Made by a program: the position numbers and the translations under genes. A DNA stretch of 64,000 nt from Candidatus Latescibacterota bacterium (lineage in GTDB: Bacteria > Latescibacterota > UBA2968 > UBA8231), in NCBI GenBank assembly GCA_965204725.1, contig OZ242005.1, forward strand, positions 2,240,001 to 2,304,000, in the 5' to 3' direction. Below, in pieces: positions 1-64,000 of the stretch (positions are counted from its first letter, which is position 1; the number at the start of each line of letters is the position of its first letter). The notes beneath the pieces are model-generated. The model saw only the letters and a list, made by a program, of their open reading frames with translations. It ran no database searches and was not told where the DNA came from.

Positions 1-90
1 ACTGTTCGTCTGTAAGATCCATAAGAGATACCTCCGAAAGGGAATACCACTAACGTAGCACAGCCAGACTATTTATGAGATAGCTTCTAG
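1..90 (-). mobile_element. Left end of a probable IS5-family insertion sequence (runs off window)
   Basis: Minus strand reads CTAG (87-90), then AAGCTATCTCATAAAT, then GGAGG RBS and ATG at 22 giving MDLTDEQ(W), the typical N-terminus of IS5-family DUF4096 transposases. The junction coincides with the point where the TIR-APAZ ORF loses sense. Confidence 0.65.
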
Positions 91-757
91 CAAAGCTGAC
101 GGCCAGCCGCATATGCCGAGCCGTGGGACTTTGAAATTCGTCAAACGCATGTTGTACTGCCTCTTTTGATTGTGACGCATCGAAACGAGAAAAATTGATA
201 TGAGACGGTAGAGAACAAATTTGAAACCAGTTAGAGAATACTGACTCCGGTGTATCAGAGGTGGAGGCACTTTGCCGCAGCTTAAACTTTTGCCAAGAGG
301 CCAAGGCTTCCCCGAAATCACCAGTTGATTGCGGAACTTGGGTGTCTTTGAGGGTCTTTAGAAGTTTGCTGAATCCGTCGGCCCAGTTAGGAGAGAAGTC
401 AATGGCGTTTAGACGAATTAGCTGTTCGGGAAAGTCCGAAAACGGAAGATCATCAAGGAGGATAGGTATGATGAATTGTTGTTTGTTGAGTTGCCTGCCT
501 GTGTTTACAGCAAGAGCAATTTCATTAAGGACGCCATCTTTTTTATAGGACTCATGGGATAAGGCAACGATGACGGTGGCAGCTTCTTCCTTGATCGCAT
601 CACCAATATCTCTCCAGAATGTCTCACCGCCTAGCAGATTGAGTAGATCTGCCCATACTTCATAGCCAGCGGCAGTCAACCGCGTGCCTAACCAAGAAGC
701 AAACTCGTTGTTTTCGGGATTGGCGTGGCTAATGAAGACAAGACGACGTTCTTTCAT
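50..757 (-). pseudogene. TIR-APAZ protein (SPARTA short-pAgo partner type), C-terminally truncated
   Basis: FISHA-x-P, LGYEVW-like (AGYEVWAD), GVLNE with catalytic Glu, FIIP, RLNAIDF and SNWF motifs match SPARTA TIR-APAZ. Only 235 aa, with all three frames closing after position 90. Confidence 0.75.
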
Positions 758-764
758 ACAGTTC

Positions 765-957
765 TCACCTTGATCTTTTCCTTAAACGAATTACACCGTT
801 ACCCTCTCGTACTTGGCGCATCAGGGCAGAAATACACTCCGTGCGCGTCCCCCACCAAATGACCATAGCAGGATCCTCGACGAGGCTCTCTTGTACCGTA
901 GCCGAATTGGGCTCCTGCACACAGCGGCACCACAGCCGACGTATCCCAGAACTTCAC
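765..957 (-). pseudogene. VapC/PIN toxin, frameshifted and truncated
   Basis: GTG overlaps the antitoxin stop and reads (M)KFWDTSAVVPLC. A frameshift in a TG run continues as QEPNSATVQESLVEDPAMVIWWGTRTECISALMRQVREG, then similarity ends. Confidence 0.75.
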
Positions 958-1244
958 CGGCTTTCCTCCCGCTCCCGCAAGACCGCTGAACGCACAGTAG
1001 CTTGAGGGTCGGCAGGACGCGGCAGGTCCCAAAAATCCTCGGGTAAGGGCTTCTCCCCGCGCTTGAGGAGGCCCTTTTCTTCGAGGTCTTTCAAGTGCTC
1101 GGGGAGCGGCACAGGACTCACAAGAGGCAGCAAACGCGCAATGGGACGACCATGCTCGGTGATTATCACTTCTTCACCAGCTTTGACTTGGCGCAAGTAG
1201 GCACTCAACGACATTTCGAGTTGTGATACCGTTGTAGTCTGCAT
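954..1244 (-). CDS. Phd/YefM-family antitoxin
   Basis: LSAYLRQVKAGEEVIITEHGRPIARL motif; coupled to the PIN gene. Confidence 0.85.
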   Translation of the reverse strand: MQTTTVSQLEMSLSAYLRQVKAGEEVIITEHGRPIARLLPLVSPVPLPEHLKDLEEKGLLKRGEKPLPEDFWDLPRPADPQATVRSAVLREREESR

Positions 1245-1260
1245 GGAACCCTCTTTCTAG

Positions 1261-1305
1261 TTACTTAGCCAGCCACTGACGAGCAAGTTCAGTCTCGGCG
1301 GACAT
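1261..1305 (-). pseudogene. HEPN toxin N-terminal remnant
   Basis: MSAETELARQWLAK* overlaps the end of the MNT gene and resembles the first helix of MNT-associated HEPN proteins. Confidence 0.5.
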
Positions 1306-1627
1306 AGACCGTTTTGCTCTCGCGCATCGCGGCAGAAATAAAGGAAAGGGGAGACCGTTGGGCTTTTTTTATTTCTTCTGGAGTATAGACCAACAAGTCC
1401 ATAGCGAATGGATAGGGGCGCAGCGACTGGTAGAGGGCGCGGCTGCGTTTGAAGCGCGGCAGGTCGCTTGGGGCGATCACGAGTAAATCGACGTCGCTGT
1501 GCTCAGTAGCCTAGCCACGGGCATAGGAGCCGAATAAGACGACCCGCTCAGCATCTGCTTGGCGACCAATGTGTTCGGCGACGCGCCGTATTTCTTGCTC
1601 TTCAATTTTCTTTAGCACGGCGTCCAC
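1289..1627 (-). pseudogene. Minimal nucleotidyltransferase (MNT antitoxin) with in-frame TAG
   Basis: AAGGAG RBS and GTG at 1627; VLFGSYARG*ATEHSDVDLLVI is the GS..DxD motif interrupted by TAG at 1511-1513, and the downstream part stays in frame. Confidence 0.8.
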
Positions 1628-1634
1628 GTCTCCT

Positions 1635-3149
1635 TTATCGCGCCTCCGAGCGCAAAACCTCCATCTCCAACTCCATATCCGAATCCAGCGGAAAAAAGGG
1701 CCGCGCCCGCCGGACAAAAGGCAGGTGCCGCACCGTCGCCGGCGTCGGCCCCGGGGTGTCGAGCACAAAAACGGCCTGGGCCATGGCACCGTAGGCGAGG
1801 CGGTAGTTCATGGGGTTTTTGGCCACGATAAAGCGGGCCTGCGCCGCGTCCATCCCCAAGGCCGCAAACTGCTCGCCTTCCCATTCGTACGTAGGATGCG
1901 ACGCCAACAAGACCTGTATCGGCCCCAACGCCAGCACGGCCGCCGGTCCCATCTGCCCTTCGACGCCCTCCCAAATACCACCCCGATAGCGGAAGCGGCC
2001 ATCGCTCAACCGCAGCACCCGACCGCGCACGGCGATCGGTTGCCCCCAACGAGGGTCGTGCCCGTGCCCCAGCATCAACTCGACCTCGGCCCCAACGCCC
2101 GCTTGGTGACAGGCCGAGGCCGCACGGGCATCGACCAAGGGCACCAACGCCGGTCTGTCCAACTCGGCCTGCAACAGCGCCGCCAGCGTAGCCACGCTGT
2201 CGCCGGCCGCCCCACCGCCGCAGCAGTCTGCGGCCTCCACCAAGACCACCGGACCGCCCTCAACGGCCAAGCCAGCGCACACGGCATCCGCCGGCGAGTA
2301 CAAGGCTGGCTCTAAGGCAAAGCGCCGCTCCCAGTACGCTGCGGCTAGCGCACGAGCGAGGGCTTCGGCCGCGGCAAAGTCGCCGTCGGCAATCACCAGC
2401 CCGCCGCTGCCCATGCCAGCAAAATCGAGATAGGGATGCACCAAGATCGCACTCGTCGAGAGGATGCCGTTGCGCTGCTCGCCGGCCTTGGCCAAGGCCA
2501 TTACTTGCGCGAAGGGATCGTCGTCCTCAGTCGAGCCGTGAATGGCCCCGGTGAGCACCGGCACCTTGGCCATGGCCATCGCGGGTTTGCACACGCCAGC
2601 GAGCACATCGCACAGCAGGCGCGCCCCGCGCTCGCCCGTGGAAAAGGCATCGCGGTGCGGATAGGTTTCCCAAGCGACCAAACCATCGGCGGCACCCATC
2701 ATTTGCGCGGAAATATGGGCGTGTAGATCGAGCGTGGCGACCATGGGCACCGCGTCGCCGACAACCGCCCGCACGGCCGCGAGCAAATCCCCTTCCAAAT
2801 CGACGACGCCCTCGACCGCGGCCGCCCCGTGCAGCGGCATGAGGACGCCATCAACAGGGAGCACCGCGTTGAGCCGCGCCAAAAGCTCTTCCTTGAGCGA
2901 GTCGTAACAAGCCCGTGTCAGCGGCCCGCCGGGACAGGTGCTGGCAAACAACAGGGGCGCGACTTCCACGCCGCGCGCCGCCAGCACGCCGAGCATCCCG
3001 CCGACCACGCCGTCTTCGGCTGCGAGCACCTCGCGCCCGCGCCGCAGCTCATAGCGTTCAAACCACGACCGATCAATCGGCTCGCCGCCGAACTGATTGC
3101 ACTCGGTAAAAATCGCGCCTAGTGCTACGCGCTGTTTCTCAGGTTCCAT
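1635..3149 (-). CDS. M81/MlrC-family metallopeptidase
   Basis: TECNQF, LHGA, DLEGD, TLDLHAH, TYPHRD and DCCGGG motifs; 504 aa. Confidence 0.85.
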   Translation of the reverse strand: MEPEKQRVALGAIFTECNQFGGEPIDRSWFERYELRRGREVLAAEDGVVGGMLGVLAARGVEVAPLLFASTCPGGPLTRACYDSLKEELLARLNAVLPVDGVLMPLHGAAAVEGVVDLEGDLLAAVRAVVGDAVPMVATLDLHAHISAQMMGAADGLVAWETYPHRDAFSTGERGARLLCDVLAGVCKPAMAMAKVPVLTGAIHGSTEDDDPFAQVMALAKAGEQRNGILSTSAILVHPYLDFAGMGSGGLVIADGDFAAAEALARALAAAYWERRFALEPALYSPADAVCAGLAVEGGPVVLVEAADCCGGGAAGDSVATLAALLQAELDRPALVPLVDARAASACHQAGVGAEVELMLGHGHDPRWGQPIAVRGRVLRLSDGRFRYRGGIWEGVEGQMGPAAVLALGPIQVLLASHPTYEWEGEQFAALGMDAAQARFIVAKNPMNYRLAYGAMAQAVFVLDTPGPTPATVRHLPFVRRARPFFPLDSDMELEMEVLRSEAR

Positions 3150-3174
3150 TCAATGCCCCCTTTGCAACTGCCTC

Positions 3175-3567
3175 TCATGCGGCTCTGCCACCTATTACCA
3201 GCAAGAAGGCACTGTCCTCTAGCGCTTTGACGCTGTGGGATAAATGTGCGGCGCAGACCGCGACCTCACCGGCCTGTAATCTCAATGGCTCGGGTTCGGT
3301 CGCCGTCGAAAACTCGAGATGCCCAAAGAGGGTCGTCACGGTGATCGGGGCGGGAGCGGTATGTTCGTGCAGCACGGCTTGGTCTTTTAAGACGAGCAAG
3401 ACGACGGTTAAATCGTTTCCACGCACTAAGGATAGGGAATTTCGTCCGGTATTTTCGACGACCTCCTCCTCCATTAGTTGAGCGGCCATACTCCGTAAAG
3501 AAAAGGACGCCACCGTGGAATCGGTTATTTCAATGGGCCGAAATGGACGTTCATAGGCTCGTTTCAT
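3175..3567 (-). CDS. Cupin-domain protein
   Basis: LHEHTAPAPITV and HSVKALEDSAFLL cupin motifs. Confidence 0.75.
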   Translation of the reverse strand: MKRAYERPFRPIEITDSTVASFSLRSMAAQLMEEEVVENTGRNSLSLVRGNDLTVVLLVLKDQAVLHEHTAPAPITVTTLFGHLEFSTATEPEPLRLQAGEVAVCAAHLSHSVKALEDSAFLLVIGGRAA

Positions 3568-3682
3568 GCGATGCTCTCCAGTAGGTGTCAGGTGGGATTG
3601 GGTGATTTCGAGTTGATAGGTAAATGGCCAAAGTCGGATATGATCTACACTCGTAAACCATTGGACCGGAGCACTCCCCCAG

Positions 3683-4759
3683 CTACCAAGCCAACGGCTC
3701 GAACCCCATGCGCTTGGTCAGCTTGCGAGCCGCGTGCGCCACCTGCGGGTGGGGGTCGTAGAGCGCGGCTTCAAAACTGTCGCGATGGGTGCGCGGGTCG
3801 AGGCGGTCGAGGAATTTGGCCGCGCTCAGCCGCACGTGCGGCACCGGGTCGGTCAGGCCGCGCCAAAACCACTTTGGCGCCTCTTGCCCGCTGCGTAGGA
3901 CGAGCACTTCAATGGCCGCGCCGCGCACCGCTTTGTGCTCGCTCTCCGCATACGGTGCCAGCACCTCCGGCTGAATGTCTTCGCAACGCCGCATTACCTT
4001 GAGGATGCCGACCGCGCTTTGCGGATGGCCCTCGCCGAGCAGCAATAGGCACCACTCAAACAGGTCTGGGTCGGCTAGGTCGGCCAAAAGCTGGAGGCCG
4101 CGCACCTGCCGCTGCGGCTTATCCGATTCCAAGCAAGCGATGGCCTCTTCCTCGCGGCGATCAACCGGGGCCATGCTTTCGGGCGCGGCCTGCCGCGCCT
4201 CAGCTTCCCGCGCCACCTTGGGCCAGACCCGCAAGTGCTCAAAGTCGATCTCCACGCCGGCAAAGCGCTCGGGAACCCACTGCGCGGCGCGGGCGAGCAA
4301 CTCCTTCTCGCCGATGCGCGCATTGGGATAGGTCGCCAGCCGGTTGTCGATCCAGCGGGCCAAGCGCACGACGCCCTCGTGGCGAGCACTGACGCCCTTG
4401 TGCGCCTTGACGCCCAAGACGGCGTTGATCCAGCGCGCGATCTCCTCGGTACTTTCCGGGATTCCCAACCCGTAGTGGCTGCGCAGCGAGGAAGCGGGAA
4501 TGGCCCCGTTGATCGAGATGACCCCGCCGCTTTCGCGCACCTGCCGACTGCCGTAGCGCTGACGCAACGTTTTCAAATCGATATCTACGGCCAGCACGAT
4601 GGGGCGGTCTCGCGTGCGCCGCGATTTGGCGTGTGCTCGCTGCTTGGCGTAGCTCTTGCTCCGCGAAAGCCACACCCGCCGCGAGGGCGACCGCGGCTGA
4701 AAGCCGTCGCGGGCAATCCGGCGGGCAGCGCGGCGCGTCGTGCCGTGATAGACGATCAT
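3683..4759 (-). CDS. Tpt1/KptA-like ADP-ribosyltransferase-fold domain fused to HEAT repeats
   Basis: N-terminal YHGT..I..DGF...VWLS...PIVLAVD; C-terminal HEAT-like repeats (VRGAAIEVL, DPVPHVRLSAAKFL, DPHPQVAHAA). Confidence 0.6.
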   Translation of the reverse strand: MIVYHGTTRRAARRIARDGFQPRSPSRRVWLSRSKSYAKQRAHAKSRRTRDRPIVLAVDIDLKTLRQRYGSRQVRESGGVISINGAIPASSLRSHYGLGIPESTEEIARWINAVLGVKAHKGVSARHEGVVRLARWIDNRLATYPNARIGEKELLARAAQWVPERFAGVEIDFEHLRVWPKVAREAEARQAAPESMAPVDRREEEAIACLESDKPQRQVRGLQLLADLADPDLFEWCLLLLGEGHPQSAVGILKVMRRCEDIQPEVLAPYAESEHKAVRGAAIEVLVLRSGQEAPKWFWRGLTDPVPHVRLSAAKFLDRLDPRTHRDSFEAALYDPHPQVAHAARKLTKRMGFEPLAW

Positions 4760-4809
4760 AGCAACCTCCCTTCAGTCGTTTTCAAGCAATAGTGACGTAC
4801 GTCACAATG

Positions 4810-5700
4810 TCAAGTTTCTCTACAGCGAACCAAGCAGCGCAACGCAGTGAACGCATCGCTTGGACCCTTCCTTTGATACGCGCCCACCCGCTCCAGCCAT
4901 TCCGCCTCCCAAGCACCCCCCTGATAGCGGCACAGCGTCGCCAAGGCCCCTACGGCTGCGGCTTGGACCGCCCCGGGCTTTTCCGCGCTCCAGACGCCCG
5001 CACGGTACGCGCTGCGGATGCCGCCTGCAACCGGGTCCCAAGCCGCCTCTACGTGTTGGCGCAGGTAGCGACCCACCACGGCGCAGAGGGGCGTCTCGTT
5101 GCGGCGGCCGGCCTCGTCCAACATCGCGGTCAGCGCGGCGAGGGCCGCTTCGCTATATACGCAGGTTCCCCAGCCATCGTCAAAGCGGAAGAAGTCGCGG
5201 CGGACAGCAAAGAGCAACAGCCCCAAGTCCGGGTGGTAGTGGTAGTTCAAGATGGCGGCTACGGCGCGGGCGGCCGCTATTTGCAACGCGCGGTCGGCGC
5301 GGGTGTGCAAAAGGCGCGTACCCGCGCTCAGCACCTGCGCCCACTCGTCGAGGCTACGCGCCCCTGGGGGCATGGGTTGTCCCTCGGGCGACGCGCCGAT
5401 GTAATCCGCCGCGTCGCAACGCGCCAAGCTGTGCAGCACGAGCGTCCGCGCCCGTTCCCAATATCCACAGGCCGCCAGCCCTTCGGCTAACGAGAGGACG
5501 CCGCGGACCGTAGCCCGGTCGTACGCCTTGCGTTCACTGCCCTCGGCCACCTGTTCAGCCAGCATCCGGTAGCGCGGCTGATCTTGCAAATGCGCCAAGG
5601 CCGACAACAACTGACCGTCCCGGAGCGCACTCGCGCCCGTACCGCCCGCCAACAGCACTTTGACGGACTGGGCGGCCGCCTCGGCGATCGGCTCAGCCAT
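4810..5700 (-). CDS. Hypothetical helical protein
   Basis: 296-aa ORF starting 2 nt after the epimerase stop on the same strand; no recognised motif. Confidence 0.55.
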   Translation of the reverse strand: MAEPIAEAAAQSVKVLLAGGTGASALRDGQLLSALAHLQDQPRYRMLAEQVAEGSERKAYDRATVRGVLSLAEGLAACGYWERARTLVLHSLARCDAADYIGASPEGQPMPPGARSLDEWAQVLSAGTRLLHTRADRALQIAAARAVAAILNYHYHPDLGLLLFAVRRDFFRFDDGWGTCVYSEAALAALTAMLDEAGRRNETPLCAVVGRYLRQHVEAAWDPVAGGIRSAYRAGVWSAEKPGAVQAAAVGALATLCRYQGGAWEAEWLERVGAYQRKGPSDAFTALRCLVRCRET

Positions 5701-5702
5701 GG

Positions 5703-6707
5703 CTAGAACTGCCCACTGCGGGATTCGTAGCGGGTCGGCTTACCCAAGCTCGGGCCGCCGGCCATGACCCACTCGGCCACCGCGTGCAGGATATGATCCG
5801 GGCCGACGCGCGGGCGACCAAATTCCGCACACAAGCGCCGACTATCCCCCAACAGGGCGTCTGGGGCCGGCGCGCCCGTAAAGCGGGGCGTCCTACCCAT
5901 GATTTTCCCTAGTTGTTCGGCGAGATCGCGCACGGATAAGGTCGCCGGCCCCGTCAGGTTGATGACGTTGGCCGGGCTGTGGCACAGGGGGAAGAAACGG
6001 CACAAATAGGCGTTGGCGTCGCCCTGCCAAATTTGGTTGACGTACCCCATAGTCAGATCAATCGGCTCTTGCTGCCACACCTTATCGGCGAGATCGCGGA
6101 TGATGCCGTAGCGCGGCTCAGTGGCGTAAAACAGCCGCACAATCAGCAAGGGCGTCCCCCGCATCCGCGACGCGTACTGGGCAATTCGCTCCCCGCCCAA
6201 GCGCGATTGGGCGTATTCGCCCACCGGGCCTAAAGCCCCGTCTTCGGCGGCCCCCGGCCCGGGAGCCTTGGAATACGCGTACACATTGCCCGAGCTGACA
6301 TAGACGATCCGCGCCTGTGCATAGCGTTCCATCACCGCGCCGGGCAATGCGGCATTCACCGCCCACGTCGCGTCTTCATGGCCGGTGGCCCCAAACTTAA
6401 ACCCGGCGAGCAAGAGGACATTGGGCGCGTCGGGCAGTTTTTTCAGCGCCTCGTCGGCGAGCAAGTCGCAGGCGACGGTTTGCACACCCACGCTCTCCAA
6501 GTAGCACCGCTTTTCTGCATCCGCAAAGCGCGCCACTCCCACCACCTGCTGCGCCCCGGCCCGCACCAACAGCTCGGCCAGCGTTGGTCCCATCTTGCCG
6601 CTAACCCCCAGCAGCAGAACCGGTCCGTCCAACTGACGCACGGCCTCCACGACTTCAGGGGTCGGGGTCGTCATGTCGTCTATGAGCGCGGCTTCACGGA
6701 CCATCAT
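5703..6707 (-). CDS. NAD-dependent epimerase/dehydratase
   Basis: LGVSGKMG Rossmann motif, SSGNVY, YAQSR; start set at the ATG after GAGG. Confidence 0.85.
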   Translation of the reverse strand: MMVREAALIDDMTTPTPEVVEAVRQLDGPVLLLGVSGKMGPTLAELLVRAGAQQVVGVARFADAEKRCYLESVGVQTVACDLLADEALKKLPDAPNVLLLAGFKFGATGHEDATWAVNAALPGAVMERYAQARIVYVSSGNVYAYSKAPGPGAAEDGALGPVGEYAQSRLGGERIAQYASRMRGTPLLIVRLFYATEPRYGIIRDLADKVWQQEPIDLTMGYVNQIWQGDANAYLCRFFPLCHSPANVINLTGPATLSVRDLAEQLGKIMGRTPRFTGAPAPDALLGDSRRLCAEFGRPRVGPDHILHAVAEWVMAGGPSLGKPTRYESRSGQF

Positions 6708-6859
6708 AGTACCTCTCTTTCGCGCATTGTACGCCCTCGGCGGCAAGGCCGCGTTTATTATAGCCCTCTTCTATCGTATCGACAATCAGATGTGCGCTGG
6801 GCCAAACACCCCCGTATTGGTCTTAACGGGGCGAGAAAACGCGGCCTGCGACGCCGTAG

Positions 6860-6904
6860 AAAAATCGTATAAAATCGTATATAATACGATTTTATACGAT
6901 TTTT
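6860..6904. promoter_or_regulatory. Perfect 21-bp inverted repeat built from tandem AAAATCGTAT units
   Basis: AAAAATCGTATAAAATCGTAT-ata-ATACGATTTTATACGATTTTT in an AT-rich divergent intergenic region. Confidence 0.65.
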
Positions 6905-6972
6905 TATGGTTCCTCATTGCGCGTGTATGGGCTGAAAAAAAGAAAATTAAATTTTATAACTCCTATATTTTC

Positions 6973-6999
6973 AATCCTTTAGGATCATCCTAAAGGATT
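6973..6999. promoter_or_regulatory. Perfect 13-bp inverted repeat upstream of sigma54 promoter
   Basis: AATCCTTTAGGAT-c-ATCCTAAAGGATT; its right half recurs as TCCTGAAGGATTTTT before the second sigma54 site. Confidence 0.55.
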
Positions 7000-7021
7000 T
7001 TTTTGTGCGTACCCTGATTTT

Positions 7022-7037
7022 TGGCACGCAATTTGCA
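7022..7037 (+). promoter_or_regulatory. Sigma54 (-24/-12) promoter
   Basis: TGGCACGCAATTTGCA is an exact match to TGGCACG-N4-TTGCW. Confidence 0.8.
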
Positions 7038-7049
7038 TACATAATTCGT

Positions 7050-7180
7050 AGAAACAAGGCCGATGAGGAAAGAAAGGAGGGGATACGAACTTTAATATCG
7101 GCTGTTTTTCAACACTCACTTCACTCACTTCCAGTGCCGTAGCGGTATCGGGCCGCGGGCGCACTGGGCAACTTAGGAGA
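7050..7180 (+). ncRNA. Candidate structured 5' leader RNA, copy 1
   Basis: Homologous to 12225-12341; stems GCCGAT/ATCGGC and CCAGTGC/GCACTGG with an inner GCGGT/GCCGC helix. Confidence 0.5.
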
Positions 7181-7187
7181 AAAAATC

Positions 7188-7469
7188 ATGCAGATCTTGA
7201 GGGAGTTCTTCACGTCGTCGAGCGGGTTGGCGCCGGCTCGGCAGGGTTTGGCCCTTGGTTGGGTCATCAGTGCCCTCACGGGGATCACCGTCCTGCTCGG
7301 GGCGAAGGAAGCCGAAGCCGGTAAGTGCGAGAACCGCACTTCTGAGGACTGCGGTTACAATGCTTGGTGCGATGATGATACGGACGGGGCCGAGCCGCTC
7401 AGGTGCTGCGAAGTTACACGGCACCGTGACTGTAGCTTTTCTACAGGAGATTGCTACTGCACCGCCTAA
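7188..7469 (+). CDS. Secreted cysteine-rich mini-protein
   Basis: AGGAG RBS; hydrophobic leader ending AEA; 49-aa mature part with 8 Cys (C-C-C-CC-C-CxC). Confidence 0.75.
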   Translation: MQILREFFTSSSGLAPARQGLALGWVISALTGITVLLGAKEAEAGKCENRTSEDCGYNAWCDDDTDGAEPLRCCEVTRHRDCSFSTGDCYCTA

Positions 7470-7531
7470 GACAACCTCAGCTATAGACCAATAGCTTTAG
7501 GGTCGTTGCTTAGGCTAAGAAGCTGAAGGGT

Positions 7532-7570
7532 CCGGCTCAGGATCTATTCTTGAGCCGGTCCTCTTTTCCT
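7532..7570 (+). terminator. Probable intrinsic terminator
   Basis: CCGGCTCAGGA-tctat-TCTTGAGCCGG followed by a pyrimidine-rich tail. Confidence 0.5.
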
Positions 7571-7630
7571 TCGTACTTACGGACCGTGTCCAGTTTTCTC
7601 TTTTGGAAATGTCTCTATGGAGGTGATAGC

Positions 7631-9808
7631 ATGTTGAAGTTCGCCGTTGTTGTCGCTGTTGTGCTGTGGGGTGGCCCCGCCGGGGCGATTCGGTGGGAGT
7701 TCGACGATGGGACGACGCAAGGATGGTTTGCCAAAGAAGATCGTGTGTGGGGTGGGGAGCGTGAATTTCATCAGTTTCCGGGGGTGGTTGAAGATGGCGT
7801 GTGGCGGATCGAGGTCGATCCCGCCGTCACCCAGGGGAGTTCCTCTACGCCGAAGGTCGAATTGATTTCGCCGACCATTGGGTACGATTCGGGTCTGTTC
7901 GACCACGTCCGCATCCGCTGCCGCACCGTCCACCACCGCCCTACAATGGGTAAGTTTTCGGTCGCTTGGACCAACGAGCACAACGCCCTGCCCTCAGGTT
8001 GGGATCTTGCGTTTGGAATCCGCTCACAAGATATACTCTATACTACCGAGTGGCAGGAAGTGGTGGTTGTCTTGGCAGGTCGCGACGACAAGAGATGGGA
8101 GGGTATTCTAAAAGATATTCGGCTCGGTTTTTCACTAGATCGTTGGGAAGCCGAGCCGGCGTCCGATGTGGTTGAGTGGTTTGAGATAGACTGGATCGAG
8201 TTGACCGGCGTGGAAGAGTTGCTACAGGGGGAACTGCCACCGCCGCCGGTAGCGTATCTTCGCTGGGATGCGGCTGGGCTTTTTGCGCCGCCGCTGTTCT
8301 ATCCGATTGCGCCGGGCACCGGGCACGATAAAGGCCTTTTAGGAGGGCCGCCGGGTGTCTTGACGGATTTGGATGGCGATGGGGCCTTAGACCTGTTTGC
8401 TGTTTGGAGTGCCCCGTACGAGGAAGAGGATCAGCCGGGGTATCAAACGGGCTGGCTGATGGCCCTCAACGACGGGCACGGGGTCTTGGAACTGAGGCGC
8501 ATAGAGGAAGTAGCGGGCGCAGGGCTGCTTAGTACCGATGCGGAAACTGGAAGTATAACCGTCACCGGGGTGCTCTTAGATGCGCTAGGGGCGGACTTGA
8601 ATGGCGATGGCCAAGACGAAATCGCGTTGTATGCAAGCGCCGGGGAGGAAGCGGCAGTAGAAGTGTGGTCTATCGGGACGGACCTCCAAGTCGAGGTGCT
8701 GGTGCGAATTGAGGATCGAGATCTCGTGGATGCCGCGGATTGGGATGGCGACGGCCGGGTCGAACTATTTGTTGAGGGGAGCACCTTAGAGGTGTGGGAT
8801 GTGGAACAGGGCGTGTGGACGTCCTCTGAGGTGGCCGAGGCCCAACACCATGTGGCCCATCGGGTTGGCGATTTTACCGGCGATGGGGTGCTCGATGTGG
8901 TGTGGACACCGATTGTCGGGCAGGCGAAGACGTGGGGGGTGGGAGCCTTGGGCGATGAGTTTCAGCGAAACGAGGTCTTTGAATTCGAGGCTTGGAATCC
9001 GCTGTCAGAGGTCGGCAATGAGGCCTGGGGTCCGCTGTCAGAGGTCGGCAATGAGGGTTGGAAGCCGCTGTTAGGGGTAGGCGATTTTGATGGCGATGGA
9101 CAGGTGGATGTACTCACCGAGTTCACTTGGGATCGACTTGAAGGGAGTAAGGGGCTCGTCTGGCTGAGCAATAGTACTGGCGGCGCAGAATCGGCGGTGT
9201 TGTATGATGATCGGCTGTTTCGACGCTCGCCAGTGCTGATGCGCGATCTCAATGCCGATGGAGTTGACGACTGGGTGTTTATCGGCGGAGACCGCGCTTC
9301 GGGCTTTGGGGTGTTCGTCGAATGGGGAGGGGGCGTCCAGCCGACCCAAGACGGGGAGCGGCATCGGCTGACCGGCAGTGCGACCCGTGTGCTGTCCGGG
9401 GATATGGATGGCGACGGCGATGAGGACTTGGTGGTGTTGGATCCGATCTGGGGTGGGGTGCATGTCCTCAAGAATTCGCTGGCTTCGACGCCGACGGCAG
9501 TACAGATGTCGGCGGCTGCGCGACCGGCGCAGTACCGGCTGGGCGACAGCTATCCCAACCCGTTCAATCCGGCGGTGGTGTTGCCCCTTGATTTGGCTAA
9601 GGACGCGGCGACGGTGTCGCTGCGGGTACATGACGTGTTGGGGCGTCGGGTGCGTCAGGTGTGGCAGGGGTCGCTGGGGGCAGGTCAGCATCGTTTTACT
9701 TGGGATGGCCGCGACGAGGCAGGCAGGGCGGTGGCGGCGGGCGTGTATATCTATCGGGTCGAGATGGACGGGCGGGTGGAAGCGAAAAAAATGACCAAGC
9801 TGCCGTAA
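7631..9808 (+). CDS. Secreted FG-GAP/VCBS-repeat protein with C-terminal FlgD-Ig domain, paralogue 1
   Basis: GGAGGTG RBS, signal peptide, repeated DxDGDGxxD motifs, YPNPFNP...WDGRDEAGRAVAAGVYIYR. Confidence 0.85.
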   Translation: MLKFAVVVAVVLWGGPAGAIRWEFDDGTTQGWFAKEDRVWGGEREFHQFPGVVEDGVWRIEVDPAVTQGSSSTPKVELISPTIGYDSGLFDHVRIRCRTVHHRPTMGKFSVAWTNEHNALPSGWDLAFGIRSQDILYTTEWQEVVVVLAGRDDKRWEGILKDIRLGFSLDRWEAEPASDVVEWFEIDWIELTGVEELLQGELPPPPVAYLRWDAAGLFAPPLFYPIAPGTGHDKGLLGGPPGVLTDLDGDGALDLFAVWSAPYEEEDQPGYQTGWLMALNDGHGVLELRRIEEVAGAGLLSTDAETGSITVTGVLLDALGADLNGDGQDEIALYASAGEEAAVEVWSIGTDLQVEVLVRIEDRDLVDAADWDGDGRVELFVEGSTLEVWDVEQGVWTSSEVAEAQHHVAHRVGDFTGDGVLDVVWTPIVGQAKTWGVGALGDEFQRNEVFEFEAWNPLSEVGNEAWGPLSEVGNEGWKPLLGVGDFDGDGQVDVLTEFTWDRLEGSKGLVWLSNSTGGAESAVLYDDRLFRRSPVLMRDLNADGVDDWVFIGGDRASGFGVFVEWGGGVQPTQDGERHRLTGSATRVLSGDMDGDGDEDLVVLDPIWGGVHVLKNSLASTPTAVQMSAAARPAQYRLGDSYPNPFNPAVVLPLDLAKDAATVSLRVHDVLGRRVRQVWQGSLGAGQHRFTWDGRDEAGRAVAAGVYIYRVEMDGRVEAKKMTKLP
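8993..9058 (+). repeat. 33-bp in-frame tandem duplication
   Basis: WNPLSEVGNEA / WGPLSEVGNEG; absent from paralogue 2. Confidence 0.8.
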
Positions 9809-9902
9809 GGAGTGGTTGAAACGTGAGCCGGTGAGAGGGCATAAGACCGCCTAAATCATCTATACCTGACTGGAGCCGAAATTGTTGCAAAGGAGATGTG
9901 CT

Positions 9903-12053
9903 ATGCTACTGCTATTCGCCGTTGTTGCCGCCGTGATGCTGTGGAACGATCCCGCCGCGGCGATCAAGTGGGAGTTCGACGATGGGACGACGCAAGGGTG
10001 GTCTGCCACAGAAGGACTTATAGGGGTGGGAGGGCCACGTGAAACGAACCTGTTTCCGGGCGAGGTCGACGAAGGCGTGTGGCGGATCGCGGTCGATTCC
10101 TCCAGCACCAGAGGGCGGGATTCCCAGGCGGATTTCAAATTGATTTCCCCGACTATCGGGTACAATTCAGACCTGTTCGACCGGGTCCGCATCCGCTGCC
10201 GCACCGTCCATCATCGTCCTACAGTTGGTCATTTTTCGATCGCTTGGACCAACGAGCACAACGCCTTGGCTGCCGGTGAGGATCTAGGAGACCCGCTGTT
10301 GTCGCTCAGCCGGTTTGAAACCTCCGTCCAAGAAATAGTCTATACCACTGAGTGGCAGGAAATCGTGCTGTCGTTGGCCGGTCAAGACGAGAAGATATGG
10401 GAGGGGTTATTGAAAGATATTCGGCTCCGTTTTCTTCTCGATACAGAGGTAGATCTTTGGTCGGCGGCGGCCGTGGTTGAGGTTGCGTGGTTCGAGGTTG
10501 ACTGGATCGAGTTGACCGGCGTGGAAGGGCTCTTACAGGGGGAACTGCCGCCGCCCTACGTAGAGTATTTTCGCTTGGACGGGATCGGCCTTTTTGCCGC
10601 GCCGGCGTTCTATCCGATTGCCCCGGGCATAGGGGGCGGTACTTATGGAGAGGAGGTCGGCGTCTTAACGGACTTGGATGGCGATGGCGACTTAGACCTG
10701 TTCGCCGTCTGGGAAGATGGTCAGATAGGGGTGGGGACTAAAGATGGCTGGCTGATGGCGCTCAATGACGGGCACGGGGCCTTGAAACTAAGGCGCACAG
10801 AGGAAGTAACGGCCACCGGGGAGACGAGTACGGATGAGGACACAGGCGTGACGAGCAGTTTCGGGGTGGTCTTAGGGGTGCTGGGTGCGGACTTGACCGG
10901 CGATGGTCGCGACGAAATCGTGCTATCTACAAGCAACGAGGGAAAGAGAACAGAAGTGTGGTCTATCGGGCCGGAACTGCAAGTCGAGGTGCTCGTGCCG
11001 ATCGCGGATCGGTGGGTCGCGGATACAGCGGATTGGGACAGCGACGGTCGGGTCGAATTATTTGTGCAGAATGTTACGTATGAGGGCAGCACGTTAGAGG
11101 TCTGGGATGCAGCCGAGGGCGGGTGGACCGCCGAGGAGGTAGCGGCCGACCCAAACTATGCGCCCAGTCGGGTCGGCGATGTTACTGGCGATGGGGTCTT
11201 AGACGTGGTGTGGGTGCCGATCGCCGGGCGGTCAAACAGGTGGCTTGTGCAGGCTTTGGGCGGGGACTTGCAGCAAGGCGAGAGCTTTGCATTCGGCGAG
11301 GGGTATAGGCAGCTATTGGGGGTGGGCGATTTTGATGGCGACGGGCAGGTGGATTTCCTCACCGAGTCCACACGGGATCAATTTGAAGGGAGTAAGGGGC
11401 TCGTCTGGCTGAGCAAGAGTACTGGCGGCGCAGAATCGGCGGTGCTCTATGATGATCGGCTGTTTCGACGCTCGCCGGTGCTGATGCGCGATCTCAACGG
11501 CGATGGAGTTGACGACTGGGTGTTTATCGGCGGAGATCGTGCTTCGGGCTTTGGGGTGTTCGTCGAATGGGGGGGACGTGTCAATCCGACCCAAGACGGG
11601 GAGCGGCATCGGCTGCAAGGCAGCGCGACCCACGTGCTGTCTGGGGATATGGATGGCGACGGCGATGAGGACTTGGTGGTGTTAGACCCGATCTGGGGTG
11701 GGGTGCATGTCCTCAAGAGTTCGCTGGCTTCGACGCCGACGGCCGTGCAGACGTCGGCGGCAGCGCGACCGGCACAGTACCGGCTGGGCGACAGCTATCC
11801 CAATCCGTTTAATCCGGCGGTGGTGCTGCCCCTCGATTTGGCGACGGACGCGACGGAAGTATCGCTGCGGGTGCATGACGTGTTGGGTCGTCGGGTGCGT
11901 CAGGTGTGGCAGGGGCCGCTAGGGGCAGGTCAGCATCGGTTTGTATGGGATGGTCGCGACGAGGCGGGCAAGGCGGTGGCCGCGGGCGTGTATGTCTATC
12001 GGGTGGAAATCGACGGGCGGGTGGAAGCGAAAAAGACGACCAAGCTGCCGTAA
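9903..12053 (+). CDS. Secreted FG-GAP/VCBS-repeat protein with C-terminal FlgD-Ig domain, paralogue 2
   Basis: Same architecture; last third nearly identical to paralogue 1. Confidence 0.85.
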   Translation: MLLLFAVVAAVMLWNDPAAAIKWEFDDGTTQGWSATEGLIGVGGPRETNLFPGEVDEGVWRIAVDSSSTRGRDSQADFKLISPTIGYNSDLFDRVRIRCRTVHHRPTVGHFSIAWTNEHNALAAGEDLGDPLLSLSRFETSVQEIVYTTEWQEIVLSLAGQDEKIWEGLLKDIRLRFLLDTEVDLWSAAAVVEVAWFEVDWIELTGVEGLLQGELPPPYVEYFRLDGIGLFAAPAFYPIAPGIGGGTYGEEVGVLTDLDGDGDLDLFAVWEDGQIGVGTKDGWLMALNDGHGALKLRRTEEVTATGETSTDEDTGVTSSFGVVLGVLGADLTGDGRDEIVLSTSNEGKRTEVWSIGPELQVEVLVPIADRWVADTADWDSDGRVELFVQNVTYEGSTLEVWDAAEGGWTAEEVAADPNYAPSRVGDVTGDGVLDVVWVPIAGRSNRWLVQALGGDLQQGESFAFGEGYRQLLGVGDFDGDGQVDFLTESTRDQFEGSKGLVWLSKSTGGAESAVLYDDRLFRRSPVLMRDLNGDGVDDWVFIGGDRASGFGVFVEWGGRVNPTQDGERHRLQGSATHVLSGDMDGDGDEDLVVLDPIWGGVHVLKSSLASTPTAVQTSAAARPAQYRLGDSYPNPFNPAVVLPLDLATDATEVSLRVHDVLGRRVRQVWQGPLGAGQHRFVWDGRDEAGKAVAAGVYVYRVEIDGRVEAKKTTKLP

Positions 12054-12155
12054 GAAGCGTTCTTAAAACTCACGTTGCTTTCGGCCTAGTCTTGCACGAC
12101 GACTCTAGGGGTCATTCCCGCGAACGCGGGAATCCAAAAAAGGACCAAGCCGAAA
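12051..12155 (+). repeat. Composite REP/MITE-like element, family 2
   Basis: TAAGAAGCGTTCTTAAAACTC...GTCATTCCCGCGAACGCGGGAATCCA...GGACC; second copy at 28485-28585. Confidence 0.7.
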
Positions 12156-12193
12156 GGCACGTCCTGAAGGATTTTTGTTTCGAGGCTGTTCGT

Positions 12194-12209
12194 TGGCACG
12201 AAACTTGCG
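12194..12209 (+). promoter_or_regulatory. Sigma54 (-24/-12) promoter
   Basis: TGGCACGAAACTTGCG with correct GG/GC spacing, followed by ATAATTCG as in copy 1. Confidence 0.75.
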
Positions 12210-12224
12210 TATTTATAATTCGCA

Positions 12225-12341
12225 ACGGCGAGACCGAGACCGACGAAAGGAGGTGAGATAAACCCGTATCGGCTGTTTTTCAACGTTCACTTCCAGTATC
12301 GTAGCGGCAGAGAGCCGCCAACATACTGGGCAACTAAGGAG
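12225..12341 (+). ncRNA. Candidate structured 5' leader RNA, copy 2
   Basis: CCAGTAT/ATACTGG and GCGGC/GCCGC stems; compensatory changes relative to copy 1. Confidence 0.5.
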
Positions 12342-12348
12342 CAGGATT

Positions 12349-13224
12349 ATGAACTATCGATCCATGCTAATCGTCTGCTTGACGACGCTGGGGCTAGCCG
12401 CCGCTGGCTGGGGACAAGCCGACGGGAAAATAGCGTTTATCTCCGACCGCGAAGGGCACAGTGACGTGTGGATTATGCAAGCGGATGGGAGCAACCCCGT
12501 CAACCTAACCCAAGGACGGGATTGCACTAGCCCGGCGTGGTCCCCAGATGGCGCGAAGATCGCCTACATTGACCGGGGCGAAATCTGGTTGATGGATGCC
12601 GACGGCCGCAATCCGCAACAGGTGACAGACGATTCAGTCGATAAAGCGAGGCTTTGGTGGTCTAACGACGGAAGTAGCATTTACTATATCGCCGCCGTGA
12701 CCGCGCCGCTTGCGGACGAGTGGGACGGCCCTGAGGCCTTCGTTACACAACTAGATGGCAGTGGCTCCTCGCCTGCGGACTGGCGAGAGATGTACCACCG
12801 CTTCCTCCCCGGTCGTTCCCCAGACGGAACCCAACAGGCAATCATCACGTTGTGGGATGGAGGGGGCCATATCCATGCCAATTTCCTTATCCAGAGCAGT
12901 GTCAGCGACCATGAGCATCCGGGTATTCTCCTGCCTGAATCACTCCTGAATAGGCTGACTGCGGAGGAAGATAGGGATAGTTGGCAAACTTTTCCTACTT
13001 GGTCGCCCGACGGCATGAGAATAGCCTTTGCGGCCTTGATCCAGTTCAAGGGTCAGTTTGAGATTTGGGCCGCTGATATAGACGGGGACAACTGGGTCGA
13101 ATTGACTAACGGCTTAGGTGGACATTCTCCTGCTTGGCAACCGATGCTCCCTGTGGCTACGAGCGTCGAGTCCCAAACGTGGGGACGGATCAAATCGCTG
13201 CTTTCAAGTGAGCCTCGTCCGTAG
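12349..13224 (+). CDS. Secreted TolB-like PD40 beta-propeller protein
   Basis: Signal peptide, KIAFISDREG, PAWSPDG and PTWSPDG repeats; C-terminal TSVESQTWGRIK. Confidence 0.8.
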   Translation: MNYRSMLIVCLTTLGLAAAGWGQADGKIAFISDREGHSDVWIMQADGSNPVNLTQGRDCTSPAWSPDGAKIAYIDRGEIWLMDADGRNPQQVTDDSVDKARLWWSNDGSSIYYIAAVTAPLADEWDGPEAFVTQLDGSGSSPADWREMYHRFLPGRSPDGTQQAIITLWDGGGHIHANFLIQSSVSDHEHPGILLPESLLNRLTAEEDRDSWQTFPTWSPDGMRIAFAALIQFKGQFEIWAADIDGDNWVELTNGLGGHSPAWQPMLPVATSVESQTWGRIKSLLSSEPRP

Positions 13225-13290
13225 AGGCGGTTCGCAAGCCGCCCCGTTATTACCACCGTAGCGGCTTCGGGCCGCGAAATCAATAGTTCT

Positions 13291-13323
13291 GCGGCGGAAG
13301 CCAAGGTATTAGGCTTCCGCCGC
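13291..13323. repeat. 12-bp perfect hairpin
   Basis: GCGGCGGAAGCC-N9-GGCTTCCGCCGC in the intergenic region. Confidence 0.5.
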
Positions 13324-13347
13324 CCCCCAAGATAGAGGCACTCCACT

Positions 13348-14193
13348 ATGCGTATCGACGCCCACCTACACGTCTTCGCCCGTCCCAGCGCCGAATTCCC
13401 ACGCGAGATCACCCCGAGCATGCCCGCCGAGCGCGAAGCACCCGTCGAGGCACTCTTGGCGCAGATGGCCGCCCACGCCATCGACAAGGCCGTGCTCGTG
13501 CAAACCGGCGGCACCAGCCTCGCGCATCACGCCTATTTACAACACTGCCTACGCACCTATCCCGACCGCTTCTTGGGTATCGGCTTGATACCGCCCGACG
13601 CGCCCGCGCCTGCCGACCAGATGGACCGCCTCGCTGAAGACGGCTCGATCATCGGCTTCCGGCTCCGCTCGCTCGGCGACTTTTCTCGTCCTATCTGGGA
13701 ACACGCCGCCCGCCAAGACTACGTGCTCTGGCTCTACCTGCGCGCGGACGCTGCCCGGCGGCTGCCCCAGTTCCTCACGGCTTTTCCCCAAGTGCGCGTC
13801 GTGATCAATCACCTCATGGTCTGCCCACGTGCGGATCGGTTTACTTGGGACGCCAAGGGCCGTCCGCAAATCGACGTGGAGATGCCGCCGCCGACCGGAC
13901 TCCTCGGCCCCGCGCCCGATTCGCCCAACGTCTGCGTCCACCTATCGGGCCAATACGCCATGAGCAAGGCGGCCTATCCCTATCTCGACTTGGCCGCTTG
14001 GCACCGCCGCCTGCTGTCCGCTTTTGGGGCCGCCCGCCTGCTATGGGCTTCGGATTTTCCTTGGATTGTAGCCGATCCCGGCTACGGAAAGTGCGTCGAG
14101 GTGCTCGACCACCTGCTGCCCGACCTGAGCAGCGGTCAGCGCCAACTCATCATGGGCGAGACCGCCCGGCACTTCCTCGGCTTTGGGGATTAA
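13348..14193 (+). CDS. Amidohydrolase_2 family protein
   Basis: IDAHLH, VINHL, LLWASDFPW. Confidence 0.85.
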   Translation: MRIDAHLHVFARPSAEFPREITPSMPAEREAPVEALLAQMAAHAIDKAVLVQTGGTSLAHHAYLQHCLRTYPDRFLGIGLIPPDAPAPADQMDRLAEDGSIIGFRLRSLGDFSRPIWEHAARQDYVLWLYLRADAARRLPQFLTAFPQVRVVINHLMVCPRADRFTWDAKGRPQIDVEMPPPTGLLGPAPDSPNVCVHLSGQYAMSKAAYPYLDLAAWHRRLLSAFGAARLLWASDFPWIVADPGYGKCVEVLDHLLPDLSSGQRQLIMGETARHFLGFGD

Positions 14194-15203
14194 CGCGCCG
14201 ATTCATTTTGCCCCACTTCGACGGCGCGCAATTTCTTCACCGCCTGCCCCACACCGCGCACCATCTCGGGCATCCCACGACCGCTGATGGCCGAGACCAA
14301 AAATCGCGGCGCACGCAGGTTGCCAAAAGGGTCTTTGAACTCCGCGTCTGGTCCCAACAAGTCAGCTTTGGTCAGCGCAATGCCAGCGGGCTTGTGGCGC
14401 ATTCCAGCGTCGAAAAATTCCAACTCGCGGCGGAGGGCCTCCAGCTCGCCACACAGGTCCGGGCCGGTGCAATCAATGGCAAACAGCAGGATGCGCGTGC
14501 GCTCAATGTGGCGCAAAAATCGCGTCCCCAAGCCCTTGCCCTCGTGAGCACCCTCGATCAGCCCCGGCAAGTCGGCCAACACAAAGCTCTCGCCCTCGGC
14601 CCATTGCACAATCCCCAAGTTCGGCTCCAAGGTCGTAAAGGGATAGTCGGCAATTTTGGGACGAGCCGCAGAAAGCCGCGCCAGCAGCGTGGATTTGCCC
14701 GCGTTGGGGAAGCCCACCAGCCCGACATCCGCCAGCAACTTTAGCTCTAGCCGCACCACCATTTGCGCGCCCTCTTGCCCGGGGTCGGCGCGCCGTGGGG
14801 CCTGTACGCGCGCCGTGGCAAAGCGGGCATTGCCGCGGCCCCCGCGCCCGCCCGCCAGCAGCACCAGCTCTTGCCCATCCTCGACCATGTCGCGGATCAG
14901 CGCGCCCTTTTCGTCGCGCAAGATGGTGCCCGGCGGCACGCATATAACCGCGTGCTCGCCGCGCCGACCTGTCTTGCCCTTGCCCTCGCCGTGGGCGCCG
15001 CGGCCGGCGCGGAGGTGGCGTTGGTAGCGGAAATCGTGCAGCGTGTTTAGCTGGGCATCGACGCGAAAGATCACATCGCCCCCGTCGCCCCCGTCGCCCC
15101 CATCCGGGCCGCCTCGTGGCACGTACTTCTCGCGCCGAAACGAACAGCAGCCGCGGCCGCCATGGCCCGACTCCACCGCGATGGTCACTTCGTCGATGAA
15201 CAT
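14190..15203 (-). CDS. obgE: GTPase ObgE
   Basis: FRREKYVPRGGPDGGDGG, GFPNAGKST, DLPGLIEGA. Confidence 0.97.
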   Translation of the reverse strand: MFIDEVTIAVESGHGGRGCCSFRREKYVPRGGPDGGDGGDGGDVIFRVDAQLNTLHDFRYQRHLRAGRGAHGEGKGKTGRRGEHAVICVPPGTILRDEKGALIRDMVEDGQELVLLAGGRGGRGNARFATARVQAPRRADPGQEGAQMVVRLELKLLADVGLVGFPNAGKSTLLARLSAARPKIADYPFTTLEPNLGIVQWAEGESFVLADLPGLIEGAHEGKGLGTRFLRHIERTRILLFAIDCTGPDLCGELEALRRELEFFDAGMRHKPAGIALTKADLLGPDAEFKDPFGNLRAPRFLVSAISGRGMPEMVRGVGQAVKKLRAVEVGQNESAR

Positions 15204-15210
15204 GGGCCGA

Positions 15211-16593
15211 CTAGTATTCTTCCGGCTCCGTGCGCCAGTCAGGGGCCATCATCTCGTAGGTGGCACTTTCCTTGTTCCACATCAGAGGCACCGAGTCAAC
15301 CGGGCCGTTGCGCTGCTTGCCGACGATGATCTCGGCAGTGCCCTCAAGACTCTCGCCATCCGGGGACTTGAGCCCGTACATCTCCGGGCGATAGATGAAC
15401 ATCACCACATCGGCGTCCTGCTCCAAGCTGCCCGATTCCCGCAAGTCCGAAAGCTGGGGCCGCCGGTCCGTGCGGCTTTCTACGGCGCGCGACAACTGCG
15501 ACAAGGCCAAAACCGGCATGTCCAATTCTTTAGCCATGGCCTTGAGGCCGCGCGAGATCTGCGAAATCTCCTGCTCGCGGCTTTGGGTCCTAAGATGACC
15601 GCTCATTAGCTGGAGGTAGTCGATCACGACCATGCCAATCCCGTACTCGCGCAGTTGTCGTCGCGCCTTGGCCCGCGCTTCGAGCACTGAGATACCCGGG
15701 GTGTCGTCTATGTAGATCGGTGCTTGGGCTAAGCGGTCGATATTGCGCGTTAGGTGCATCCAATCGTCTTCGGTCAGCCGACCGGTGCGGAGCTTGTGCA
15801 AATCGACCTTGGTCTCCGCGCTGAGCAGGCGCTGGGCCAGTTGCATCTTAGACATTTCCAAGCTGAAAATCGCCACCCCGACTCCGGCATCCACGGCCGC
15901 ATTGCGCGCCAGCGTCAGCGCGAGGGCTGTCTTGCCGACGCTGGGCCGCGCCGCGAGAATGATCAGATCGCCCTTCTGAAAGCCCGACGTCAGGTCGTTG
16001 AGATTGGCAAAGCCCGTATCCACCCCCAAGACCGTGTCCGTCTTGGCGTGGATGCGCTCAATGTGCTCGAACGCGTCGCCCATCACCTTGTCGAGCGGCT
16101 CAAAGCCCTCGCCGATTTGGTTTTCGCTCAGGCTGAAAAGCTGCTGCTCGGCCTTGTCGATCAGGGTCTGGACATCCTCGTCGGCCGCGTACGCCCGCTC
16201 GCTGATCTCGCTGGCGACTTCGATCAACTTGCGGCTTAGTGCCTTCTCAAAAACGATCCGCGCGTGAAAGTCTATATTGGCCGCCGTGGCGACCTCAGAC
16301 CCCAGCTTGGCCAGATAGACGACCCCGCCGACATCGTCGAGTTGGCCGCGGCGCTTGAGCTCTTCGGTCAGGGTCAGCTGATCAACGGCCGTGCCCTGCT
16401 CAAACAGGGTGTGCATGGCCTCGAATATCCGACCGTGTGAGGCGTGATAAAAACAGCTTTTGTCGAGGATTTCAAAGGCGCGGCTAAGGGCTTGCTGCTC
16501 TAGCATCATCGCCCCGAGCACGGCCTGCTCGACCTCTACGGCCTGCGGCGGCATCCGCCCGAGATCTTGCGTCTGCGTTGGACTCTGGGTCAT
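15211..16593 (-). CDS. dnaB: Replicative DNA helicase
   Basis: AARPSVGKT, IDYLQLM, SQLSR, DLRESGSLEQDAD; no intein. Confidence 0.97.
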   Translation of the reverse strand: MTQSPTQTQDLGRMPPQAVEVEQAVLGAMMLEQQALSRAFEILDKSCFYHASHGRIFEAMHTLFEQGTAVDQLTLTEELKRRGQLDDVGGVVYLAKLGSEVATAANIDFHARIVFEKALSRKLIEVASEISERAYAADEDVQTLIDKAEQQLFSLSENQIGEGFEPLDKVMGDAFEHIERIHAKTDTVLGVDTGFANLNDLTSGFQKGDLIILAARPSVGKTALALTLARNAAVDAGVGVAIFSLEMSKMQLAQRLLSAETKVDLHKLRTGRLTEDDWMHLTRNIDRLAQAPIYIDDTPGISVLEARAKARRQLREYGIGMVVIDYLQLMSGHLRTQSREQEISQISRGLKAMAKELDMPVLALSQLSRAVESRTDRRPQLSDLRESGSLEQDADVVMFIYRPEMYGLKSPDGESLEGTAEIIVGKQRNGPVDSVPLMWNKESATYEMMAPDWRTEPEEY

Positions 16594-16610
16594 GGTTCAG
16601 CTCCAAAAAT

Positions 16611-17300
16611 TCAGAGATCGACTCCGTCGTAGAGCTTCCGCACCCGCTTGATGTCCTCCCAAGTCGGGCGCTTCCACTGGGGATTGCGCAAGAGGGCCGC
16701 CGGGTGATACGTGGCCACCAAGGGGATGCCCTCGTAGTGGTGAGACTGGCCGCGCAACCGGCCCATAGGCTCGCGGCTGCGGAGCAGGGTTTGCGCGGCA
16801 AACCGGCCCAAGGTGCAGATGACGCGGGGCTGGACAATTTCGATCTGGCGCTTGAGATACGGCTCGCACTGCTCGATCTCGTCGGGCTGGGGGTCGCGGT
16901 TATTCGGGGGGCGGCACTTGAGTATGTTGCAGATATAGACCTCGTCGCGGGATAGGCCCATGGCTTCGATGATCTTAGTCAGCAGTTGACCGGCTTTCCC
17001 CACAAAGGGCTGGCCCGCGCGGTCTTCCTCGGCCCCTGGGGCCTCGCCGATGAACAGGATACCGGCCGCTGGATCGCCGCTGCCAAACACGAACTGCTGC
17101 CGCGTCGCCCCCAGCCGACAGCGGGTACAATCGCAAATCTGACGGCGAAAGGCCTCCAGCGCACCGACGGCTGGTTCCTCCGCACTAGGCGCGGCAGCCG
17201 GCTCCGGCTCCAGTCCGGTGAATTGGGTCCCTTCAAAGGCCACTAAGTCGGACAAATAGCGCCGGGCCTCGCCCAGCACATCCTCGTTCTGCTCTTTCAT
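16611..17300 (-). CDS. Family 4 uracil-DNA glycosylase
   Basis: Cxx[22 protein letters not shown]. Confidence 0.92.
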
Positions 17301-17332
17301 GGCAATATCCTCAATTTCTTCTCAAACTCCCA

Positions 17333-18523
17333 TCACCTGCGTCGCGTCTGTACCCAGTCGAGGATGCGGTCGGCGACCGCTGATTTGCTCAGCAGGGGGA
17401 GTGCTTCCTCGCGGCCGGCCGCGTCGATTAGGGTGACGCGGTTGGTGTCGCCCGCGAAACCAGCTCCTGTGTCGTTGAGCATGTTGAGCGCGACTAAGTC
17501 GCCTCCCTTGCGGGCCAGCTTCTCCCGCGCCCGCGCCAGCCCCTGTTCCGTCTCCATCGCAAAGACGACCAGCAGCCGCTGGCCCTTGCGCCGACCCAAC
17601 CCGGCGGCAATGTCCGGGTTTTCGACCAACTCAATGGAGCGGGACGCTGCGCCGCGCTTGATTTTTTGCGCGGCCACCTCCTTGGCGCGGTAGTCGGCTG
17701 GGGCCGCGGCCAAAATCGCTCCATCGACCTGCTCAAATAAGGCTTCGACCACGCGCTGCATGTCGAGCGTCGAGCGCACCAACTGCCGCTCCACGCCAGC
17801 CGGCACCGGCAGGGCGGTCGGCCCGGACACCAGCCATACGCCGGCCCCGCGGGCCGCGGCTCGCTCGGCTATTGCATAGCCCATCTTGCCGGACGAGCGA
17901 TTGGAAATAAAGCGCACTGGATCGAGGTCCTCGACCGTGGGGCCGGCCGTTACCAGCAGCTTCAGCCCATCCAAGTCGCCGCTAAAATGCGCGGCCACCG
18001 CCGCGACCAACTCCGCTGGCTCGGGCAGCCGCCCGCGACCCACAGCACCCGATGCCAAAGGCCCGACCCCCGGATCAATTAGGTGGAACCCCCGCTGCGC
18101 CAAGGTTTGCACATTGGCCTCGACCGCAGCATTGGCGAACATGGTTTCTTCCATCGACGGAGCCAGCAAAACGGGCCTATCCGCGCACAACAACACCGAG
18201 GACAGCAAGTCGTCGGCCAAGCCGCCGGCGACGCGCCCCAAGCAGTGCGCCGTGGCCGGTACGACCAAAATCAAGTCGGCCCACTCGGCCAACCCCACGT
18301 GCAGAACGGGAAATTCCGCAGCGCGGCCGAACAAGTCGCGGTACACCGGATGACGCGAAAGCACCTCCAGCGTCTTGGGAGCGACAAACTCGCCAGCCGC
18401 ACGGGTCAGCACGACCCGCACCTCGGCCCCAGCAGCGGTCAGCAGCCGCACGATCTCCGGCGTCTTGTACGCGGCAATGCCGCCGGTGATCCCGAGCAGG
18501 ATGTTGCGGCCCTGCAAGCTCAT
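17333..18523 (-). CDS. coaBC: Phosphopantothenoylcysteine decarboxylase/ligase
   Basis: GGIAAYK, TAGPT, DPVRFISNRSSGKMG. Confidence 0.95.
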   Translation of the reverse strand: MSLQGRNILLGITGGIAAYKTPEIVRLLTAAGAEVRVVLTRAAGEFVAPKTLEVLSRHPVYRDLFGRAAEFPVLHVGLAEWADLILVVPATAHCLGRVAGGLADDLLSSVLLCADRPVLLAPSMEETMFANAAVEANVQTLAQRGFHLIDPGVGPLASGAVGRGRLPEPAELVAAVAAHFSGDLDGLKLLVTAGPTVEDLDPVRFISNRSSGKMGYAIAERAAARGAGVWLVSGPTALPVPAGVERQLVRSTLDMQRVVEALFEQVDGAILAAAPADYRAKEVAAQKIKRGAASRSIELVENPDIAAGLGRRKGQRLLVVFAMETEQGLARAREKLARKGGDLVALNMLNDTGAGFAGDTNRVTLIDAAGREEALPLLSKSAVADRILDWVQTRRR

Positions 18524-19053
18524 GGCCGATCGAGACACGCCAAGATGCGCGCACAGGCGGCTTGGGGATCGCAGCACTCGGTATCGACGACCAAGTCGTA
18601 CACCGACAAGTCGCTTAGGGCGATTTGGTGATGCGCTGCAAAGCGCTGGGCCTCAGACGCCTCGCGCTGGCGCGTTTCCGCGAGGGCTTGCGCCAGCGGC
18701 TTGCCCTCGCGCTGCCCCACGCGCTCGGCCCGCACGGCGAGTGCCGCTTGCAGCCAGACCTTGAGGGCCGGAAGTTGGTGCCGCTGGGCCATCCAGCCGG
18801 TGACTCTCCCTTCAACGACGACCGGGGCGCGCTCCCGCGCTTGCGCGACTAAGCGCAGGTCGAGCTGGCGGTCAATGCAGCCATCGGCTTCGGCCCGCCG
18901 GCCCAGCTCGGCCAAGCTCAAGCCCGCCTCTTGCGCCAGCCCCCGAAAGATGGCCCCGGCGTTGACATAAGCCCAGCCCAGCCGCGCACACAGCCGGTCG
19001 CACACCGTAGTGGTGCCGCTGCCAGCCAAGCCGCTGATGGTAATGACTTGCAT
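18520..19053 (-). CDS. Archaeal-type (d)CMP kinase
   Basis: ITISGLAGSGTTT, AGAIFR, IDRQLD, VVEGR, YDLVVDT; about 177 aa. Confidence 0.8.
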   Translation of the reverse strand: MQVITISGLAGSGTTTVCDRLCARLGWAYVNAGAIFRGLAQEAGLSLAELGRRAEADGCIDRQLDLRLVAQARERAPVVVEGRVTGWMAQRHQLPALKVWLQAALAVRAERVGQREGKPLAQALAETRQREASEAQRFAAHHQIALSDLSVYDLVVDTECCDPQAACARILACLDRP

Positions 19054-19058
19054 GGGTC

Positions 19059-20027
19059 TCACGCCAAGTTTTGCACCTGCTCGCGCAGCCGCTCGATTTC
19101 CTCTTTGATCTCGACCACGCAATGGGCGATCTCAGCGTCTGCGGCCTTGGCGCTCATGGTGTTGGCTTCGCGGTTCATTTCCTGCAAGAGAAAGTTCAGG
19201 CGCTTCCCCACCTCGCCTCCCTGCGCCAAGGCCGCGAGGAACTGGGCGTTGTGGCTGCGGCCGCGCACGATCTCTTCGACGATGTCGCTGCGCTCGGCGA
19301 TCAGGGCGATCTCCGTGGCGAGGCGATCTTCGGCCACCGCCCCGGGCGCGAGCAAAGCGGCGACCTTTTCGCGCAGCCGCTCGGCGACTTGTCCCCGGGT
19401 CGCCTGCGCACGCGCGGCCACGCGCTCCAGATGCCCCTCGATAGCCTCGACGCGGTCTTGCAGATCGGCGGCGAGGGCCTGGCCTTCGGCCGAGCGCATG
19501 GCTACCAACTCGGCCAGCGCTTGGTCCAACCCCGCCCACAGTACCTCTTGTACGACCGCGCTATCTAGTGGTATGGCTTGGACGCGAAAGAGCTTGGGCA
19601 GCTTCGCCAGCAGCACCCGCTCGACCCCGACGTCGAGCCGTTCTAGCCCCTTGAAACGCGCAAAAAACGCCTTCTGCCGCGGCAGCGTTGCCCGGCTCTC
19701 CGCGGCTTCGATGTGGGTCAATTCAGCGAGCCGCCGCAGTTGGGCCAGATAGTGCTTGGCGGCCTCCTCGTCTAGCTGGGGCAGAGCCTCCAACGGGCTT
19801 TCCTCGGCCCAAGCGATGTGCGCGCTAATTTTGCCGCGGCCGACCCGCGCCTGAATCCGCTCGCGGATGGCCGCCTCAAAGGACTGGAGGTCGGCTGGGC
19901 AGCGCACCTGTATATCGAGGTAGCGGCTGTTGACCGACCGCAACTCGACGGCAAGCCGCCAACTCTGCCGTTCGACCGCGGCGCGGCCAAATCCGGTCAT
20001 ACTGTGGATGGAAACGGGCTCGGTCAT
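19059..20027 (-). CDS. yicC: YicC/YloC-family endoribonuclease
   Basis: SMTGFG, RSVNSRYLD, QEMNREANT, EQVQN. Confidence 0.92.
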   Translation of the reverse strand: MTEPVSIHSMTGFGRAAVERQSWRLAVELRSVNSRYLDIQVRCPADLQSFEAAIRERIQARVGRGKISAHIAWAEESPLEALPQLDEEAAKHYLAQLRRLAELTHIEAAESRATLPRQKAFFARFKGLERLDVGVERVLLAKLPKLFRVQAIPLDSAVVQEVLWAGLDQALAELVAMRSAEGQALAADLQDRVEAIEGHLERVAARAQATRGQVAERLREKVAALLAPGAVAEDRLATEIALIAERSDIVEEIVRGRSHNAQFLAALAQGGEVGKRLNFLLQEMNREANTMSAKAADAEIAHCVVEIKEEIERLREQVQNLA

Positions 20028-20102
20028 AATAGGTTCTCGTAAAGTTGACTGTGGTTGGTGAGTGAAGGAAGGTCGCTACGGAGCAAAACCCATGCAAGCG
20101 CG

Positions 20103-21344
20103 CTAGCGGCCTGGATCCACGGCAATGCGGACGATGGACGAAAAGCCATCAAGCCGCGCAAGCGCTTGGCCCTCAGGCGCGAATTTCAACAGCGCGGTGC
20201 CGGTCGCAATCCAAGCCCGCTGCTGCACCGCGTCGAACGACAGGGCACTACCCCCGGGCACGTCGGTCCAGTGCTGCTCCAAGGCCCCGTCGGCCGCGAA
20301 CAGCGCCAAGTCCCGTTCCCCTAGCACCCAGCAACTGCCGCGCACACCGTCCACGGCCAGCCCTACGGCTGCGGCAAAAGGCAACTCCACATCGAGCATG
20401 GTGCCCGTGCGGCCCAGTCGCGTCAAGCTGCGGCCCTCGCTGCCCAGCACCCACACCGGCCCCTCCGCACCGGCCGCCAACGCCTTGGGGGCCGCCAAGG
20501 CGCGGAATTCAGCAGCGCGCGTGCCGTCGGTCTGGTAAAACAGCACGCGACCTTGGGCTTGGTCGGCGATCCAGCAACCCCCGGCCTGCGCGACCAACGC
20601 CACGGGCTGGACAAAGGTCGCATCAACCGGGACTAGGGCGAGCGAATCGGCCGCGGTCAAGGAAAACCAAAAGACCCGCTGCCGCCCCGCGTCGATCAGC
20701 CAGCCAATCCGCGTCCCGGCGTCAATGGCCAAGTCCCCGGGCGTCTCCACAGCCGCAGCCAGCGCGACCAACGCGCCATCGCTCGGAATCCGGTACAGCC
20801 CGGCAAACCCCCGGTCGCTGACCCAACACGAGCCATCGGCCCCGTCGAGCGCAATCGTCGCCAAGTCGAAAAAGTGCCCTTGGGCAAAATGCGCTTGGCG
20901 CGCATCCGCGCTGACTTTCCACACCAGCCCAGAGTGGCGGTCGGCCACCCAAGCGACTTCCGGGCCGGGCGTCGCGAGCACGGGCCGGCCGCTGGGGCGC
21001 TCCCCTTCTCCGGCCACGAGCAAGTTGAGCTGGTACTCGTAGTTCGTCCCGTTTTGCACCTCGGCATCCGTGTATTCGGTCGCGTTCGGGGCCAGCACCG
21101 GCGTTACCGGCGTCCACTCGTCCTCGGGCTGACGGCGGTAGAGTCGGTAGCCTTCGACATCAAAAAAATGGGAAAAATGCCACTGCAACTCGACTTGGCC
21201 ATCGAGTGCCAAGGCCCGCAAATCTCGCTGTGGCTCGCTGTGCGGGTCTTTGGCTTGCGGATCGAGGGGATTGCGCCGCGGGCGGTCGCTGCAAGCCAAA
21301 ATCAGGACGCCGATGCAGCACCCTATCCAGAAGTTGCGGCTCAC
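20103..21344 (-). CDS. Putative lipoprotein with FN3-like and beta-propeller regions
   Basis: ILAC lipobox, RRNPLDP, W..GYRLYR..Y.Y pattern, repeated W-x-x-D strands. Confidence 0.65.
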   Translation of the reverse strand: MSRNFWIGCCIGVLILACSDRPRRNPLDPQAKDPHSEPQRDLRALALDGQVELQWHFSHFFDVEGYRLYRRQPEDEWTPVTPVLAPNATEYTDAEVQNGTNYEYQLNLLVAGEGERPSGRPVLATPGPEVAWVADRHSGLVWKVSADARQAHFAQGHFFDLATIALDGADGSCWVSDRGFAGLYRIPSDGALVALAAAVETPGDLAIDAGTRIGWLIDAGRQRVFWFSLTAADSLALVPVDATFVQPVALVAQAGGCWIADQAQGRVLFYQTDGTRAAEFRALAAPKALAAGAEGPVWVLGSEGRSLTRLGRTGTMLDVELPFAAAVGLAVDGVRGSCWVLGERDLALFAADGALEQHWTDVPGGSALSFDAVQQRAWIATGTALLKFAPEGQALARLDGFSSIVRIAVDPGR

Positions 21345-21784
21345 GATCTAGACCTAAAAAAGAGCAGGTACGAACTGAGCACTATGCCTACTTCCATGCC
21401 GACAAACGCCGCGCCGGCCATGCGGTCAAAGCGCTTGGCCGCGGCCAATTCTCGCTCTTGATGCTTAGGGCTGGCCGAGCGCAAATAGCGGTCGTACGCA
21501 GCGTCGGCCCGTTCCTTGCTCCAATAGGCCACCGCGCCGGTCCCCACAGCCAAGGCCGCGCTCAAATACAGCTTCCGGCGCGAGCGTTTCTCCTCGCTCG
21601 GAGCCGCAGCAGTAGCTGGCATCGCCTGCGGCCTACGCAACGGCTGCTCGGCCCATTGCGCCGTCAAAGCTGCTTCCAACGGCACCAGCCGCAACGGTAG
21701 CTCCAACGATTCGGGCCGCGCCGGCGTACCACTCGTGGCTAGCGCCAGCAGCAGGCCGTAGGCAATCGTCTTGATCTTGTCCAC
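21341..21784 (-). CDS. Hypothetical exported/membrane protein
   Basis: Signal-like N-terminus, two hydrophobic segments, overlaps the next gene. Confidence 0.6.
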   Translation of the reverse strand: MDKIKTIAYGLLLALATSGTPARPESLELPLRLVPLEAALTAQWAEQPLRRPQAMPATAAAPSEEKRSRRKLYLSAALAVGTGAVAYWSKERADAAYDRYLRSASPKHQERELAAAKRFDRMAGAAFVGMEVGIVLSSYLLFFRSRS

Positions 21785-21859
21785 AAAATTCCTTTCAGAC
21801 GGACGCAGTGTTGCTGGCTCAACGCGTTATCTCGGGAATGGGTCGATTTGATGCCTAGG

Positions 21860-22243
21860 CTAGCGGTGGGCTTCGCTGGACAGCTCAACGGGACTTTTGC
21901 TTATCCACTCGGGGGCATGGAGCAGGACGGGTGCCCGGTCTTCGCCAGACCAAATTGGTTCGTCAAGCCCCCAGTAAAAGAAATGCACGCGCTTGCCATC
22001 GGGCAGTACCTTCTCGTTGATCTGGCCGCTCTTTGTGTAGAGCACGACGAGATCGCCTGATCTGACTTCCTTGTACGGAAACCAGTACGTATGATGCGTA
22101 GCTATCGTTACGCTATCGCCTTGGAAGTCCGACTGAATCAAGATGTAATCCCCGACATCCGTACCGGCTCGCACTCTCAAGACCAAGCGCTCTTTGTCCG
22201 CATGGCCCCGGTCTGCAATGTATTGAATGGCAAGTCTCATCAT
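21860..22243 (-). CDS. Hypothetical beta-rich protein (lamin-tail-domain-like)
   Basis: ERLVL, YWFP, GDLVVLYTKSG, FYWGL..IW; ATGA coupling with the upstream gene. Confidence 0.6.
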   Translation of the reverse strand: MMRLAIQYIADRGHADKERLVLRVRAGTDVGDYILIQSDFQGDSVTIATHHTYWFPYKEVRSGDLVVLYTKSGQINEKVLPDGKRVHFFYWGLDEPIWSGEDRAPVLLHAPEWISKSPVELSSEAHR

Positions 22244-22671
22244 GACTCCTTTACTTTTTTTGCATAGATACCGCCACCGAGAAGGACTGCCCCCAATGCC
22301 CCTACAATCAACCCCAATGGTTCCGGCCAAGGTGCTTTTATCTGTCCTATCGCTAGGCCACCGCATGTCAGACATGTCCCAGATAGGATCTCAAGGGCCA
22401 ACTTTGTCTTACCTTTTTCTTCTAATACCGCCACCTTTTTGTCTGCTTCGTGAAAACGCTCCATATAGACCCTGTATTCTTCTTTTTCTGTTTCAAGACG
22501 ATCTAAATTGCCCACCAAGAGTTTCTGAACGGCTGGATTCGCCAAGTCTTCCTCTGTGAGTTCTCGTGGGATCTTCCGAAACGCCTGTAGAGCTTTCGAT
22601 CTGCTGACTCTAGATTCATTCCCAGTATCCTCATCTTCTTGGTCGAGGTTGTTAATATCCTGCTCTACCAT
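22240..22671 (-). CDS. Hypothetical coiled-coil protein with two C-terminal hydrophobic segments
   Basis: GGAGG RBS; lower GC than flanks. Confidence 0.65.
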   Translation of the reverse strand: MVEQDINNLDQEDEDTGNESRVSRSKALQAFRKIPRELTEEDLANPAVQKLLVGNLDRLETEKEEYRVYMERFHEADKKVAVLEEKGKTKLALEILSGTCLTCGGLAIGQIKAPWPEPLGLIVGALGAVLLGGGIYAKKVKES

Positions 22672-22749
22672 GATGCCTCCGTTTCAGTGCGGGTGTGAGC
22701 CCTTTCAAAAGTATGCTGTCTCGACCCAAAGGGCGCAATAAGCCGCCGC

Positions 22750-23805
22750 TCAGCGGCCAAACACATACAACGTCCGCTTCTCGGTAGCCACCACGACCTC
22801 GTCTCCCAACGCCACCGGCGCTAAAACCGGCCCGTCCAAGCGGTATTTCCACAACAGGTGGCCGTCTTGGAGATCCACGGCGTAGAGGTAGCCGTCGCTG
22901 GAAGCACTGTATGCGGTGTGATCCGTGGCGGCCGGACTGCTTCGCACCACGCCTCCGGTGGCAAACGTCCACCGCACGGCTCCGGTGGCCGCGTCTAGCC
23001 CGTATAAGTAGCGGTCGGCGCAACCGACCACCAACACGCCAGCGGCCAGCGCTAACTCCGCAGTCGGCAGCGCACCCAAGGCTCGCTCCCACACCACCCG
23101 GCCAGAGTCGCGGCGCGCGGCTAATACCCGACCAGAGGCCGTCGCCGTCACCACGCGGTCGCCGGCCGGTACGGGCCGCGAGCGCACGGCTTCCCCCAAG
23201 CTAGTGCGCCAGCGCTCGTTACCCGTAGCCGCGCTCAGGGCAACCAAATCCCCGGCCGCGGTCCCGGCAACCGCGAGCTCGCCGCTCAGCAACAGCCCGG
23301 TCCGCGATAGCCCGCCCAATTCGGCGCGCCACAGCATAAGCCCGTCGGCCATGCGCAACGCCTGAACCGCGCCTTCGTCATCCACCGCAATCAGGGTATC
23401 GCCGCGCACGACCGGCACCTGACAAAACGCCCCCTCATGCCGCCAACGCTCAACGACGGTCCGCCGGTCCAAGACCCGCAAACTAGGCTTGCGGCCCAGC
23501 ACCCCCAGCGCGTATAGCTCCCCAGCCAACTGCCCGGGGGCACACGCCATCTTGTCGTAGCCGTGCTTGCCCAACAAGGTGCCGTTGCCCCGCGCCAGCG
23601 CGTAGAGGGTGGGCGAGGTAGTCAGTTGGAGGATCAGGTCGCCGGCAAAGAGCGCCCTCCCCAGCGGCGAGCCATCCATTTTGTGCGTCCACAAAAGTTG
23701 CAGCGGCGGCTCAACCCCCATCGCGCCGTGCCTCGGCTCGCCGAGGTAGAGCACCTTTTCGCCACAGGCCGTCAAGAGGCAGAAGCCGAGCAGGGCGTAG
23801 CGCAT
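22750..23805 (-). CDS. PQQ-like beta-propeller lipoprotein (BamB-like)
   Basis: LTAC lipobox; repeated ALxAxTGxxxW motifs. Confidence 0.8.
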   Translation of the reverse strand: MRYALLGFCLLTACGEKVLYLGEPRHGAMGVEPPLQLLWTHKMDGSPLGRALFAGDLILQLTTSPTLYALARGNGTLLGKHGYDKMACAPGQLAGELYALGVLGRKPSLRVLDRRTVVERWRHEGAFCQVPVVRGDTLIAVDDEGAVQALRMADGLMLWRAELGGLSRTGLLLSGELAVAGTAAGDLVALSAATGNERWRTSLGEAVRSRPVPAGDRVVTATASGRVLAARRDSGRVVWERALGALPTAELALAAGVLVVGCADRYLYGLDAATGAVRWTFATGGVVRSSPAATDHTAYSASSDGYLYAVDLQDGHLLWKYRLDGPVLAPVALGDEVVVATEKRTLYVFGR

Positions 23806-23812
23806 CGAATAC

Positions 23813-26587
23813 CTAATAGTCCCAGCCAAAGAAGAAGTCCCAGCGCGTGTCGTCGTCTATGGACTTGAAGTCCGTGCGCCGCGCCGCATCCAAGCGAAAG
23901 ACAAAAACCCCGCCCAAGGCCAAGCGCACCCCCGCGCCAAACGCCGCACGCCATTGCTCAAAGTCGTCGTTCCACGCATTGCCCACATCGAAAAAGAGCG
24001 CGCCCCGAAAGGCACTGAACTCCATGGCTCCGAATGGAAAGTGGAGCAGAAACCGATCGACCAAGGGAAAGCGCAACTCTTGGTTGTACAACACCATCTT
24101 GCTGCCCCACAGCGAGCGCCAGCTATAGCCCCGCAACGTCCAACTACCCCCCAAGGAGAAAAACTCAGGCACTGCGCCGGTGGACCGCCGGCCCATCAGG
24201 CGCACGGCCAACGCGCTGCGCTGGGAGAAGCGGAAGTAGTGCCGGTAGTCGCCAAAGAGCGTGATATTGAACCGCCGCGAGGTCTTAAAGTCAACGGTCT
24301 GCGCCAGCCCAACGCTGTAGCGCCGGCCCTCCAGCGGCCCGGTCGGAATCCACAGGCTGCTGTCGTGGGTATAGCTGACGTAGTTGTTGGCCAGCCAGCC
24401 CGATAGCTTCCGCCCCTCGAATTGCCGGTCGATCTCAGCGCGGCGCAGCGAGAGCCGGGTATCGATGCGGTCGTGTTGGGAAAAGGGATAGCTCAACCCA
24501 ATGTGGGCCCCCACGCGCTTTTCGCGCACGAACCGGCCAAAGCGGCTCGAAAAGCGGTCGTTGAGCCGGAACAGGCCCCAATACACGTTGAGCCGCTGAC
24601 CGAGGTGCAGGCGCGACAAGGCCACGTTTAGGCCATCGAAGAAGCCCGAGCGGCTGGCGGCAATGTGCGAAAGCACGAAGTGGTACTGGTCGTTGCCGAG
24701 CACATCGGTCAGGGCCACTTGGATGCCGCCTGAGGTGCCAAATTCCGGGTCCTGCGAGATCTGACCTTGGGCTATGTCAAAGCTCATCTTGCGCTCGTAA
24801 GGCTGACTGGCGACCTCGCTCTGGGCATGTAGGCTCGCCAGCGACCACGGCTCGGCCGGTGCTTCCTCCACGCGCTGATAGCTGACCTGCGCGCTGTCGG
24901 CCCAATCCACGGCGAGCTCGTAGATCTGGAAGCCTCCTCTCTCATAGCCAGAAAAGAGCAGGTGCTGGCCGTCGGCCAACAGCACCGGATCAAACGCCCC
25001 GGTCAACACTTGGGTCAACTGCCGAGTCGCAGCGCGATCGCCGGCTAGCTGCAAGGCATAGATGTTGTACGCGCCAGCGCGGTCGGAGCTAAAGACGATG
25101 CGCTCGCCATCGGGAGACCAGCGCGGCTGCCCGTCGTTGTGCTCGCCGTGGCTGAGGGCCGCGATCTGGTCGGTCGCCAAATCGTACAGGAACAGGTTGT
25201 AGCGGCCGCGCCGCCCACCGGACCAGCGGTCGGAGCTAAAGACGATATGCCGACCGTCGGGCGACCAGTCGGGCTCGCGGTCGTGATACAGGTCGCGGCG
25301 CAAGGCGCGGAGGCTGTCGCCCGCTACATCGACCAGATACAGGTCGGTCCAGCCCCCTTCGTCGCTGCCAGCAAAGACCAGCCGCTGCCCGTCGGGTGCA
25401 AACGACGGCGACTCAATAGCGACGATCGCGGCAAACGACAAATCCCTCACCGCGCGCTTTTGTTCCACATCCCATATATACAGGTGATCGCGGCCCCGGC
25501 TCTTGGCGGCAAACGCCAGCCACTTGCCGTCGGGCGAGGCAGCCAGCCGCGTCGAGAGCGGGTGCAGGGACTCAAAGACCGGCAGACGCTCGCCTTCGAC
25601 CACGACCTCGGGCGCGCGGCCGTTGCGGTGGGCGCGGACGATCTGCGTATAGCCTTGATCGTTGCGGAAGTGATAGAATGCGCTGCTGTCTCCAGGGGCG
25701 ATTTCGGGCTTGATGTTAAAGCCGCGCTGCGTGCGGGCGGTGGCCAATTCGGATGGCGGATCGCGGTCGGCAATCGCCGGCAGGTGGCGCTTGTGCAGGT
25801 GGTATTGCCAAGCCTGATCGAACTTCTCCAAGCTCTCGCCGGTCGTGACCGCAAAAATTTCGCCAAAGGTCTCGCCGCGCCACCAGTTGGCAAAGAGCTG
25901 CTCAAACACGTCGGGGCCGTGCCGCGCCGCCATGAAGTGGCAAATCGACTCGCCTTCCTTGTACATCTGATAGGTGCCGTAGATGCGGTACATCTCGGCG
26001 ATGGACACCAGCCGCCGCGCAAAGAGCGCGTCGCGCACCACCATGTCGCCGAAGCTGGTGCGCTCGCTCGACCAGTACTCGGCCAGCCCTTCGGAAAACC
26101 ACAGCGGCGCCGGGCGGAAGTCCAACACCCCGTGCCGCGCCAGCACCCGGGCGATGCGGTCAAACGCGAAGACGTGGACCAACTCGTGGTGCAGCACCCG
26201 CTCGAATTCGGGCAGGGAGCCGCTCAGCGGCAGCGCGACCCGCCCCTTGAGGTATTCGGTGAAACCCGCGACCCCCTCGGGCAGGATATTGGGGATGATA
26301 TTGGTTTGTTCAAAGTAGATGTGCGAGGAGTAGATCACCAGCGGCACCCGCCGCTGCACGGTGTGGGCGAACTTCTTTTCCAAGTCGGCGAACTGGCGCT
26401 CGGCCATTTGCGCGGCATACGCGGCCAGTTCGGCCTCTTCGGCAAAGAAGTACACGTCAAAGTGCGCGGTCTCCATTTTCCGCCACGCAAATTCCGCGTA
26501 CTGCACCTTGTTTTGGCCAAAGCCTTGGCCGGCGGCCGCCGAGGCCACGAGCAGCCAACCGAACGCGACATATACCCAGCCGCGCAT
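23813..26587 (-). CDS. Omp85/BamA-TamA-family protein with zincin-like and PD40 domains
   Basis: FGQNKVQY, HELVH...WFSEGLAE, WSPDG repeats, LRGY, FFDVG, terminal aromatic residues. Confidence 0.8.
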   Translation of the reverse strand: MRGWVYVAFGWLLVASAAAGQGFGQNKVQYAEFAWRKMETAHFDVYFFAEEAELAAYAAQMAERQFADLEKKFAHTVQRRVPLVIYSSHIYFEQTNIIPNILPEGVAGFTEYLKGRVALPLSGSLPEFERVLHHELVHVFAFDRIARVLARHGVLDFRPAPLWFSEGLAEYWSSERTSFGDMVVRDALFARRLVSIAEMYRIYGTYQMYKEGESICHFMAARHGPDVFEQLFANWWRGETFGEIFAVTTGESLEKFDQAWQYHLHKRHLPAIADRDPPSELATARTQRGFNIKPEIAPGDSSAFYHFRNDQGYTQIVRAHRNGRAPEVVVEGERLPVFESLHPLSTRLAASPDGKWLAFAAKSRGRDHLYIWDVEQKRAVRDLSFAAIVAIESPSFAPDGQRLVFAGSDEGGWTDLYLVDVAGDSLRALRRDLYHDREPDWSPDGRHIVFSSDRWSGGRRGRYNLFLYDLATDQIAALSHGEHNDGQPRWSPDGERIVFSSDRAGAYNIYALQLAGDRAATRQLTQVLTGAFDPVLLADGQHLLFSGYERGGFQIYELAVDWADSAQVSYQRVEEAPAEPWSLASLHAQSEVASQPYERKMSFDIAQGQISQDPEFGTSGGIQVALTDVLGNDQYHFVLSHIAASRSGFFDGLNVALSRLHLGQRLNVYWGLFRLNDRFSSRFGRFVREKRVGAHIGLSYPFSQHDRIDTRLSLRRAEIDRQFEGRKLSGWLANNYVSYTHDSSLWIPTGPLEGRRYSVGLAQTVDFKTSRRFNITLFGDYRHYFRFSQRSALAVRLMGRRSTGAVPEFFSLGGSWTLRGYSWRSLWGSKMVLYNQELRFPLVDRFLLHFPFGAMEFSAFRGALFFDVGNAWNDDFEQWRAAFGAGVRLALGGVFVFRLDAARRTDFKSIDDDTRWDFFFGWDY

Positions 26588-26612
26588 GACAACCCGCTCT
26601 ACCACGCGCCGC

Positions 26613-27482
26613 TCAGTGCAGGGCGCGCAGAAACGACGGGCTGAGCACGCCGCGCGCCACTTCGGCGACCGGCCCCTTCATCGTCAGGTCGTAGCGCGCG
26701 TCCACGTCGATGTGCAAGGTTCCGCCCGGGGCCTTAACCGCAACCGGACTTTTGACCAAGTCCAGCCGCACGGCCGCACTCGCGGCCGCACACGCCGACG
26801 ACCCCGACGCCTGCGTGGGGCCGGCACCGCGCTCCCAGATCAGGATATAGATCGCGTGGGGGCCCACAGGCACGGCGAGTTGGACATTGGTGCGCCGGGG
26901 GAAGAGCGGGTGATTTTCCAGTGCCGGGCCTAAAGAGCGCAACTCGTCCTCGGTCCACTGCGCGCCCTGCTCGCGGAAGACGATGCAATGGGGGTTGCCA
27001 ACGCTGACGCCGGTAAAGGTCAAGGGCTGCCCATGGACGTCAATCGGCTGCTCAACGAGCTCTTCGGCCTCCAAGGTGCAGGGCAAGGCGTGCGGCGCGA
27101 ATGTGGCGCGGCCCATGGCCACTGTGGCCGTGCTGGCGTCGCCATGCTCGTCAAGGTGCAACTCGACGCGCACTAGGCCGCCCTCCGTATCGACGGTGAA
27201 CTGCTGCTTTTGCACTTGCCCGGTCGCGTGTAGATAGCGGGCGAATATCCGCAGACCATTGCCCGACTTTTCCGCCTCGCTGCCATCGGGGTTGTAGATC
27301 CGCAGGCCAAAGTCGGCTTTTTGCGACGGCGCCAGCGCGAGAATGCCGTCGCTGCCCACGCCCCAATGGCGGTCGCAAATCGCCCGGATATTGTCCGGCG
27401 TCAACTCAAAGCTGAGCGCGGCCGGATCGACAGCCAAGTAGTCGTTGCCGAGGCCGTGTCCCTTGAAAAATTCGTTGTCCAT
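26613..27482 (-). CDS. dapF: Diaminopimelate epimerase
   Basis: KGHGLGNDY, NPDGSEAEKSGNGLR, GNPH, WERGAG; both catalytic Cys positions read Ser (KSGNG, ASGSS). Confidence 0.85.
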   Translation of the reverse strand: MDNEFFKGHGLGNDYLAVDPAALSFELTPDNIRAICDRHWGVGSDGILALAPSQKADFGLRIYNPDGSEAEKSGNGLRIFARYLHATGQVQKQQFTVDTEGGLVRVELHLDEHGDASTATVAMGRATFAPHALPCTLEAEELVEQPIDVHGQPLTFTGVSVGNPHCIVFREQGAQWTEDELRSLGPALENHPLFPRRTNVQLAVPVGPHAIYILIWERGAGPTQASGSSACAAASAAVRLDLVKSPVAVKAPGGTLHIDVDARYDLTMKGPVAEVARGVLSPSFLRALH

Positions 27483-27579
27483 AGATGCCCTTTTTCGTTG
27501 CTAGTCCAAAACTTAGGCCCCTACTCAGGCAGGGTCAAACGGAGTTGCTGAGGGGCTGCCAGCCGGTATATTAGCCATC

Positions 27580-28386
27580 ATGTTGTGCTTCGTCGTCGCC
27601 TTGGCCGCCGAGGCTCGCCCCTTGTTAGCGCACTACCGGCTGCGAGCCTTAGAGGGACACCATCCCTATCGCATGTACGAGGCCGAGCAGACGCGCCTGA
27701 TAGTCTCCGGCGTCGGCAAAGTGGCCGCGGCGGCGGCCGCCGCGTATTTGCGCGCCCTGATTGGGGCGGCACCAGCGGCTTGGCTCAATATCGGCGTCGC
27801 CGGCCACGGTCGCCAAGCGGTGGGCACACCCCTGCTCGTCCACAAGGTCGTCGATGCGGCCAGCGGCCAGCCCTTTTACCCCGCCTTCACCGCGCCCCCA
27901 TCTTGCCACACCACCTTGCTACACACCGTAGATCGCGCCCAGCCCGCCGCCGGCGACATCGCGTATGACATGGAGGCCAGCGGCTTTTGCGAGGCCGCGC
28001 AACGCTTTGCCACCAGCGAGCGGGTCCACTGCCTCAAGGTCGTCTCCGACAATCCGCAATCTCCCTATCAGACGCTCAACGCAGAGAAAGTGGCAGCCCT
28101 AATAGAAGCCCAACTCGATACAGTCGCCCACGTTGGCGAACACCTGCGAACACTCAGCCGGCAGCTCCACGCGCTCCACGCCGACCCGCCCGGCTTGGCC
28201 GAGCTAACCGCCCGCTGGCAATTTACCGCCACGCAAAAGCACCAGTTGCGCGGCTTGCTAGTGCGCTGGCAAACGCTCACCGGGGAACCGTTCAGCACCG
28301 CCGACGTCCTCGCCTTGCAAAGCCGCGATGAGGTCCTAGCCCATCTCAAGCAGCGGCTGACCGATGTGGAACTAATTTTGGCCTAG
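27580..28386 (+). CDS. Nucleoside phosphorylase-superfamily protein
   Basis: SGVGK, NIGVAG, YDMEASGF, LKVVSDN. Confidence 0.75.
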   Translation: MLCFVVALAAEARPLLAHYRLRALEGHHPYRMYEAEQTRLIVSGVGKVAAAAAAAYLRALIGAAPAAWLNIGVAGHGRQAVGTPLLVHKVVDAASGQPFYPAFTAPPSCHTTLLHTVDRAQPAAGDIAYDMEASGFCEAAQRFATSERVHCLKVVSDNPQSPYQTLNAEKVAALIEAQLDTVAHVGEHLRTLSRQLHALHADPPGLAELTARWQFTATQKHQLRGLLVRWQTLTGEPFSTADVLALQSRDEVLAHLKQRLTDVELILA

Positions 28387-28484
28387 TGAGTATACCGTCG
28401 CGACCTAGGGACAACCACTCCTTGATCCTATCCTACGGCAGGAATTCTTGACCGGGTGCAAGCGATTCGATACTTTGGCGACCG

Positions 28485-28585
28485 TAAGAAGCGTTCTAAA
28501 ACTCCTGTTGCTTTTGGCTCGTCTTGCCTGACGACGCGAGGCGTCATTCCCGCGAAAGCGGGAATCCAGAAAAGGACCCAGCCCA
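28485..28585 (+). repeat. Composite REP/MITE-like element, family 2
   Basis: Near-copy of 12051-12155 containing GTCATTCCCGCGAAAGCGGGAATCCA. Confidence 0.7.
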
Positions 28586-28616
28586 ATCAGAAACGGAAAC
28601 CCTAAGTGAAATCAGA

Positions 28617-29774
28617 ATGAATGGTTACAAAAGATATAATGCGCTAAGTCTTTTCTCTGGGGCCGGAGGAATGGATATAGGAGTACAGGATGCGGGATTC
28701 AACATTCTGGCACAGATAGAAACAGATGAACACTGCTGCAACACCCTACGTGCGGCAAGAGAACGCGAAAAAAGGGATACCAAAATTGTTGCGTCAGATA
28801 TTAGAAAAATTGATCCAGCCGAACTTCGCAAAGACCTGTATCTAGAGAAAGGCGAACTCGATCTTCTTTTTGGCGGCCCTCCGTGTCAATCTTTCTCCTT
28901 AGCAGGAAAGCAACTCGGCCTAAAGGACGAGAGAGGCATGTTATTATTCGAGATTGTTCGGTTTTCCAAAGAATTGGAACCAAAGGTGATTTTAGTTGAG
29001 CAAGTAAAAGGGCTTCTTTCATCAAAAGGATCCAAGCAGCGCAAAGGCGAAATTTTTGAAAAATTTTTAATCGCCTTAGAAAATGCTGGGTACTCTTCCA
29101 AGTGGAGAGTTATCTTAGCCGCAGATTACGGTGTACCTCAACTACGAGAGCGATTATTCGTGGTAGCCACCCTAGGGAAAAACGGCTTTTCCTTTCCAGA
29201 ACGAATATATGCCCCGCTAGAAGAATGTAATGGATTGTTTTCGTATAAACCTCACATCGGCATCGGTTCCGCAATTGAAAATTTAGGAATACCTTCACCG
29301 AAAATTAAGGGAACTACCTTCTATAACCGCGAGGACAGCCACGTCGATGTAACGCCAGCTAGGGACCGGGAACGCATCGCCCAAGTTCCCGAGGGGTCAT
29401 ATCTGGCCGCGCAACCTCATTTGGGCGAAAAACTGCTTAGAGGTCTTAAACCGAAAGATACCACAAAGTATTTAAGGCTGCATCGGGACAGGCCCGCTAA
29501 TACATTGCGCTGCGGAGAGATTTTCTATCATCCCGTCGAAGATAGGTATCTCACGCCGCGGGAATACATGAGAATTCACGGCTATCCCGATTCGTATATA
29601 CTAAAAGGCCCCATACGCAGCAGAACAGGTACCGTGAAAAACTTAGACCAGCATCGACAGGTTGCAAATTCGGTTCCACCCCCTCTCGCAAAGGCCCTAG
29701 CGAGCAAAATTTTCGATCACTTATGGAGATCGCTCTTCCGCAAGTCTCCATGCGGTAGCCTTAATAGGACATAG
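28617..29774 (+). CDS. DNA (cytosine-5) methyltransferase
   Basis: LFSGAGG, GGPPCQSFS, EQV (ENV variant), PQLRER, QVANSVPP; lower GC. Confidence 0.92.
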   Translation: MNGYKRYNALSLFSGAGGMDIGVQDAGFNILAQIETDEHCCNTLRAAREREKRDTKIVASDIRKIDPAELRKDLYLEKGELDLLFGGPPCQSFSLAGKQLGLKDERGMLLFEIVRFSKELEPKVILVEQVKGLLSSKGSKQRKGEIFEKFLIALENAGYSSKWRVILAADYGVPQLRERLFVVATLGKNGFSFPERIYAPLEECNGLFSYKPHIGIGSAIENLGIPSPKIKGTTFYNREDSHVDVTPARDRERIAQVPEGSYLAAQPHLGEKLLRGLKPKDTTKYLRLHRDRPANTLRCGEIFYHPVEDRYLTPREYMRIHGYPDSYILKGPIRSRTGTVKNLDQHRQVANSVPPPLAKALASKIFDHLWRSLFRKSPCGSLNRT

Positions 29775-29900
29775 CCGCCTCATGTCCGCTGTGCGGCATT
29801 TATCCTTGCAAAGCCGCGACGCGGTGTTATTTTACCTTCGGAAGCGGCTAAACGCTGTAGAGTTGCTCTTGACCAACGAGATTCAACGAGGGAAATCACA

Positions 29901-31271
29901 ATGAAGCTGACCATCAATAACTTTGGCCCACTGGACGACGCGACGATCCAAATCGGCGATTTTACCGTCCTCGCTGGCCCCAACAACACCGGCAAGAGCT
30001 TCGTGTCCAAATCTCTGTATTCGCTATTCGATGCCATAAACGCGAACCATGCACTAGTGGCATTTGAAGCCATGATACAACCGTTAGAAATGTTGTTGCC
30101 ATTTCTTGAAAAAGTTGGATATACGAGCGAAAAAATCTCGTTGTCCGCCCTGAGAAAAGAGAATCAAAAGGTGGAAGCTATCATCCACCAAACCCTTTCC
30201 GCTGATTTCCCTCAAACCGAGAGCGAAATCGGTAAAACTATAGAAATTCAGCCCCATCTAACCGAGGCTATTGATCGGCTAGTGGATAATTATTCAACAT
30301 TATTAAGAGAAATGCTAAGAAAACAAGAAAATCATTTCCCGGCTATTTCTCTAGATTTTCTCGACGAGTTAAAAGAAACATTCAGTGATGCTGAGCTCGT
30401 CACCAAATTCGGCTTACATGTTAAAGCTACCCAAAATATACAAGAAAATTTCCAAGTCCCTGATCCTTCATATCTAAAAAGAGAAAAATCCTCTCCTCTT
30501 CGCTTACACATTGAAGGAATCGGTGAATTTAAGGAAGAAAAAGAAGAGTATAGCTTCCGTCCATATCCCGGCGGCATTCAGAAACTGCGACAGCACTCTA
30601 GGGTACTCTATCTAGAATCTCCCATTTATTGGAAACTGAAGGAAGCTCTTGAAAGCCTAAGACTCAACCCACGGTTCTCTAGCAATAAAAAACAAATGAA
30701 CGGCGTTCCCGGTTATTTCTACGGTTTGGTCTCCGCCCTCCTCACGTCGTCTCCACATAACGACATCTTCTATCCACATAACTACATATCCCAAGACTTG
30801 GATGAACAGTTAGCCCAAGCGGTTGGTGGCAAAATAGTAATTTCCGACAACAATGAATTGCTATTCCAAGAGAACGGCAAGTCCTTTCCCTTGTCGCAAG
30901 TAGCCACGGGAGTCTCTAACCTTGGCTTTCTGGGCTTACTAATCGAGAAAGGAATTTTAGATAGAGGAACTTTTCTGTTTATCGACGAACCCGAAGCACA
31001 TCTGCACCCGGCTTGGCAGGTAATAATGGCAGAGATTCTCTTCGAGCTTGCTCGTCAAGGCGTCAAGGTCGTCATTGCTACCCATAGCGTGGACATCATA
31101 CAGTGGCTAGAAGTGCATATAAAGAAACATCCAGACGATGAGAAGATCGTCGCGCTAAATAAATTTCCGGTCAAGAACAGTGACGTCGATGAAGATTTTG
31201 AAACCAAGATAGCAAAAATTAGCGAAGAATTAACCACGCCCTTCTCCGATCTTTACATAGAGGGAATATAG
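29901..31271 (+). CDS. ABC/AAA_15-21-type ATPase
   Basis: GPNNTGKS, VATG signature, IDEPEAHLHP, ATHS. Confidence 0.85.
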   Translation: MKLTINNFGPLDDATIQIGDFTVLAGPNNTGKSFVSKSLYSLFDAINANHALVAFEAMIQPLEMLLPFLEKVGYTSEKISLSALRKENQKVEAIIHQTLSADFPQTESEIGKTIEIQPHLTEAIDRLVDNYSTLLREMLRKQENHFPAISLDFLDELKETFSDAELVTKFGLHVKATQNIQENFQVPDPSYLKREKSSPLRLHIEGIGEFKEEKEEYSFRPYPGGIQKLRQHSRVLYLESPIYWKLKEALESLRLNPRFSSNKKQMNGVPGYFYGLVSALLTSSPHNDIFYPHNYISQDLDEQLAQAVGGKIVISDNNELLFQENGKSFPLSQVATGVSNLGFLGLLIEKGILDRGTFLFIDEPEAHLHPAWQVIMAEILFELARQGVKVVIATHSVDIIQWLEVHIKKHPDDEKIVALNKFPVKNSDVDEDFETKIAKISEELTTPFSDLYIEGI

Positions 31272-31386
31272 CAATCCTACATCCTTCAAGACTGGACTCC
31301 CGCTTTCGCGGGAATGACGCCTCAGAGATAAAAAAGACCGTGCCGATCAACATTCCATGCTTTCGAGTCATTTAGGATGGCTATAT
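31266..31386. mobile_element. MITE family 1, internally deleted copy
   Basis: Ends ATATAGCAATCCTA / TAGGATGGCTATAT; interior matches 60246-60341. Confidence 0.7.
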
Positions 31387-31942
31387 GACCACACTCGCCG
31401 ACTTTCTGGAACCCATCAAGGTTGCCGGTACGCCGCTCGCCGAAAGCTGCAAAGGATACCTCATGGATGGCACATCGCCAGGACCTGATATGAGAAAAAC
31501 TGTCGGTTTAGGAACTTGTAATTGCTGTGACTACCTTACCATCAAGGACGACACTGTCGTCTTGATAGAAGAGACTCAACTCATGGAAATGATCAAAAAT
31601 TTGAAAAGCGAATACCAATACCTCTCAGAAGACGACAAAAATAAGTTTGTCGATAAGTATATCCTGCAAGAAAACAAGCTGAAAGTTTATGGATCAATAC
31701 TCGTACTCTGCCGCTTGGATACTGCATGTAACGATGCAAAAATTCTCCGCAAAAAAAGATACGATTTTTGGCTCGTCGTCAGTGGCGTATATAAAAAGAA
31801 GGATTCTAGACTGTTTTCTACTCTAAAGAGCCGTTTATCAGATCTCTTGAGAAGTTCTCTGGGAAAAATGATGAATGCTGTCGAAGTCATACCGGCCGAT
31901 GAGCTAGCGACCAAACTAGCAGCCAATACAAGCACTCCTTGA
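31385..31942 (+). CDS. Hypothetical protein, possible nuclease-fold ATPase partner
   Basis: CDYL...VLIEET resembles a D..(D/E)xK-like core; low GC. Confidence 0.55.
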   Translation: MTTLADFLEPIKVAGTPLAESCKGYLMDGTSPGPDMRKTVGLGTCNCCDYLTIKDDTVVLIEETQLMEMIKNLKSEYQYLSEDDKNKFVDKYILQENKLKVYGSILVLCRLDTACNDAKILRKKRYDFWLVVSGVYKKKDSRLFSTLKSRLSDLLRSSLGKMMNAVEVIPADELATKLAANTSTP

Positions 31943-31963
31943 ACCGGCTGACGGCATAGAGCC

Positions 31964-32968
31964 ATGTTCGACTTCATCTACGCCGAAAATTCCATCCGCG
32001 ACCACCCGCGCACCCGCGCCCTACTCAAGCGCTTCCCCCGCGCTCAGTTCGTCCCCTGCGCCCGCTACGGCGAGGTTTTCAACCGCGCGGCGCAAAACTT
32101 CCGTCTGCAAAAGCACCGCCCCGCGCTCATCCTCGCTCACAAGGCCGGGCGGCGCGTCCTCCCGGCCCCGGACGGCTACGGCATCGGCGGCGAGCGCAAT
32201 TACTACTTTTCGCACCTGCTCAACTGCCCCTACGACTGCCGCTACTGCTTCCTCCAAGGGCTGTATCGCTCGGCGCACCTAGTCCTCTTTGTCAACTACG
32301 AGGACTTCCAACAGGACATCGCCGCGCACATCGCCGCCGCACCCGACGCGCCCTATTTCTTTTCTGGCTACGACTGCGACAGCCTCGCGCTAGAGGGCAT
32401 TACCCACTTTACAGCCGACTTCCTCCCGTTTATTGCCGACCATCCGCAGGCGTACTTTGAGCTGCGCACCAAGAGCGTCCGCATCAAGACCCTGCTCGCC
32501 ACCCAAGCACTGCCCAACTGCGTCGTCGCCTTCAGCATGACCCCGCCGGCCCTAGCCGACCAATTCGAGGTCGGCGCACCGGCCGTAGCCCGGCGTTTGC
32601 AGGCCATCGCCGCCCTGCAGGAGCGCGGTTGGCCCATCGGGCTGCGCTTTGACCCGCTGATCTACGACCGCGCCTACGAAGAGCGTTACCGCGACCTATT
32701 CGCTCTCGTGTTTTCCCAAATCCGCCGCGACGGCCTGCACTCGGTCAGTTTGGGCCAGTTCCGCCTGCCGCAGGGCCTGTACAAGACCATGCACAAGCTC
32801 TACCCAGACGAAAAGCTCCTCGCGTACGGCTTGGAGGAAAAAGACGGCATGGTCTCCTATCGGCCCGCCTTGGCCAAAAGGCTCCACGACTTTTGCGCGG
32901 ACCAATTGCTGCAGTACATTCCCGCCGCGCTTTTCTTCCCCTGCCCCTCCACCACCCTACAGGTCTGA
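31964..32968 (+). CDS. Spore photoproduct lyase-like radical SAM protein
   Basis: NCPYDCRYCFLQ, ELRTKS, GLRFDPLI. Confidence 0.85.
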   Translation: MFDFIYAENSIRDHPRTRALLKRFPRAQFVPCARYGEVFNRAAQNFRLQKHRPALILAHKAGRRVLPAPDGYGIGGERNYYFSHLLNCPYDCRYCFLQGLYRSAHLVLFVNYEDFQQDIAAHIAAAPDAPYFFSGYDCDSLALEGITHFTADFLPFIADHPQAYFELRTKSVRIKTLLATQALPNCVVAFSMTPPALADQFEVGAPAVARRLQAIAALQERGWPIGLRFDPLIYDRAYEERYRDLFALVFSQIRRDGLHSVSLGQFRLPQGLYKTMHKLYPDEKLLAYGLEEKDGMVSYRPALAKRLHDFCADQLLQYIPAALFFPCPSTTLQV

Positions 32969-32969
32969 T

Positions 32970-33680
32970 ATGCGCGTCTTAGTCACCGGGGCCAGTTCCG
33001 GCATTGGCCGCGCCGTCTGCGAAAGGTTGCTCGCCAGCGGCCATCGCGCCATCGGCATCGCCCGCAACTTGGGCAAATTCCCCTGTGACCACGCTCGTTA
33101 TCAGGCGCATGCCATAGATCTAGCCGCGCTCGACGAACTCCCCGAGCACCTAAAAGCACTCGGGGCGATGTATCCCCAGCTCGACGCCTTAGTCCTCAAC
33201 GCCGGCGTCGGCCGCTTCGGCGCACTAGAGCAATTCTCCTACGACCAAATCCGCGCCCTGATCGATCTCAACTTCACCAGTCACGTCTTCGTCGCCCGTG
33301 CCTTCCTGCCCACCCTCAAAAAAGCCGGGCGCGGGCACTTGGTCTTTACAGGCTCGGAAGCCGCGCTTGCCGGCACGGCCCAAGGCAGCTTGTACTGCGC
33401 GGCCAAATTCGCCCTGCGCGGGTTTGCCCAAGCCCTGCGCGCCGAGTGCGCCCGCGCCGGCGTCCGCGTCACGGTGGTCAACCCCGGCATGGTCCAGTCC
33501 CCTTTTTTTGACGAATTGGACTTCCGGCCCGGGCCGGCCCCGGACAATTACATCCTGCCAGCCGACGTCGCCGAGGTCATCGTCCAAGCCCTGACCGCCC
33601 GCGATGGCACCGTACTCGACGAGATCAACCTCTCGCCGCAAAAAAAAGTGATCGAGTTTGGCGCACGGGAGAAAAAGTAA
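32970..33680 (+). CDS. SDR oxidoreductase
   Basis: TGASSGIG, NAG, YCAAK. Confidence 0.9.
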   Translation: MRVLVTGASSGIGRAVCERLLASGHRAIGIARNLGKFPCDHARYQAHAIDLAALDELPEHLKALGAMYPQLDALVLNAGVGRFGALEQFSYDQIRALIDLNFTSHVFVARAFLPTLKKAGRGHLVFTGSEAALAGTAQGSLYCAAKFALRGFAQALRAECARAGVRVTVVNPGMVQSPFFDELDFRPGPAPDNYILPADVAEVIVQALTARDGTVLDEINLSPQKKVIEFGAREKK

Positions 33681-33783
33681 CAGCCGATAGCTACTGGGTG
33701 TTTCGCGAGTAGCCCCCGTTGTTGCGGTTCAATCCAACCCCTACCTTCTTAGTAGCTTGCTCACGCCTCCGAAGGAATCATAA

Positions 33784-34794
33784 ATGCGCCCAGTCTTTCT
33801 CCTGCTCCTGACCTTGCTGCCCGGCGTCCTCTTAGCCCAAGAGCGGCCGCCGACGCCGGTCATCGTCGCCGAGGTTCTCGAACAACCGCTCGTCCAAGAC
33901 CTCTCCTTTGTCGGGCACATCCAGCCGCGGCGCTCCAGCCGCGTCGCCGCGGAGACCGAGGGGCAAGTGGTCGAGCGTTTCAAAGACGCCGGCCAAGCCG
34001 TGCATACTGGCGACCCCCTCTTTGCACTAGCCAACGATCCGCTCCGCGCCGCACTGGCCGAAGCGCAGGCCGATTTCGCGCTGCGGCAGTTCAACCACGA
34101 CCGCAGCCGCCAGTTGCGCCCCACCGACGGGGTCTCCGAGCAGGACCTGCGCTACCACGCCTACGAACTGGCCCGCGCCGAAGCCAAGCTAACCGGGCTT
34201 CAAGCCCAAGTAGCAAACCTCCTCGTCCGCGCCCCGTTCTCCGGGCACATCATCCGCACCTTTACCGAGGTGGGCCAGTGGGTCGGGCGCGGCGGCGAAA
34301 TAGCGCAGGTCATCTCCATCGACACGGTCCGCGTCATCGTCGAGGTGCCCGAGCGCCACGTGCCGCAACTGGCCTTGGGCGACCGCGTCGCCATCGTCGT
34401 CGATGCCCTCGGCAGCGATCCCATCGCCGGCCTCGTGACCGCCATCCTCGCCGAGGGCTACGCCTCCTCGCGCACCTTCCCGGTCGTCGTCGAGGCCGCC
34501 AACCCAAAAGGCCGGATGCGCAGCAACATGTCCGCCCGGGTGCGCTTCCAGATCGCGCCGACCGAGGCATCGCTCCTCGTGCATAAGGACGCCCTAGTCT
34601 CCAGCCCGCAAGGGCCAGTCGTGTACCTCGCCCGCGACGGCAAGGCCGTGCAGCACTCGGTCGAAACCGGGCTGGCGCACAAGGGCTACGTGGCCGTTGC
34701 CGGCGAACTCGCGCCCGGCGACCTAGCGGTGGTGCGCGGCAATGAGCGGCTGACAGACGGCCAAGCCGTGCGCATCATCCGCCGGCAGCCCTAG
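33784..34794 (+). CDS. RND efflux periplasmic adaptor
   Basis: Lipoyl-like G.V..G..V..GD, VRAPFSG, helical hairpin; directly upstream of the permease. Confidence 0.88.
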   Translation: MRPVFLLLLTLLPGVLLAQERPPTPVIVAEVLEQPLVQDLSFVGHIQPRRSSRVAAETEGQVVERFKDAGQAVHTGDPLFALANDPLRAALAEAQADFALRQFNHDRSRQLRPTDGVSEQDLRYHAYELARAEAKLTGLQAQVANLLVRAPFSGHIIRTFTEVGQWVGRGGEIAQVISIDTVRVIVEVPERHVPQLALGDRVAIVVDALGSDPIAGLVTAILAEGYASSRTFPVVVEAANPKGRMRSNMSARVRFQIAPTEASLLVHKDALVSSPQGPVVYLARDGKAVQHSVETGLAHKGYVAVAGELAPGDLAVVRGNERLTDGQAVRIIRRQP

Positions 34795-34800
34795 TCCGTC

Positions 34801-37941
<3,141 letters not shown>

Positions 37942-37996
37942 GAAGCGCGGGTCGCGGCCTATGCTCGCCCTCGCCCTTTGATCCTGCCAAACGTGT

Positions 37997-38034
37997 TTGA
38001 CACGGATATTCTGGGAATATACTTTGTTTCCCAG
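37997..38034 (+). promoter_or_regulatory. Possible sigma70 promoter with overlapping inverted repeat
   Basis: TTGACA, then TATACT (15-nt spacer) or TACTTT (17-nt spacer); CTGGGAA/TTCCCAG flank the -10 region. Confidence 0.4.
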
Positions 38035-38053
38035 AATGTGAAGGAGAAAGGCA

Positions 38054-40879
38054 ATGTCGAGCAAGGCAAGATACCTGTATGAAACGGAGCTTGGTGCGTC
38101 CCTTGTCCGCGAAGAAGAAGGTCCGTACTCGCTCAACTGGGAGGAAGCATTTCCTCAGTACGAAGAGATTGATTCCCTCAATGACCTCCAAAATGCGGAG
38201 CGCGTCGCAAATGCCTTTCAGACGATAGATTGGTCGTTTACGACCGACAACACGGGTTTCCTAACCCATGACCTGCATCCGTATCCCGCAAAATTCATTC
38301 CTCAGCTACCCGGCACCTGTATCGCTCAGCTATCGTTCCCCGGCGAGCTAGTGCTCGATCCATTTGGCGGCAGCGGTACTACCGCCTTAGAAGCCGTTCG
38401 CTTAGGGCGAAGGGCACTGAGCGTTGACGCCAATGCAGTGGGGGCTCTGATCGGGCGCGTAAAAACCAGCAACTTGGACCGCAAAGCCGCTATGGACCTC
38501 CACACCATTCGCAGTTCTCTGACCACTTATTTCTTCGATCTTCCCGATGCTAAATCCCTGTGTGCTGCAAATGCCGAATACATACCAGATATACCCAATA
38601 TCGATAAGTGGTTCCCGATCACTGCACGGGGCGAACTGGCTTTAATCAGGTCGCGCATTGCGAGGATTGCCCGCGAGAAGGCCCGCGACGTGGCCTTGCT
38701 TGCCCTTTCGCGTATTGTTCTAGCGGCCTCGTTCCAAGACTCTGAGACTCGCTATACGAGCAAGCCGCGTGATATACCGCAAGGCGAGGTCTTAAAGCGG
38801 TTCCTCGGCGCCCTCGATAGGATCATTCGCAATATAGTTAGGACGCAGGCCGTGCTGCGGTACGGTGTCTGCACCTTCACAACGGCCGATGCGCGCAAGT
38901 TGGGACATGGGGTATGCGGGCCTGAGACCATCGACCTGATTGTCACGTCTCCACCCTACGGAAACGCGACAGACTACCACCTTTATCATCGCTTTCGGCT
39001 GCTGTGGTTGGGATACAATCCGCGCGAACTCGCAAAGATCGAAATTGGCTCTCACCTTCGCCATCAGAAGGAGGCCTCCGGGTTTGCTGAGTACCGCGCG
39101 GAGATGCAACAAAGCTTGTCCGGGATGCACCGTCTCTTGAAGCCTGGCAGGTATGCCGTGCTCATCGTAGGGGACGCGATCTATAAGAAAGTCCTTTATC
39201 CAGCGGCCGAGGCTCTGAGCGACTCAGCAGAAAAAATTGGCTTTGAAAGCGTTTGTATCGCAGAGCGAGCAATCCATTCGTCAAAGCGCTCCTTCACGGC
39301 GGCTGGGAGAAGAGCCACTACGGAGAAACTTCTCGTCATCCGCAAGCCCCCTAAGAAGGTATCCCTATGGTTGGCGTCTCCCCCGTACAAATTGTGGCCC
39401 TACGAAGACGCGCTGAGAAAACGCGAAATTGAGTCCGTAGTAGGCGTTCCAATAACCCAAGGCCCCAGCCTAGCGTTGGACCCCTATTCCGCGACGAAGA
39501 CTCGCCAACTCGTATTTACTCACGGATTTGGACTGACGGCGTTTGACAGCGAGCCTACGTGGCAAGCTATCCTCGAAAACGGCTTCGCCCGACAATCTTC
39601 GGCCCGCAAAGACCCCAAGTACGTCACGCATGGCCTACACCCCTACAAGGGGAAGTTCTATCCGCAACTTGCCAAGGGGTTGATGAATGTTTGTGCTCTC
39701 CGGGCGGGTGCCACCGTATTCGACCCATTCTGCGGGAGCGGTACAACGCTCTTGGAAGGCTATCTGAATGGGCAATGGACGCTTGGTTGCGACATCAATC
39801 CGCTCGCGGCCCAGATCGCCAGAGCAAAGACGGGTATTCTCGAAGTAAATCCCGACATCGTGCGAGAAACACTCGGCGTCCTAGTCGGTATGATTGAGGA
39901 TGCTCCAGCCCAGCCAGCAGAAGGGGGGGATCAGTTTGACCCAAGTTGTCTGAACGAGATTTACAGGTGGTTTTCCACTCCAATTATCTCAAAGCTAAAT
40001 TGGCTTCTCGGTGCGATCCGATCTGTTAGCGAAGGTGTCGTGCGGGATTTTCTACAAGTGGTTTTGAGCAGCATCATCCGCGAGGTTTCACAGCAAGCCC
40101 CCAACGACTTGAGGATCCGGCGCAGGAAGGAGCCTATCGCGGACGCCGATGTGTTCAAAATGTACCTTGAGGCCCTCGATTCTCAATACACGCGCATTGA
40201 GAAATTCTGGGCCGTGCGCGGCTATTGTCCGCATCGGTTCCGTCCTAGCAGGGTTGTCGAAGGGGACGCCCGCACTCAAAAGACCTTCGAGGCCCTCGGT
40301 CTTACAGAAAACAGCGTGGATCTTGTACTTACAAGTCCACCGTATGCTACGGCCCTTCCATATATTGATACGGATAGGCTATCGCTCCTCATACTATTCG
40401 GAATGGACTCGTCGGCTCGGCGGCCCATTGAACAGGGCCTTATTGGCAGCCGTGAGATCGCGACTAAAGAGCGACGCCGATTGGAGCAGGCCATAACGGC
40501 CAGCGAGGGCGTCTTACCCAAAACCACTCATAACTATCTTCAGGATCTACACGCCCGGATCGCCCAAGCAGATGTTGGTTTCCGACGCAAGAATATGCCC
40601 GCTTTGTTGCAGCGGTTCTTTCAGGACATGGCATTGGTACTGAAGAATTGCCGTCGCGTTCTCCGCCCAAGCGGTGAAGCGATGATCGTCATTGGCGACA
40701 ACCGCATGCGCGTGGACGGTGCATACGAACGAATTCCCACGACGGACTTTGTTCAGGACATCGCAATACACTGCGGAATGGAGCTAATCGAGCGGATCGA
40801 TATCTCCGTGACAACAGAAAACTTAGTTCACATAAAAAACGCAATCACTGAAAATGTAGTATTGCGCCTAAAGGCTTAA
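38054..40879 (+). CDS. Double-domain amino (probably N4-cytosine) DNA methyltransferase
   Basis: Two complete motif sets: THDLHPYPAKF..DPFGGSGTT..TSPPY and THGLHPYKGKF..DPFCGSGTT..TSPPY. Confidence 0.88.
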   Translation: MSSKARYLYETELGASLVREEEGPYSLNWEEAFPQYEEIDSLNDLQNAERVANAFQTIDWSFTTDNTGFLTHDLHPYPAKFIPQLPGTCIAQLSFPGELVLDPFGGSGTTALEAVRLGRRALSVDANAVGALIGRVKTSNLDRKAAMDLHTIRSSLTTYFFDLPDAKSLCAANAEYIPDIPNIDKWFPITARGELALIRSRIARIAREKARDVALLALSRIVLAASFQDSETRYTSKPRDIPQGEVLKRFLGALDRIIRNIVRTQAVLRYGVCTFTTADARKLGHGVCGPETIDLIVTSPPYGNATDYHLYHRFRLLWLGYNPRELAKIEIGSHLRHQKEASGFAEYRAEMQQSLSGMHRLLKPGRYAVLIVGDAIYKKVLYPAAEALSDSAEKIGFESVCIAERAIHSSKRSFTAAGRRATTEKLLVIRKPPKKVSLWLASPPYKLWPYEDALRKREIESVVGVPITQGPSLALDPYSATKTRQLVFTHGFGLTAFDSEPTWQAILENGFARQSSARKDPKYVTHGLHPYKGKFYPQLAKGLMNVCALRAGATVFDPFCGSGTTLLEGYLNGQWTLGCDINPLAAQIARAKTGILEVNPDIVRETLGVLVGMIEDAPAQPAEGGDQFDPSCLNEIYRWFSTPIISKLNWLLGAIRSVSEGVVRDFLQVVLSSIIREVSQQAPNDLRIRRRKEPIADADVFKMYLEALDSQYTRIEKFWAVRGYCPHRFRPSRVVEGDARTQKTFEALGLTENSVDLVLTSPPYATALPYIDTDRLSLLILFGMDSSARRPIEQGLIGSREIATKERRRLEQAITASEGVLPKTTHNYLQDLHARIAQADVGFRRKNMPALLQRFFQDMALVLKNCRRVLRPSGEAMIVIGDNRMRVDGAYERIPTTDFVQDIAIHCGMELIERIDISVTTENLVHIKNAITENVVLRLKA

Positions 40880-40885
40880 ACCCGT

Positions 40886-41155
40886 TCAGGCATAGCCAAA
40901 GCACCTTGTACTGCTGCGGACGGGCTGCGTACACGCCTTGATCCAGTCTCTATATTCTGACGTCTGCTGACGTGCCAGTACACATTCGTACTCCGCATCA
41001 GGTTCGGCGATTTGCCGTTTTACGCGCATAACGGCTTGAACGCTCACAAAGGCTGAAACAAAAACAATGCTCGACGCCGGAGGATGGGCGTCGAGCATAT
41101 TCGACAGCGCGGTTCCCAACTGGTTATCCGGTTGGGCTATGTAGTCGATGCGCAA
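40886..41155 (-). pseudogene. Internally deleted PLD-family restriction endonuclease remnant
   Basis: N-terminus QP...LG..L....FVSAFV is typical of PLD nucleases; it is joined directly to a C-terminal-like segment, with no HxK motif; convergent with the MTase. Confidence 0.55.
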
Positions 41156-41180
41156 GATGTGCTCCGCTTCCCTCGCGCCG

Positions 41181-41801
41181 CTAAAAAGACAGCTTCAACC
41201 GCAGGGCAGGGACGGCCGCTTCGCGCCCGGGCAAAGCACCGAGCTCTACGTTGGTGGCCAGCTTGTTGATCGATTGGACTTGGTCGCGCAGGTGGGCCAA
41301 GGACGCAATTTTGACCCACGCCGACAGGGGCATCCAACCGGCTGCTGTCTCCGCGCCGGTCAAAAGGGCCGTTCCCACAGCCGTCACCGTAAAGCCCATG
41401 AGCGCGAGCCCCTGTTTGTGCTCCCCAATGTAGAAATAGCCTGCGCCCGGCACAGGTAGCTCTAGCAGAAAGGCCACCAGCCCGGACTTTGGCCGTTGGT
41501 ACGCGGCGTGACGCGCCTGAATCCGCTGCGGCCCCAGCGTGCGCAACGAGCGAATCTCGGCCAGCGAGTATGCGGCCTCCCGCTCCTGCAAGGCACCAAC
41601 GACCTCGACGACCGCCACCGAATCCGCCTCGAGCTCCTCCACGCGCAACGAGCGCACTCGGCCATCGGTAAACGTGGCTTCGCCCCACGCCGCTTCGGCC
41701 TGCATTGTTTGCAGCAGGTGCCGCACCTGTTCGGCCTCCATGGCCGCCTCAGCCCCGCGCACCACCAGCAGGATCGCCGGCAACCAAATCCATAGTCGCA
41801 T
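41181..41801 (-). CDS. Hypothetical exported protein with TM2-like segment
   Basis: Signal peptide ending AEA; KSGLVAFLL..PGAGYFYIG. Confidence 0.6.
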   Translation of the reverse strand: MRLWIWLPAILLVVRGAEAAMEAEQVRHLLQTMQAEAAWGEATFTDGRVRSLRVEELEADSVAVVEVVGALQEREAAYSLAEIRSLRTLGPQRIQARHAAYQRPKSGLVAFLLELPVPGAGYFYIGEHKQGLALMGFTVTAVGTALLTGAETAAGWMPLSAWVKIASLAHLRDQVQSINKLATNVELGALPGREAAVPALRLKLSF

Positions 41802-41929
41802 GTTCCACCTCATTGTGAATGTCGATTTTGCTTCTCAATCTACCCGCCGCCTCTTCCTCTTGTCAAGCCGCCACGCCCCCCGCAGTCCGTTGCTCGCCCA
41901 AGCGTCAACCCCTATCTTCAAACCCTCTC

Positions 41930-42715
41930 ATGCAAGCCCAACTCCAACAAGCCATAGCAGCCACGCGCGAGGCCGGGGCACTGACCTTGCAGTACTTCGG
42001 CGGGTCGCTCGAAGTCGCGTACAAAGACCGGGGCGATCCGCTGACGGCGGCTGACCTCCAAGCCGACGCGTACCTCAAGCAAGCCCTGCGCGACCTGCGC
42101 CCAGACTGCGGCTGGCTCTCCGAAGAGACGGTCGATGACCGCCAACGCCTCACAAAGGAAGCCGTGTGGATCGTCGATCCAATCGACGGCACGCGCGAGT
42201 TTGTCGAAGGCATTCCCGAATACGTGGTCGCCGTGGCCCTAGTCGAAGGCGGTGTGCCGACCCTAGCGGTTATCTACAACCCCGCGCAAGAGGAAGTCTT
42301 TGCCGCCGTATCGGGCAGCGGCACCTTCCGCAACGGGCAGCGCGTGTTTTGCAGCGAGGTCCAATCCCTCAGCCAAGCTGTGGTCGTCGTCAGCCGCAGC
42401 GAGACCAAACGGGGCGAGATTGACCCCTTTCGCCCACACCTCGGCGCAATCCGCCCGGTTGGCAGCGTCGCATACAAGCTGGCCTTAGTCGCGGCCGGGG
42501 CCTGCGACCTCAACTTTAGCGTTCAAGACAAAAATGAGTGGGACGTTTGCGCGGGCGACCTGCTGGTGCGCGAGGCGGGCGGCCTCATGCACACGCGCGA
42601 TCGCCAAGTGCGGACCTACAACCAAGCAGACCCCCTCATCCGCAACGGCCTCGCGGCCGGCAACGCGCTGTTGGTATCGCACATTCTTAGGCTAATGCAC
42701 GAGCAAAAGCCATGA
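41930..42715 (+). CDS. cysQ: 3'(2'),5'-bisphosphate nucleotidase / inositol monophosphatase family
   Basis: TAAD, LSEE, WIVDPIDGTREF, EWDVCAG. Confidence 0.85.
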   Translation: MQAQLQQAIAATREAGALTLQYFGGSLEVAYKDRGDPLTAADLQADAYLKQALRDLRPDCGWLSEETVDDRQRLTKEAVWIVDPIDGTREFVEGIPEYVVAVALVEGGVPTLAVIYNPAQEEVFAAVSGSGTFRNGQRVFCSEVQSLSQAVVVVSRSETKRGEIDPFRPHLGAIRPVGSVAYKLALVAAGACDLNFSVQDKNEWDVCAGDLLVREAGGLMHTRDRQVRTYNQADPLIRNGLAAGNALLVSHILRLMHEQKP

Positions 42716-44412
42716 CAACGGCCCGGATCGCAGCGGATTTTGTCGAAGAGTACGCCACCCTCCTAGAGCTCAGTGGGGCTTCTCCCTTCCGGGTCCGCGC
42801 CTACGCAAACGCCGTGCGCGCCCTCAAAACCCTACCGGCTCCGCTTGACGAGCTCCTCGCGGCCGGGACCCTGACCGAGGTCAAAGGCATCGGCGACAGC
42901 GTGGCTGAACTCGTCGCCGAGTTCGCCGACACCGGCACCGCCCAAGCCTACGAAAAGCTGCGGGCCGCAACGCCCGAGGGGCTGCTCGACATGCTGCGGG
43001 TCCCGAACTTGGGGCCGCGCAAGATCAACGCCATCCGCCAAGCCCTCGGCATTGAAACCCTCAACGCGCTCGAACAAGCCGGCCGCGCCGGCCAACTCGC
43101 CGCCCTCAAGGGCTTTGGCGCCAAGACCCAAGCAAGCATTCTCAAGGGAATCGAGTACATCCGCGCCCACGAGGGGCACTGCCGAGTTGATACCGCGCAC
43201 CAAAGCACTCAAAGCCTGCTCGCCGCCCTGCGCCCCCACGCCCAGCAACTCGCCGTTGCCGGACCGCTGCGCCGAGCGCGGGAGACGGTCCAACAGCTCG
43301 ACTTCGTAATCAGCACCTCCGACGCAGAGGCTGCGACTGCGGCCTTTGCCGCCCACCCAGAGGTCGCCGAAGTCCTCGCGCCGAGCGCCGGTAGGCTGTC
43401 CAGCGGGCTGCGAGCCAACTTGCACGTAGTCCCCAGCGACGCCTTCCCGGCCGCCCTCCACTACTACACAGGCAGCGAGGAACACCGCGCCGCCCTGTGT
43501 GCCAAGGCCGCCGAGCGCGGACTAGTCCTCGATGAACGCGGCCTCTGGCGCGGCGATGAGCGCGTCGAGTGCGCGGATGAAGCGGCCTTGTTTGCCGCCT
43601 TGGGCCTCGCTTACATCCCGCCGGAGTTGCGCGAGAACCGAGGCGAAGTTGAGGCGGCTGCCGCCGATGCACTGCCCGCGCTGGTAACGGCCGCCGACAT
43701 TCGCGGCCTGCTCCACCTGCATTCGACGTATTCGGATGGGGCCGACAGCCTAGAGGCCATGGCCAGCGCCGTGCGGGACCGCGGCTTTGATTACATGGGC
43801 ATTGCCGACCACAGCCAGACCGCGGCCTACGCCGGGGGGCTTAGCGTTACAGAAGTCCAGCGTCAGTGGGAGGAGATCGACCGGCTCAACGAGGCGTTGG
43901 CGCCCTTCCGCATCTTCAAGGGCATTGAGTCGGATATCCGCGGCGACGGCTCGCTCGACTACGACGACGACCTGCTGGCCCAATTCGACTTCGTGGTCGT
44001 CTCAGTCCATTCGCAGTTCAACCTGAGCCGCGACGCCATGACCGCCCGCATCGTCCGCGCCATCGAGCACCCGGCGGCCACCATCGTCGGCCATCCAACC
44101 GGGCGGTTGCTCCTCGACCGCGCAGGCTACGCCATCGAGGTCGAACCCATCATCGAAGCCGCCGCCCGCTGTGGAGTCGCCCTCGAAATCAACGCGCATC
44201 CAGCGCGGCTCGACCTCGACTGGCGGCACGTCAAAAAGGCGCGCGACCGCGGCGTCCAAATCGCCGTCAACACCGACGCCCACAGCGTCGCCAGCCTAGA
44301 CCACCTCGGCTACGGCATCGGCATCGCCCGCAAGGGCTGGCTCCGCGCCCCCGACATCCTCAACGCACTCAGCCGCGAAGCCATTGCCGTTTGGTTCCAA
44401 AGCGAAACATGA
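42712..44412 (+). CDS. polX: PolX with PHP domain and non-canonical polymerase site
   Basis: FRVRAY, HhH motifs, YYTGS, IPPELRE, HLHSTYSDG, NTDAH. Confidence 0.92.
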   Translation: MTTARIAADFVEEYATLLELSGASPFRVRAYANAVRALKTLPAPLDELLAAGTLTEVKGIGDSVAELVAEFADTGTAQAYEKLRAATPEGLLDMLRVPNLGPRKINAIRQALGIETLNALEQAGRAGQLAALKGFGAKTQASILKGIEYIRAHEGHCRVDTAHQSTQSLLAALRPHAQQLAVAGPLRRARETVQQLDFVISTSDAEAATAAFAAHPEVAEVLAPSAGRLSSGLRANLHVVPSDAFPAALHYYTGSEEHRAALCAKAAERGLVLDERGLWRGDERVECADEAALFAALGLAYIPPELRENRGEVEAAAADALPALVTAADIRGLLHLHSTYSDGADSLEAMASAVRDRGFDYMGIADHSQTAAYAGGLSVTEVQRQWEEIDRLNEALAPFRIFKGIESDIRGDGSLDYDDDLLAQFDFVVVSVHSQFNLSRDAMTARIVRAIEHPAATIVGHPTGRLLLDRAGYAIEVEPIIEAAARCGVALEINAHPARLDLDWRHVKKARDRGVQIAVNTDAHSVASLDHLGYGIGIARKGWLRAPDILNALSREAIAVWFQSET

Positions 44413-44476
44413 CCCAGAGCGGATCCATCGGTTGCTCAAGCGAAAAAATAAAGAAAAAGAGTCTTAAAAAGGCTTC

Positions 44477-45364
44477 TTAGGGAGACTGCCCGTGGCGCGC
44501 TTTGAGTTGACCCCAAGAGGTAGGTTGAACCGAGGTGTTGCCGATGAGAATTTGTTTGTAGGACACCGATTCTCCTGAAATAATCGCCGAAATAGGAATA
44601 AGTTTGTTCCAAAAGAAAGGGGAGAGTTCTCTAAAGACGTCGCCGAAGCCTGTTACTAGGCCATAATCTTCGATATAGTAAGAAGGCCCATACCCTGCTC
44701 TAAAGCTAATATAAATCAGATCAGGCATTTTCTTATGAAAATTAATTGGGAAGGGGAATTCGGGAAAAGAGATGGAAAAATCAATACCTCTTTCCTCCAG
44801 AATACGCCTACGATTAATAGACAGCTTGGTAAATATGCCTTCTCGAATTGGATATGCTGGAATTAAATATTCACTAGGACGCTGAGGGTTGAAGCCGTAT
44901 AACGGGACATCCTGCCCGTTCCAGCGAAATAGCAAGACGCCCTCGTCCGATAAGCGCACTTTCTGGCCGGCCCAAAAGAGCTTAGGTAGAGGCGGCCAGT
45001 CATAATCGGCCCGGCTAAAGACAAAATACTCCGAGCCCTCAATCATTTCTGTATGAGTGATCTCAATGGTTAGCTCTCTATGATAGATCACGAGGAGGAA
45101 ATCGGGCGGGCTCTCAGGACTGTCGGATGGATAACCGGGTATCTCAAATAGCATTCGGACTTCCGGGTTCCAATAATCCCTCAACGACTCCCAATCCCTC
45201 ATCTGGTAATAGGTGTTAAAATAATAGTGCTCATAAGTCCACTGATTACCAACCTCCAACGGGACGAAGTCGGTTGGGGTTATCTCGCTCTCGGCAGTTT
45301 GGGCTTGCGCCGACGGCACCATCAGAGCGCACAGGATAAGCAGCATGAAGACGCGAAAAAGCAT
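44477..45364 (-). CDS. Secreted hypothetical protein, paralogue A
   Basis: GGAGG RBS, signal peptide, PTDFVPLEVGNQWTY, C-terminal TSVQPTSWGQLK. Confidence 0.75.
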   Translation of the reverse strand: MLFRVFMLLILCALMVPSAQAQTAESEITPTDFVPLEVGNQWTYEHYYFNTYYQMRDWESLRDYWNPEVRMLFEIPGYPSDSPESPPDFLLVIYHRELTIEITHTEMIEGSEYFVFSRADYDWPPLPKLFWAGQKVRLSDEGVLLFRWNGQDVPLYGFNPQRPSEYLIPAYPIREGIFTKLSINRRRILEERGIDFSISFPEFPFPINFHKKMPDLIYISFRAGYGPSYYIEDYGLVTGFGDVFRELSPFFWNKLIPISAIISGESVSYKQILIGNTSVQPTSWGQLKARHGQSP

Positions 45365-45481
45365 AATATCCTCCCTAAAGAGATTGTGTGCCGATGTCCT
45401 TTCCAATACCATAGATAAAGGAAAAGCGCGGCCAATGGTGGCATTCAGTCCCGTTCCTTAATTCAAAAGGAGTTTGGCCTT

Positions 45482-46408
45482 ATGGTAACTCAATTCCTCG
45501 TAGTCCCACTGGTGCTATGCACCCTGTTAGCCCCGTCCGCATACGCACAGGATGAAGCAGGCTTTAAGGGGAGCCCAACAGATTTTCTCCCGTTGCAGGT
45601 TGGTAATAAGTGGACCTATCGACATGATTACTATAACAGATTTTACGGTTTCTACGCCGACGGGTTCCCTTACGAATTCATTGATCCTGTGATCGAGCTA
45701 GGCCTGCGACTGACGATAGAGATACCAGGGTATCCTTTATTATTTCCCCCTCCAGATAATTTGATACTGCCACCTGAAAATCTCAGCACCATTTTCGATA
45801 GAGAGCTAACCCTTGAAATTACCCATACCGAGACGATTGAGGGCCATACATACTTTGTCTTTAGCAAACCAGAATACGATTGGCCACCTCTGCCCCCTTT
45901 CTTCTTGACCGGCCAGAAGGTGCGCTTCTCTGATGCAGGTGTTCTACTCATACGCCGGCAGAAAAAAGACATCCCCCTATATGACTTTGCTCCGCCTTAT
46001 ATCTACAAGGAGTATACCACGCCACCATACCCTGTGCTATACGACGACGACCCACACGACCCGTCCTTGCTACCACTTGCAATTCGTCGTGGCTTTCTAG
46101 ACGCAAGATTGAGAAGCAATTGGCCTATGTTTTATCCCCCTCCATTAAGCTTCGGTCCGGCATTCGTCGCTCGTCTTGCTGTACGGGTAGCGAGAAAGGA
46201 TCATTTCGTTTCTTTTCTAGCAAACTATGGGCTCGCCCGATACGAAGTATGGGAACCAGGGTTTGACCGGGTTCGAGTCTTTGAGAATTCTCTTGAGCCT
46301 GTTTCGGCGATTATTGATGGCAAAGAGATCGCCTACCCCTATAATTTTTCTGGGACCAGTGTTCAGCCTACTTCTTGGGGCCAACTCAAAGCGCGTCACG
46401 GGCAATAG
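45482..46408 (+). CDS. Secreted hypothetical protein, paralogue B
   Basis: AAGGAG RBS, signal peptide, PTDFLPLQVGNKWTY, identical C-terminal tail. Confidence 0.75.
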   Translation: MVTQFLVVPLVLCTLLAPSAYAQDEAGFKGSPTDFLPLQVGNKWTYRHDYYNRFYGFYADGFPYEFIDPVIELGLRLTIEIPGYPLLFPPPDNLILPPENLSTIFDRELTLEITHTETIEGHTYFVFSKPEYDWPPLPPFFLTGQKVRFSDAGVLLIRRQKKDIPLYDFAPPYIYKEYTTPPYPVLYDDDPHDPSLLPLAIRRGFLDARLRSNWPMFYPPPLSFGPAFVARLAVRVARKDHFVSFLANYGLARYEVWEPGFDRVRVFENSLEPVSAIIDGKEIAYPYNFSGTSVQPTSWGQLKARHGQ

Positions 46409-46704
46409 CCATAGGTGCTCGTCAGCAAGTAAATCGATTCGTGTTGACGATGCGGGCGTCGGCAACGGCCCTCGGGCATGGCATTTTTCTTTTGCCAAAT
46501 CACTTCGCCCCGCAACAAGTAGCCGGCATCGCAAAGAGAGATAATAAGACGGTATGGGAGTGCCAAAAGATTGCCATACTGAAGCCACGTTTTTTGTAAG
46601 CCCCAATGGGAGTAGGAACCACGCCGATGGAGGGATTACACGTATCGGATCGTTCCCTCAACCCTGTCTTTTTGAACTTATAGACGGTATGTTACGAGTC
46701 AAGA

Positions 46705-47325
46705 ATGCAGCCCCATGCCAAAGCTAAAGGGCCGCCCCGCCTCATCGGCTTGGCCGGACCATCCGGTGCCGGTAAAACCACGCTCGCTCGCGCACTCCAG
46801 ACCCACCTGCCCGGCCCGGCCACCGTGCTTTCCCTAGATGCGTACTACCGCGACTTGGCCGCCCTCTCCGCAGCCGCAAGGACCCGCGTCAATTTCGACG
46901 CCCCCGAGGCCATAGACCATTCGCGCCTCGCCGCTGATCTGCGCGAGCTCGCCACCGGCCACCGCGTCGAAATCCCGGTGTACGACTTTGCCACCCACAC
47001 GCGCCAAGCACACCAACAAAGCCTCACCCCGGCCGCCGTCCTGCTCGTCGAGGGCCTCTTTGCGCTCTATTGGCCCGCCATCAACGCCCTCTACCACTTG
47101 CGCCTCTTCGTCACGGCCACCGACGCGCTCTGCTTGGAGCGTCGCCTCGCCCGCGACCGCATTGAGCGCGGCCGTTCCCTCGCCTCAATTCGCGCCCAGT
47201 ACCAAGAGCAGGTCCGCCCAATGTACCACCGCCACATCCAGCCCACCGCCCGCTATGCCGACCTGATCCTCGACGGCAGCACACCCGTCGAAAAACAGGT
47301 CGCCGCCGTCCTAGACGCTTTGTAG
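46705..47325 (+). CDS. udk: Uridine kinase
   Basis: AGPSGAGKTT, LDAYY, NFDAP, PVYDF, RRLARD..ERGR. Confidence 0.88.
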   Translation: MQPHAKAKGPPRLIGLAGPSGAGKTTLARALQTHLPGPATVLSLDAYYRDLAALSAAARTRVNFDAPEAIDHSRLAADLRELATGHRVEIPVYDFATHTRQAHQQSLTPAAVLLVEGLFALYWPAINALYHLRLFVTATDALCLERRLARDRIERGRSLASIRAQYQEQVRPMYHRHIQPTARYADLILDGSTPVEKQVAAVLDAL

Positions 47326-47354
47326 GGGCAACTCTGGTGTTTCCGCTACGTCCG

Positions 47355-47401
47355 GGATCGAGGGCGTCCCGCCCTCGACGAGGGCAAGATGCCCTCGATC
47401 C
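47355..47401. repeat. REP-like double hairpin between convergent genes
   Basis: GGATCGAGGGC...GCCCTCG-A-CGAGGGC...GCCCTCGATCC. Confidence 0.6.
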
Positions 47402-47527
47402 TTAGAAAGTTGGCGGCTAGTGGCGTGTAGTAAAGCTACGGGTTAAGAGACAGCGAGCAGGTTGGCGGATTTACGATTGAATCGTAAATCTGTCAAAAAA
47501 AGCGGCTGATTTGTCAGATGGCGTTCC

Positions 47528-49465
47528 CTAAAACGGTCCGGCGTGGTGCGAAGGCTCGTTGACGTAGCGCTCGGTCTCTAGGTCGAGGGTGATTTCGCAA
47601 TGAGGCGGTAAGGCGACGGTCAGGTGCTTGTCATCGACGGCCATTTGACGCTCCTCGGTCTCCAAGGGCGGCGCCGCGTACGTGCCGGCATAGCCGCCCA
47701 GCCAGCCCGGGTACTCGCTGGTGCGGCTGTGGTACGCAACCCGGCCAAAGCGGTGCTCGCCAAAGGCCCCGCCCTGAATGACCAGTTTTCTGTGCTCATG
47801 GTGGTGCAAATTGACCAAGCGCACGACCGTGCGGTTCGCTGCGAGCTTTTCCACCAAGGCACCGACGTCTTCGGGTAGGCCGGGACGGCGGCGCTCGGCG
47901 TCAAAATAGCGCAGGCGGGTGTGCAGCAGGCCGCCGTTGTAGATGGGTTGGGGGCCGCCCATCGTCAGTTGGATGAGCGCTTCGGAGGAGACGGGATTGC
48001 CCCATTGCCAGTGGTGGACGTGATGGCGAGTGCCCACGTCTTGGTCGGCGCGCAGTTGGGCCGAGCGGCGGCCAGCCACTTGGTAGGTGGCCTGCAACAT
48101 CTGCTCTGGATAGGTCGGGTTGGCCCCGGCCAAAAAGCGCACCCAAGGGGCCTCGTGGCCCGAGTCCTCTTTGTTGTGGAAGGGGAACACCGCCGCCCAG
48201 TCGAACGCTTCTTTCTGCCGAATGGCCTCCACGCGCTCCCAGTCGCTGTCGTCCATGGACAGGTTCCACAGGGTCACCGGGTACACCGGACTCATGGGCT
48301 GCCAGTCGAACCAACCGGCGTCGCCGTAGCGGTAGGGCACCAGCAAGGTTTCGCGCTGCTCGCCCATGGCGGCAAATTGGCTCGCCCAGCGCTCGGCCAC
48401 GCTCATGTACTGATCGCGAATATCCTCCATGCGCCCTTGTTCCAAGATGCGGTCCATCTGCTGGCGCGGCAGGTCGAGATAGGCGCGGTCGCGGGTTAGC
48501 AGGTAGGCGTTGGCCGCCGCGTCGAGCGTGGCCTTCTGCAACGTCAAGAAGCCGTGCGGAAAGGTCCAGCCGTAGCGGCCCCCGTACCAATTGCCCGCGC
48601 AGTATTCGCCCACTTGGCCCGACAGGCCGACGTTGTCGGGCAACAGGCCGCCGTTGGCTCGGGCGCGCTCCACCCAAGCGTCGGTATATTCCACGACCCA
48701 AGCGCGGTATTTTTCGTCGCCCGTGATCAGGAAGGCATTGGTAGCCAGCGAGGTGACGGCTAGGTTGGTCGGGGTGTCGCCCTGACGCCAGCGGTCAAAC
48801 AGGGTTTGCCCCATCAGCCGGGCTTTGGCCGGGTCGGCCAAGTCCTGCACACAGGTAATGCCGGGCAAGTCAAAAAAGGGCAGGTCGTACACTTCCATGC
48901 TGCCGCCCAAGGGGTTGTAGCTTTGTTGGTCGCGCTCGGCGAGCGGGGCGAAATAGGGGCCGTGGCTGCCGTTGAGGCCCGAGCGCAGGATTTTGTGCTC
49001 GGGGTCGTAGTTTTGCGCGTCGGGGTCTTCGTTGAGGTAAAAGCCGGCAAAGCGGCAGGCCCGTTCAACGCGCCGCGGGGCGTTGGGATGGGCCAAGCAC
49101 AAGTGATAAAAGCAGACGTCGCTTTCGGCTTGGTGCATCTGGTCTTCGCGGATGCCGTATTCCTTGCTGACCGTGCCCAAGCGGGTCAGTTGGCGGGTGA
49201 TGGCCTCCCACTGGCGGTCGGCCAAGTGCAACAGGTGCTCGCTGCCGCCCATCAGATAAACGAGCGGCCAGTTAAAAAAAGGCTCGTAGAAATCGTCCGG
49301 GCTGCCGCCACCCCACTCGTCCTGCCAGATGAATTCGCCGTCCTCGCGGGTGAAGTGGTCGAGGAAGGGCTGCACCGATTGGTCGAACGAGTCGAAGAGG
49401 CGACGCTGCCACACGGCCCAGTGGGCTGGCGCGTTGAGCGGGATATTGGCGGTCAGGCTTTGCAT
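47528..49465 (-). CDS. Conserved-looking hypothetical protein (Trp/Tyr-rich, possibly alpha/alpha-toroid enzyme)
   Basis: About 645 aa with AGGAG RBS; DDFYE and PDNVG motifs; function not recognised. Confidence 0.65.
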   Translation of the reverse strand: MQSLTANIPLNAPAHWAVWQRRLFDSFDQSVQPFLDHFTREDGEFIWQDEWGGGSPDDFYEPFFNWPLVYLMGGSEHLLHLADRQWEAITRQLTRLGTVSKEYGIREDQMHQAESDVCFYHLCLAHPNAPRRVERACRFAGFYLNEDPDAQNYDPEHKILRSGLNGSHGPYFAPLAERDQQSYNPLGGSMEVYDLPFFDLPGITCVQDLADPAKARLMGQTLFDRWRQGDTPTNLAVTSLATNAFLITGDEKYRAWVVEYTDAWVERARANGGLLPDNVGLSGQVGEYCAGNWYGGRYGWTFPHGFLTLQKATLDAAANAYLLTRDRAYLDLPRQQMDRILEQGRMEDIRDQYMSVAERWASQFAAMGEQRETLLVPYRYGDAGWFDWQPMSPVYPVTLWNLSMDDSDWERVEAIRQKEAFDWAAVFPFHNKEDSGHEAPWVRFLAGANPTYPEQMLQATYQVAGRRSAQLRADQDVGTRHHVHHWQWGNPVSSEALIQLTMGGPQPIYNGGLLHTRLRYFDAERRRPGLPEDVGALVEKLAANRTVVRLVNLHHHEHRKLVIQGGAFGEHRFGRVAYHSRTSEYPGWLGGYAGTYAAPPLETEERQMAVDDKHLTVALPPHCEITLDLETERYVNEPSHHAGPF

Positions 49466-49649
49466 GGGGTACTCCTGAGAGGTTTGGGTAGCCAAGGGTT
49501 GCGCGGATGAGTTTAGCGGGAGAAGGCACCTGTGTAAAGCCGCTTGACAGGCGGGGGCGGGCCGGTTTATTTGCGCTTGAGCGCAGGTACTCCAGGCTTA
49601 AACGGCTGGTTGGCACTTATGAGGGGGCACCTCAAGGAAGGATAGAGGG

Positions 49650-51935
49650 ATGAATAAGCTCTTAGTTGTTCTGGCCATGGGACTGACATTTGGCGAATTG
49701 GACAAGGCCCAAGCCATCGAGGGATCCAATCTGTTCTTCCCCGCCCACAAAGACAATATCTGGCTGTACTGGATAGACTACAACGACTACCCCTTTAATA
49801 CGACTGGTTGGACTGCTCTATCCATTGTGCCCGAGGAAATCGATTCAGATGACCATGCGTATTTCCGGTACGACCTTCTGTTTCCTTCCGGCCCATATAG
49901 AGTCTCTGAGAACGGGAATCTATGGTTGAGAATTGACCGGGAACACTTCATTGACTACTTGCTCGAACTATTCGAGAACAACCAATCAATCACCGATTAT
50001 TTGATTGCCAATCGGGAAACCGACTTGATTCCCAATGAAGTACTATTGTATGACTTTTCCAAAGAAACCGAATCCGATCTGTGGTCTCGTGAGTTTTATG
50101 ACGTTTACGATGAAACTCAGACCTTAGAAGTCCCCTCGGAGACATTGACAAACAATCTGCTCTGGTTTGTTGTGAGTTATTACTTCGATGAAGGATACCT
50201 ATATAACGAGATTTCAGACGATAAAGAATGGCAGTATTTTGTATTTTATAGAGGTCAAATCACATTTCAGCGAGGAGTCGGTGTCTCGGAGAGACGCATC
50301 ATTTGTCCAAACTGTGGGTCAGGGGGAATAGGGCCTAGTTACAGTCTTATGTGGGCAAGGGTCAATGGGAATGAAGTTGGGACCCATCCCGGAGCAGGCT
50401 ATCCCGGATACCGCGTAGTTCCCGGTTCTGTCACGATCCCCGACTCGACGCACGTCTCCCGAACGGAAGTGGAAGCCACCATTCGGGGCAGTGCGGTCGA
50501 GGGCCTGACCGTCGAGTTCGCCCGCGTCGTCCCCGGACGCTCGCTCCACTACGCTTGGAGAGCGACTACCGACGAATTCGGCCGACTGGCCCTGACCATC
50601 AGCAGCCCTGACCCAGACGGGGTGAGCGGTTCCTTTCGGGTCCGCGCAAGCACCAAGGCGGGGACAGAGGTCGGCCAGTGGGACGGTATCCGCCTCGACA
50701 GCGGCCAGCGCCAGATTCTGGCATTGCCCCTTGGCGGCGGCGTGGAAGTAGTTGCCCGCTATGCTTCAGGACCGGATTTGTGCGCCAACGGTATAGTCGT
50801 GCCGGATCCGTGGTATAATCGCGGTCTGGTGGAGGATTGCAACGTACTTCTGACCATAAAGGACAGGCTGGCCGGGGACGCCCATTTGAATTGGAGCCCG
50901 GACCTATTGATCGGTCGGTGGGATGGTATCACTGCCAGGAACTCTCGTCTCACTAAGCTTGATCTCGGAAACAAGAACATGACGGGGTCGATTCCGCCCG
51001 AACTGGTCCAGCTAACCCAACTGACGTCGTTGGACCTAGGGGGCAACAGGTTGACCGGACCGATCCCACACGAACTAGGTCAACTGACCCAACTGACGTC
51101 GTTATACCTATCGAACAGCGGGTTGACCGGACCGATCCCACCCGAATTAGGCCAGCTAACCCAACTAGAGGTGTTATGGATCGGCTTGAACAGCGGGTTG
51201 ACCGGACCGATCCCACACGAACTGGGCAAACTGACCAAGCTGAGAGACCTTCGCCTCTCCAACAACGGGTTGACCGGACCGATCCCACACGAATTAGGCA
51301 AACTGACCCAACTGACGTTGTTGGACCTATGGGGCAACGGGTTGACCGGACCGATCCCACACGAACTGGGCAAACTGACCAAGCTGAGATACCTTGACCT
51401 CGCCAACAACGGGTTGACCGGACCGATCCCACACGAATTAGGCAAACTGACCAAGCTGAGATACCTTGACCTCGCCAACAACGGGTTGACCGGACCGATC
51501 CCACACGAATTAGGCAAACTGACCAAGCTGAGATACCTTGACCTCGCCAACAATGAGTGGACCGGATGCGTCCCGAAGGCGTTGGCTAGGTGGGTCGATT
51601 TTCTGCCAGTCTGTACTGATACCACAGTGGAGGCCGCCGTCGCGGACGATTTGCCGGCCGCCAGCGGCCTAGACCCCAATCATCCCAATCCATTCAACGG
51701 TTCCACCCAAATCTCCTACCGCCTAGCCGCCCCCGGCCCGGTGCGGCTGGCGATCTACAATGTCTTGGGCCAGCCGGTACGCACCCTAGTAGATGAGTCC
51801 CAGACCGCCGGTTTCTACCAAGTCTCTTGGGATGCCCGCGACCATCGAGGCTCAACAGTGGCCGCGGGCGTATATCTCATGCGACTGCACTACCCCGACG
51901 GAGTACGGACCCGACGACTGCTTTACCTCAAGTGA
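49650..51935 (+). CDS. Secreted plant-type LRR protein with C-terminal FlgD-Ig domain
   Basis: Signal peptide, LRR N-cap (DCxxLL..LNW..W.GI), nine LRRs, HPNPFN...WDARD..VAAGVY. Confidence 0.88.
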   Translation: MNKLLVVLAMGLTFGELDKAQAIEGSNLFFPAHKDNIWLYWIDYNDYPFNTTGWTALSIVPEEIDSDDHAYFRYDLLFPSGPYRVSENGNLWLRIDREHFIDYLLELFENNQSITDYLIANRETDLIPNEVLLYDFSKETESDLWSREFYDVYDETQTLEVPSETLTNNLLWFVVSYYFDEGYLYNEISDDKEWQYFVFYRGQITFQRGVGVSERRIICPNCGSGGIGPSYSLMWARVNGNEVGTHPGAGYPGYRVVPGSVTIPDSTHVSRTEVEATIRGSAVEGLTVEFARVVPGRSLHYAWRATTDEFGRLALTISSPDPDGVSGSFRVRASTKAGTEVGQWDGIRLDSGQRQILALPLGGGVEVVARYASGPDLCANGIVVPDPWYNRGLVEDCNVLLTIKDRLAGDAHLNWSPDLLIGRWDGITARNSRLTKLDLGNKNMTGSIPPELVQLTQLTSLDLGGNRLTGPIPHELGQLTQLTSLYLSNSGLTGPIPPELGQLTQLEVLWIGLNSGLTGPIPHELGKLTKLRDLRLSNNGLTGPIPHELGKLTQLTLLDLWGNGLTGPIPHELGKLTKLRYLDLANNGLTGPIPHELGKLTKLRYLDLANNGLTGPIPHELGKLTKLRYLDLANNEWTGCVPKALARWVDFLPVCTDTTVEAAVADDLPAASGLDPNHPNPFNGSTQISYRLAAPGPVRLAIYNVLGQPVRTLVDESQTAGFYQVSWDARDHRGSTVAAGVYLMRLHYPDGVRTRRLLYLK
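50948..51580 (+). repeat. 72-bp coding tandem repeats (LRR units)
   Basis: Recurrent GGTTGACCGGACCGATCCCAC; the last units are nearly identical. Confidence 0.9.
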
Positions 51936-52051
51936 AGGCGAGAAAATCCCTTCGCAGCTCAGCCTTGTCGGCAACTTCGGCGACCTAACTGATCCCGCTA
52001 CGGCTCAGTAAACACACGTACTAAAACAACTGTTCTAGAAGGGGATACGCC

Positions 52052-52516
52052 ATGCGCGGTCATATCCAGTTCTTGATCTGGGGCTTGGTCCTGTTCGGGA
52101 TGGCCCGTTGCACACCCGCCCTGCCCCCAAGACCGCTACACATCCAAATCACCGGGGAAGAGTACACTTGGCAATTCCGCTACTCAGGCCCCGACGGCGC
52201 ATTGCAGACCGACGACGATATAATCAAGCCGGGTAAGGAATTGCACCTGCCGCTCGGCCGAGCGGTTGAACTCGAACTGACCAGTCGGGATTACATCTAC
52301 ACTTTCGCCCTGCCCCATCTCGACCTCCATCAGGTAGCCGTGCCCGATTTGACCTTTGCGCTGGCCTTTACCCCACAGGCAACCGGCGCATTCGCCTTTG
52401 TCGGCGACCAAATGTGCGGCTTTGAACACGAGTCGCTCAACGGCCGCGTGGTAATCGAATCGCCAGCGACCTTCGTTGATTGGCTGATTACCGCATCGCC
52501 GAGCGCATCCGAGTGA
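52052..52516 (+). CDS. Stand-alone cytochrome c oxidase subunit II-like cupredoxin domain
   Basis: WQFRY, LHLP, LTSRD, QMCGFEH; CuA ligands incomplete. Confidence 0.7.
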   Translation: MRGHIQFLIWGLVLFGMARCTPALPPRPLHIQITGEEYTWQFRYSGPDGALQTDDDIIKPGKELHLPLGRAVELELTSRDYIYTFALPHLDLHQVAVPDLTFALAFTPQATGAFAFVGDQMCGFEHESLNGRVVIESPATFVDWLITASPSASE

Positions 52517-52590
52517 AGGGAAAGTTTCAAGGCCGCCGCAGCGCGAGCGCGTCAATGAGCCGTCGCGCATGAGGAGAAGATTCCATCACC

Positions 52591-53229
52591 TTACTTGGGT
52601 CCACTTGGGAAGAACAACCGATTCAACCAAGCAACGAGAACATCTACCTCTGGAACATTGGGATCGAGAAAGCGGGCGGTGATGGCCGTTCCGAAGGGCC
52701 GTCCCGGCTCTTCCTGCCAAGCAAGCCAAGTGTGGATGAGCACCTTTGGCTCGTCTAGCGGTTTGAAACGCCGCTCGCCTTCAGGAATAGCTGCGACACT
52801 ATCTCTCACATGGTCAAAAAGGATAGTAGGTTGCGGAACGAGGAAGCCCAAGAAATCCTCCAAAATGCCGCTTGTCTGGTTATTCGGCATAATCCAGACG
52901 CCCAATCGCGGTAGAAGGGTTCCGGCCGGCGGATCGAGGATCGTTCCGGCCGGGTCTGGTTGATTGGGCACATCTTGGTATCCGACCTCGGTGATTCGAT
53001 TTTGGATCGACTGCCAACGGTTACTTATCTCCGTATCGGCGTCAATGACCACCCCAATAACGTCGCCCTCCTCGCGTAATGTGAGCCGAACTGCAAGGCT
53101 CTCAATGAGTTTGTCGGCCCCATCGCTTTTCGCTATGTCGAGGTGAGGAATGCCTCGATTCCCGCAGATATGCTTCAGGACGTGCTCGTCGTCAGTGCCC
53201 TCCACCAAGAGGATTTTCCCATTTTCCAT
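52591..53229 (-). CDS. DUF3226-like TOPRIM-type protein
   Basis: LLVEGTDD, VIDAD, WIMPNN..GILEDF. Confidence 0.75.
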   Translation of the reverse strand: MENGKILLVEGTDDEHVLKHICGNRGIPHLDIAKSDGADKLIESLAVRLTLREEGDVIGVVIDADTEISNRWQSIQNRITEVGYQDVPNQPDPAGTILDPPAGTLLPRLGVWIMPNNQTSGILEDFLGFLVPQPTILFDHVRDSVAAIPEGERRFKPLDEPKVLIHTWLAWQEEPGRPFGTAITARFLDPNVPEVDVLVAWLNRLFFPSGPK

Positions 53230-53230
53230 A

Positions 53231-54340
53231 TCAGCGCACCTCGATTTGGTCGCGGGTTGCGATGGCCAGTTCAGCTTCGGACAATACCGTGGGAATAACG
53301 TCCTCGCCCCGGCGAGCCAAGCGTATGAGCACCCCTTCTTCAGGTGCTTCGGCCGCCACTTTTTGAAACGCCTCGACCGCGTCCCAACTATGAGACGTTG
53401 CAAAAACTTGAATATCGAGCGTTTGCGCCAACTTGAATATCGTGCGCCACACATCCAACTGCACGGTGTGATGCAGACCATTTTCAAATTCATCTACCAG
53501 CAAAAGCCCCCCGCGAGCGTTGACGAGAGCGAGAATGATTCCAAACAGCCGATTCAGTCCATCGCCAAATGAACGTAGTGGAACAGGTCGCTCGATATTG
53601 TCTGCGCGTACAATGGCGGTAGGCTTTCTGCGAGTGTTGCCAACCATGGAAACGGCTGAAATCCGCGGATCGATGATGCGCAACGCTTCAACGACATCCT
53701 GCTCCCGGTCAGATAGCGCGATCTTATCCCACAACGGCCCCAACATGCTCGTGCCTTCGCCGCCGTAGGGGCTGACGAAAATACAGGGCATTCGGGTTCC
53801 GTTAGATGGGCGAGTGCGGTAACGATATACGCCAAAACGTTCAAGCGGGAAATTTAGCGTTCCTTCTTGTGTCTCGACGATCAAACCAGGGATACCCTCT
53901 GATTCACCCAAGAAACTGAGTTGCTGAGGGATCAACCGATACTTCCCTGCCGAGTCTCGTTCCTCCGCGAGCCAACCCAAGCGCATCGTCATATTCATTG
54001 GGCTCGACCCACCGCTAGTTGAGATGGCAATCGGCTCAGGGGCCTCTGAAAGCCGGGGGAATCCGTGGAACAACCCAGAGACGACCTGAGACAAGCTCTC
54101 AGGATCAGCCGAACGCCCTTCTTCCTCTGCTTCCTCGATATTTTCTTCGCGGTGCCTGAGTATGTCGTAAATCACGTCAAGCGCGGCATTCCTTGCGAGA
54201 AGATGCAGCCCTTCGAGAACGGATGATTTTCCGGTGTTGTTCTTCCCGGTAATCAGGTTCACGCGCCCCAAGCCGCAGAGGGTCAACTCGCGGAATGCGC
54301 GGAATCGCTCCAGCGTTATGCGCTCAATTTTGAGGCTCAT
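53231..54340 (-). CDS. ABC/AAA_15-21-type ATPase
   Basis: GKNNTGKS, FGDG, VDEFENGLH, ATSHS. Confidence 0.85.
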   Translation of the reverse strand: MSLKIERITLERFRAFRELTLCGLGRVNLITGKNNTGKSSVLEGLHLLARNAALDVIYDILRHREENIEEAEEEGRSADPESLSQVVSGLFHGFPRLSEAPEPIAISTSGGSSPMNMTMRLGWLAEERDSAGKYRLIPQQLSFLGESEGIPGLIVETQEGTLNFPLERFGVYRYRTRPSNGTRMPCIFVSPYGGEGTSMLGPLWDKIALSDREQDVVEALRIIDPRISAVSMVGNTRRKPTAIVRADNIERPVPLRSFGDGLNRLFGIILALVNARGGLLLVDEFENGLHHTVQLDVWRTIFKLAQTLDIQVFATSHSWDAVEAFQKVAAEAPEEGVLIRLARRGEDVIPTVLSEAELAIATRDQIEVR

Positions 54341-54415
54341 TGCATTTCCCTTCACTAGAACTTCGTCTTGCGACAATATACGCGATACGCGAACCCGCCT
54401 TGGCCCCCAGCCCCC

Positions 54416-55471
54416 TCAGTCCAGCCGTATCTCCCCGCCTGCCTCTTGGCTCCGGTAGATCCCATCGAGGATTTTCATTACCTGTAGGGATTGTTCCGGC
54501 GGCACCGGCGAAGGCCGTCCCTCGGCAATGGCCGCGGCGAACTCCACGCATTCCTGCGCGTGGGCTTCGAGGCCGTCGTACATCAGCATGAGCTTGCGGT
54601 CGTATTGCTGGCGGGTCTGGTTGTTGCTCTCGCAAATCGAGCACTGCGGCCAATGCGCCCCGCCGCGCGTGCCGTAGAGCCACATCTGCATGTCCTCGCC
54701 TTGGACCGGGTGATGCAAAAGCCAACTCACCTCCAGCATGAGCGTCGCGCCGTTGTCAAAGCGCACGAAGGCCGCGGCAAAATCCTCGACATCGTAGTGC
54801 GAGGGAATGGACTGGCGGCCCCATTGGCTGAACGCGCCCTCTTGGTGCGCCAATTCGGCGCGGGCCACACCCGAAACGGCCACCGGCTCGGGATGCCCCA
54901 TAAACCACAAGGTCAGGTCGAGGATGTGAACCCCGATGTCGATGCAGGGGCCGCCGCCGCTGTGCTCCTTGAGAATGAACCCGCCGCCGACCGGCGCACC
55001 GGCCCGGCGCAGCATCCAACTGCGGACATGGTAGATGTCGCCGAGCGCGCCCGTGTCTAGCTCGGCTTTGAGGGCGCGGGACGAACCCTGAAAGCGAAAG
55101 TGCTGCGCGGTCATCAGTTCCTTGCCCGAGGCATCGCGCGCCGCAATCATTTGGCGAACCTCCTCGGGCGTGGGGGCCAACGGCTTTTCGCAGATCACGT
55201 GCTTGCCAGCCGATAGCGCGGCAATGGCCAACGGGGCGTGATACATGTTGGGGGTGCAGATGTCGATAATGTCGATCTCTGGATCGCTGAACAGGGCCGC
55301 TGGGTCGGTGTGCAGCTTGGCGATGCCGTTTTCTGCGCCAAAGCGCCGCAGCGCGTCCTCGCTAATGTCGCTGCCAGCGACCAACTCGGCTTCGTTAGAA
55401 GCCTGCCAGCCGGGGAGATGCGTACGGGCAATGCCGCCAACGCCGATGATACCTACTTTGAGCGTACTCAT
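54416..55471 (-). CDS. Gfo/Idh/MocA oxidoreductase
   Basis: GIIGVGGIA, CEKPLA, DIGVH. Confidence 0.9.
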   Translation of the reverse strand: MSTLKVGIIGVGGIARTHLPGWQASNEAELVAGSDISEDALRRFGAENGIAKLHTDPAALFSDPEIDIIDICTPNMYHAPLAIAALSAGKHVICEKPLAPTPEEVRQMIAARDASGKELMTAQHFRFQGSSRALKAELDTGALGDIYHVRSWMLRRAGAPVGGGFILKEHSGGGPCIDIGVHILDLTLWFMGHPEPVAVSGVARAELAHQEGAFSQWGRQSIPSHYDVEDFAAAFVRFDNGATLMLEVSWLLHHPVQGEDMQMWLYGTRGGAHWPQCSICESNNQTRQQYDRKLMLMYDGLEAHAQECVEFAAAIAEGRPSPVPPEQSLQVMKILDGIYRSQEAGGEIRLD

Positions 55472-55522
55472 AGCTTATCCTTTTGGGGTTGTGGTTGATA
55501 CGCGAAAGAGAGGAGGGGCCTC

Positions 55523-55704
55523 ATATAGCAATCCTAAATGATTTGCAAGCATGTAGAGATGCTTCGACTGCGCTTCGCTACGCTCAGCATGACACACAGA
55601 CGGGGGCTTCGTCCCCAGCCCTTGTCATACTGAGCGCAGCGAAGTATCTCATACCCAAAACGCCATGTAGAACATCCCTTATGAACGATGTAAGACTGCT
55701 ATAT
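55523..55704. mobile_element. MITE family 1 copy
   Basis: Ends ATATAGCAATCCTA / TAAGACTGCTATAT; interior palindrome GAGATGCTTCG..CTCAGCATGACA..TGTCATACTGAG..CGAAGTATCTC shared with 60095-60341. Confidence 0.75.
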
Positions 55705-56499
55705 CCGCGTCAGAGCTTCGGTCGGCATCCAGCCGCCGAGGCCATTCGCCAGCCGCACCAACATCCATGCCCCTTCCTGCCGCACCAAGCGCACCTTGGT
55801 GCCCTCGTGCGCGACAAAGACCTCGGTCTGCCCAAGGTCGGGGCCGGATCGTGCGTGGGCTTGGGCCGCGGTGACGATGGCTTCGCTCGTCTGCGCCTGA
55901 TGGCGGAGGCGCGTTCCCAGCCAGAGCGCGGAGCCGACGCTCAGCCCCGCACAAAGCAAAACCCCGACTAGCCAGAGCGCACCCGGGCGCGGCTGCGCGA
56001 AAAACCACCGCACCCCCAAGACAAAGATCGCGAAAAACGCCGCGGCGAACAGCAGGCTGAGTTGATTGAACGTAGGCCAGAAATAGGCGGCCACCAGCGC
56101 GGCGACCAAGGTGCCGAGGCCGTCCTCAATCTGCGGGTCTCGGTCCTTCTTGACTAGGTTGGCAAAGCGCAGATTGGCCTCAATGTCCTCGTCGTGCGGG
56201 ACCAAGCGCCGCGCTCGTTCGTACCAGAGAATCGCTTCGCCGAGCTTCCCGGCCTTAAAGCAGGCATTGCCCAGATTGTAGTAGAGCCGAGCGTCTTGCA
56301 CCCCAGCATCTACCACCTCCAAGTAGGTGCGCCGCGCCGCGGCAAAATCCCCGGCCCGATAGAGCGCGTTGGCCTCGTTGTACTGCCCAGCCGCGGCCGA
56401 CTGGGCGTCGAGCACCCGGGCGTCAAACAGGAGCAAGAACACCAGCGTCCCCCGCACGACTCGACGCCAAGATGTACCGCCCTGAGATACCCCCATCAT
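55699..56499 (-). CDS. BatE-like TPR + SH3 protein
   Basis: YYNLGNA, TM segments, HEGTKV..W..VRL..GW. Confidence 0.8.
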   Translation of the reverse strand: MMGVSQGGTSWRRVVRGTLVFLLLFDARVLDAQSAAAGQYNEANALYRAGDFAAARRTYLEVVDAGVQDARLYYNLGNACFKAGKLGEAILWYERARRLVPHDEDIEANLRFANLVKKDRDPQIEDGLGTLVAALVAAYFWPTFNQLSLLFAAAFFAIFVLGVRWFFAQPRPGALWLVGVLLCAGLSVGSALWLGTRLRHQAQTSEAIVTAAQAHARSGPDLGQTEVFVAHEGTKVRLVRQEGAWMLVRLANGLGGWMPTEALTRI

Positions 56500-58259
56500 A
56501 TCCGCTTCTCCAAACCTGCGATCACTTCTCCAGCCAAACGCCGCGCCGCCGCTCGGTCCGTTGGCGGGCCGCCCGCAGGCGCGAAGCGGGCAAAATCGCA
56601 GCGCGTCAGCAGATCGCGCAAGGCGGCAATCGTCTCGGCCTCGACCTCGCGTTCCGCTAAGGCCGTGGCGCAGACCTCCATGGTCAGGCCAGCCGCCGCG
56701 AGGTTGAGCCGGTCGGCCACGAACTCCAGCACTGCGGCGCGTACCTCGCCGTAGAACTCGGCCTCGGTGCCGCCTTCGAGCCAAGCATCGGCGCGGGCTA
56801 GGCGGCGGCCCGCTTCGCCTTTGGCGCGGCGCTGACGGGCGTATGCCACATCGCCCTGCAAGCGCCGCTGGTGGCGTTGCCACAACAGCAGGGCCAAGAA
56901 GGCAATGGGCAGCGCGCCCTGTACGCTCCAAAACCAATAGCGCTCGTGGAGCATGGGGGGCGCGACGAGGGTCTCGACATCAGGCTTGATGTAGCGGATG
57001 TCCTCGCCTACGGCCTCGATGTCGCGCCGGCTCAACCCGTAGCTCACCCCTTCCTCCTCAACGCTCCCCTCGCTGTGAATGACGATGGGATCAGATTCGA
57101 GGACCTCGTAGCGCGCTTGGTGAGGGTCGAAATACGCAAAGCGCAACGGCGGGATGTTTAGGGTACCGCCTTGCTCGGGAATCAAGATGTACTCGAACAG
57201 GCGGCGGCCCCCATACACCCCGTTGGTAATTCGCGCCTCTTCCTCGACCTTGGGGTCGTAGAGCTTGACGCCAGCAACGGCATCCACTTGGAGGGGCTGC
57301 ACCGCGGCCATGTTGCCCTCGCCCTCGACGAGCACGCGCAGCGTCACCGGATCCCCGGCCGCGACTTGGGTCGGCTGGGCCTCGACGCTGAGTTGGAAGC
57401 GCCCGACCGCGCCGGTAAATTCCGCGGGGCGGCCCTGCTCTGGCAGCGGGAGGACCTCAATGTGCAATTCCTCGCTTTGCAGGCGCACCGAGCGAGAGCG
57501 GCCAAAAAAGTCGTCGAGCAGGCTGCCGCGGCGCGAGCGCTGTTGGGGAATGTCGCAGGAAATGGCTAACGAGCCGACTGCGTGGGTCCCCGCGCCAGTG
57601 GGAAAAAGGGCCACCCGCCGCAACGGCGCGACATTGAAGGACACACCGCCGCGCACCTCCTGATGCGCCTTGAGCTGTTGGGCGACAAAGATGTCTTCGG
57701 TCCAGAACCCGACGAAGGTCGGCAGCTTGCTGAAGCTGACGTTGTGCGGTTGGATGCGGTAGAACAGGTCGTAGGACACGGTGACCTGCTGCCCCACATA
57801 AGCCCGCTCGTGGTCGGCACGCGCCAACACGAAGATGGGGGTTTCTGCGGGGTCGGCGGATGTGCGGCCGGTGCTGCGGACGATTTCGACGGTAATGGGC
57901 TTGGTCTGATAGTGTTCGCCGTCCATTTCCAGTTGGATCGGGCCGATGGTGAAGGTGCCGACCTGCTTGGCATAGAGAGAGTATGTCAACTCGTGGGTGA
58001 AGCGGACGTCGGTGAAGTTGTTCATCTCCATCCGCGTGCTAGTCGCTGGCCCCATGTGGAAACCCTTTAGGTCGAGGGCGGGTGGCGTCACTTGGCCCAA
58101 CTGTTCGTCCGCAGACTCGATGCGGAGCGTCAGATGAATCGGCTCGCCCAGACTGGCGCGAGTGCGATCGACGGACGCCTCGAACTCAATCGTCGCCGCG
58201 GCAACGCTAGAGGCCGCAAGCGCACATAGCACGAGCCAAATGGGCAGACGTACACTCAC
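56496..58259 (-). CDS. BatD-family protein
   Basis: YVGQQV, FTGAVG, GEGN, YFDP, DIRYIKP. Confidence 0.85.
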   Translation of the reverse strand: MSVRLPIWLVLCALAASSVAAATIEFEASVDRTRASLGEPIHLTLRIESADEQLGQVTPPALDLKGFHMGPATSTRMEMNNFTDVRFTHELTYSLYAKQVGTFTIGPIQLEMDGEHYQTKPITVEIVRSTGRTSADPAETPIFVLARADHERAYVGQQVTVSYDLFYRIQPHNVSFSKLPTFVGFWTEDIFVAQQLKAHQEVRGGVSFNVAPLRRVALFPTGAGTHAVGSLAISCDIPQQRSRRGSLLDDFFGRSRSVRLQSEELHIEVLPLPEQGRPAEFTGAVGRFQLSVEAQPTQVAAGDPVTLRVLVEGEGNMAAVQPLQVDAVAGVKLYDPKVEEEARITNGVYGGRRLFEYILIPEQGGTLNIPPLRFAYFDPHQARYEVLESDPIVIHSEGSVEEEGVSYGLSRRDIEAVGEDIRYIKPDVETLVAPPMLHERYWFWSVQGALPIAFLALLLWQRHQRRLQGDVAYARQRRAKGEAGRRLARADAWLEGGTEAEFYGEVRAAVLEFVADRLNLAAAGLTMEVCATALAEREVEAETIAALRDLLTRCDFARFAPAGGPPTDRAAARRLAGEVIAGLEKRI

Positions 58260-59071
58260 CAGTCCCTAGCCTGCGCTTTGCCAGTGGCGCGAAACCGGCG
58301 GTGTTGAGCTTCTAGCTCGCGGTTTTTGAGTGCATCCATGAGTTGCTGAGCTTCCTCGGGACTAATGGATCGCTGCTCGGCCGGCTGATCCTGCTGCTGT
58401 TGATCCTGCCCACTCTGTTGCTGCTGTTGATCCTCCGCCGAATCCTCCGGCTGCTGTTGATCCTGTTGCTGTTGTTGATCCTGCTGATCCTGTTGATCCT
58501 GATCCTGTTGCTGCTGTTGATCCTGCTGATCTTGCTCTTGTTGATCTTGTTGCTGTTGATCTTGCTCTTGTTGATCTTGCTGATCCTGCTGCTGATCCTG
58601 TTGATCTTGCTGATCCTGCTGCTCTTGCTGCTCTTGCTGCTCTTGCTCCTCCAATTTCTCCAGTGCCAACTCCAAATTCACCTTTGCGTCCTCGTCGGCT
58701 GGGTCTAGCTCCAAAGCCCGCTTGTACGCGGCGATGGCCTGTTCAAACGCCTGCTGCTGAAAGAAGCTATTGCCCATGTTGTAATGGGCCTGCGCCTCGA
58801 TTTTTTCCTCCTCGGCACTGAGCACTTGTTCAAATTCTCGCAGGGCTTGGTCGTACTCGCCGCGCTTGAAGAGCACATCCCCGACGTTGAAATGTAGTTC
58901 GGGGGCGTCGGGCCGGTCGAGGAGCGCGTCGCGGTAGAGTTGCAGGGCCTGCTCGTACTCGCCGCGCTGGTAGTGCTCCCAAGCCTCGGCGCTCTTGCTG
59001 GCGACGGGATCGCCCACCGTCGCCCCGCAGACGATCAGCCAGATCCCCGCGACGACCCACAGTACTCCCAT
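58256..59071 (-). CDS. BatC-like TPR protein with Gln-rich linker
   Basis: AHYNMGN, DEDAKVNLELA, terminal RDW. Confidence 0.82.
   Translation of the reverse strand: MGVLWVVAGIWLIVCGATVGDPVASKSAEAWEHYQRGEYEQALQLYRDALLDRPDAPELHFNVGDVLFKRGEYDQALREFEQVLSAEEEKIEAQAHYNMGNSFFQQQAFEQAIAAYKRALELDPADEDAKVNLELALEKLEEQEQQEQQEQQDQQDQQDQQQDQQDQQEQDQQQQDQQEQDQQDQQQQQDQDQQDQQDQQQQQDQQQPEDSAEDQQQQQSGQDQQQQDQPAEQRSISPEEAQQLMDALKNRELEAQHRRFRATGKAQARDW
58380..58650 (-). repeat. Low-complexity Gln/Asp coding repeat
   Basis: Imperfect CAG/CAA/GAT arrays encoding (Q)nD. Confidence 0.85.
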
Positions 59072-60096
59072 TAGGCGAACCGTCCCTTCCACTCGCGGGT
59101 TTGCACCCGCGCATCGCCTAAGAAAGCCTCGGCAAAGAAACAGCACAGGGCCAACAATAAGGGCCATTGGAAACGCTCCCGATAGCGGGTGAGGCGGGTA
59201 GAGCCGATTTCGCGCTGATCCATCTCGGCGATCTGGTCGTATAAGGCGGCCAATTCCGCGCCTTTCAAAGTACTGCGAAAGTAGGCCCCCCCGGTCTCCA
59301 ACGCCATGTCCTGCAAGGTGCTCTCGTCGAGCCGGGTTTTGACGTATTGGCCGCGCTTGTCTTTGTGAAAGCGCACACCACCCCCCTCCTCCTCAGTGGG
59401 GATGAGCTCGCCATCGGGCGTCCCCAGCCCCAAGGCAAAGAGGCGCACCCCCTGTTCAGCCGCCGCTTGCGCCGCGGCCAGCGGCTGCCCCACGTGATCT
59501 TCGCCGTCGGTGAAAAGCACGATGGCCTTGTGCTGGCCCTCGCCCTCGTCAAACGAGCGCACGGCGAGCCGCACCGCATCGCCAATGGCCGTCCCCTGAA
59601 CGGGTATGGCCCCAGCGTCCAGCACATTGAGAAACATCTCCACAGCTCCGTAGTCGCTCGTCAGCGGGCATTGAACAAAGGCTTGGCCGGCAAAGACCAC
59701 CAACCCGACGCGGTCGCCCCGCAGCAAGTCCAACAGGCCGCGAATTTGGTGTTTGGCCCGCGCCAAGCGGCTCGGCTTGACGTCCTCGGCCTGCATACTG
59801 CGCGACACGTCGAGCGCCAGCATCACATCTACGCCCTTGCGCTGGGCCATTTCGAGTTGCGTACCGAATTGGGGGCCAGTCAGCGCGAGGATCGCAAAGA
59901 AGGTCCCCAGCCCCAACAGGACGCACTTGCCCACTTGGCGGCCCCGGCTCAGGTTGCGAGTCAGCTTCTCGGCGAGCGGGCCGCGCACAAAATGCGCCAA
60001 GGCGCGACCACGCGCCCAGAATGCCCACGCAAAAAAGGCCGCCATAAAAGGCAGTAGCAGTAGAAACCAAAAATTGTACAAGTTCGCAAAGCGCAT
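59071..60096 (-). CDS. BatB-like vWA protein
   Basis: DVSRSM MIDAS, PLTSD, TDGE. Confidence 0.87.
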   Translation of the reverse strand: MRFANLYNFWFLLLLPFMAAFFAWAFWARGRALAHFVRGPLAEKLTRNLSRGRQVGKCVLLGLGTFFAILALTGPQFGTQLEMAQRKGVDVMLALDVSRSMQAEDVKPSRLARAKHQIRGLLDLLRGDRVGLVVFAGQAFVQCPLTSDYGAVEMFLNVLDAGAIPVQGTAIGDAVRLAVRSFDEGEGQHKAIVLFTDGEDHVGQPLAAAQAAAEQGVRLFALGLGTPDGELIPTEEEGGGVRFHKDKRGQYVKTRLDESTLQDMALETGGAYFRSTLKGAELAALYDQIAEMDQREIGSTRLTRYRERFQWPLLLALCCFFAEAFLGDARVQTREWKGRFA

Positions 60097-60341
60097 ATAG
60101 CCATCCTAAATGACTTGAAAGAATTAGAGATGCTTCGACTGCGCTTCGCTTCGCTCAGCATGACACCGAGACGAGGGCTTGGTGCTCCAGCCCTTGTCAT
60201 ACTGAGCGCAGCGAAGTATCTCATACCCAAAACTCCATGCAGAACATCATTCAAGACTGGATTCCCGCTTTCGCGGGAATGACGCCTCGTACAAAAAAAA
60301 GACCGGGCCGATCAACATTCCATGCTTGCGAGTCATTTAGG
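60095..60341. mobile_element. MITE family 1, longest copy
   Basis: ATATAGCCATCCTAAATGAC ... GTCATTTAGG; carries both palindrome types. Confidence 0.75.
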
Positions 60342-61341
60342 GCAGCGAGCGGAAGCGGGTGTGGGCCAACAGCATCTCCACCAATAGCAAGCCCAAGCCG
60401 ACGTAGAGAAAATAGGCAAAGCGCTCCGAGTAATTCAGGTGGATTTCGGATGTGATCTCGGTCGCCTCTAACTCGCCAATTTCGCGGTATATGGCCGCCA
60501 GCTTTTCCTCGCTCGTCGCTCGGTAGTACTGGCCGCCCGTGCGCGCGGCCACCTCCTGTAAGGTCTCCTCGTCGATTTCGACCTGTACGGTCTGGTAGCG
60601 GGTGCCGAAAACCCCGCGCACTGGCCGGCGAATCTCCCCGTCGCTGCCCACGCCAATGGTATAGACCCGGATGCCCACAGCCGCGGCCGCTTCGGCCGCC
60701 GTCAACGGCTCCACCTCGCCGGCGTTGTTCACGCCATCGGTTAGCAGAATGATCACCCGGCTCTCGGCATCCGAGTCGCGCAAGCGGTTGCAGGCGTTGA
60801 TCAGCGCCATGCCAATGGCCGTGCCGTCCCATGCCTCGCTGGCGATTTCCACGCCCTCGAGAAACTCCAACAACACCCGATAGTCGAGGGTCAGCGGGCA
60901 CTGGGTGAAGCTCTCGCCGGCAAAGACGACCATGCCAATGCGGTCGCTGTGGCGGCCGGCAATGAAGTCGGCCACCACTTCCTTGGCCACCTGTAAGCGG
61001 CTCTTCTGGCCCTCGGCTAGGTCGTTCAGTTCCATGCTCGACGACAGGTCCAAGGTCAGCATGATGTCGATGCCCTCGCCCGATATTTCCCGCACCTCGC
61101 GCCCAGATTGCGGGCGGGCCATGGCCGCGATGAGGCAGCCCAAGCCGAGTATCCGCAAGACGAGCAGGCCGTGCCGCAGCTTGGTCCACAGCGACGTCGT
61201 GGCGCGGCGCAACACCCCGAGGTCGGAAAACTGCACGCTGCTCCGGCGGCCTTGGTGGGCGCGCACATAGCTGTAGAGCAAGGCGGGCAACAGCAGGAGC
61301 AACAACAGCCACTCGGGATTTTCAAACCGGATGTTCTGCAT
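60337..61341 (-). CDS. BatA-like vWA protein
   Basis: DLSSSM, CPLTLD, GTAIG, LTDGVNNAG. Confidence 0.88.
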   Translation of the reverse strand: MQNIRFENPEWLLLLLLLPALLYSYVRAHQGRRSSVQFSDLGVLRRATTSLWTKLRHGLLVLRILGLGCLIAAMARPQSGREVREISGEGIDIMLTLDLSSSMELNDLAEGQKSRLQVAKEVVADFIAGRHSDRIGMVVFAGESFTQCPLTLDYRVLLEFLEGVEIASEAWDGTAIGMALINACNRLRDSDAESRVIILLTDGVNNAGEVEPLTAAEAAAAVGIRVYTIGVGSDGEIRRPVRGVFGTRYQTVQVEIDEETLQEVAARTGGQYYRATSEEKLAAIYREIGELEATEITSEIHLNYSERFAYFLYVGLGLLLVEMLLAHTRFRSLP

Positions 61342-62227
61342 GCGGGGCGACCGCCTCCTCGATAGGGCGCAATAGGGCGAGGCCAGCATCGGGGGCGCGC
61401 CGGGCCGCCGCTAGGGCCGGATGGAAGCGGGCGAACTTCACCAAGTCGGCCTCGCGCAAATAGTCGAGGATCTGCTGCCTAAGCGCGGCATCCACTTCGG
61501 CCTCTTGCAGCGCGTTCGCCAGCTCCGCGGTGGTCTGCTCCATGGCTTCAATTTTTAAGCGCTCCTCCAAGCAGCGGCGCAAATTCTCCGAAAGCAGCGA
61601 GTAGTAAGTCTTGAACTCGCCGCGCTCCAGCAGGCCGCAGGCGGCGATGCGCGCAAACTCCGCCGCGTAATCCATCGGCTCGGGCGGGGGCGACGGCTGA
61701 GGAGGGCGGGTGCGGCGACGCCAGAGCCAAACGCCGCCGAATGCACATAGCGCCAACGCCAGCAGTCCGATGGCTACGACCACCCACAAAGGCACCCCGC
61801 CGCGGACGAGCACGGGCGGCTTGATGTCGCGGAGTTGGTCCTCCCCTTCGCTGCGGGCGCTGATGACCTCTATGGCTAGGGGTTGGGTCGTTCGCAGGAG
61901 CGTGTCGCCAGCAGCGCGGACAAAGGGCACGGCCACGGCCGGCACCTCGTGAACCCCCAACTCGTAGAGACGCAATTCGCATTCTTGCACGGTCGCGGCC
62001 TCGCGTTGACGCCAGCCGGCGCAGCGAGGAGCAAAATCTTGGAGAAGCTGGGACAAATCCGGGGCTTCGGGACGTGCGGTGGCGTCGTGGTGGAGGGTCA
62101 ATGTCAGGCGGATGGGATCGCCCACCCGGGCCGTTGCCGTGTCCAAGACCGCCTCGGCCCGAGGGACTTGGGCGTCCAGCCCCTCGGCGAGGACCATGAG
62201 CGCGGCGAGCAAACCGCCGATATACAT
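61322..62227 (-). CDS. bat-operon membrane protein (DUF4381-like)
   Basis: LRDIKPP, TM segment, AMEQTT, ADLVKFAR. Confidence 0.75.
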   Translation of the reverse strand: MYIGGLLAALMVLAEGLDAQVPRAEAVLDTATARVGDPIRLTLTLHHDATARPEAPDLSQLLQDFAPRCAGWRQREAATVQECELRLYELGVHEVPAVAVPFVRAAGDTLLRTTQPLAIEVISARSEGEDQLRDIKPPVLVRGGVPLWVVVAIGLLALALCAFGGVWLWRRRTRPPQPSPPPEPMDYAAEFARIAACGLLERGEFKTYYSLLSENLRRCLEERLKIEAMEQTTAELANALQEAEVDAALRQQILDYLREADLVKFARFHPALAAARRAPDAGLALLRPIEEAVAPHAEHPV

Positions 62228-63648
62228 TACGGGCTGTCAGCGCCGCCGTCGTTGGGGTCTTCGCTGCGGGCGGCGGGTGCAGCCGGCTCTTTGGGTGCTT
62301 GCGCCACGTCGTCTAAGCCCAAGTCCAACTCGGCGAAGTCGTCGTCGCTAATCACGTACACCGCGTCGTCGCCTTCCTGCTGCAAGAACGAGGTCCCGGC
62401 CGCTTGGCTGAAGCGAGCGGTCAGGACGGCTTGCCCCGCGCCGAGCAGCTCAATGCTAAAGGCCGGCGCGGCCTCGGCCGGCAGCTCCTCGGCAAACCCT
62501 TCGACCTCGAGTTGCTCCAAGTCGCTCAGGAGGCTGTTGAACTTCCACGACTTGGCGTCGCGCCCGCTGGGGTCTGACAGGTGCCACGCACCGCTGGTGT
62601 CCTGATCAGCGGCAAACGCGACTGCCGCTTGGCGAGTCAGGACAATGCGCTCGACTTGTGTGCGCTCAAAGCGCAAGGGCTTTTTGTCGCGCAAATCGGA
62701 CAGGTCCTTGACGAGCGCTTGCACCAGCGTCGAATCGACCAAAAACACCTGCGGCCGGCTGGCGTCGCGCGCGTACCAACGGCCCTGTTCGTCCGCGTCG
62801 CCAATGGCCAAGCGCTTCTCGGCCCGGTCTTCGCCAATGAGTAGGGCGAGCTCCACGTGCGGCGCACGCTCCCCCAAACCATAGGTAGCCAAGGAGTCGG
62901 CATCCGGGTCTTCGGCCACAAAAGCCTCGATCTCGGCTTGGTCGATTTTGTCGAGCAGGTCCTCTACTGCGTCGCCGTCGGCTCGGGCGGCTACCGGCTC
63001 GCGCAACTGCCAGTCGGGCGCGGTCCGCGCCAGCACGGCCCCACCGCCAGCACCCCACCGCTCAACCTGCATCACCTCGTCTTTGGCAAAGGCCAGCACC
63101 CGGCGGTCGCGCAGGTCAAACGCCTGCTTGTCGAGGTTGTCGAAGCGCCAAGCGCGCACCACAAAGATCTCGGGATTGTCGCCTTGGCCTTGGAGTTGGG
63201 CGTAGGTAAAGCGATCGGTGGGACTGTCCGCGCCGAAAGCGACCACTTGCTCGGCGCCGTCTTCGGTTTGCAGCCGCACTTTGAGCCGCGGCGGGTCGAG
63301 CCCGTATTGGGCGGCTTGCTCGGCGCTGGCCGCGGCGCTATCGACGATGACCTTTTCCCGCTCGCATTCGCGCAAATTGCGCAAGTAGCGCTCTACGGCC
63401 TCTGAGTCTGCGCCGTCGGTCACCGGCTCTTTCAGGTTCCAGCCGCTCGCCTCCTGGGCCAACACCAAAGCCTCGTCGCCGCGCACCAGCGCGAGTTGCT
63501 GGGCTTCGCCATCTTGGAAGGCGAACAACTGCTTGGATTTTTCGGCTTCTTGGCGGCGCTCCTCACCGCCCTTGATCTCGTAGAAATAGACAAAGGCCGA
63601 CAGCGCGAGGAAAATTAGGCCGATCACTGCATTGGTCTTGAATTTCAT
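62227..63648 (-). CDS. DUF4340-domain protein
   Basis: N-terminal anchor and three repeats of W.L.EP...AD...V/YGL. Confidence 0.75.
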   Translation of the reverse strand: MKFKTNAVIGLIFLALSAFVYFYEIKGGEERRQEAEKSKQLFAFQDGEAQQLALVRGDEALVLAQEASGWNLKEPVTDGADSEAVERYLRNLRECEREKVIVDSAAASAEQAAQYGLDPPRLKVRLQTEDGAEQVVAFGADSPTDRFTYAQLQGQGDNPEIFVVRAWRFDNLDKQAFDLRDRRVLAFAKDEVMQVERWGAGGGAVLARTAPDWQLREPVAARADGDAVEDLLDKIDQAEIEAFVAEDPDADSLATYGLGERAPHVELALLIGEDRAEKRLAIGDADEQGRWYARDASRPQVFLVDSTLVQALVKDLSDLRDKKPLRFERTQVERIVLTRQAAVAFAADQDTSGAWHLSDPSGRDAKSWKFNSLLSDLEQLEVEGFAEELPAEAAPAFSIELLGAGQAVLTARFSQAAGTSFLQQEGDDAVYVISDDDFAELDLGLDDVAQAPKEPAAPAARSEDPNDGGADSP

Positions 63649-63649
63649 G

Positions 63650-64000
63650 CTAGCTTAGCTCCTCTTGTACAAAGACCTTTTTAATCCACACGAGAATGGC
63701 CGCATTGACCACGAAAACCGCAGCGTAGATCAGCTGGACCGTCTCGTTGGGAATCAGGGAGAAACCCAGGCCGGCCCCGGTGAAAATCGTCAGGGCAACC
63801 ACGCCGGCGCACAACACCGAAAACACCAAGCCGGCCTGCCAAGCCCACGCCGCATGCCGATAGAGGCCGTAGCCAATAGCCGCCGAGGCCAAGGCCGCGA
63901 TCAATTTGACCTCCCCCTCAAAGATCGCCCCCTCGCTGGTGGCAATGATGCCGCTGATGAAGAAGAACATGGCGTTGCCCCAAAAGGTGTACACCAGCCA
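63650..64000 (-). CDS. Hypothetical membrane protein (5' end probably outside window)
   Basis: Several hydrophobic segments; frame open to the edge. Confidence 0.55.
   Translation of the reverse strand, partial: WLVYTFWGNAMFFFISGIIATSEGAIFEGEVKLIAALASAAIGYGLYRHAAWAWQAGLVFSVLCAGVVALTIFTGAGLGFSLIPNETVQLIYAAVFVVNAAILVWIKKVFVQEELS

Follow-up and report, generated by a model that had tools for sequence, protein, structure and literature searches.

Three genes of the window end in a common motif

The window analysed here is a 64,000-nt stretch of a Candidatus Latescibacterota genome, and three of its genes encode proteins with a similar C-terminal tail. M18 (12349..13224, plus strand; 291 aa) is a PD40/TolB-like propeller protein with a signal peptide (Pfam PD40, 2.3e-13), whose last 21 residues, TSVESQTWGRIKSLLSSEPRP, are encoded at 13159..13221 on the plus strand, ahead of the stop at 13222-13224. 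M42 (44477..45364, minus strand) belongs to an unnamed family; read from the start at 45364 its translation is 295 aa long and has a signal peptide (the longest ORF extends to 45412), and a Pfam search with the protein gave no match. Its 19-aa tail, TSVQPTSWGQLKARHGQSP, lies at 44480..44536 on the minus strand (stop 44477-44479). The gene of its paralogue M04 (45482..46408, plus strand; translation of 308 aa) is oriented divergently to that of M42 and ends in a 17-aa tail, TSVQPTSWGQLKARHGQ, at 46355..46405 on the plus strand (stop 46406-46408).

An earlier note on this DNA had listed these three proteins as members of two unrelated families with a shared motif. The translations agree: all three exist and carry it, in a PD40 propeller and in a family with no Pfam match. 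The gene at 44477-45364 is real and tail-bearing, but its strand is minus, the plus frame being riddled with stops. The motif, described as the protein end, is indeed C-terminal, but 9, 7 and 5 residues (SLLSSEPRP, ARHGQSP and ARHGQ) trail its lysine in the three proteins.

The window also encodes three proteins with a FlgD-Ig type C-terminal domain (CTD) behind a short linker motif, all on the plus strand. In the two FG-GAP proteins (7550-9808 and 9882-12053), TAVQ and the CTD are encoded at 9494..9805 (Pfam FlgD_ig, 3e-13) and 11739..12050 (4.5e-13), respectively; in an LRR protein (49650-51935), TTVE and the CTD lie at 51621..51932 (4e-08). As had been noted, a T[AT]V[QE] motif precedes each of these domains, every time 20 residues ahead of PNPFN.

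Census of the tail in the genome

Scanned in six frames (48,060 segments between stops, each of at least 60 aa), the 5.43-Mb genome yielded far more members than the three seen in the window. The pattern [ST].V.{2,6}[STA]WG.[ILVM]K gave 41 matches, of which 40 sit 3-14 residues before a stop and one 34 before it. The shorter WG.[ILVM]K occurs 74 times in 6.44 million six-frame residues, in 50/74 cases at most 20 residues from the stop. In total, 46 ORFs of at least 100 aa carry T-S-V-E-x2-[ST]-W-G-x-[ILV]-K-x2-Φ with a stop 3-16 residues past the lysine, most commonly after 5 residues (K at -6 in 18/46). A further 3-7 ORFs are variants of the tail, so that about fifty proteins, or ~1% of the proteome of this genome, end in this way. 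The consensus can be written as T-[SA]-V-E-x-x-[ST]-W-G-x-[ILV]-K-x-x-[FYL]-x(1-2), and the tails are 17-25 residues long.

After removal of the tails, the 46 ORFs fell into 13 BLAST families: 26 CBM9-like proteins, four of the P0002 family, three Cache, three PD40, two FGE-sulfatase proteins and eight singletons. No Pfam or NCBIfam model covered the tail in the 26 proteins scanned. Our literature search found no paper describing the motif, and nothing relevant on T9SS or on sorting signals and C-terminal tags in Latescibacter, Eisenbacteria or Krumholzibacter.

Export signals, fold and periodicity

A signal-peptide score of at least 1.8, a crude measure of a hydrophobic N-terminus, was reached by 45/46 tail members versus 211/597 control genes; by this crude score the tail proteins have the Sec signal peptide expected of T9SS cargo. 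A lipobox-like motif was present in just one of the 46, and none of them has a hydrophobic segment after the tail motif; by these measures the proteins are otherwise unanchored. The median length of the tail proteins is 303.5 aa, versus 729.5 aa for CTD proteins. The tail is thus overwhelmingly C-terminal on signal-peptide proteins, contrary to the first of two findings that the earlier note had said would speak against a sorting signal. The second, that the motif is the last element of a shared domain, is at odds with its occurrence in 13 unrelated families and with its position as a low-confidence appendix in a structure model. In that AF2 model, of M04 (pLDDT 83), the fold stops near residue 284 and the tail has a pLDDT of 59-63, which supports the view that the tail is appended to the folded passenger and does not belong to a domain. 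Foldseek with the P0002 model found no match in the PDB at E <= 0.001. The tail is a portable C-terminal element of ~17 residues on small soluble Sec-exported proteins.

The hydrophobic moment of the tail at 180 degrees gave z = 10.5, whereas at 100 degrees z was -1.6 (15 aa) and 0.7 (9 aa) against shuffled tails. As judged from this periodicity, the alternation is of the β-strand type, not helical. It bears directly on the suggestion that the tail is an amphipathic α-helix acting as a peripheral membrane anchor, comparable to the C-terminal helix that holds PBP5 peripherally on the membrane. AlphaFold does place a helix at P0002 residues 297-306 (SWGQLKARHG), and the T/S-x-x-E of the tail, which we take to resemble a helix N-capping box, may be counted on the same side; yet the pLDDT of this helix is only ~60, the 100-degree periodicity of such anchors does not rise above that of shuffled tails, and only ~4 of 17 residues are hydrophobic. 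The invariant polar or small residues T, G and K argue for recognition by a protein, and we regard a helical anchor as very improbable.

A common linker precedes the tail and the FlgD-Ig domains

In 42/67 FlgD-Ig CTDs, T[ASTN][VI] was found 19-24 residues (mode 20) upstream of NPF, where 2.6% would be expected, and AlphaFold places the T-x-V motif ahead of the CTD in an unstructured linker. Among the 97 CBM9-like relatives of at least 250 aa, 67 have the tail as their ending and 5 a FlgD-Ig CTD; in P0381, a CBM9-like passenger is followed by TPVEE and then by the CTD. The earlier proposal of two interchangeable endings behind a common linker is supported by the linker motif and by these relatives, although swaps are rare within the genome itself, where only two passenger families use both endings.

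The two endings have a further feature in common: K or R stands at -6 in 60/67 of the genome's own CTDs, and the commonest spacing from the tail lysine to the end is the same, a match that could be coincidence. In an hhalign comparison of tail and CTD (E = 0.22 over 8 columns), only T-x-V-E aligned. This shared T-x-V-E is a candidate sortase processing site. We rejected T-x-V as a motif that co-varies specifically with the tail: it also precedes CTDs in the tail-negative families f10 (12/13 genomes) and f13 and in some f14 genomes, and its presence in tail-negative T9SS lineages therefore places it in the general system.

Distribution of the tail and co-occurrence with T9SS genes

In a cross-species scan at the DNA level, with one genome per species, all 123 of 123 matches have a stop 2-11 codons after the lysine, with modes at 4 (48 matches) and 5 (44), and 117/122 have F, Y, L, I, M or V at position K+3. 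The MAGs behind these matches are labelled Latescibacterota, Eisenbacteria, Krumholzibacteriia and Gemmatimonadota.

This conservation has to be set against the idea of a signal for processing or turnover, that is, a propeptide or degron for a periplasmic C-terminal protease that sets maturation or lifetime and not location. A short, unstructured, conserved extension outside the fold, with a variable 3 to 16 residues after the lysine, would suit such a role. Its persistence on 13 families would be unexpected for a degron: homologues of M04 keep it in 77/87 cases, down to 33% identity. The invariant W, G and K across several labelled phyla are equally unexpected, and a turnover signal would leave both the T9SS-type linker motif and the exchange for a CTD unexplained. 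We consider it improbable.

In the genome itself, PorU (623 bits against a cut-off of 420) is present with a PorV-family gene beside it, and so is SprA. Every tail-positive family in the phylum has PorU above the cut-off, the sister families f2-f4 lack both tail and PorU, and PorU is present in 5/5 tail-holding genomes with other labels; the tail was thus found only in PorU-bearing lineages. The reverse does not hold: in the T9SS-positive families f10, f13 and f14 (19 genomes) PorU is present and the tail absent, and T9SS is therefore not sufficient for the tail. The co-occurrence may reflect shared ancestry alone. The earlier note had suggested an uncharacterised secretion or anchoring route; the evidence instead favours the known type IX system.

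Search for a reader of the tail

Gene neighbourhood gave one recurrent association. Of the 26 CBM9-like tail genes, 23 lie within 6 genes of a member of an unnamed ~880-aa family, which has 38 paralogues. The family gives strong matches (E < 1e-150) in the tail-positive families f1, f5, f6, f9, f11 and f12, with f7 and f8 at about 1e-50; those in tail-negative f10 and f13 are no stronger than 1e-27 to 1e-36, one of 5 f14 genomes has a match, and f2-f4 have none.

These data touch on an alternative in which the tail is a T9SS-independent docking or anchoring peptide that would tether small binders at the outer membrane or in the periplasm by strand addition, with no export, and whose partner could be an outer-membrane barrel, for example the ~880-aa family. 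The β-strand alternation, the many passengers that are typical periplasmic binders, and the proximity and graded strength of the ~880-aa family are all consistent with it, as is the ending of the CBM9-like homologues in tail-negative f10, which is a PKD-like domain instead (9/9 loci). The other 20 tail proteins, however, have no recurrent neighbour, no passenger is fused to the ~880-aa family among the 120 homologues listed, and the graded profile of that family may just track phylogeny. Docking would also leave unexplained the linker motif shared with T9SS CTDs and the relatives that carry a full CTD at the same place, and we regard it as rather doubtful. With a graded profile that is not clean and no passenger fusion, the ~880-aa family was dropped as a universal receptor, and gene neighbourhood was abandoned as a route to the reader, there being no recurrent neighbour of those 20 members. 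The PKD-type end was likewise discarded as the f10 equivalent of the tail: its pattern occurs at only 5 sites, all in f10, of which 3 are in CBM9-like loci.

The genome has 12 PorV/PorQ-family matches, and of the tail genes M45 alone has a PorV-like gene downstream, at a distance of 0.8 kb. In a tree of 66 PorV-family proteins, taken from the best 30 loci per search, one clade (SH-aLRT 96) is confined to tail-positive genomes. It contains a candidate tail-specific paralogue, PorV-T (C1:249153-250106). The profile of PorV-T in the phylum fits six tail-positive families; f8 (2.5e-15) and f11 (3.6e-12) do not fit, as they score within the span of the tail-negative families (1e-8 to 1e-20). Of its three loci, a tail gene precedes one and a CTD protein another, and no cargo lies near the third. 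With the f8/f11 misfit and these mixed loci, PorV-T was not accepted as a tail-specific shuttle and is kept as a lead only among candidate readers.

Comparison with known C-terminal signals

The closest parallel is the T9SS type A CTD (TIGR04183/PF18962; here FlgD_ig-like PF13860). Like it, the tail is portable and C-terminal on Sec-exported proteins, was found only alongside PorU, PorV and SprA genes, follows the same T-x-V-E, and has a conserved lysine ~5 residues from the end (although K is invariant by the definition of our pattern); the relatives of one passenger carry either ending. The tail differs in having ~17 residues instead of a folded seven-strand sandwich of about 80-90 (about 70-100 at the limits), in matching no Pfam or NCBIfam model among the 26 proteins, in marking small binders where the CTD marks large surface proteins, and in being missing from some T9SS-positive lineages.

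A short T9SS signal has a precedent. In P. gingivalis, a 22-residue piece from the very end of the HBP35 CTD, comprising its last two strands, is enough to secrete GFP (work cited in PMC4804311), and the last strand of this CTD is described as essential and able to strand-swap (PMC4804311). Like the tail, this 22-mer is a short C-terminal peptide of similar length with a conserved lysine strand and serves as an export signal. It is an engineered truncation in Bacteroidota, as described there, whereas the tail would be natural and widespread, with an invariant W-G of its own. Different C-terminal signals, such as the type B CTD, are reported to use specialised PorV- or PorP-like barrels (PMC12618676, PMC9143113). 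The 12 PorV/PorQ-family matches, with one clade that partly tracks the tail, recall this arrangement; the type B CTD, as described in these sources, is folded and usually gene-linked to a PorP/SprF-like shuttle, whereas M45 alone among the tail genes precedes a PorV-like gene.

Other known signals fit less well. LPXTG, PEP-CTERM, GlyGly-CTERM and MYXO-CTERM are likewise short C-terminal motifs on unrelated exported proteins of one genome, but according to the account in bioRxiv 10.1101/2023.06.07.544157 the motif of the sortase-type signals is trailed by a transmembrane helix and a basic cluster. Neither is present in the tail: 3-16 mostly polar residues follow the lysine and then a stop, unlike the signals of sortases, exosortases and rhombosortases, and NCBIfam CTERM models gave no match to tail proteins at E <= 1. 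An outer-membrane β-signal is also at variance with the data, as the passengers are soluble (CBM9-like, Cache, PD40, FGE-sulfatase and others), and the terminal residue is variable with the conserved hydrophobic one 1-2 or more positions before the end, unlike the β-signal, the last strand of a barrel protein, which closes with an aromatic residue.

Proposed mechanism

That the tail is a sorting tag at all we infer from its anatomy. The reading that we prefer is a minimal T9SS-linked export or anchoring signal, to which we assign a probability of roughly one half. The Sec pathway would deliver the protein to the periplasm, as the signal peptides suggest. The tail, outside the passenger fold, would then form an amphipathic β-strand with T, V, S, G, I/L/V, A/S and Φ on its small/hydrophobic face, a step for which its appendix position and its alternation speak. 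The strand, with the invariant lysine ~5 residues from its end, might dock on a T9SS component by strand addition, as for the last CTD strands, the best candidate being an outer-membrane shuttle of the PorV family at the SprA translocon. Finally, T-x-V-E, the linker motif of full FlgD-Ig CTDs, may mark the site of removal by the PorU sortase, which would anchor or release the protein at the cell surface. A near-invariant, functionally important lysine near the CTD C-terminus is reported to touch PorV (PMC10994853). A more specific version, in which a lysine β-strand and a sortase-site T-x-V-E form a natural minimal signal that is read by a dedicated PorV-family shuttle and needs no folded CTD, is possible but tentative.

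Several points weigh against a minimal T9SS signal. The full CTD is reported to bury ~1,850 Å² in its sandwich fold (PMC10994853), something that a lone strand is unable to reproduce, and beyond T-x-V-E the tail is without detectable sequence similarity to CTDs as aligned here. Several passengers come from families that as a rule reside in the periplasm (SBP_bac_3, stand-alone Cache, LTXXQ/CpxP-like and TolB-like PD40), the proteins are small compared with CTD cargo, both endings occur in only two passenger families of this genome, and AlphaFold predicts a helix over SWGQLKARHG, if at low confidence.

Implications

In several uncultured phyla, each genome has dozens of proteins with this tail, which is unnamed in family libraries and searchable papers, so that annotations give no hint of the final location of these proteins. 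Time and again, sorting signals at the C-terminus have opened the way to the machinery behind them, such as sortases, exosortases and T9SS. If the tail is a minimal T9SS signal, it would reveal which features the translocon and its shuttles actually recognise and would provide a 17-residue export tag for engineering; should this reading be false, an undiscovered envelope-sorting or docking system remains. If a dedicated shuttle reads the tail, the T9SS determinants would shrink to ~17 residues, and several uncultured FCB-group phyla would bring dozens of small binders to the cell surface without a folded CTD.

The tail in the window and in its own genome

Translation of the window recovered all three proteins named in the earlier note: P0001 (12349-13224, + strand), a PD40 propeller protein with the C-terminal end TSVESQTWGRIKSLLSSEPRP, and two proteins without a Pfam match, P0002 (45482-46408, + strand; TSVQPTSWGQLKARHGQ) and its paralogue (44477-45364, minus strand; TSVQPTSWGQLKARHGQSP). 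The motif had been placed at the very end of these proteins; in all three it lies close to the C-terminus, with further residues after it. The related linker motif claimed for the window's three FlgD_ig proteins was found as described (TAVQ, TAVQ, and TTVE), each copy 20 residues ahead of PNPFN. The P0002-family paralogues (44477-46408) are transcribed divergently from a 117-bp spacer (45365-45481). Of 87 homologues in this family, 77 retain the tail, at identities as low as 33%. Foldseek found no PDB relative of its AlphaFold2 model at E <= 0.001, so the passenger itself is a family of unknown fold class.

The window's own genome (5.43 Mb, two contigs, window included) contains 41 copies of the strict motif when every six-frame segment of >=60 aa is counted, 40 of them 3-14 residues ahead of a stop. 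The core WG.[ILVM]K occurs 74 times in six frames, with a stop within 20 residues in 50 cases. Qualifying tails were found on 46 ORFs of >=100 aa, and variant tails (for example W-A, or F replacing I/L/V) occur on a further 3-7. The first half of the consensus reads T (43/46), S/A (40/46), V (42/46), E (32/46), two variable positions and S/T (44/46); W, G, R/Q, I/L/V, K, A/S, a variable position and a hydrophobic residue (40/46) follow, then 0-9 residues. With tails removed, the ORFs fell into 13 BLAST families: 26 CBM9-like proteins, 4 of the P0002 family, 3 stand-alone Cache, 3 PD40, and 2 FGE-sulfatase; the rest are singletons, among them WD40, SBP_bac_3-like, LTXXQ-like, and NosD-like proteins. 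Of the members, 45/46 passed a crude score for a hydrophobic N-terminus, vs. 211/597 size-matched control genes, and a lipobox-like motif was seen in only 1/46. No Pfam or NCBIfam model covers the tail in the 26 proteins scanned, and our literature search found no paper that names it. The tail is a real, strongly constrained, and portable C-terminal tag that is missing from the libraries.

Structure of the tail

The AlphaFold2 model of the P0002 family (pLDDT 83, pTM 0.79) shows a β-rich fold that finishes near residue 284. Residues 285-308 form a low-confidence appendix, within which SWGQLKARHG is modelled as a helix and the last two 10-residue blocks have pLDDT 59 and 63. The pattern of conserved residues does not fit a helix: compared with shuffled tails, the hydrophobic moment averaged over the 15-residue core gave z = 10.5 at 180 degrees and -1.6 at 100. 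One face carries T, V, x, S, G, I/L/V, A/S, and Φ.

Distribution and type IX secretion genes

Searched with a degenerate DNA version of the tail motif, the own genome gave 37 sites and the genus's 30 other genomes 7-76 each, against 0-1 for a reversed-pattern control. In a survey of 168 species genomes of the phylum, family f1 was tail-positive in 75/75 genomes, and families f5-f9, f11, and f12, from other classes, were also positive. Families f2-f4, of the same class as f1, stayed at background level, and f10, f13, and f14 gave zero. A stricter pattern, run on one genome per species over the whole collection, matched at least 123 stretches. The matches listed are labeled mostly Latescibacterota, and also Gemmatimonadota, Eisenbacteria/Eiseniibacteriota, Krumholzibacteriia, Handelsmanbacteria, and Melioribacteraceae; among them a stop follows 2-11 codons past K in 123/123, and the K+3 residue is F, Y, L, I, M, or V in 117/122.

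The own genome encodes PorU (623 bits, cut-off 420), SprA, a PorV-family protein adjoining PorU, and FlgD-Ig type C-terminal domains (CTDs) on 68 proteins. PorU exceeded the cut-off in every tail-positive family of the phylum; f2-f4 have neither PorU nor tail, while f10, f13, and f14 have PorU without the tail. PorU was also present in 5/5 tail-holding genomes with other labels, one of which belongs to f1, a count made among tail holders only.

Linker motif and alternative endings

The motif T[ASTN][VI] lies 19-24 residues (mode 20) ahead of NPF in 42/67 CTDs, many of them paralogues, against 2.6% expected. When a CTD was modelled in AlphaFold2 together with 40 residues of upstream sequence (pLDDT 85.8), from alignment rows selected for carrying the motif, TAVE fell in the linker (pLDDT 57-58) and the sandwich began ~10 residues on. 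Equal T-x-V spacing was found in the tail-negative f10 (12/13 genomes), f13, and part of f14, and so belongs to these CTDs in general. Own-genome CTDs terminate in [RK]-K-M-x-[LK]-[LI]-[KR], with K or R at -6 in 60/67; K at -6 is also the commonest Lys spacing in tails (18/46). As described in PMC10994853, type A CTDs contact PorV loops and SprA, and only one contact is conserved, made by a Lys close to the C-terminus that is almost invariant and functionally important. For the HBP35 CTD, PMC4804311 describes the last 22 residues as enough for GFP export and the last strand as essential and able to swap between molecules.

Among the best 150 CBM9-like relatives out of 1.84 billion representative proteins, the 97 of >=250 aa end in the tail (67), a FlgD-Ig CTD (5), a PKD-like domain (5), or otherwise (20). 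In one protein, P0381 (385 aa), the CBM9-like passenger is followed by TPVEE and then a CTD. Within the own genome, both endings occur in the WD40 and FGE-sulfatase families only. In tail-negative f10, a PKD-like domain terminates 9/9 CBM9-like loci; this domain (W.FGDG...NP.H.Y...VK-stop) stands at the tail's place (loci L034-L043; f10 genomes G011 and G015).

Genomic neighbourhoods

Conserved neighbours were found for the CBM9-like tail family only, in large, massively paralogous cassettes. Besides an unnamed ~880-aa family, these contain CTD-bearing discoidin proteins, a SurA-like PPIase, a lipoprotein, and proteins of the TPR and FG-GAP types. Outside the window, such cassettes lie at G000:C1:1330001-1349000 (L031), 892001-911500 (L032), and ~25-38 other loci. 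Each combines a CBM9-like tail protein with 1-4 discoidin (F5_F8_type_C) proteins whose CTDs are CHU_C/FlgD_ig-like (85 copies); the ~880-aa family (38 copies) has no match in Pfam, NCBIfam, or PDB. Further members are a SurA-like PPIase (25 copies), a lipoprotein of ~240 aa (11 copies), TPR and FG-GAP/ASPIC proteins, and an SBP_bac_1/ABC transporter. The cassette resembles an as yet undescribed type of glycan-capture locus.

The distributions of the ~880-aa family and of one PorV-family clade match that of the tail in part only, and three PorV-like genes lie near tail genes, two of which were discounted. An operon-like run at G000:C1:3799234-3803580 (minus strand) starts with a 562-aa protein whose end is CTD-like; two PorV-family barrel genes come next, and after them two exported proteins. 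The tails of these two, ...FSWGELRAVFSQ and ...FSWAALKQQVAP, are divergent variants lacking T-x-V-E.

Other genes in the window

A 930-aa protein (23813-26605, minus strand) joins PD40 propeller repeats (Pfam, 9.5e-31) to a C-terminal Omp85-superfamily barrel domain (7.6e-10), an unusual fusion. An RND efflux pair, HlyD-like (33784-34794) and AcrB-like (34801-37941), is flanked on one side by a C-5 cytosine DNA methylase and the AAA_15/AAA_21 ATPase that comes after it (28524-31271, +), and on the other by a 941-aa protein containing two N6/N4 methylase regions (38054-40879, +). An aerotolerance-operon-like BatD/TPR/VWA/BatA-VWA run occupies 56496-61389 (minus strand); the C-terminal half of its TPR protein (58256-59167) is long, Q/D/E-rich, and low in complexity.

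Role of the tail

Several passengers are of periplasmic type, tail proteins are small (median 303.5 vs. 729.5 aa for CTD proteins), and lineages with type IX secretion and no tail exist, all weak points of a link to this system. The main rival explanation, in which the tail is a docking peptide independent of type IX secretion, appears less likely to us. PMC12618676 describes specialised shuttles that serve different CTD types. We favor, with a probability of about 0.5, the reading that the tail is a minimal export or anchoring signal linked to type IX secretion, which would combine the CTD linker motif with a single Lys-bearing β-strand.
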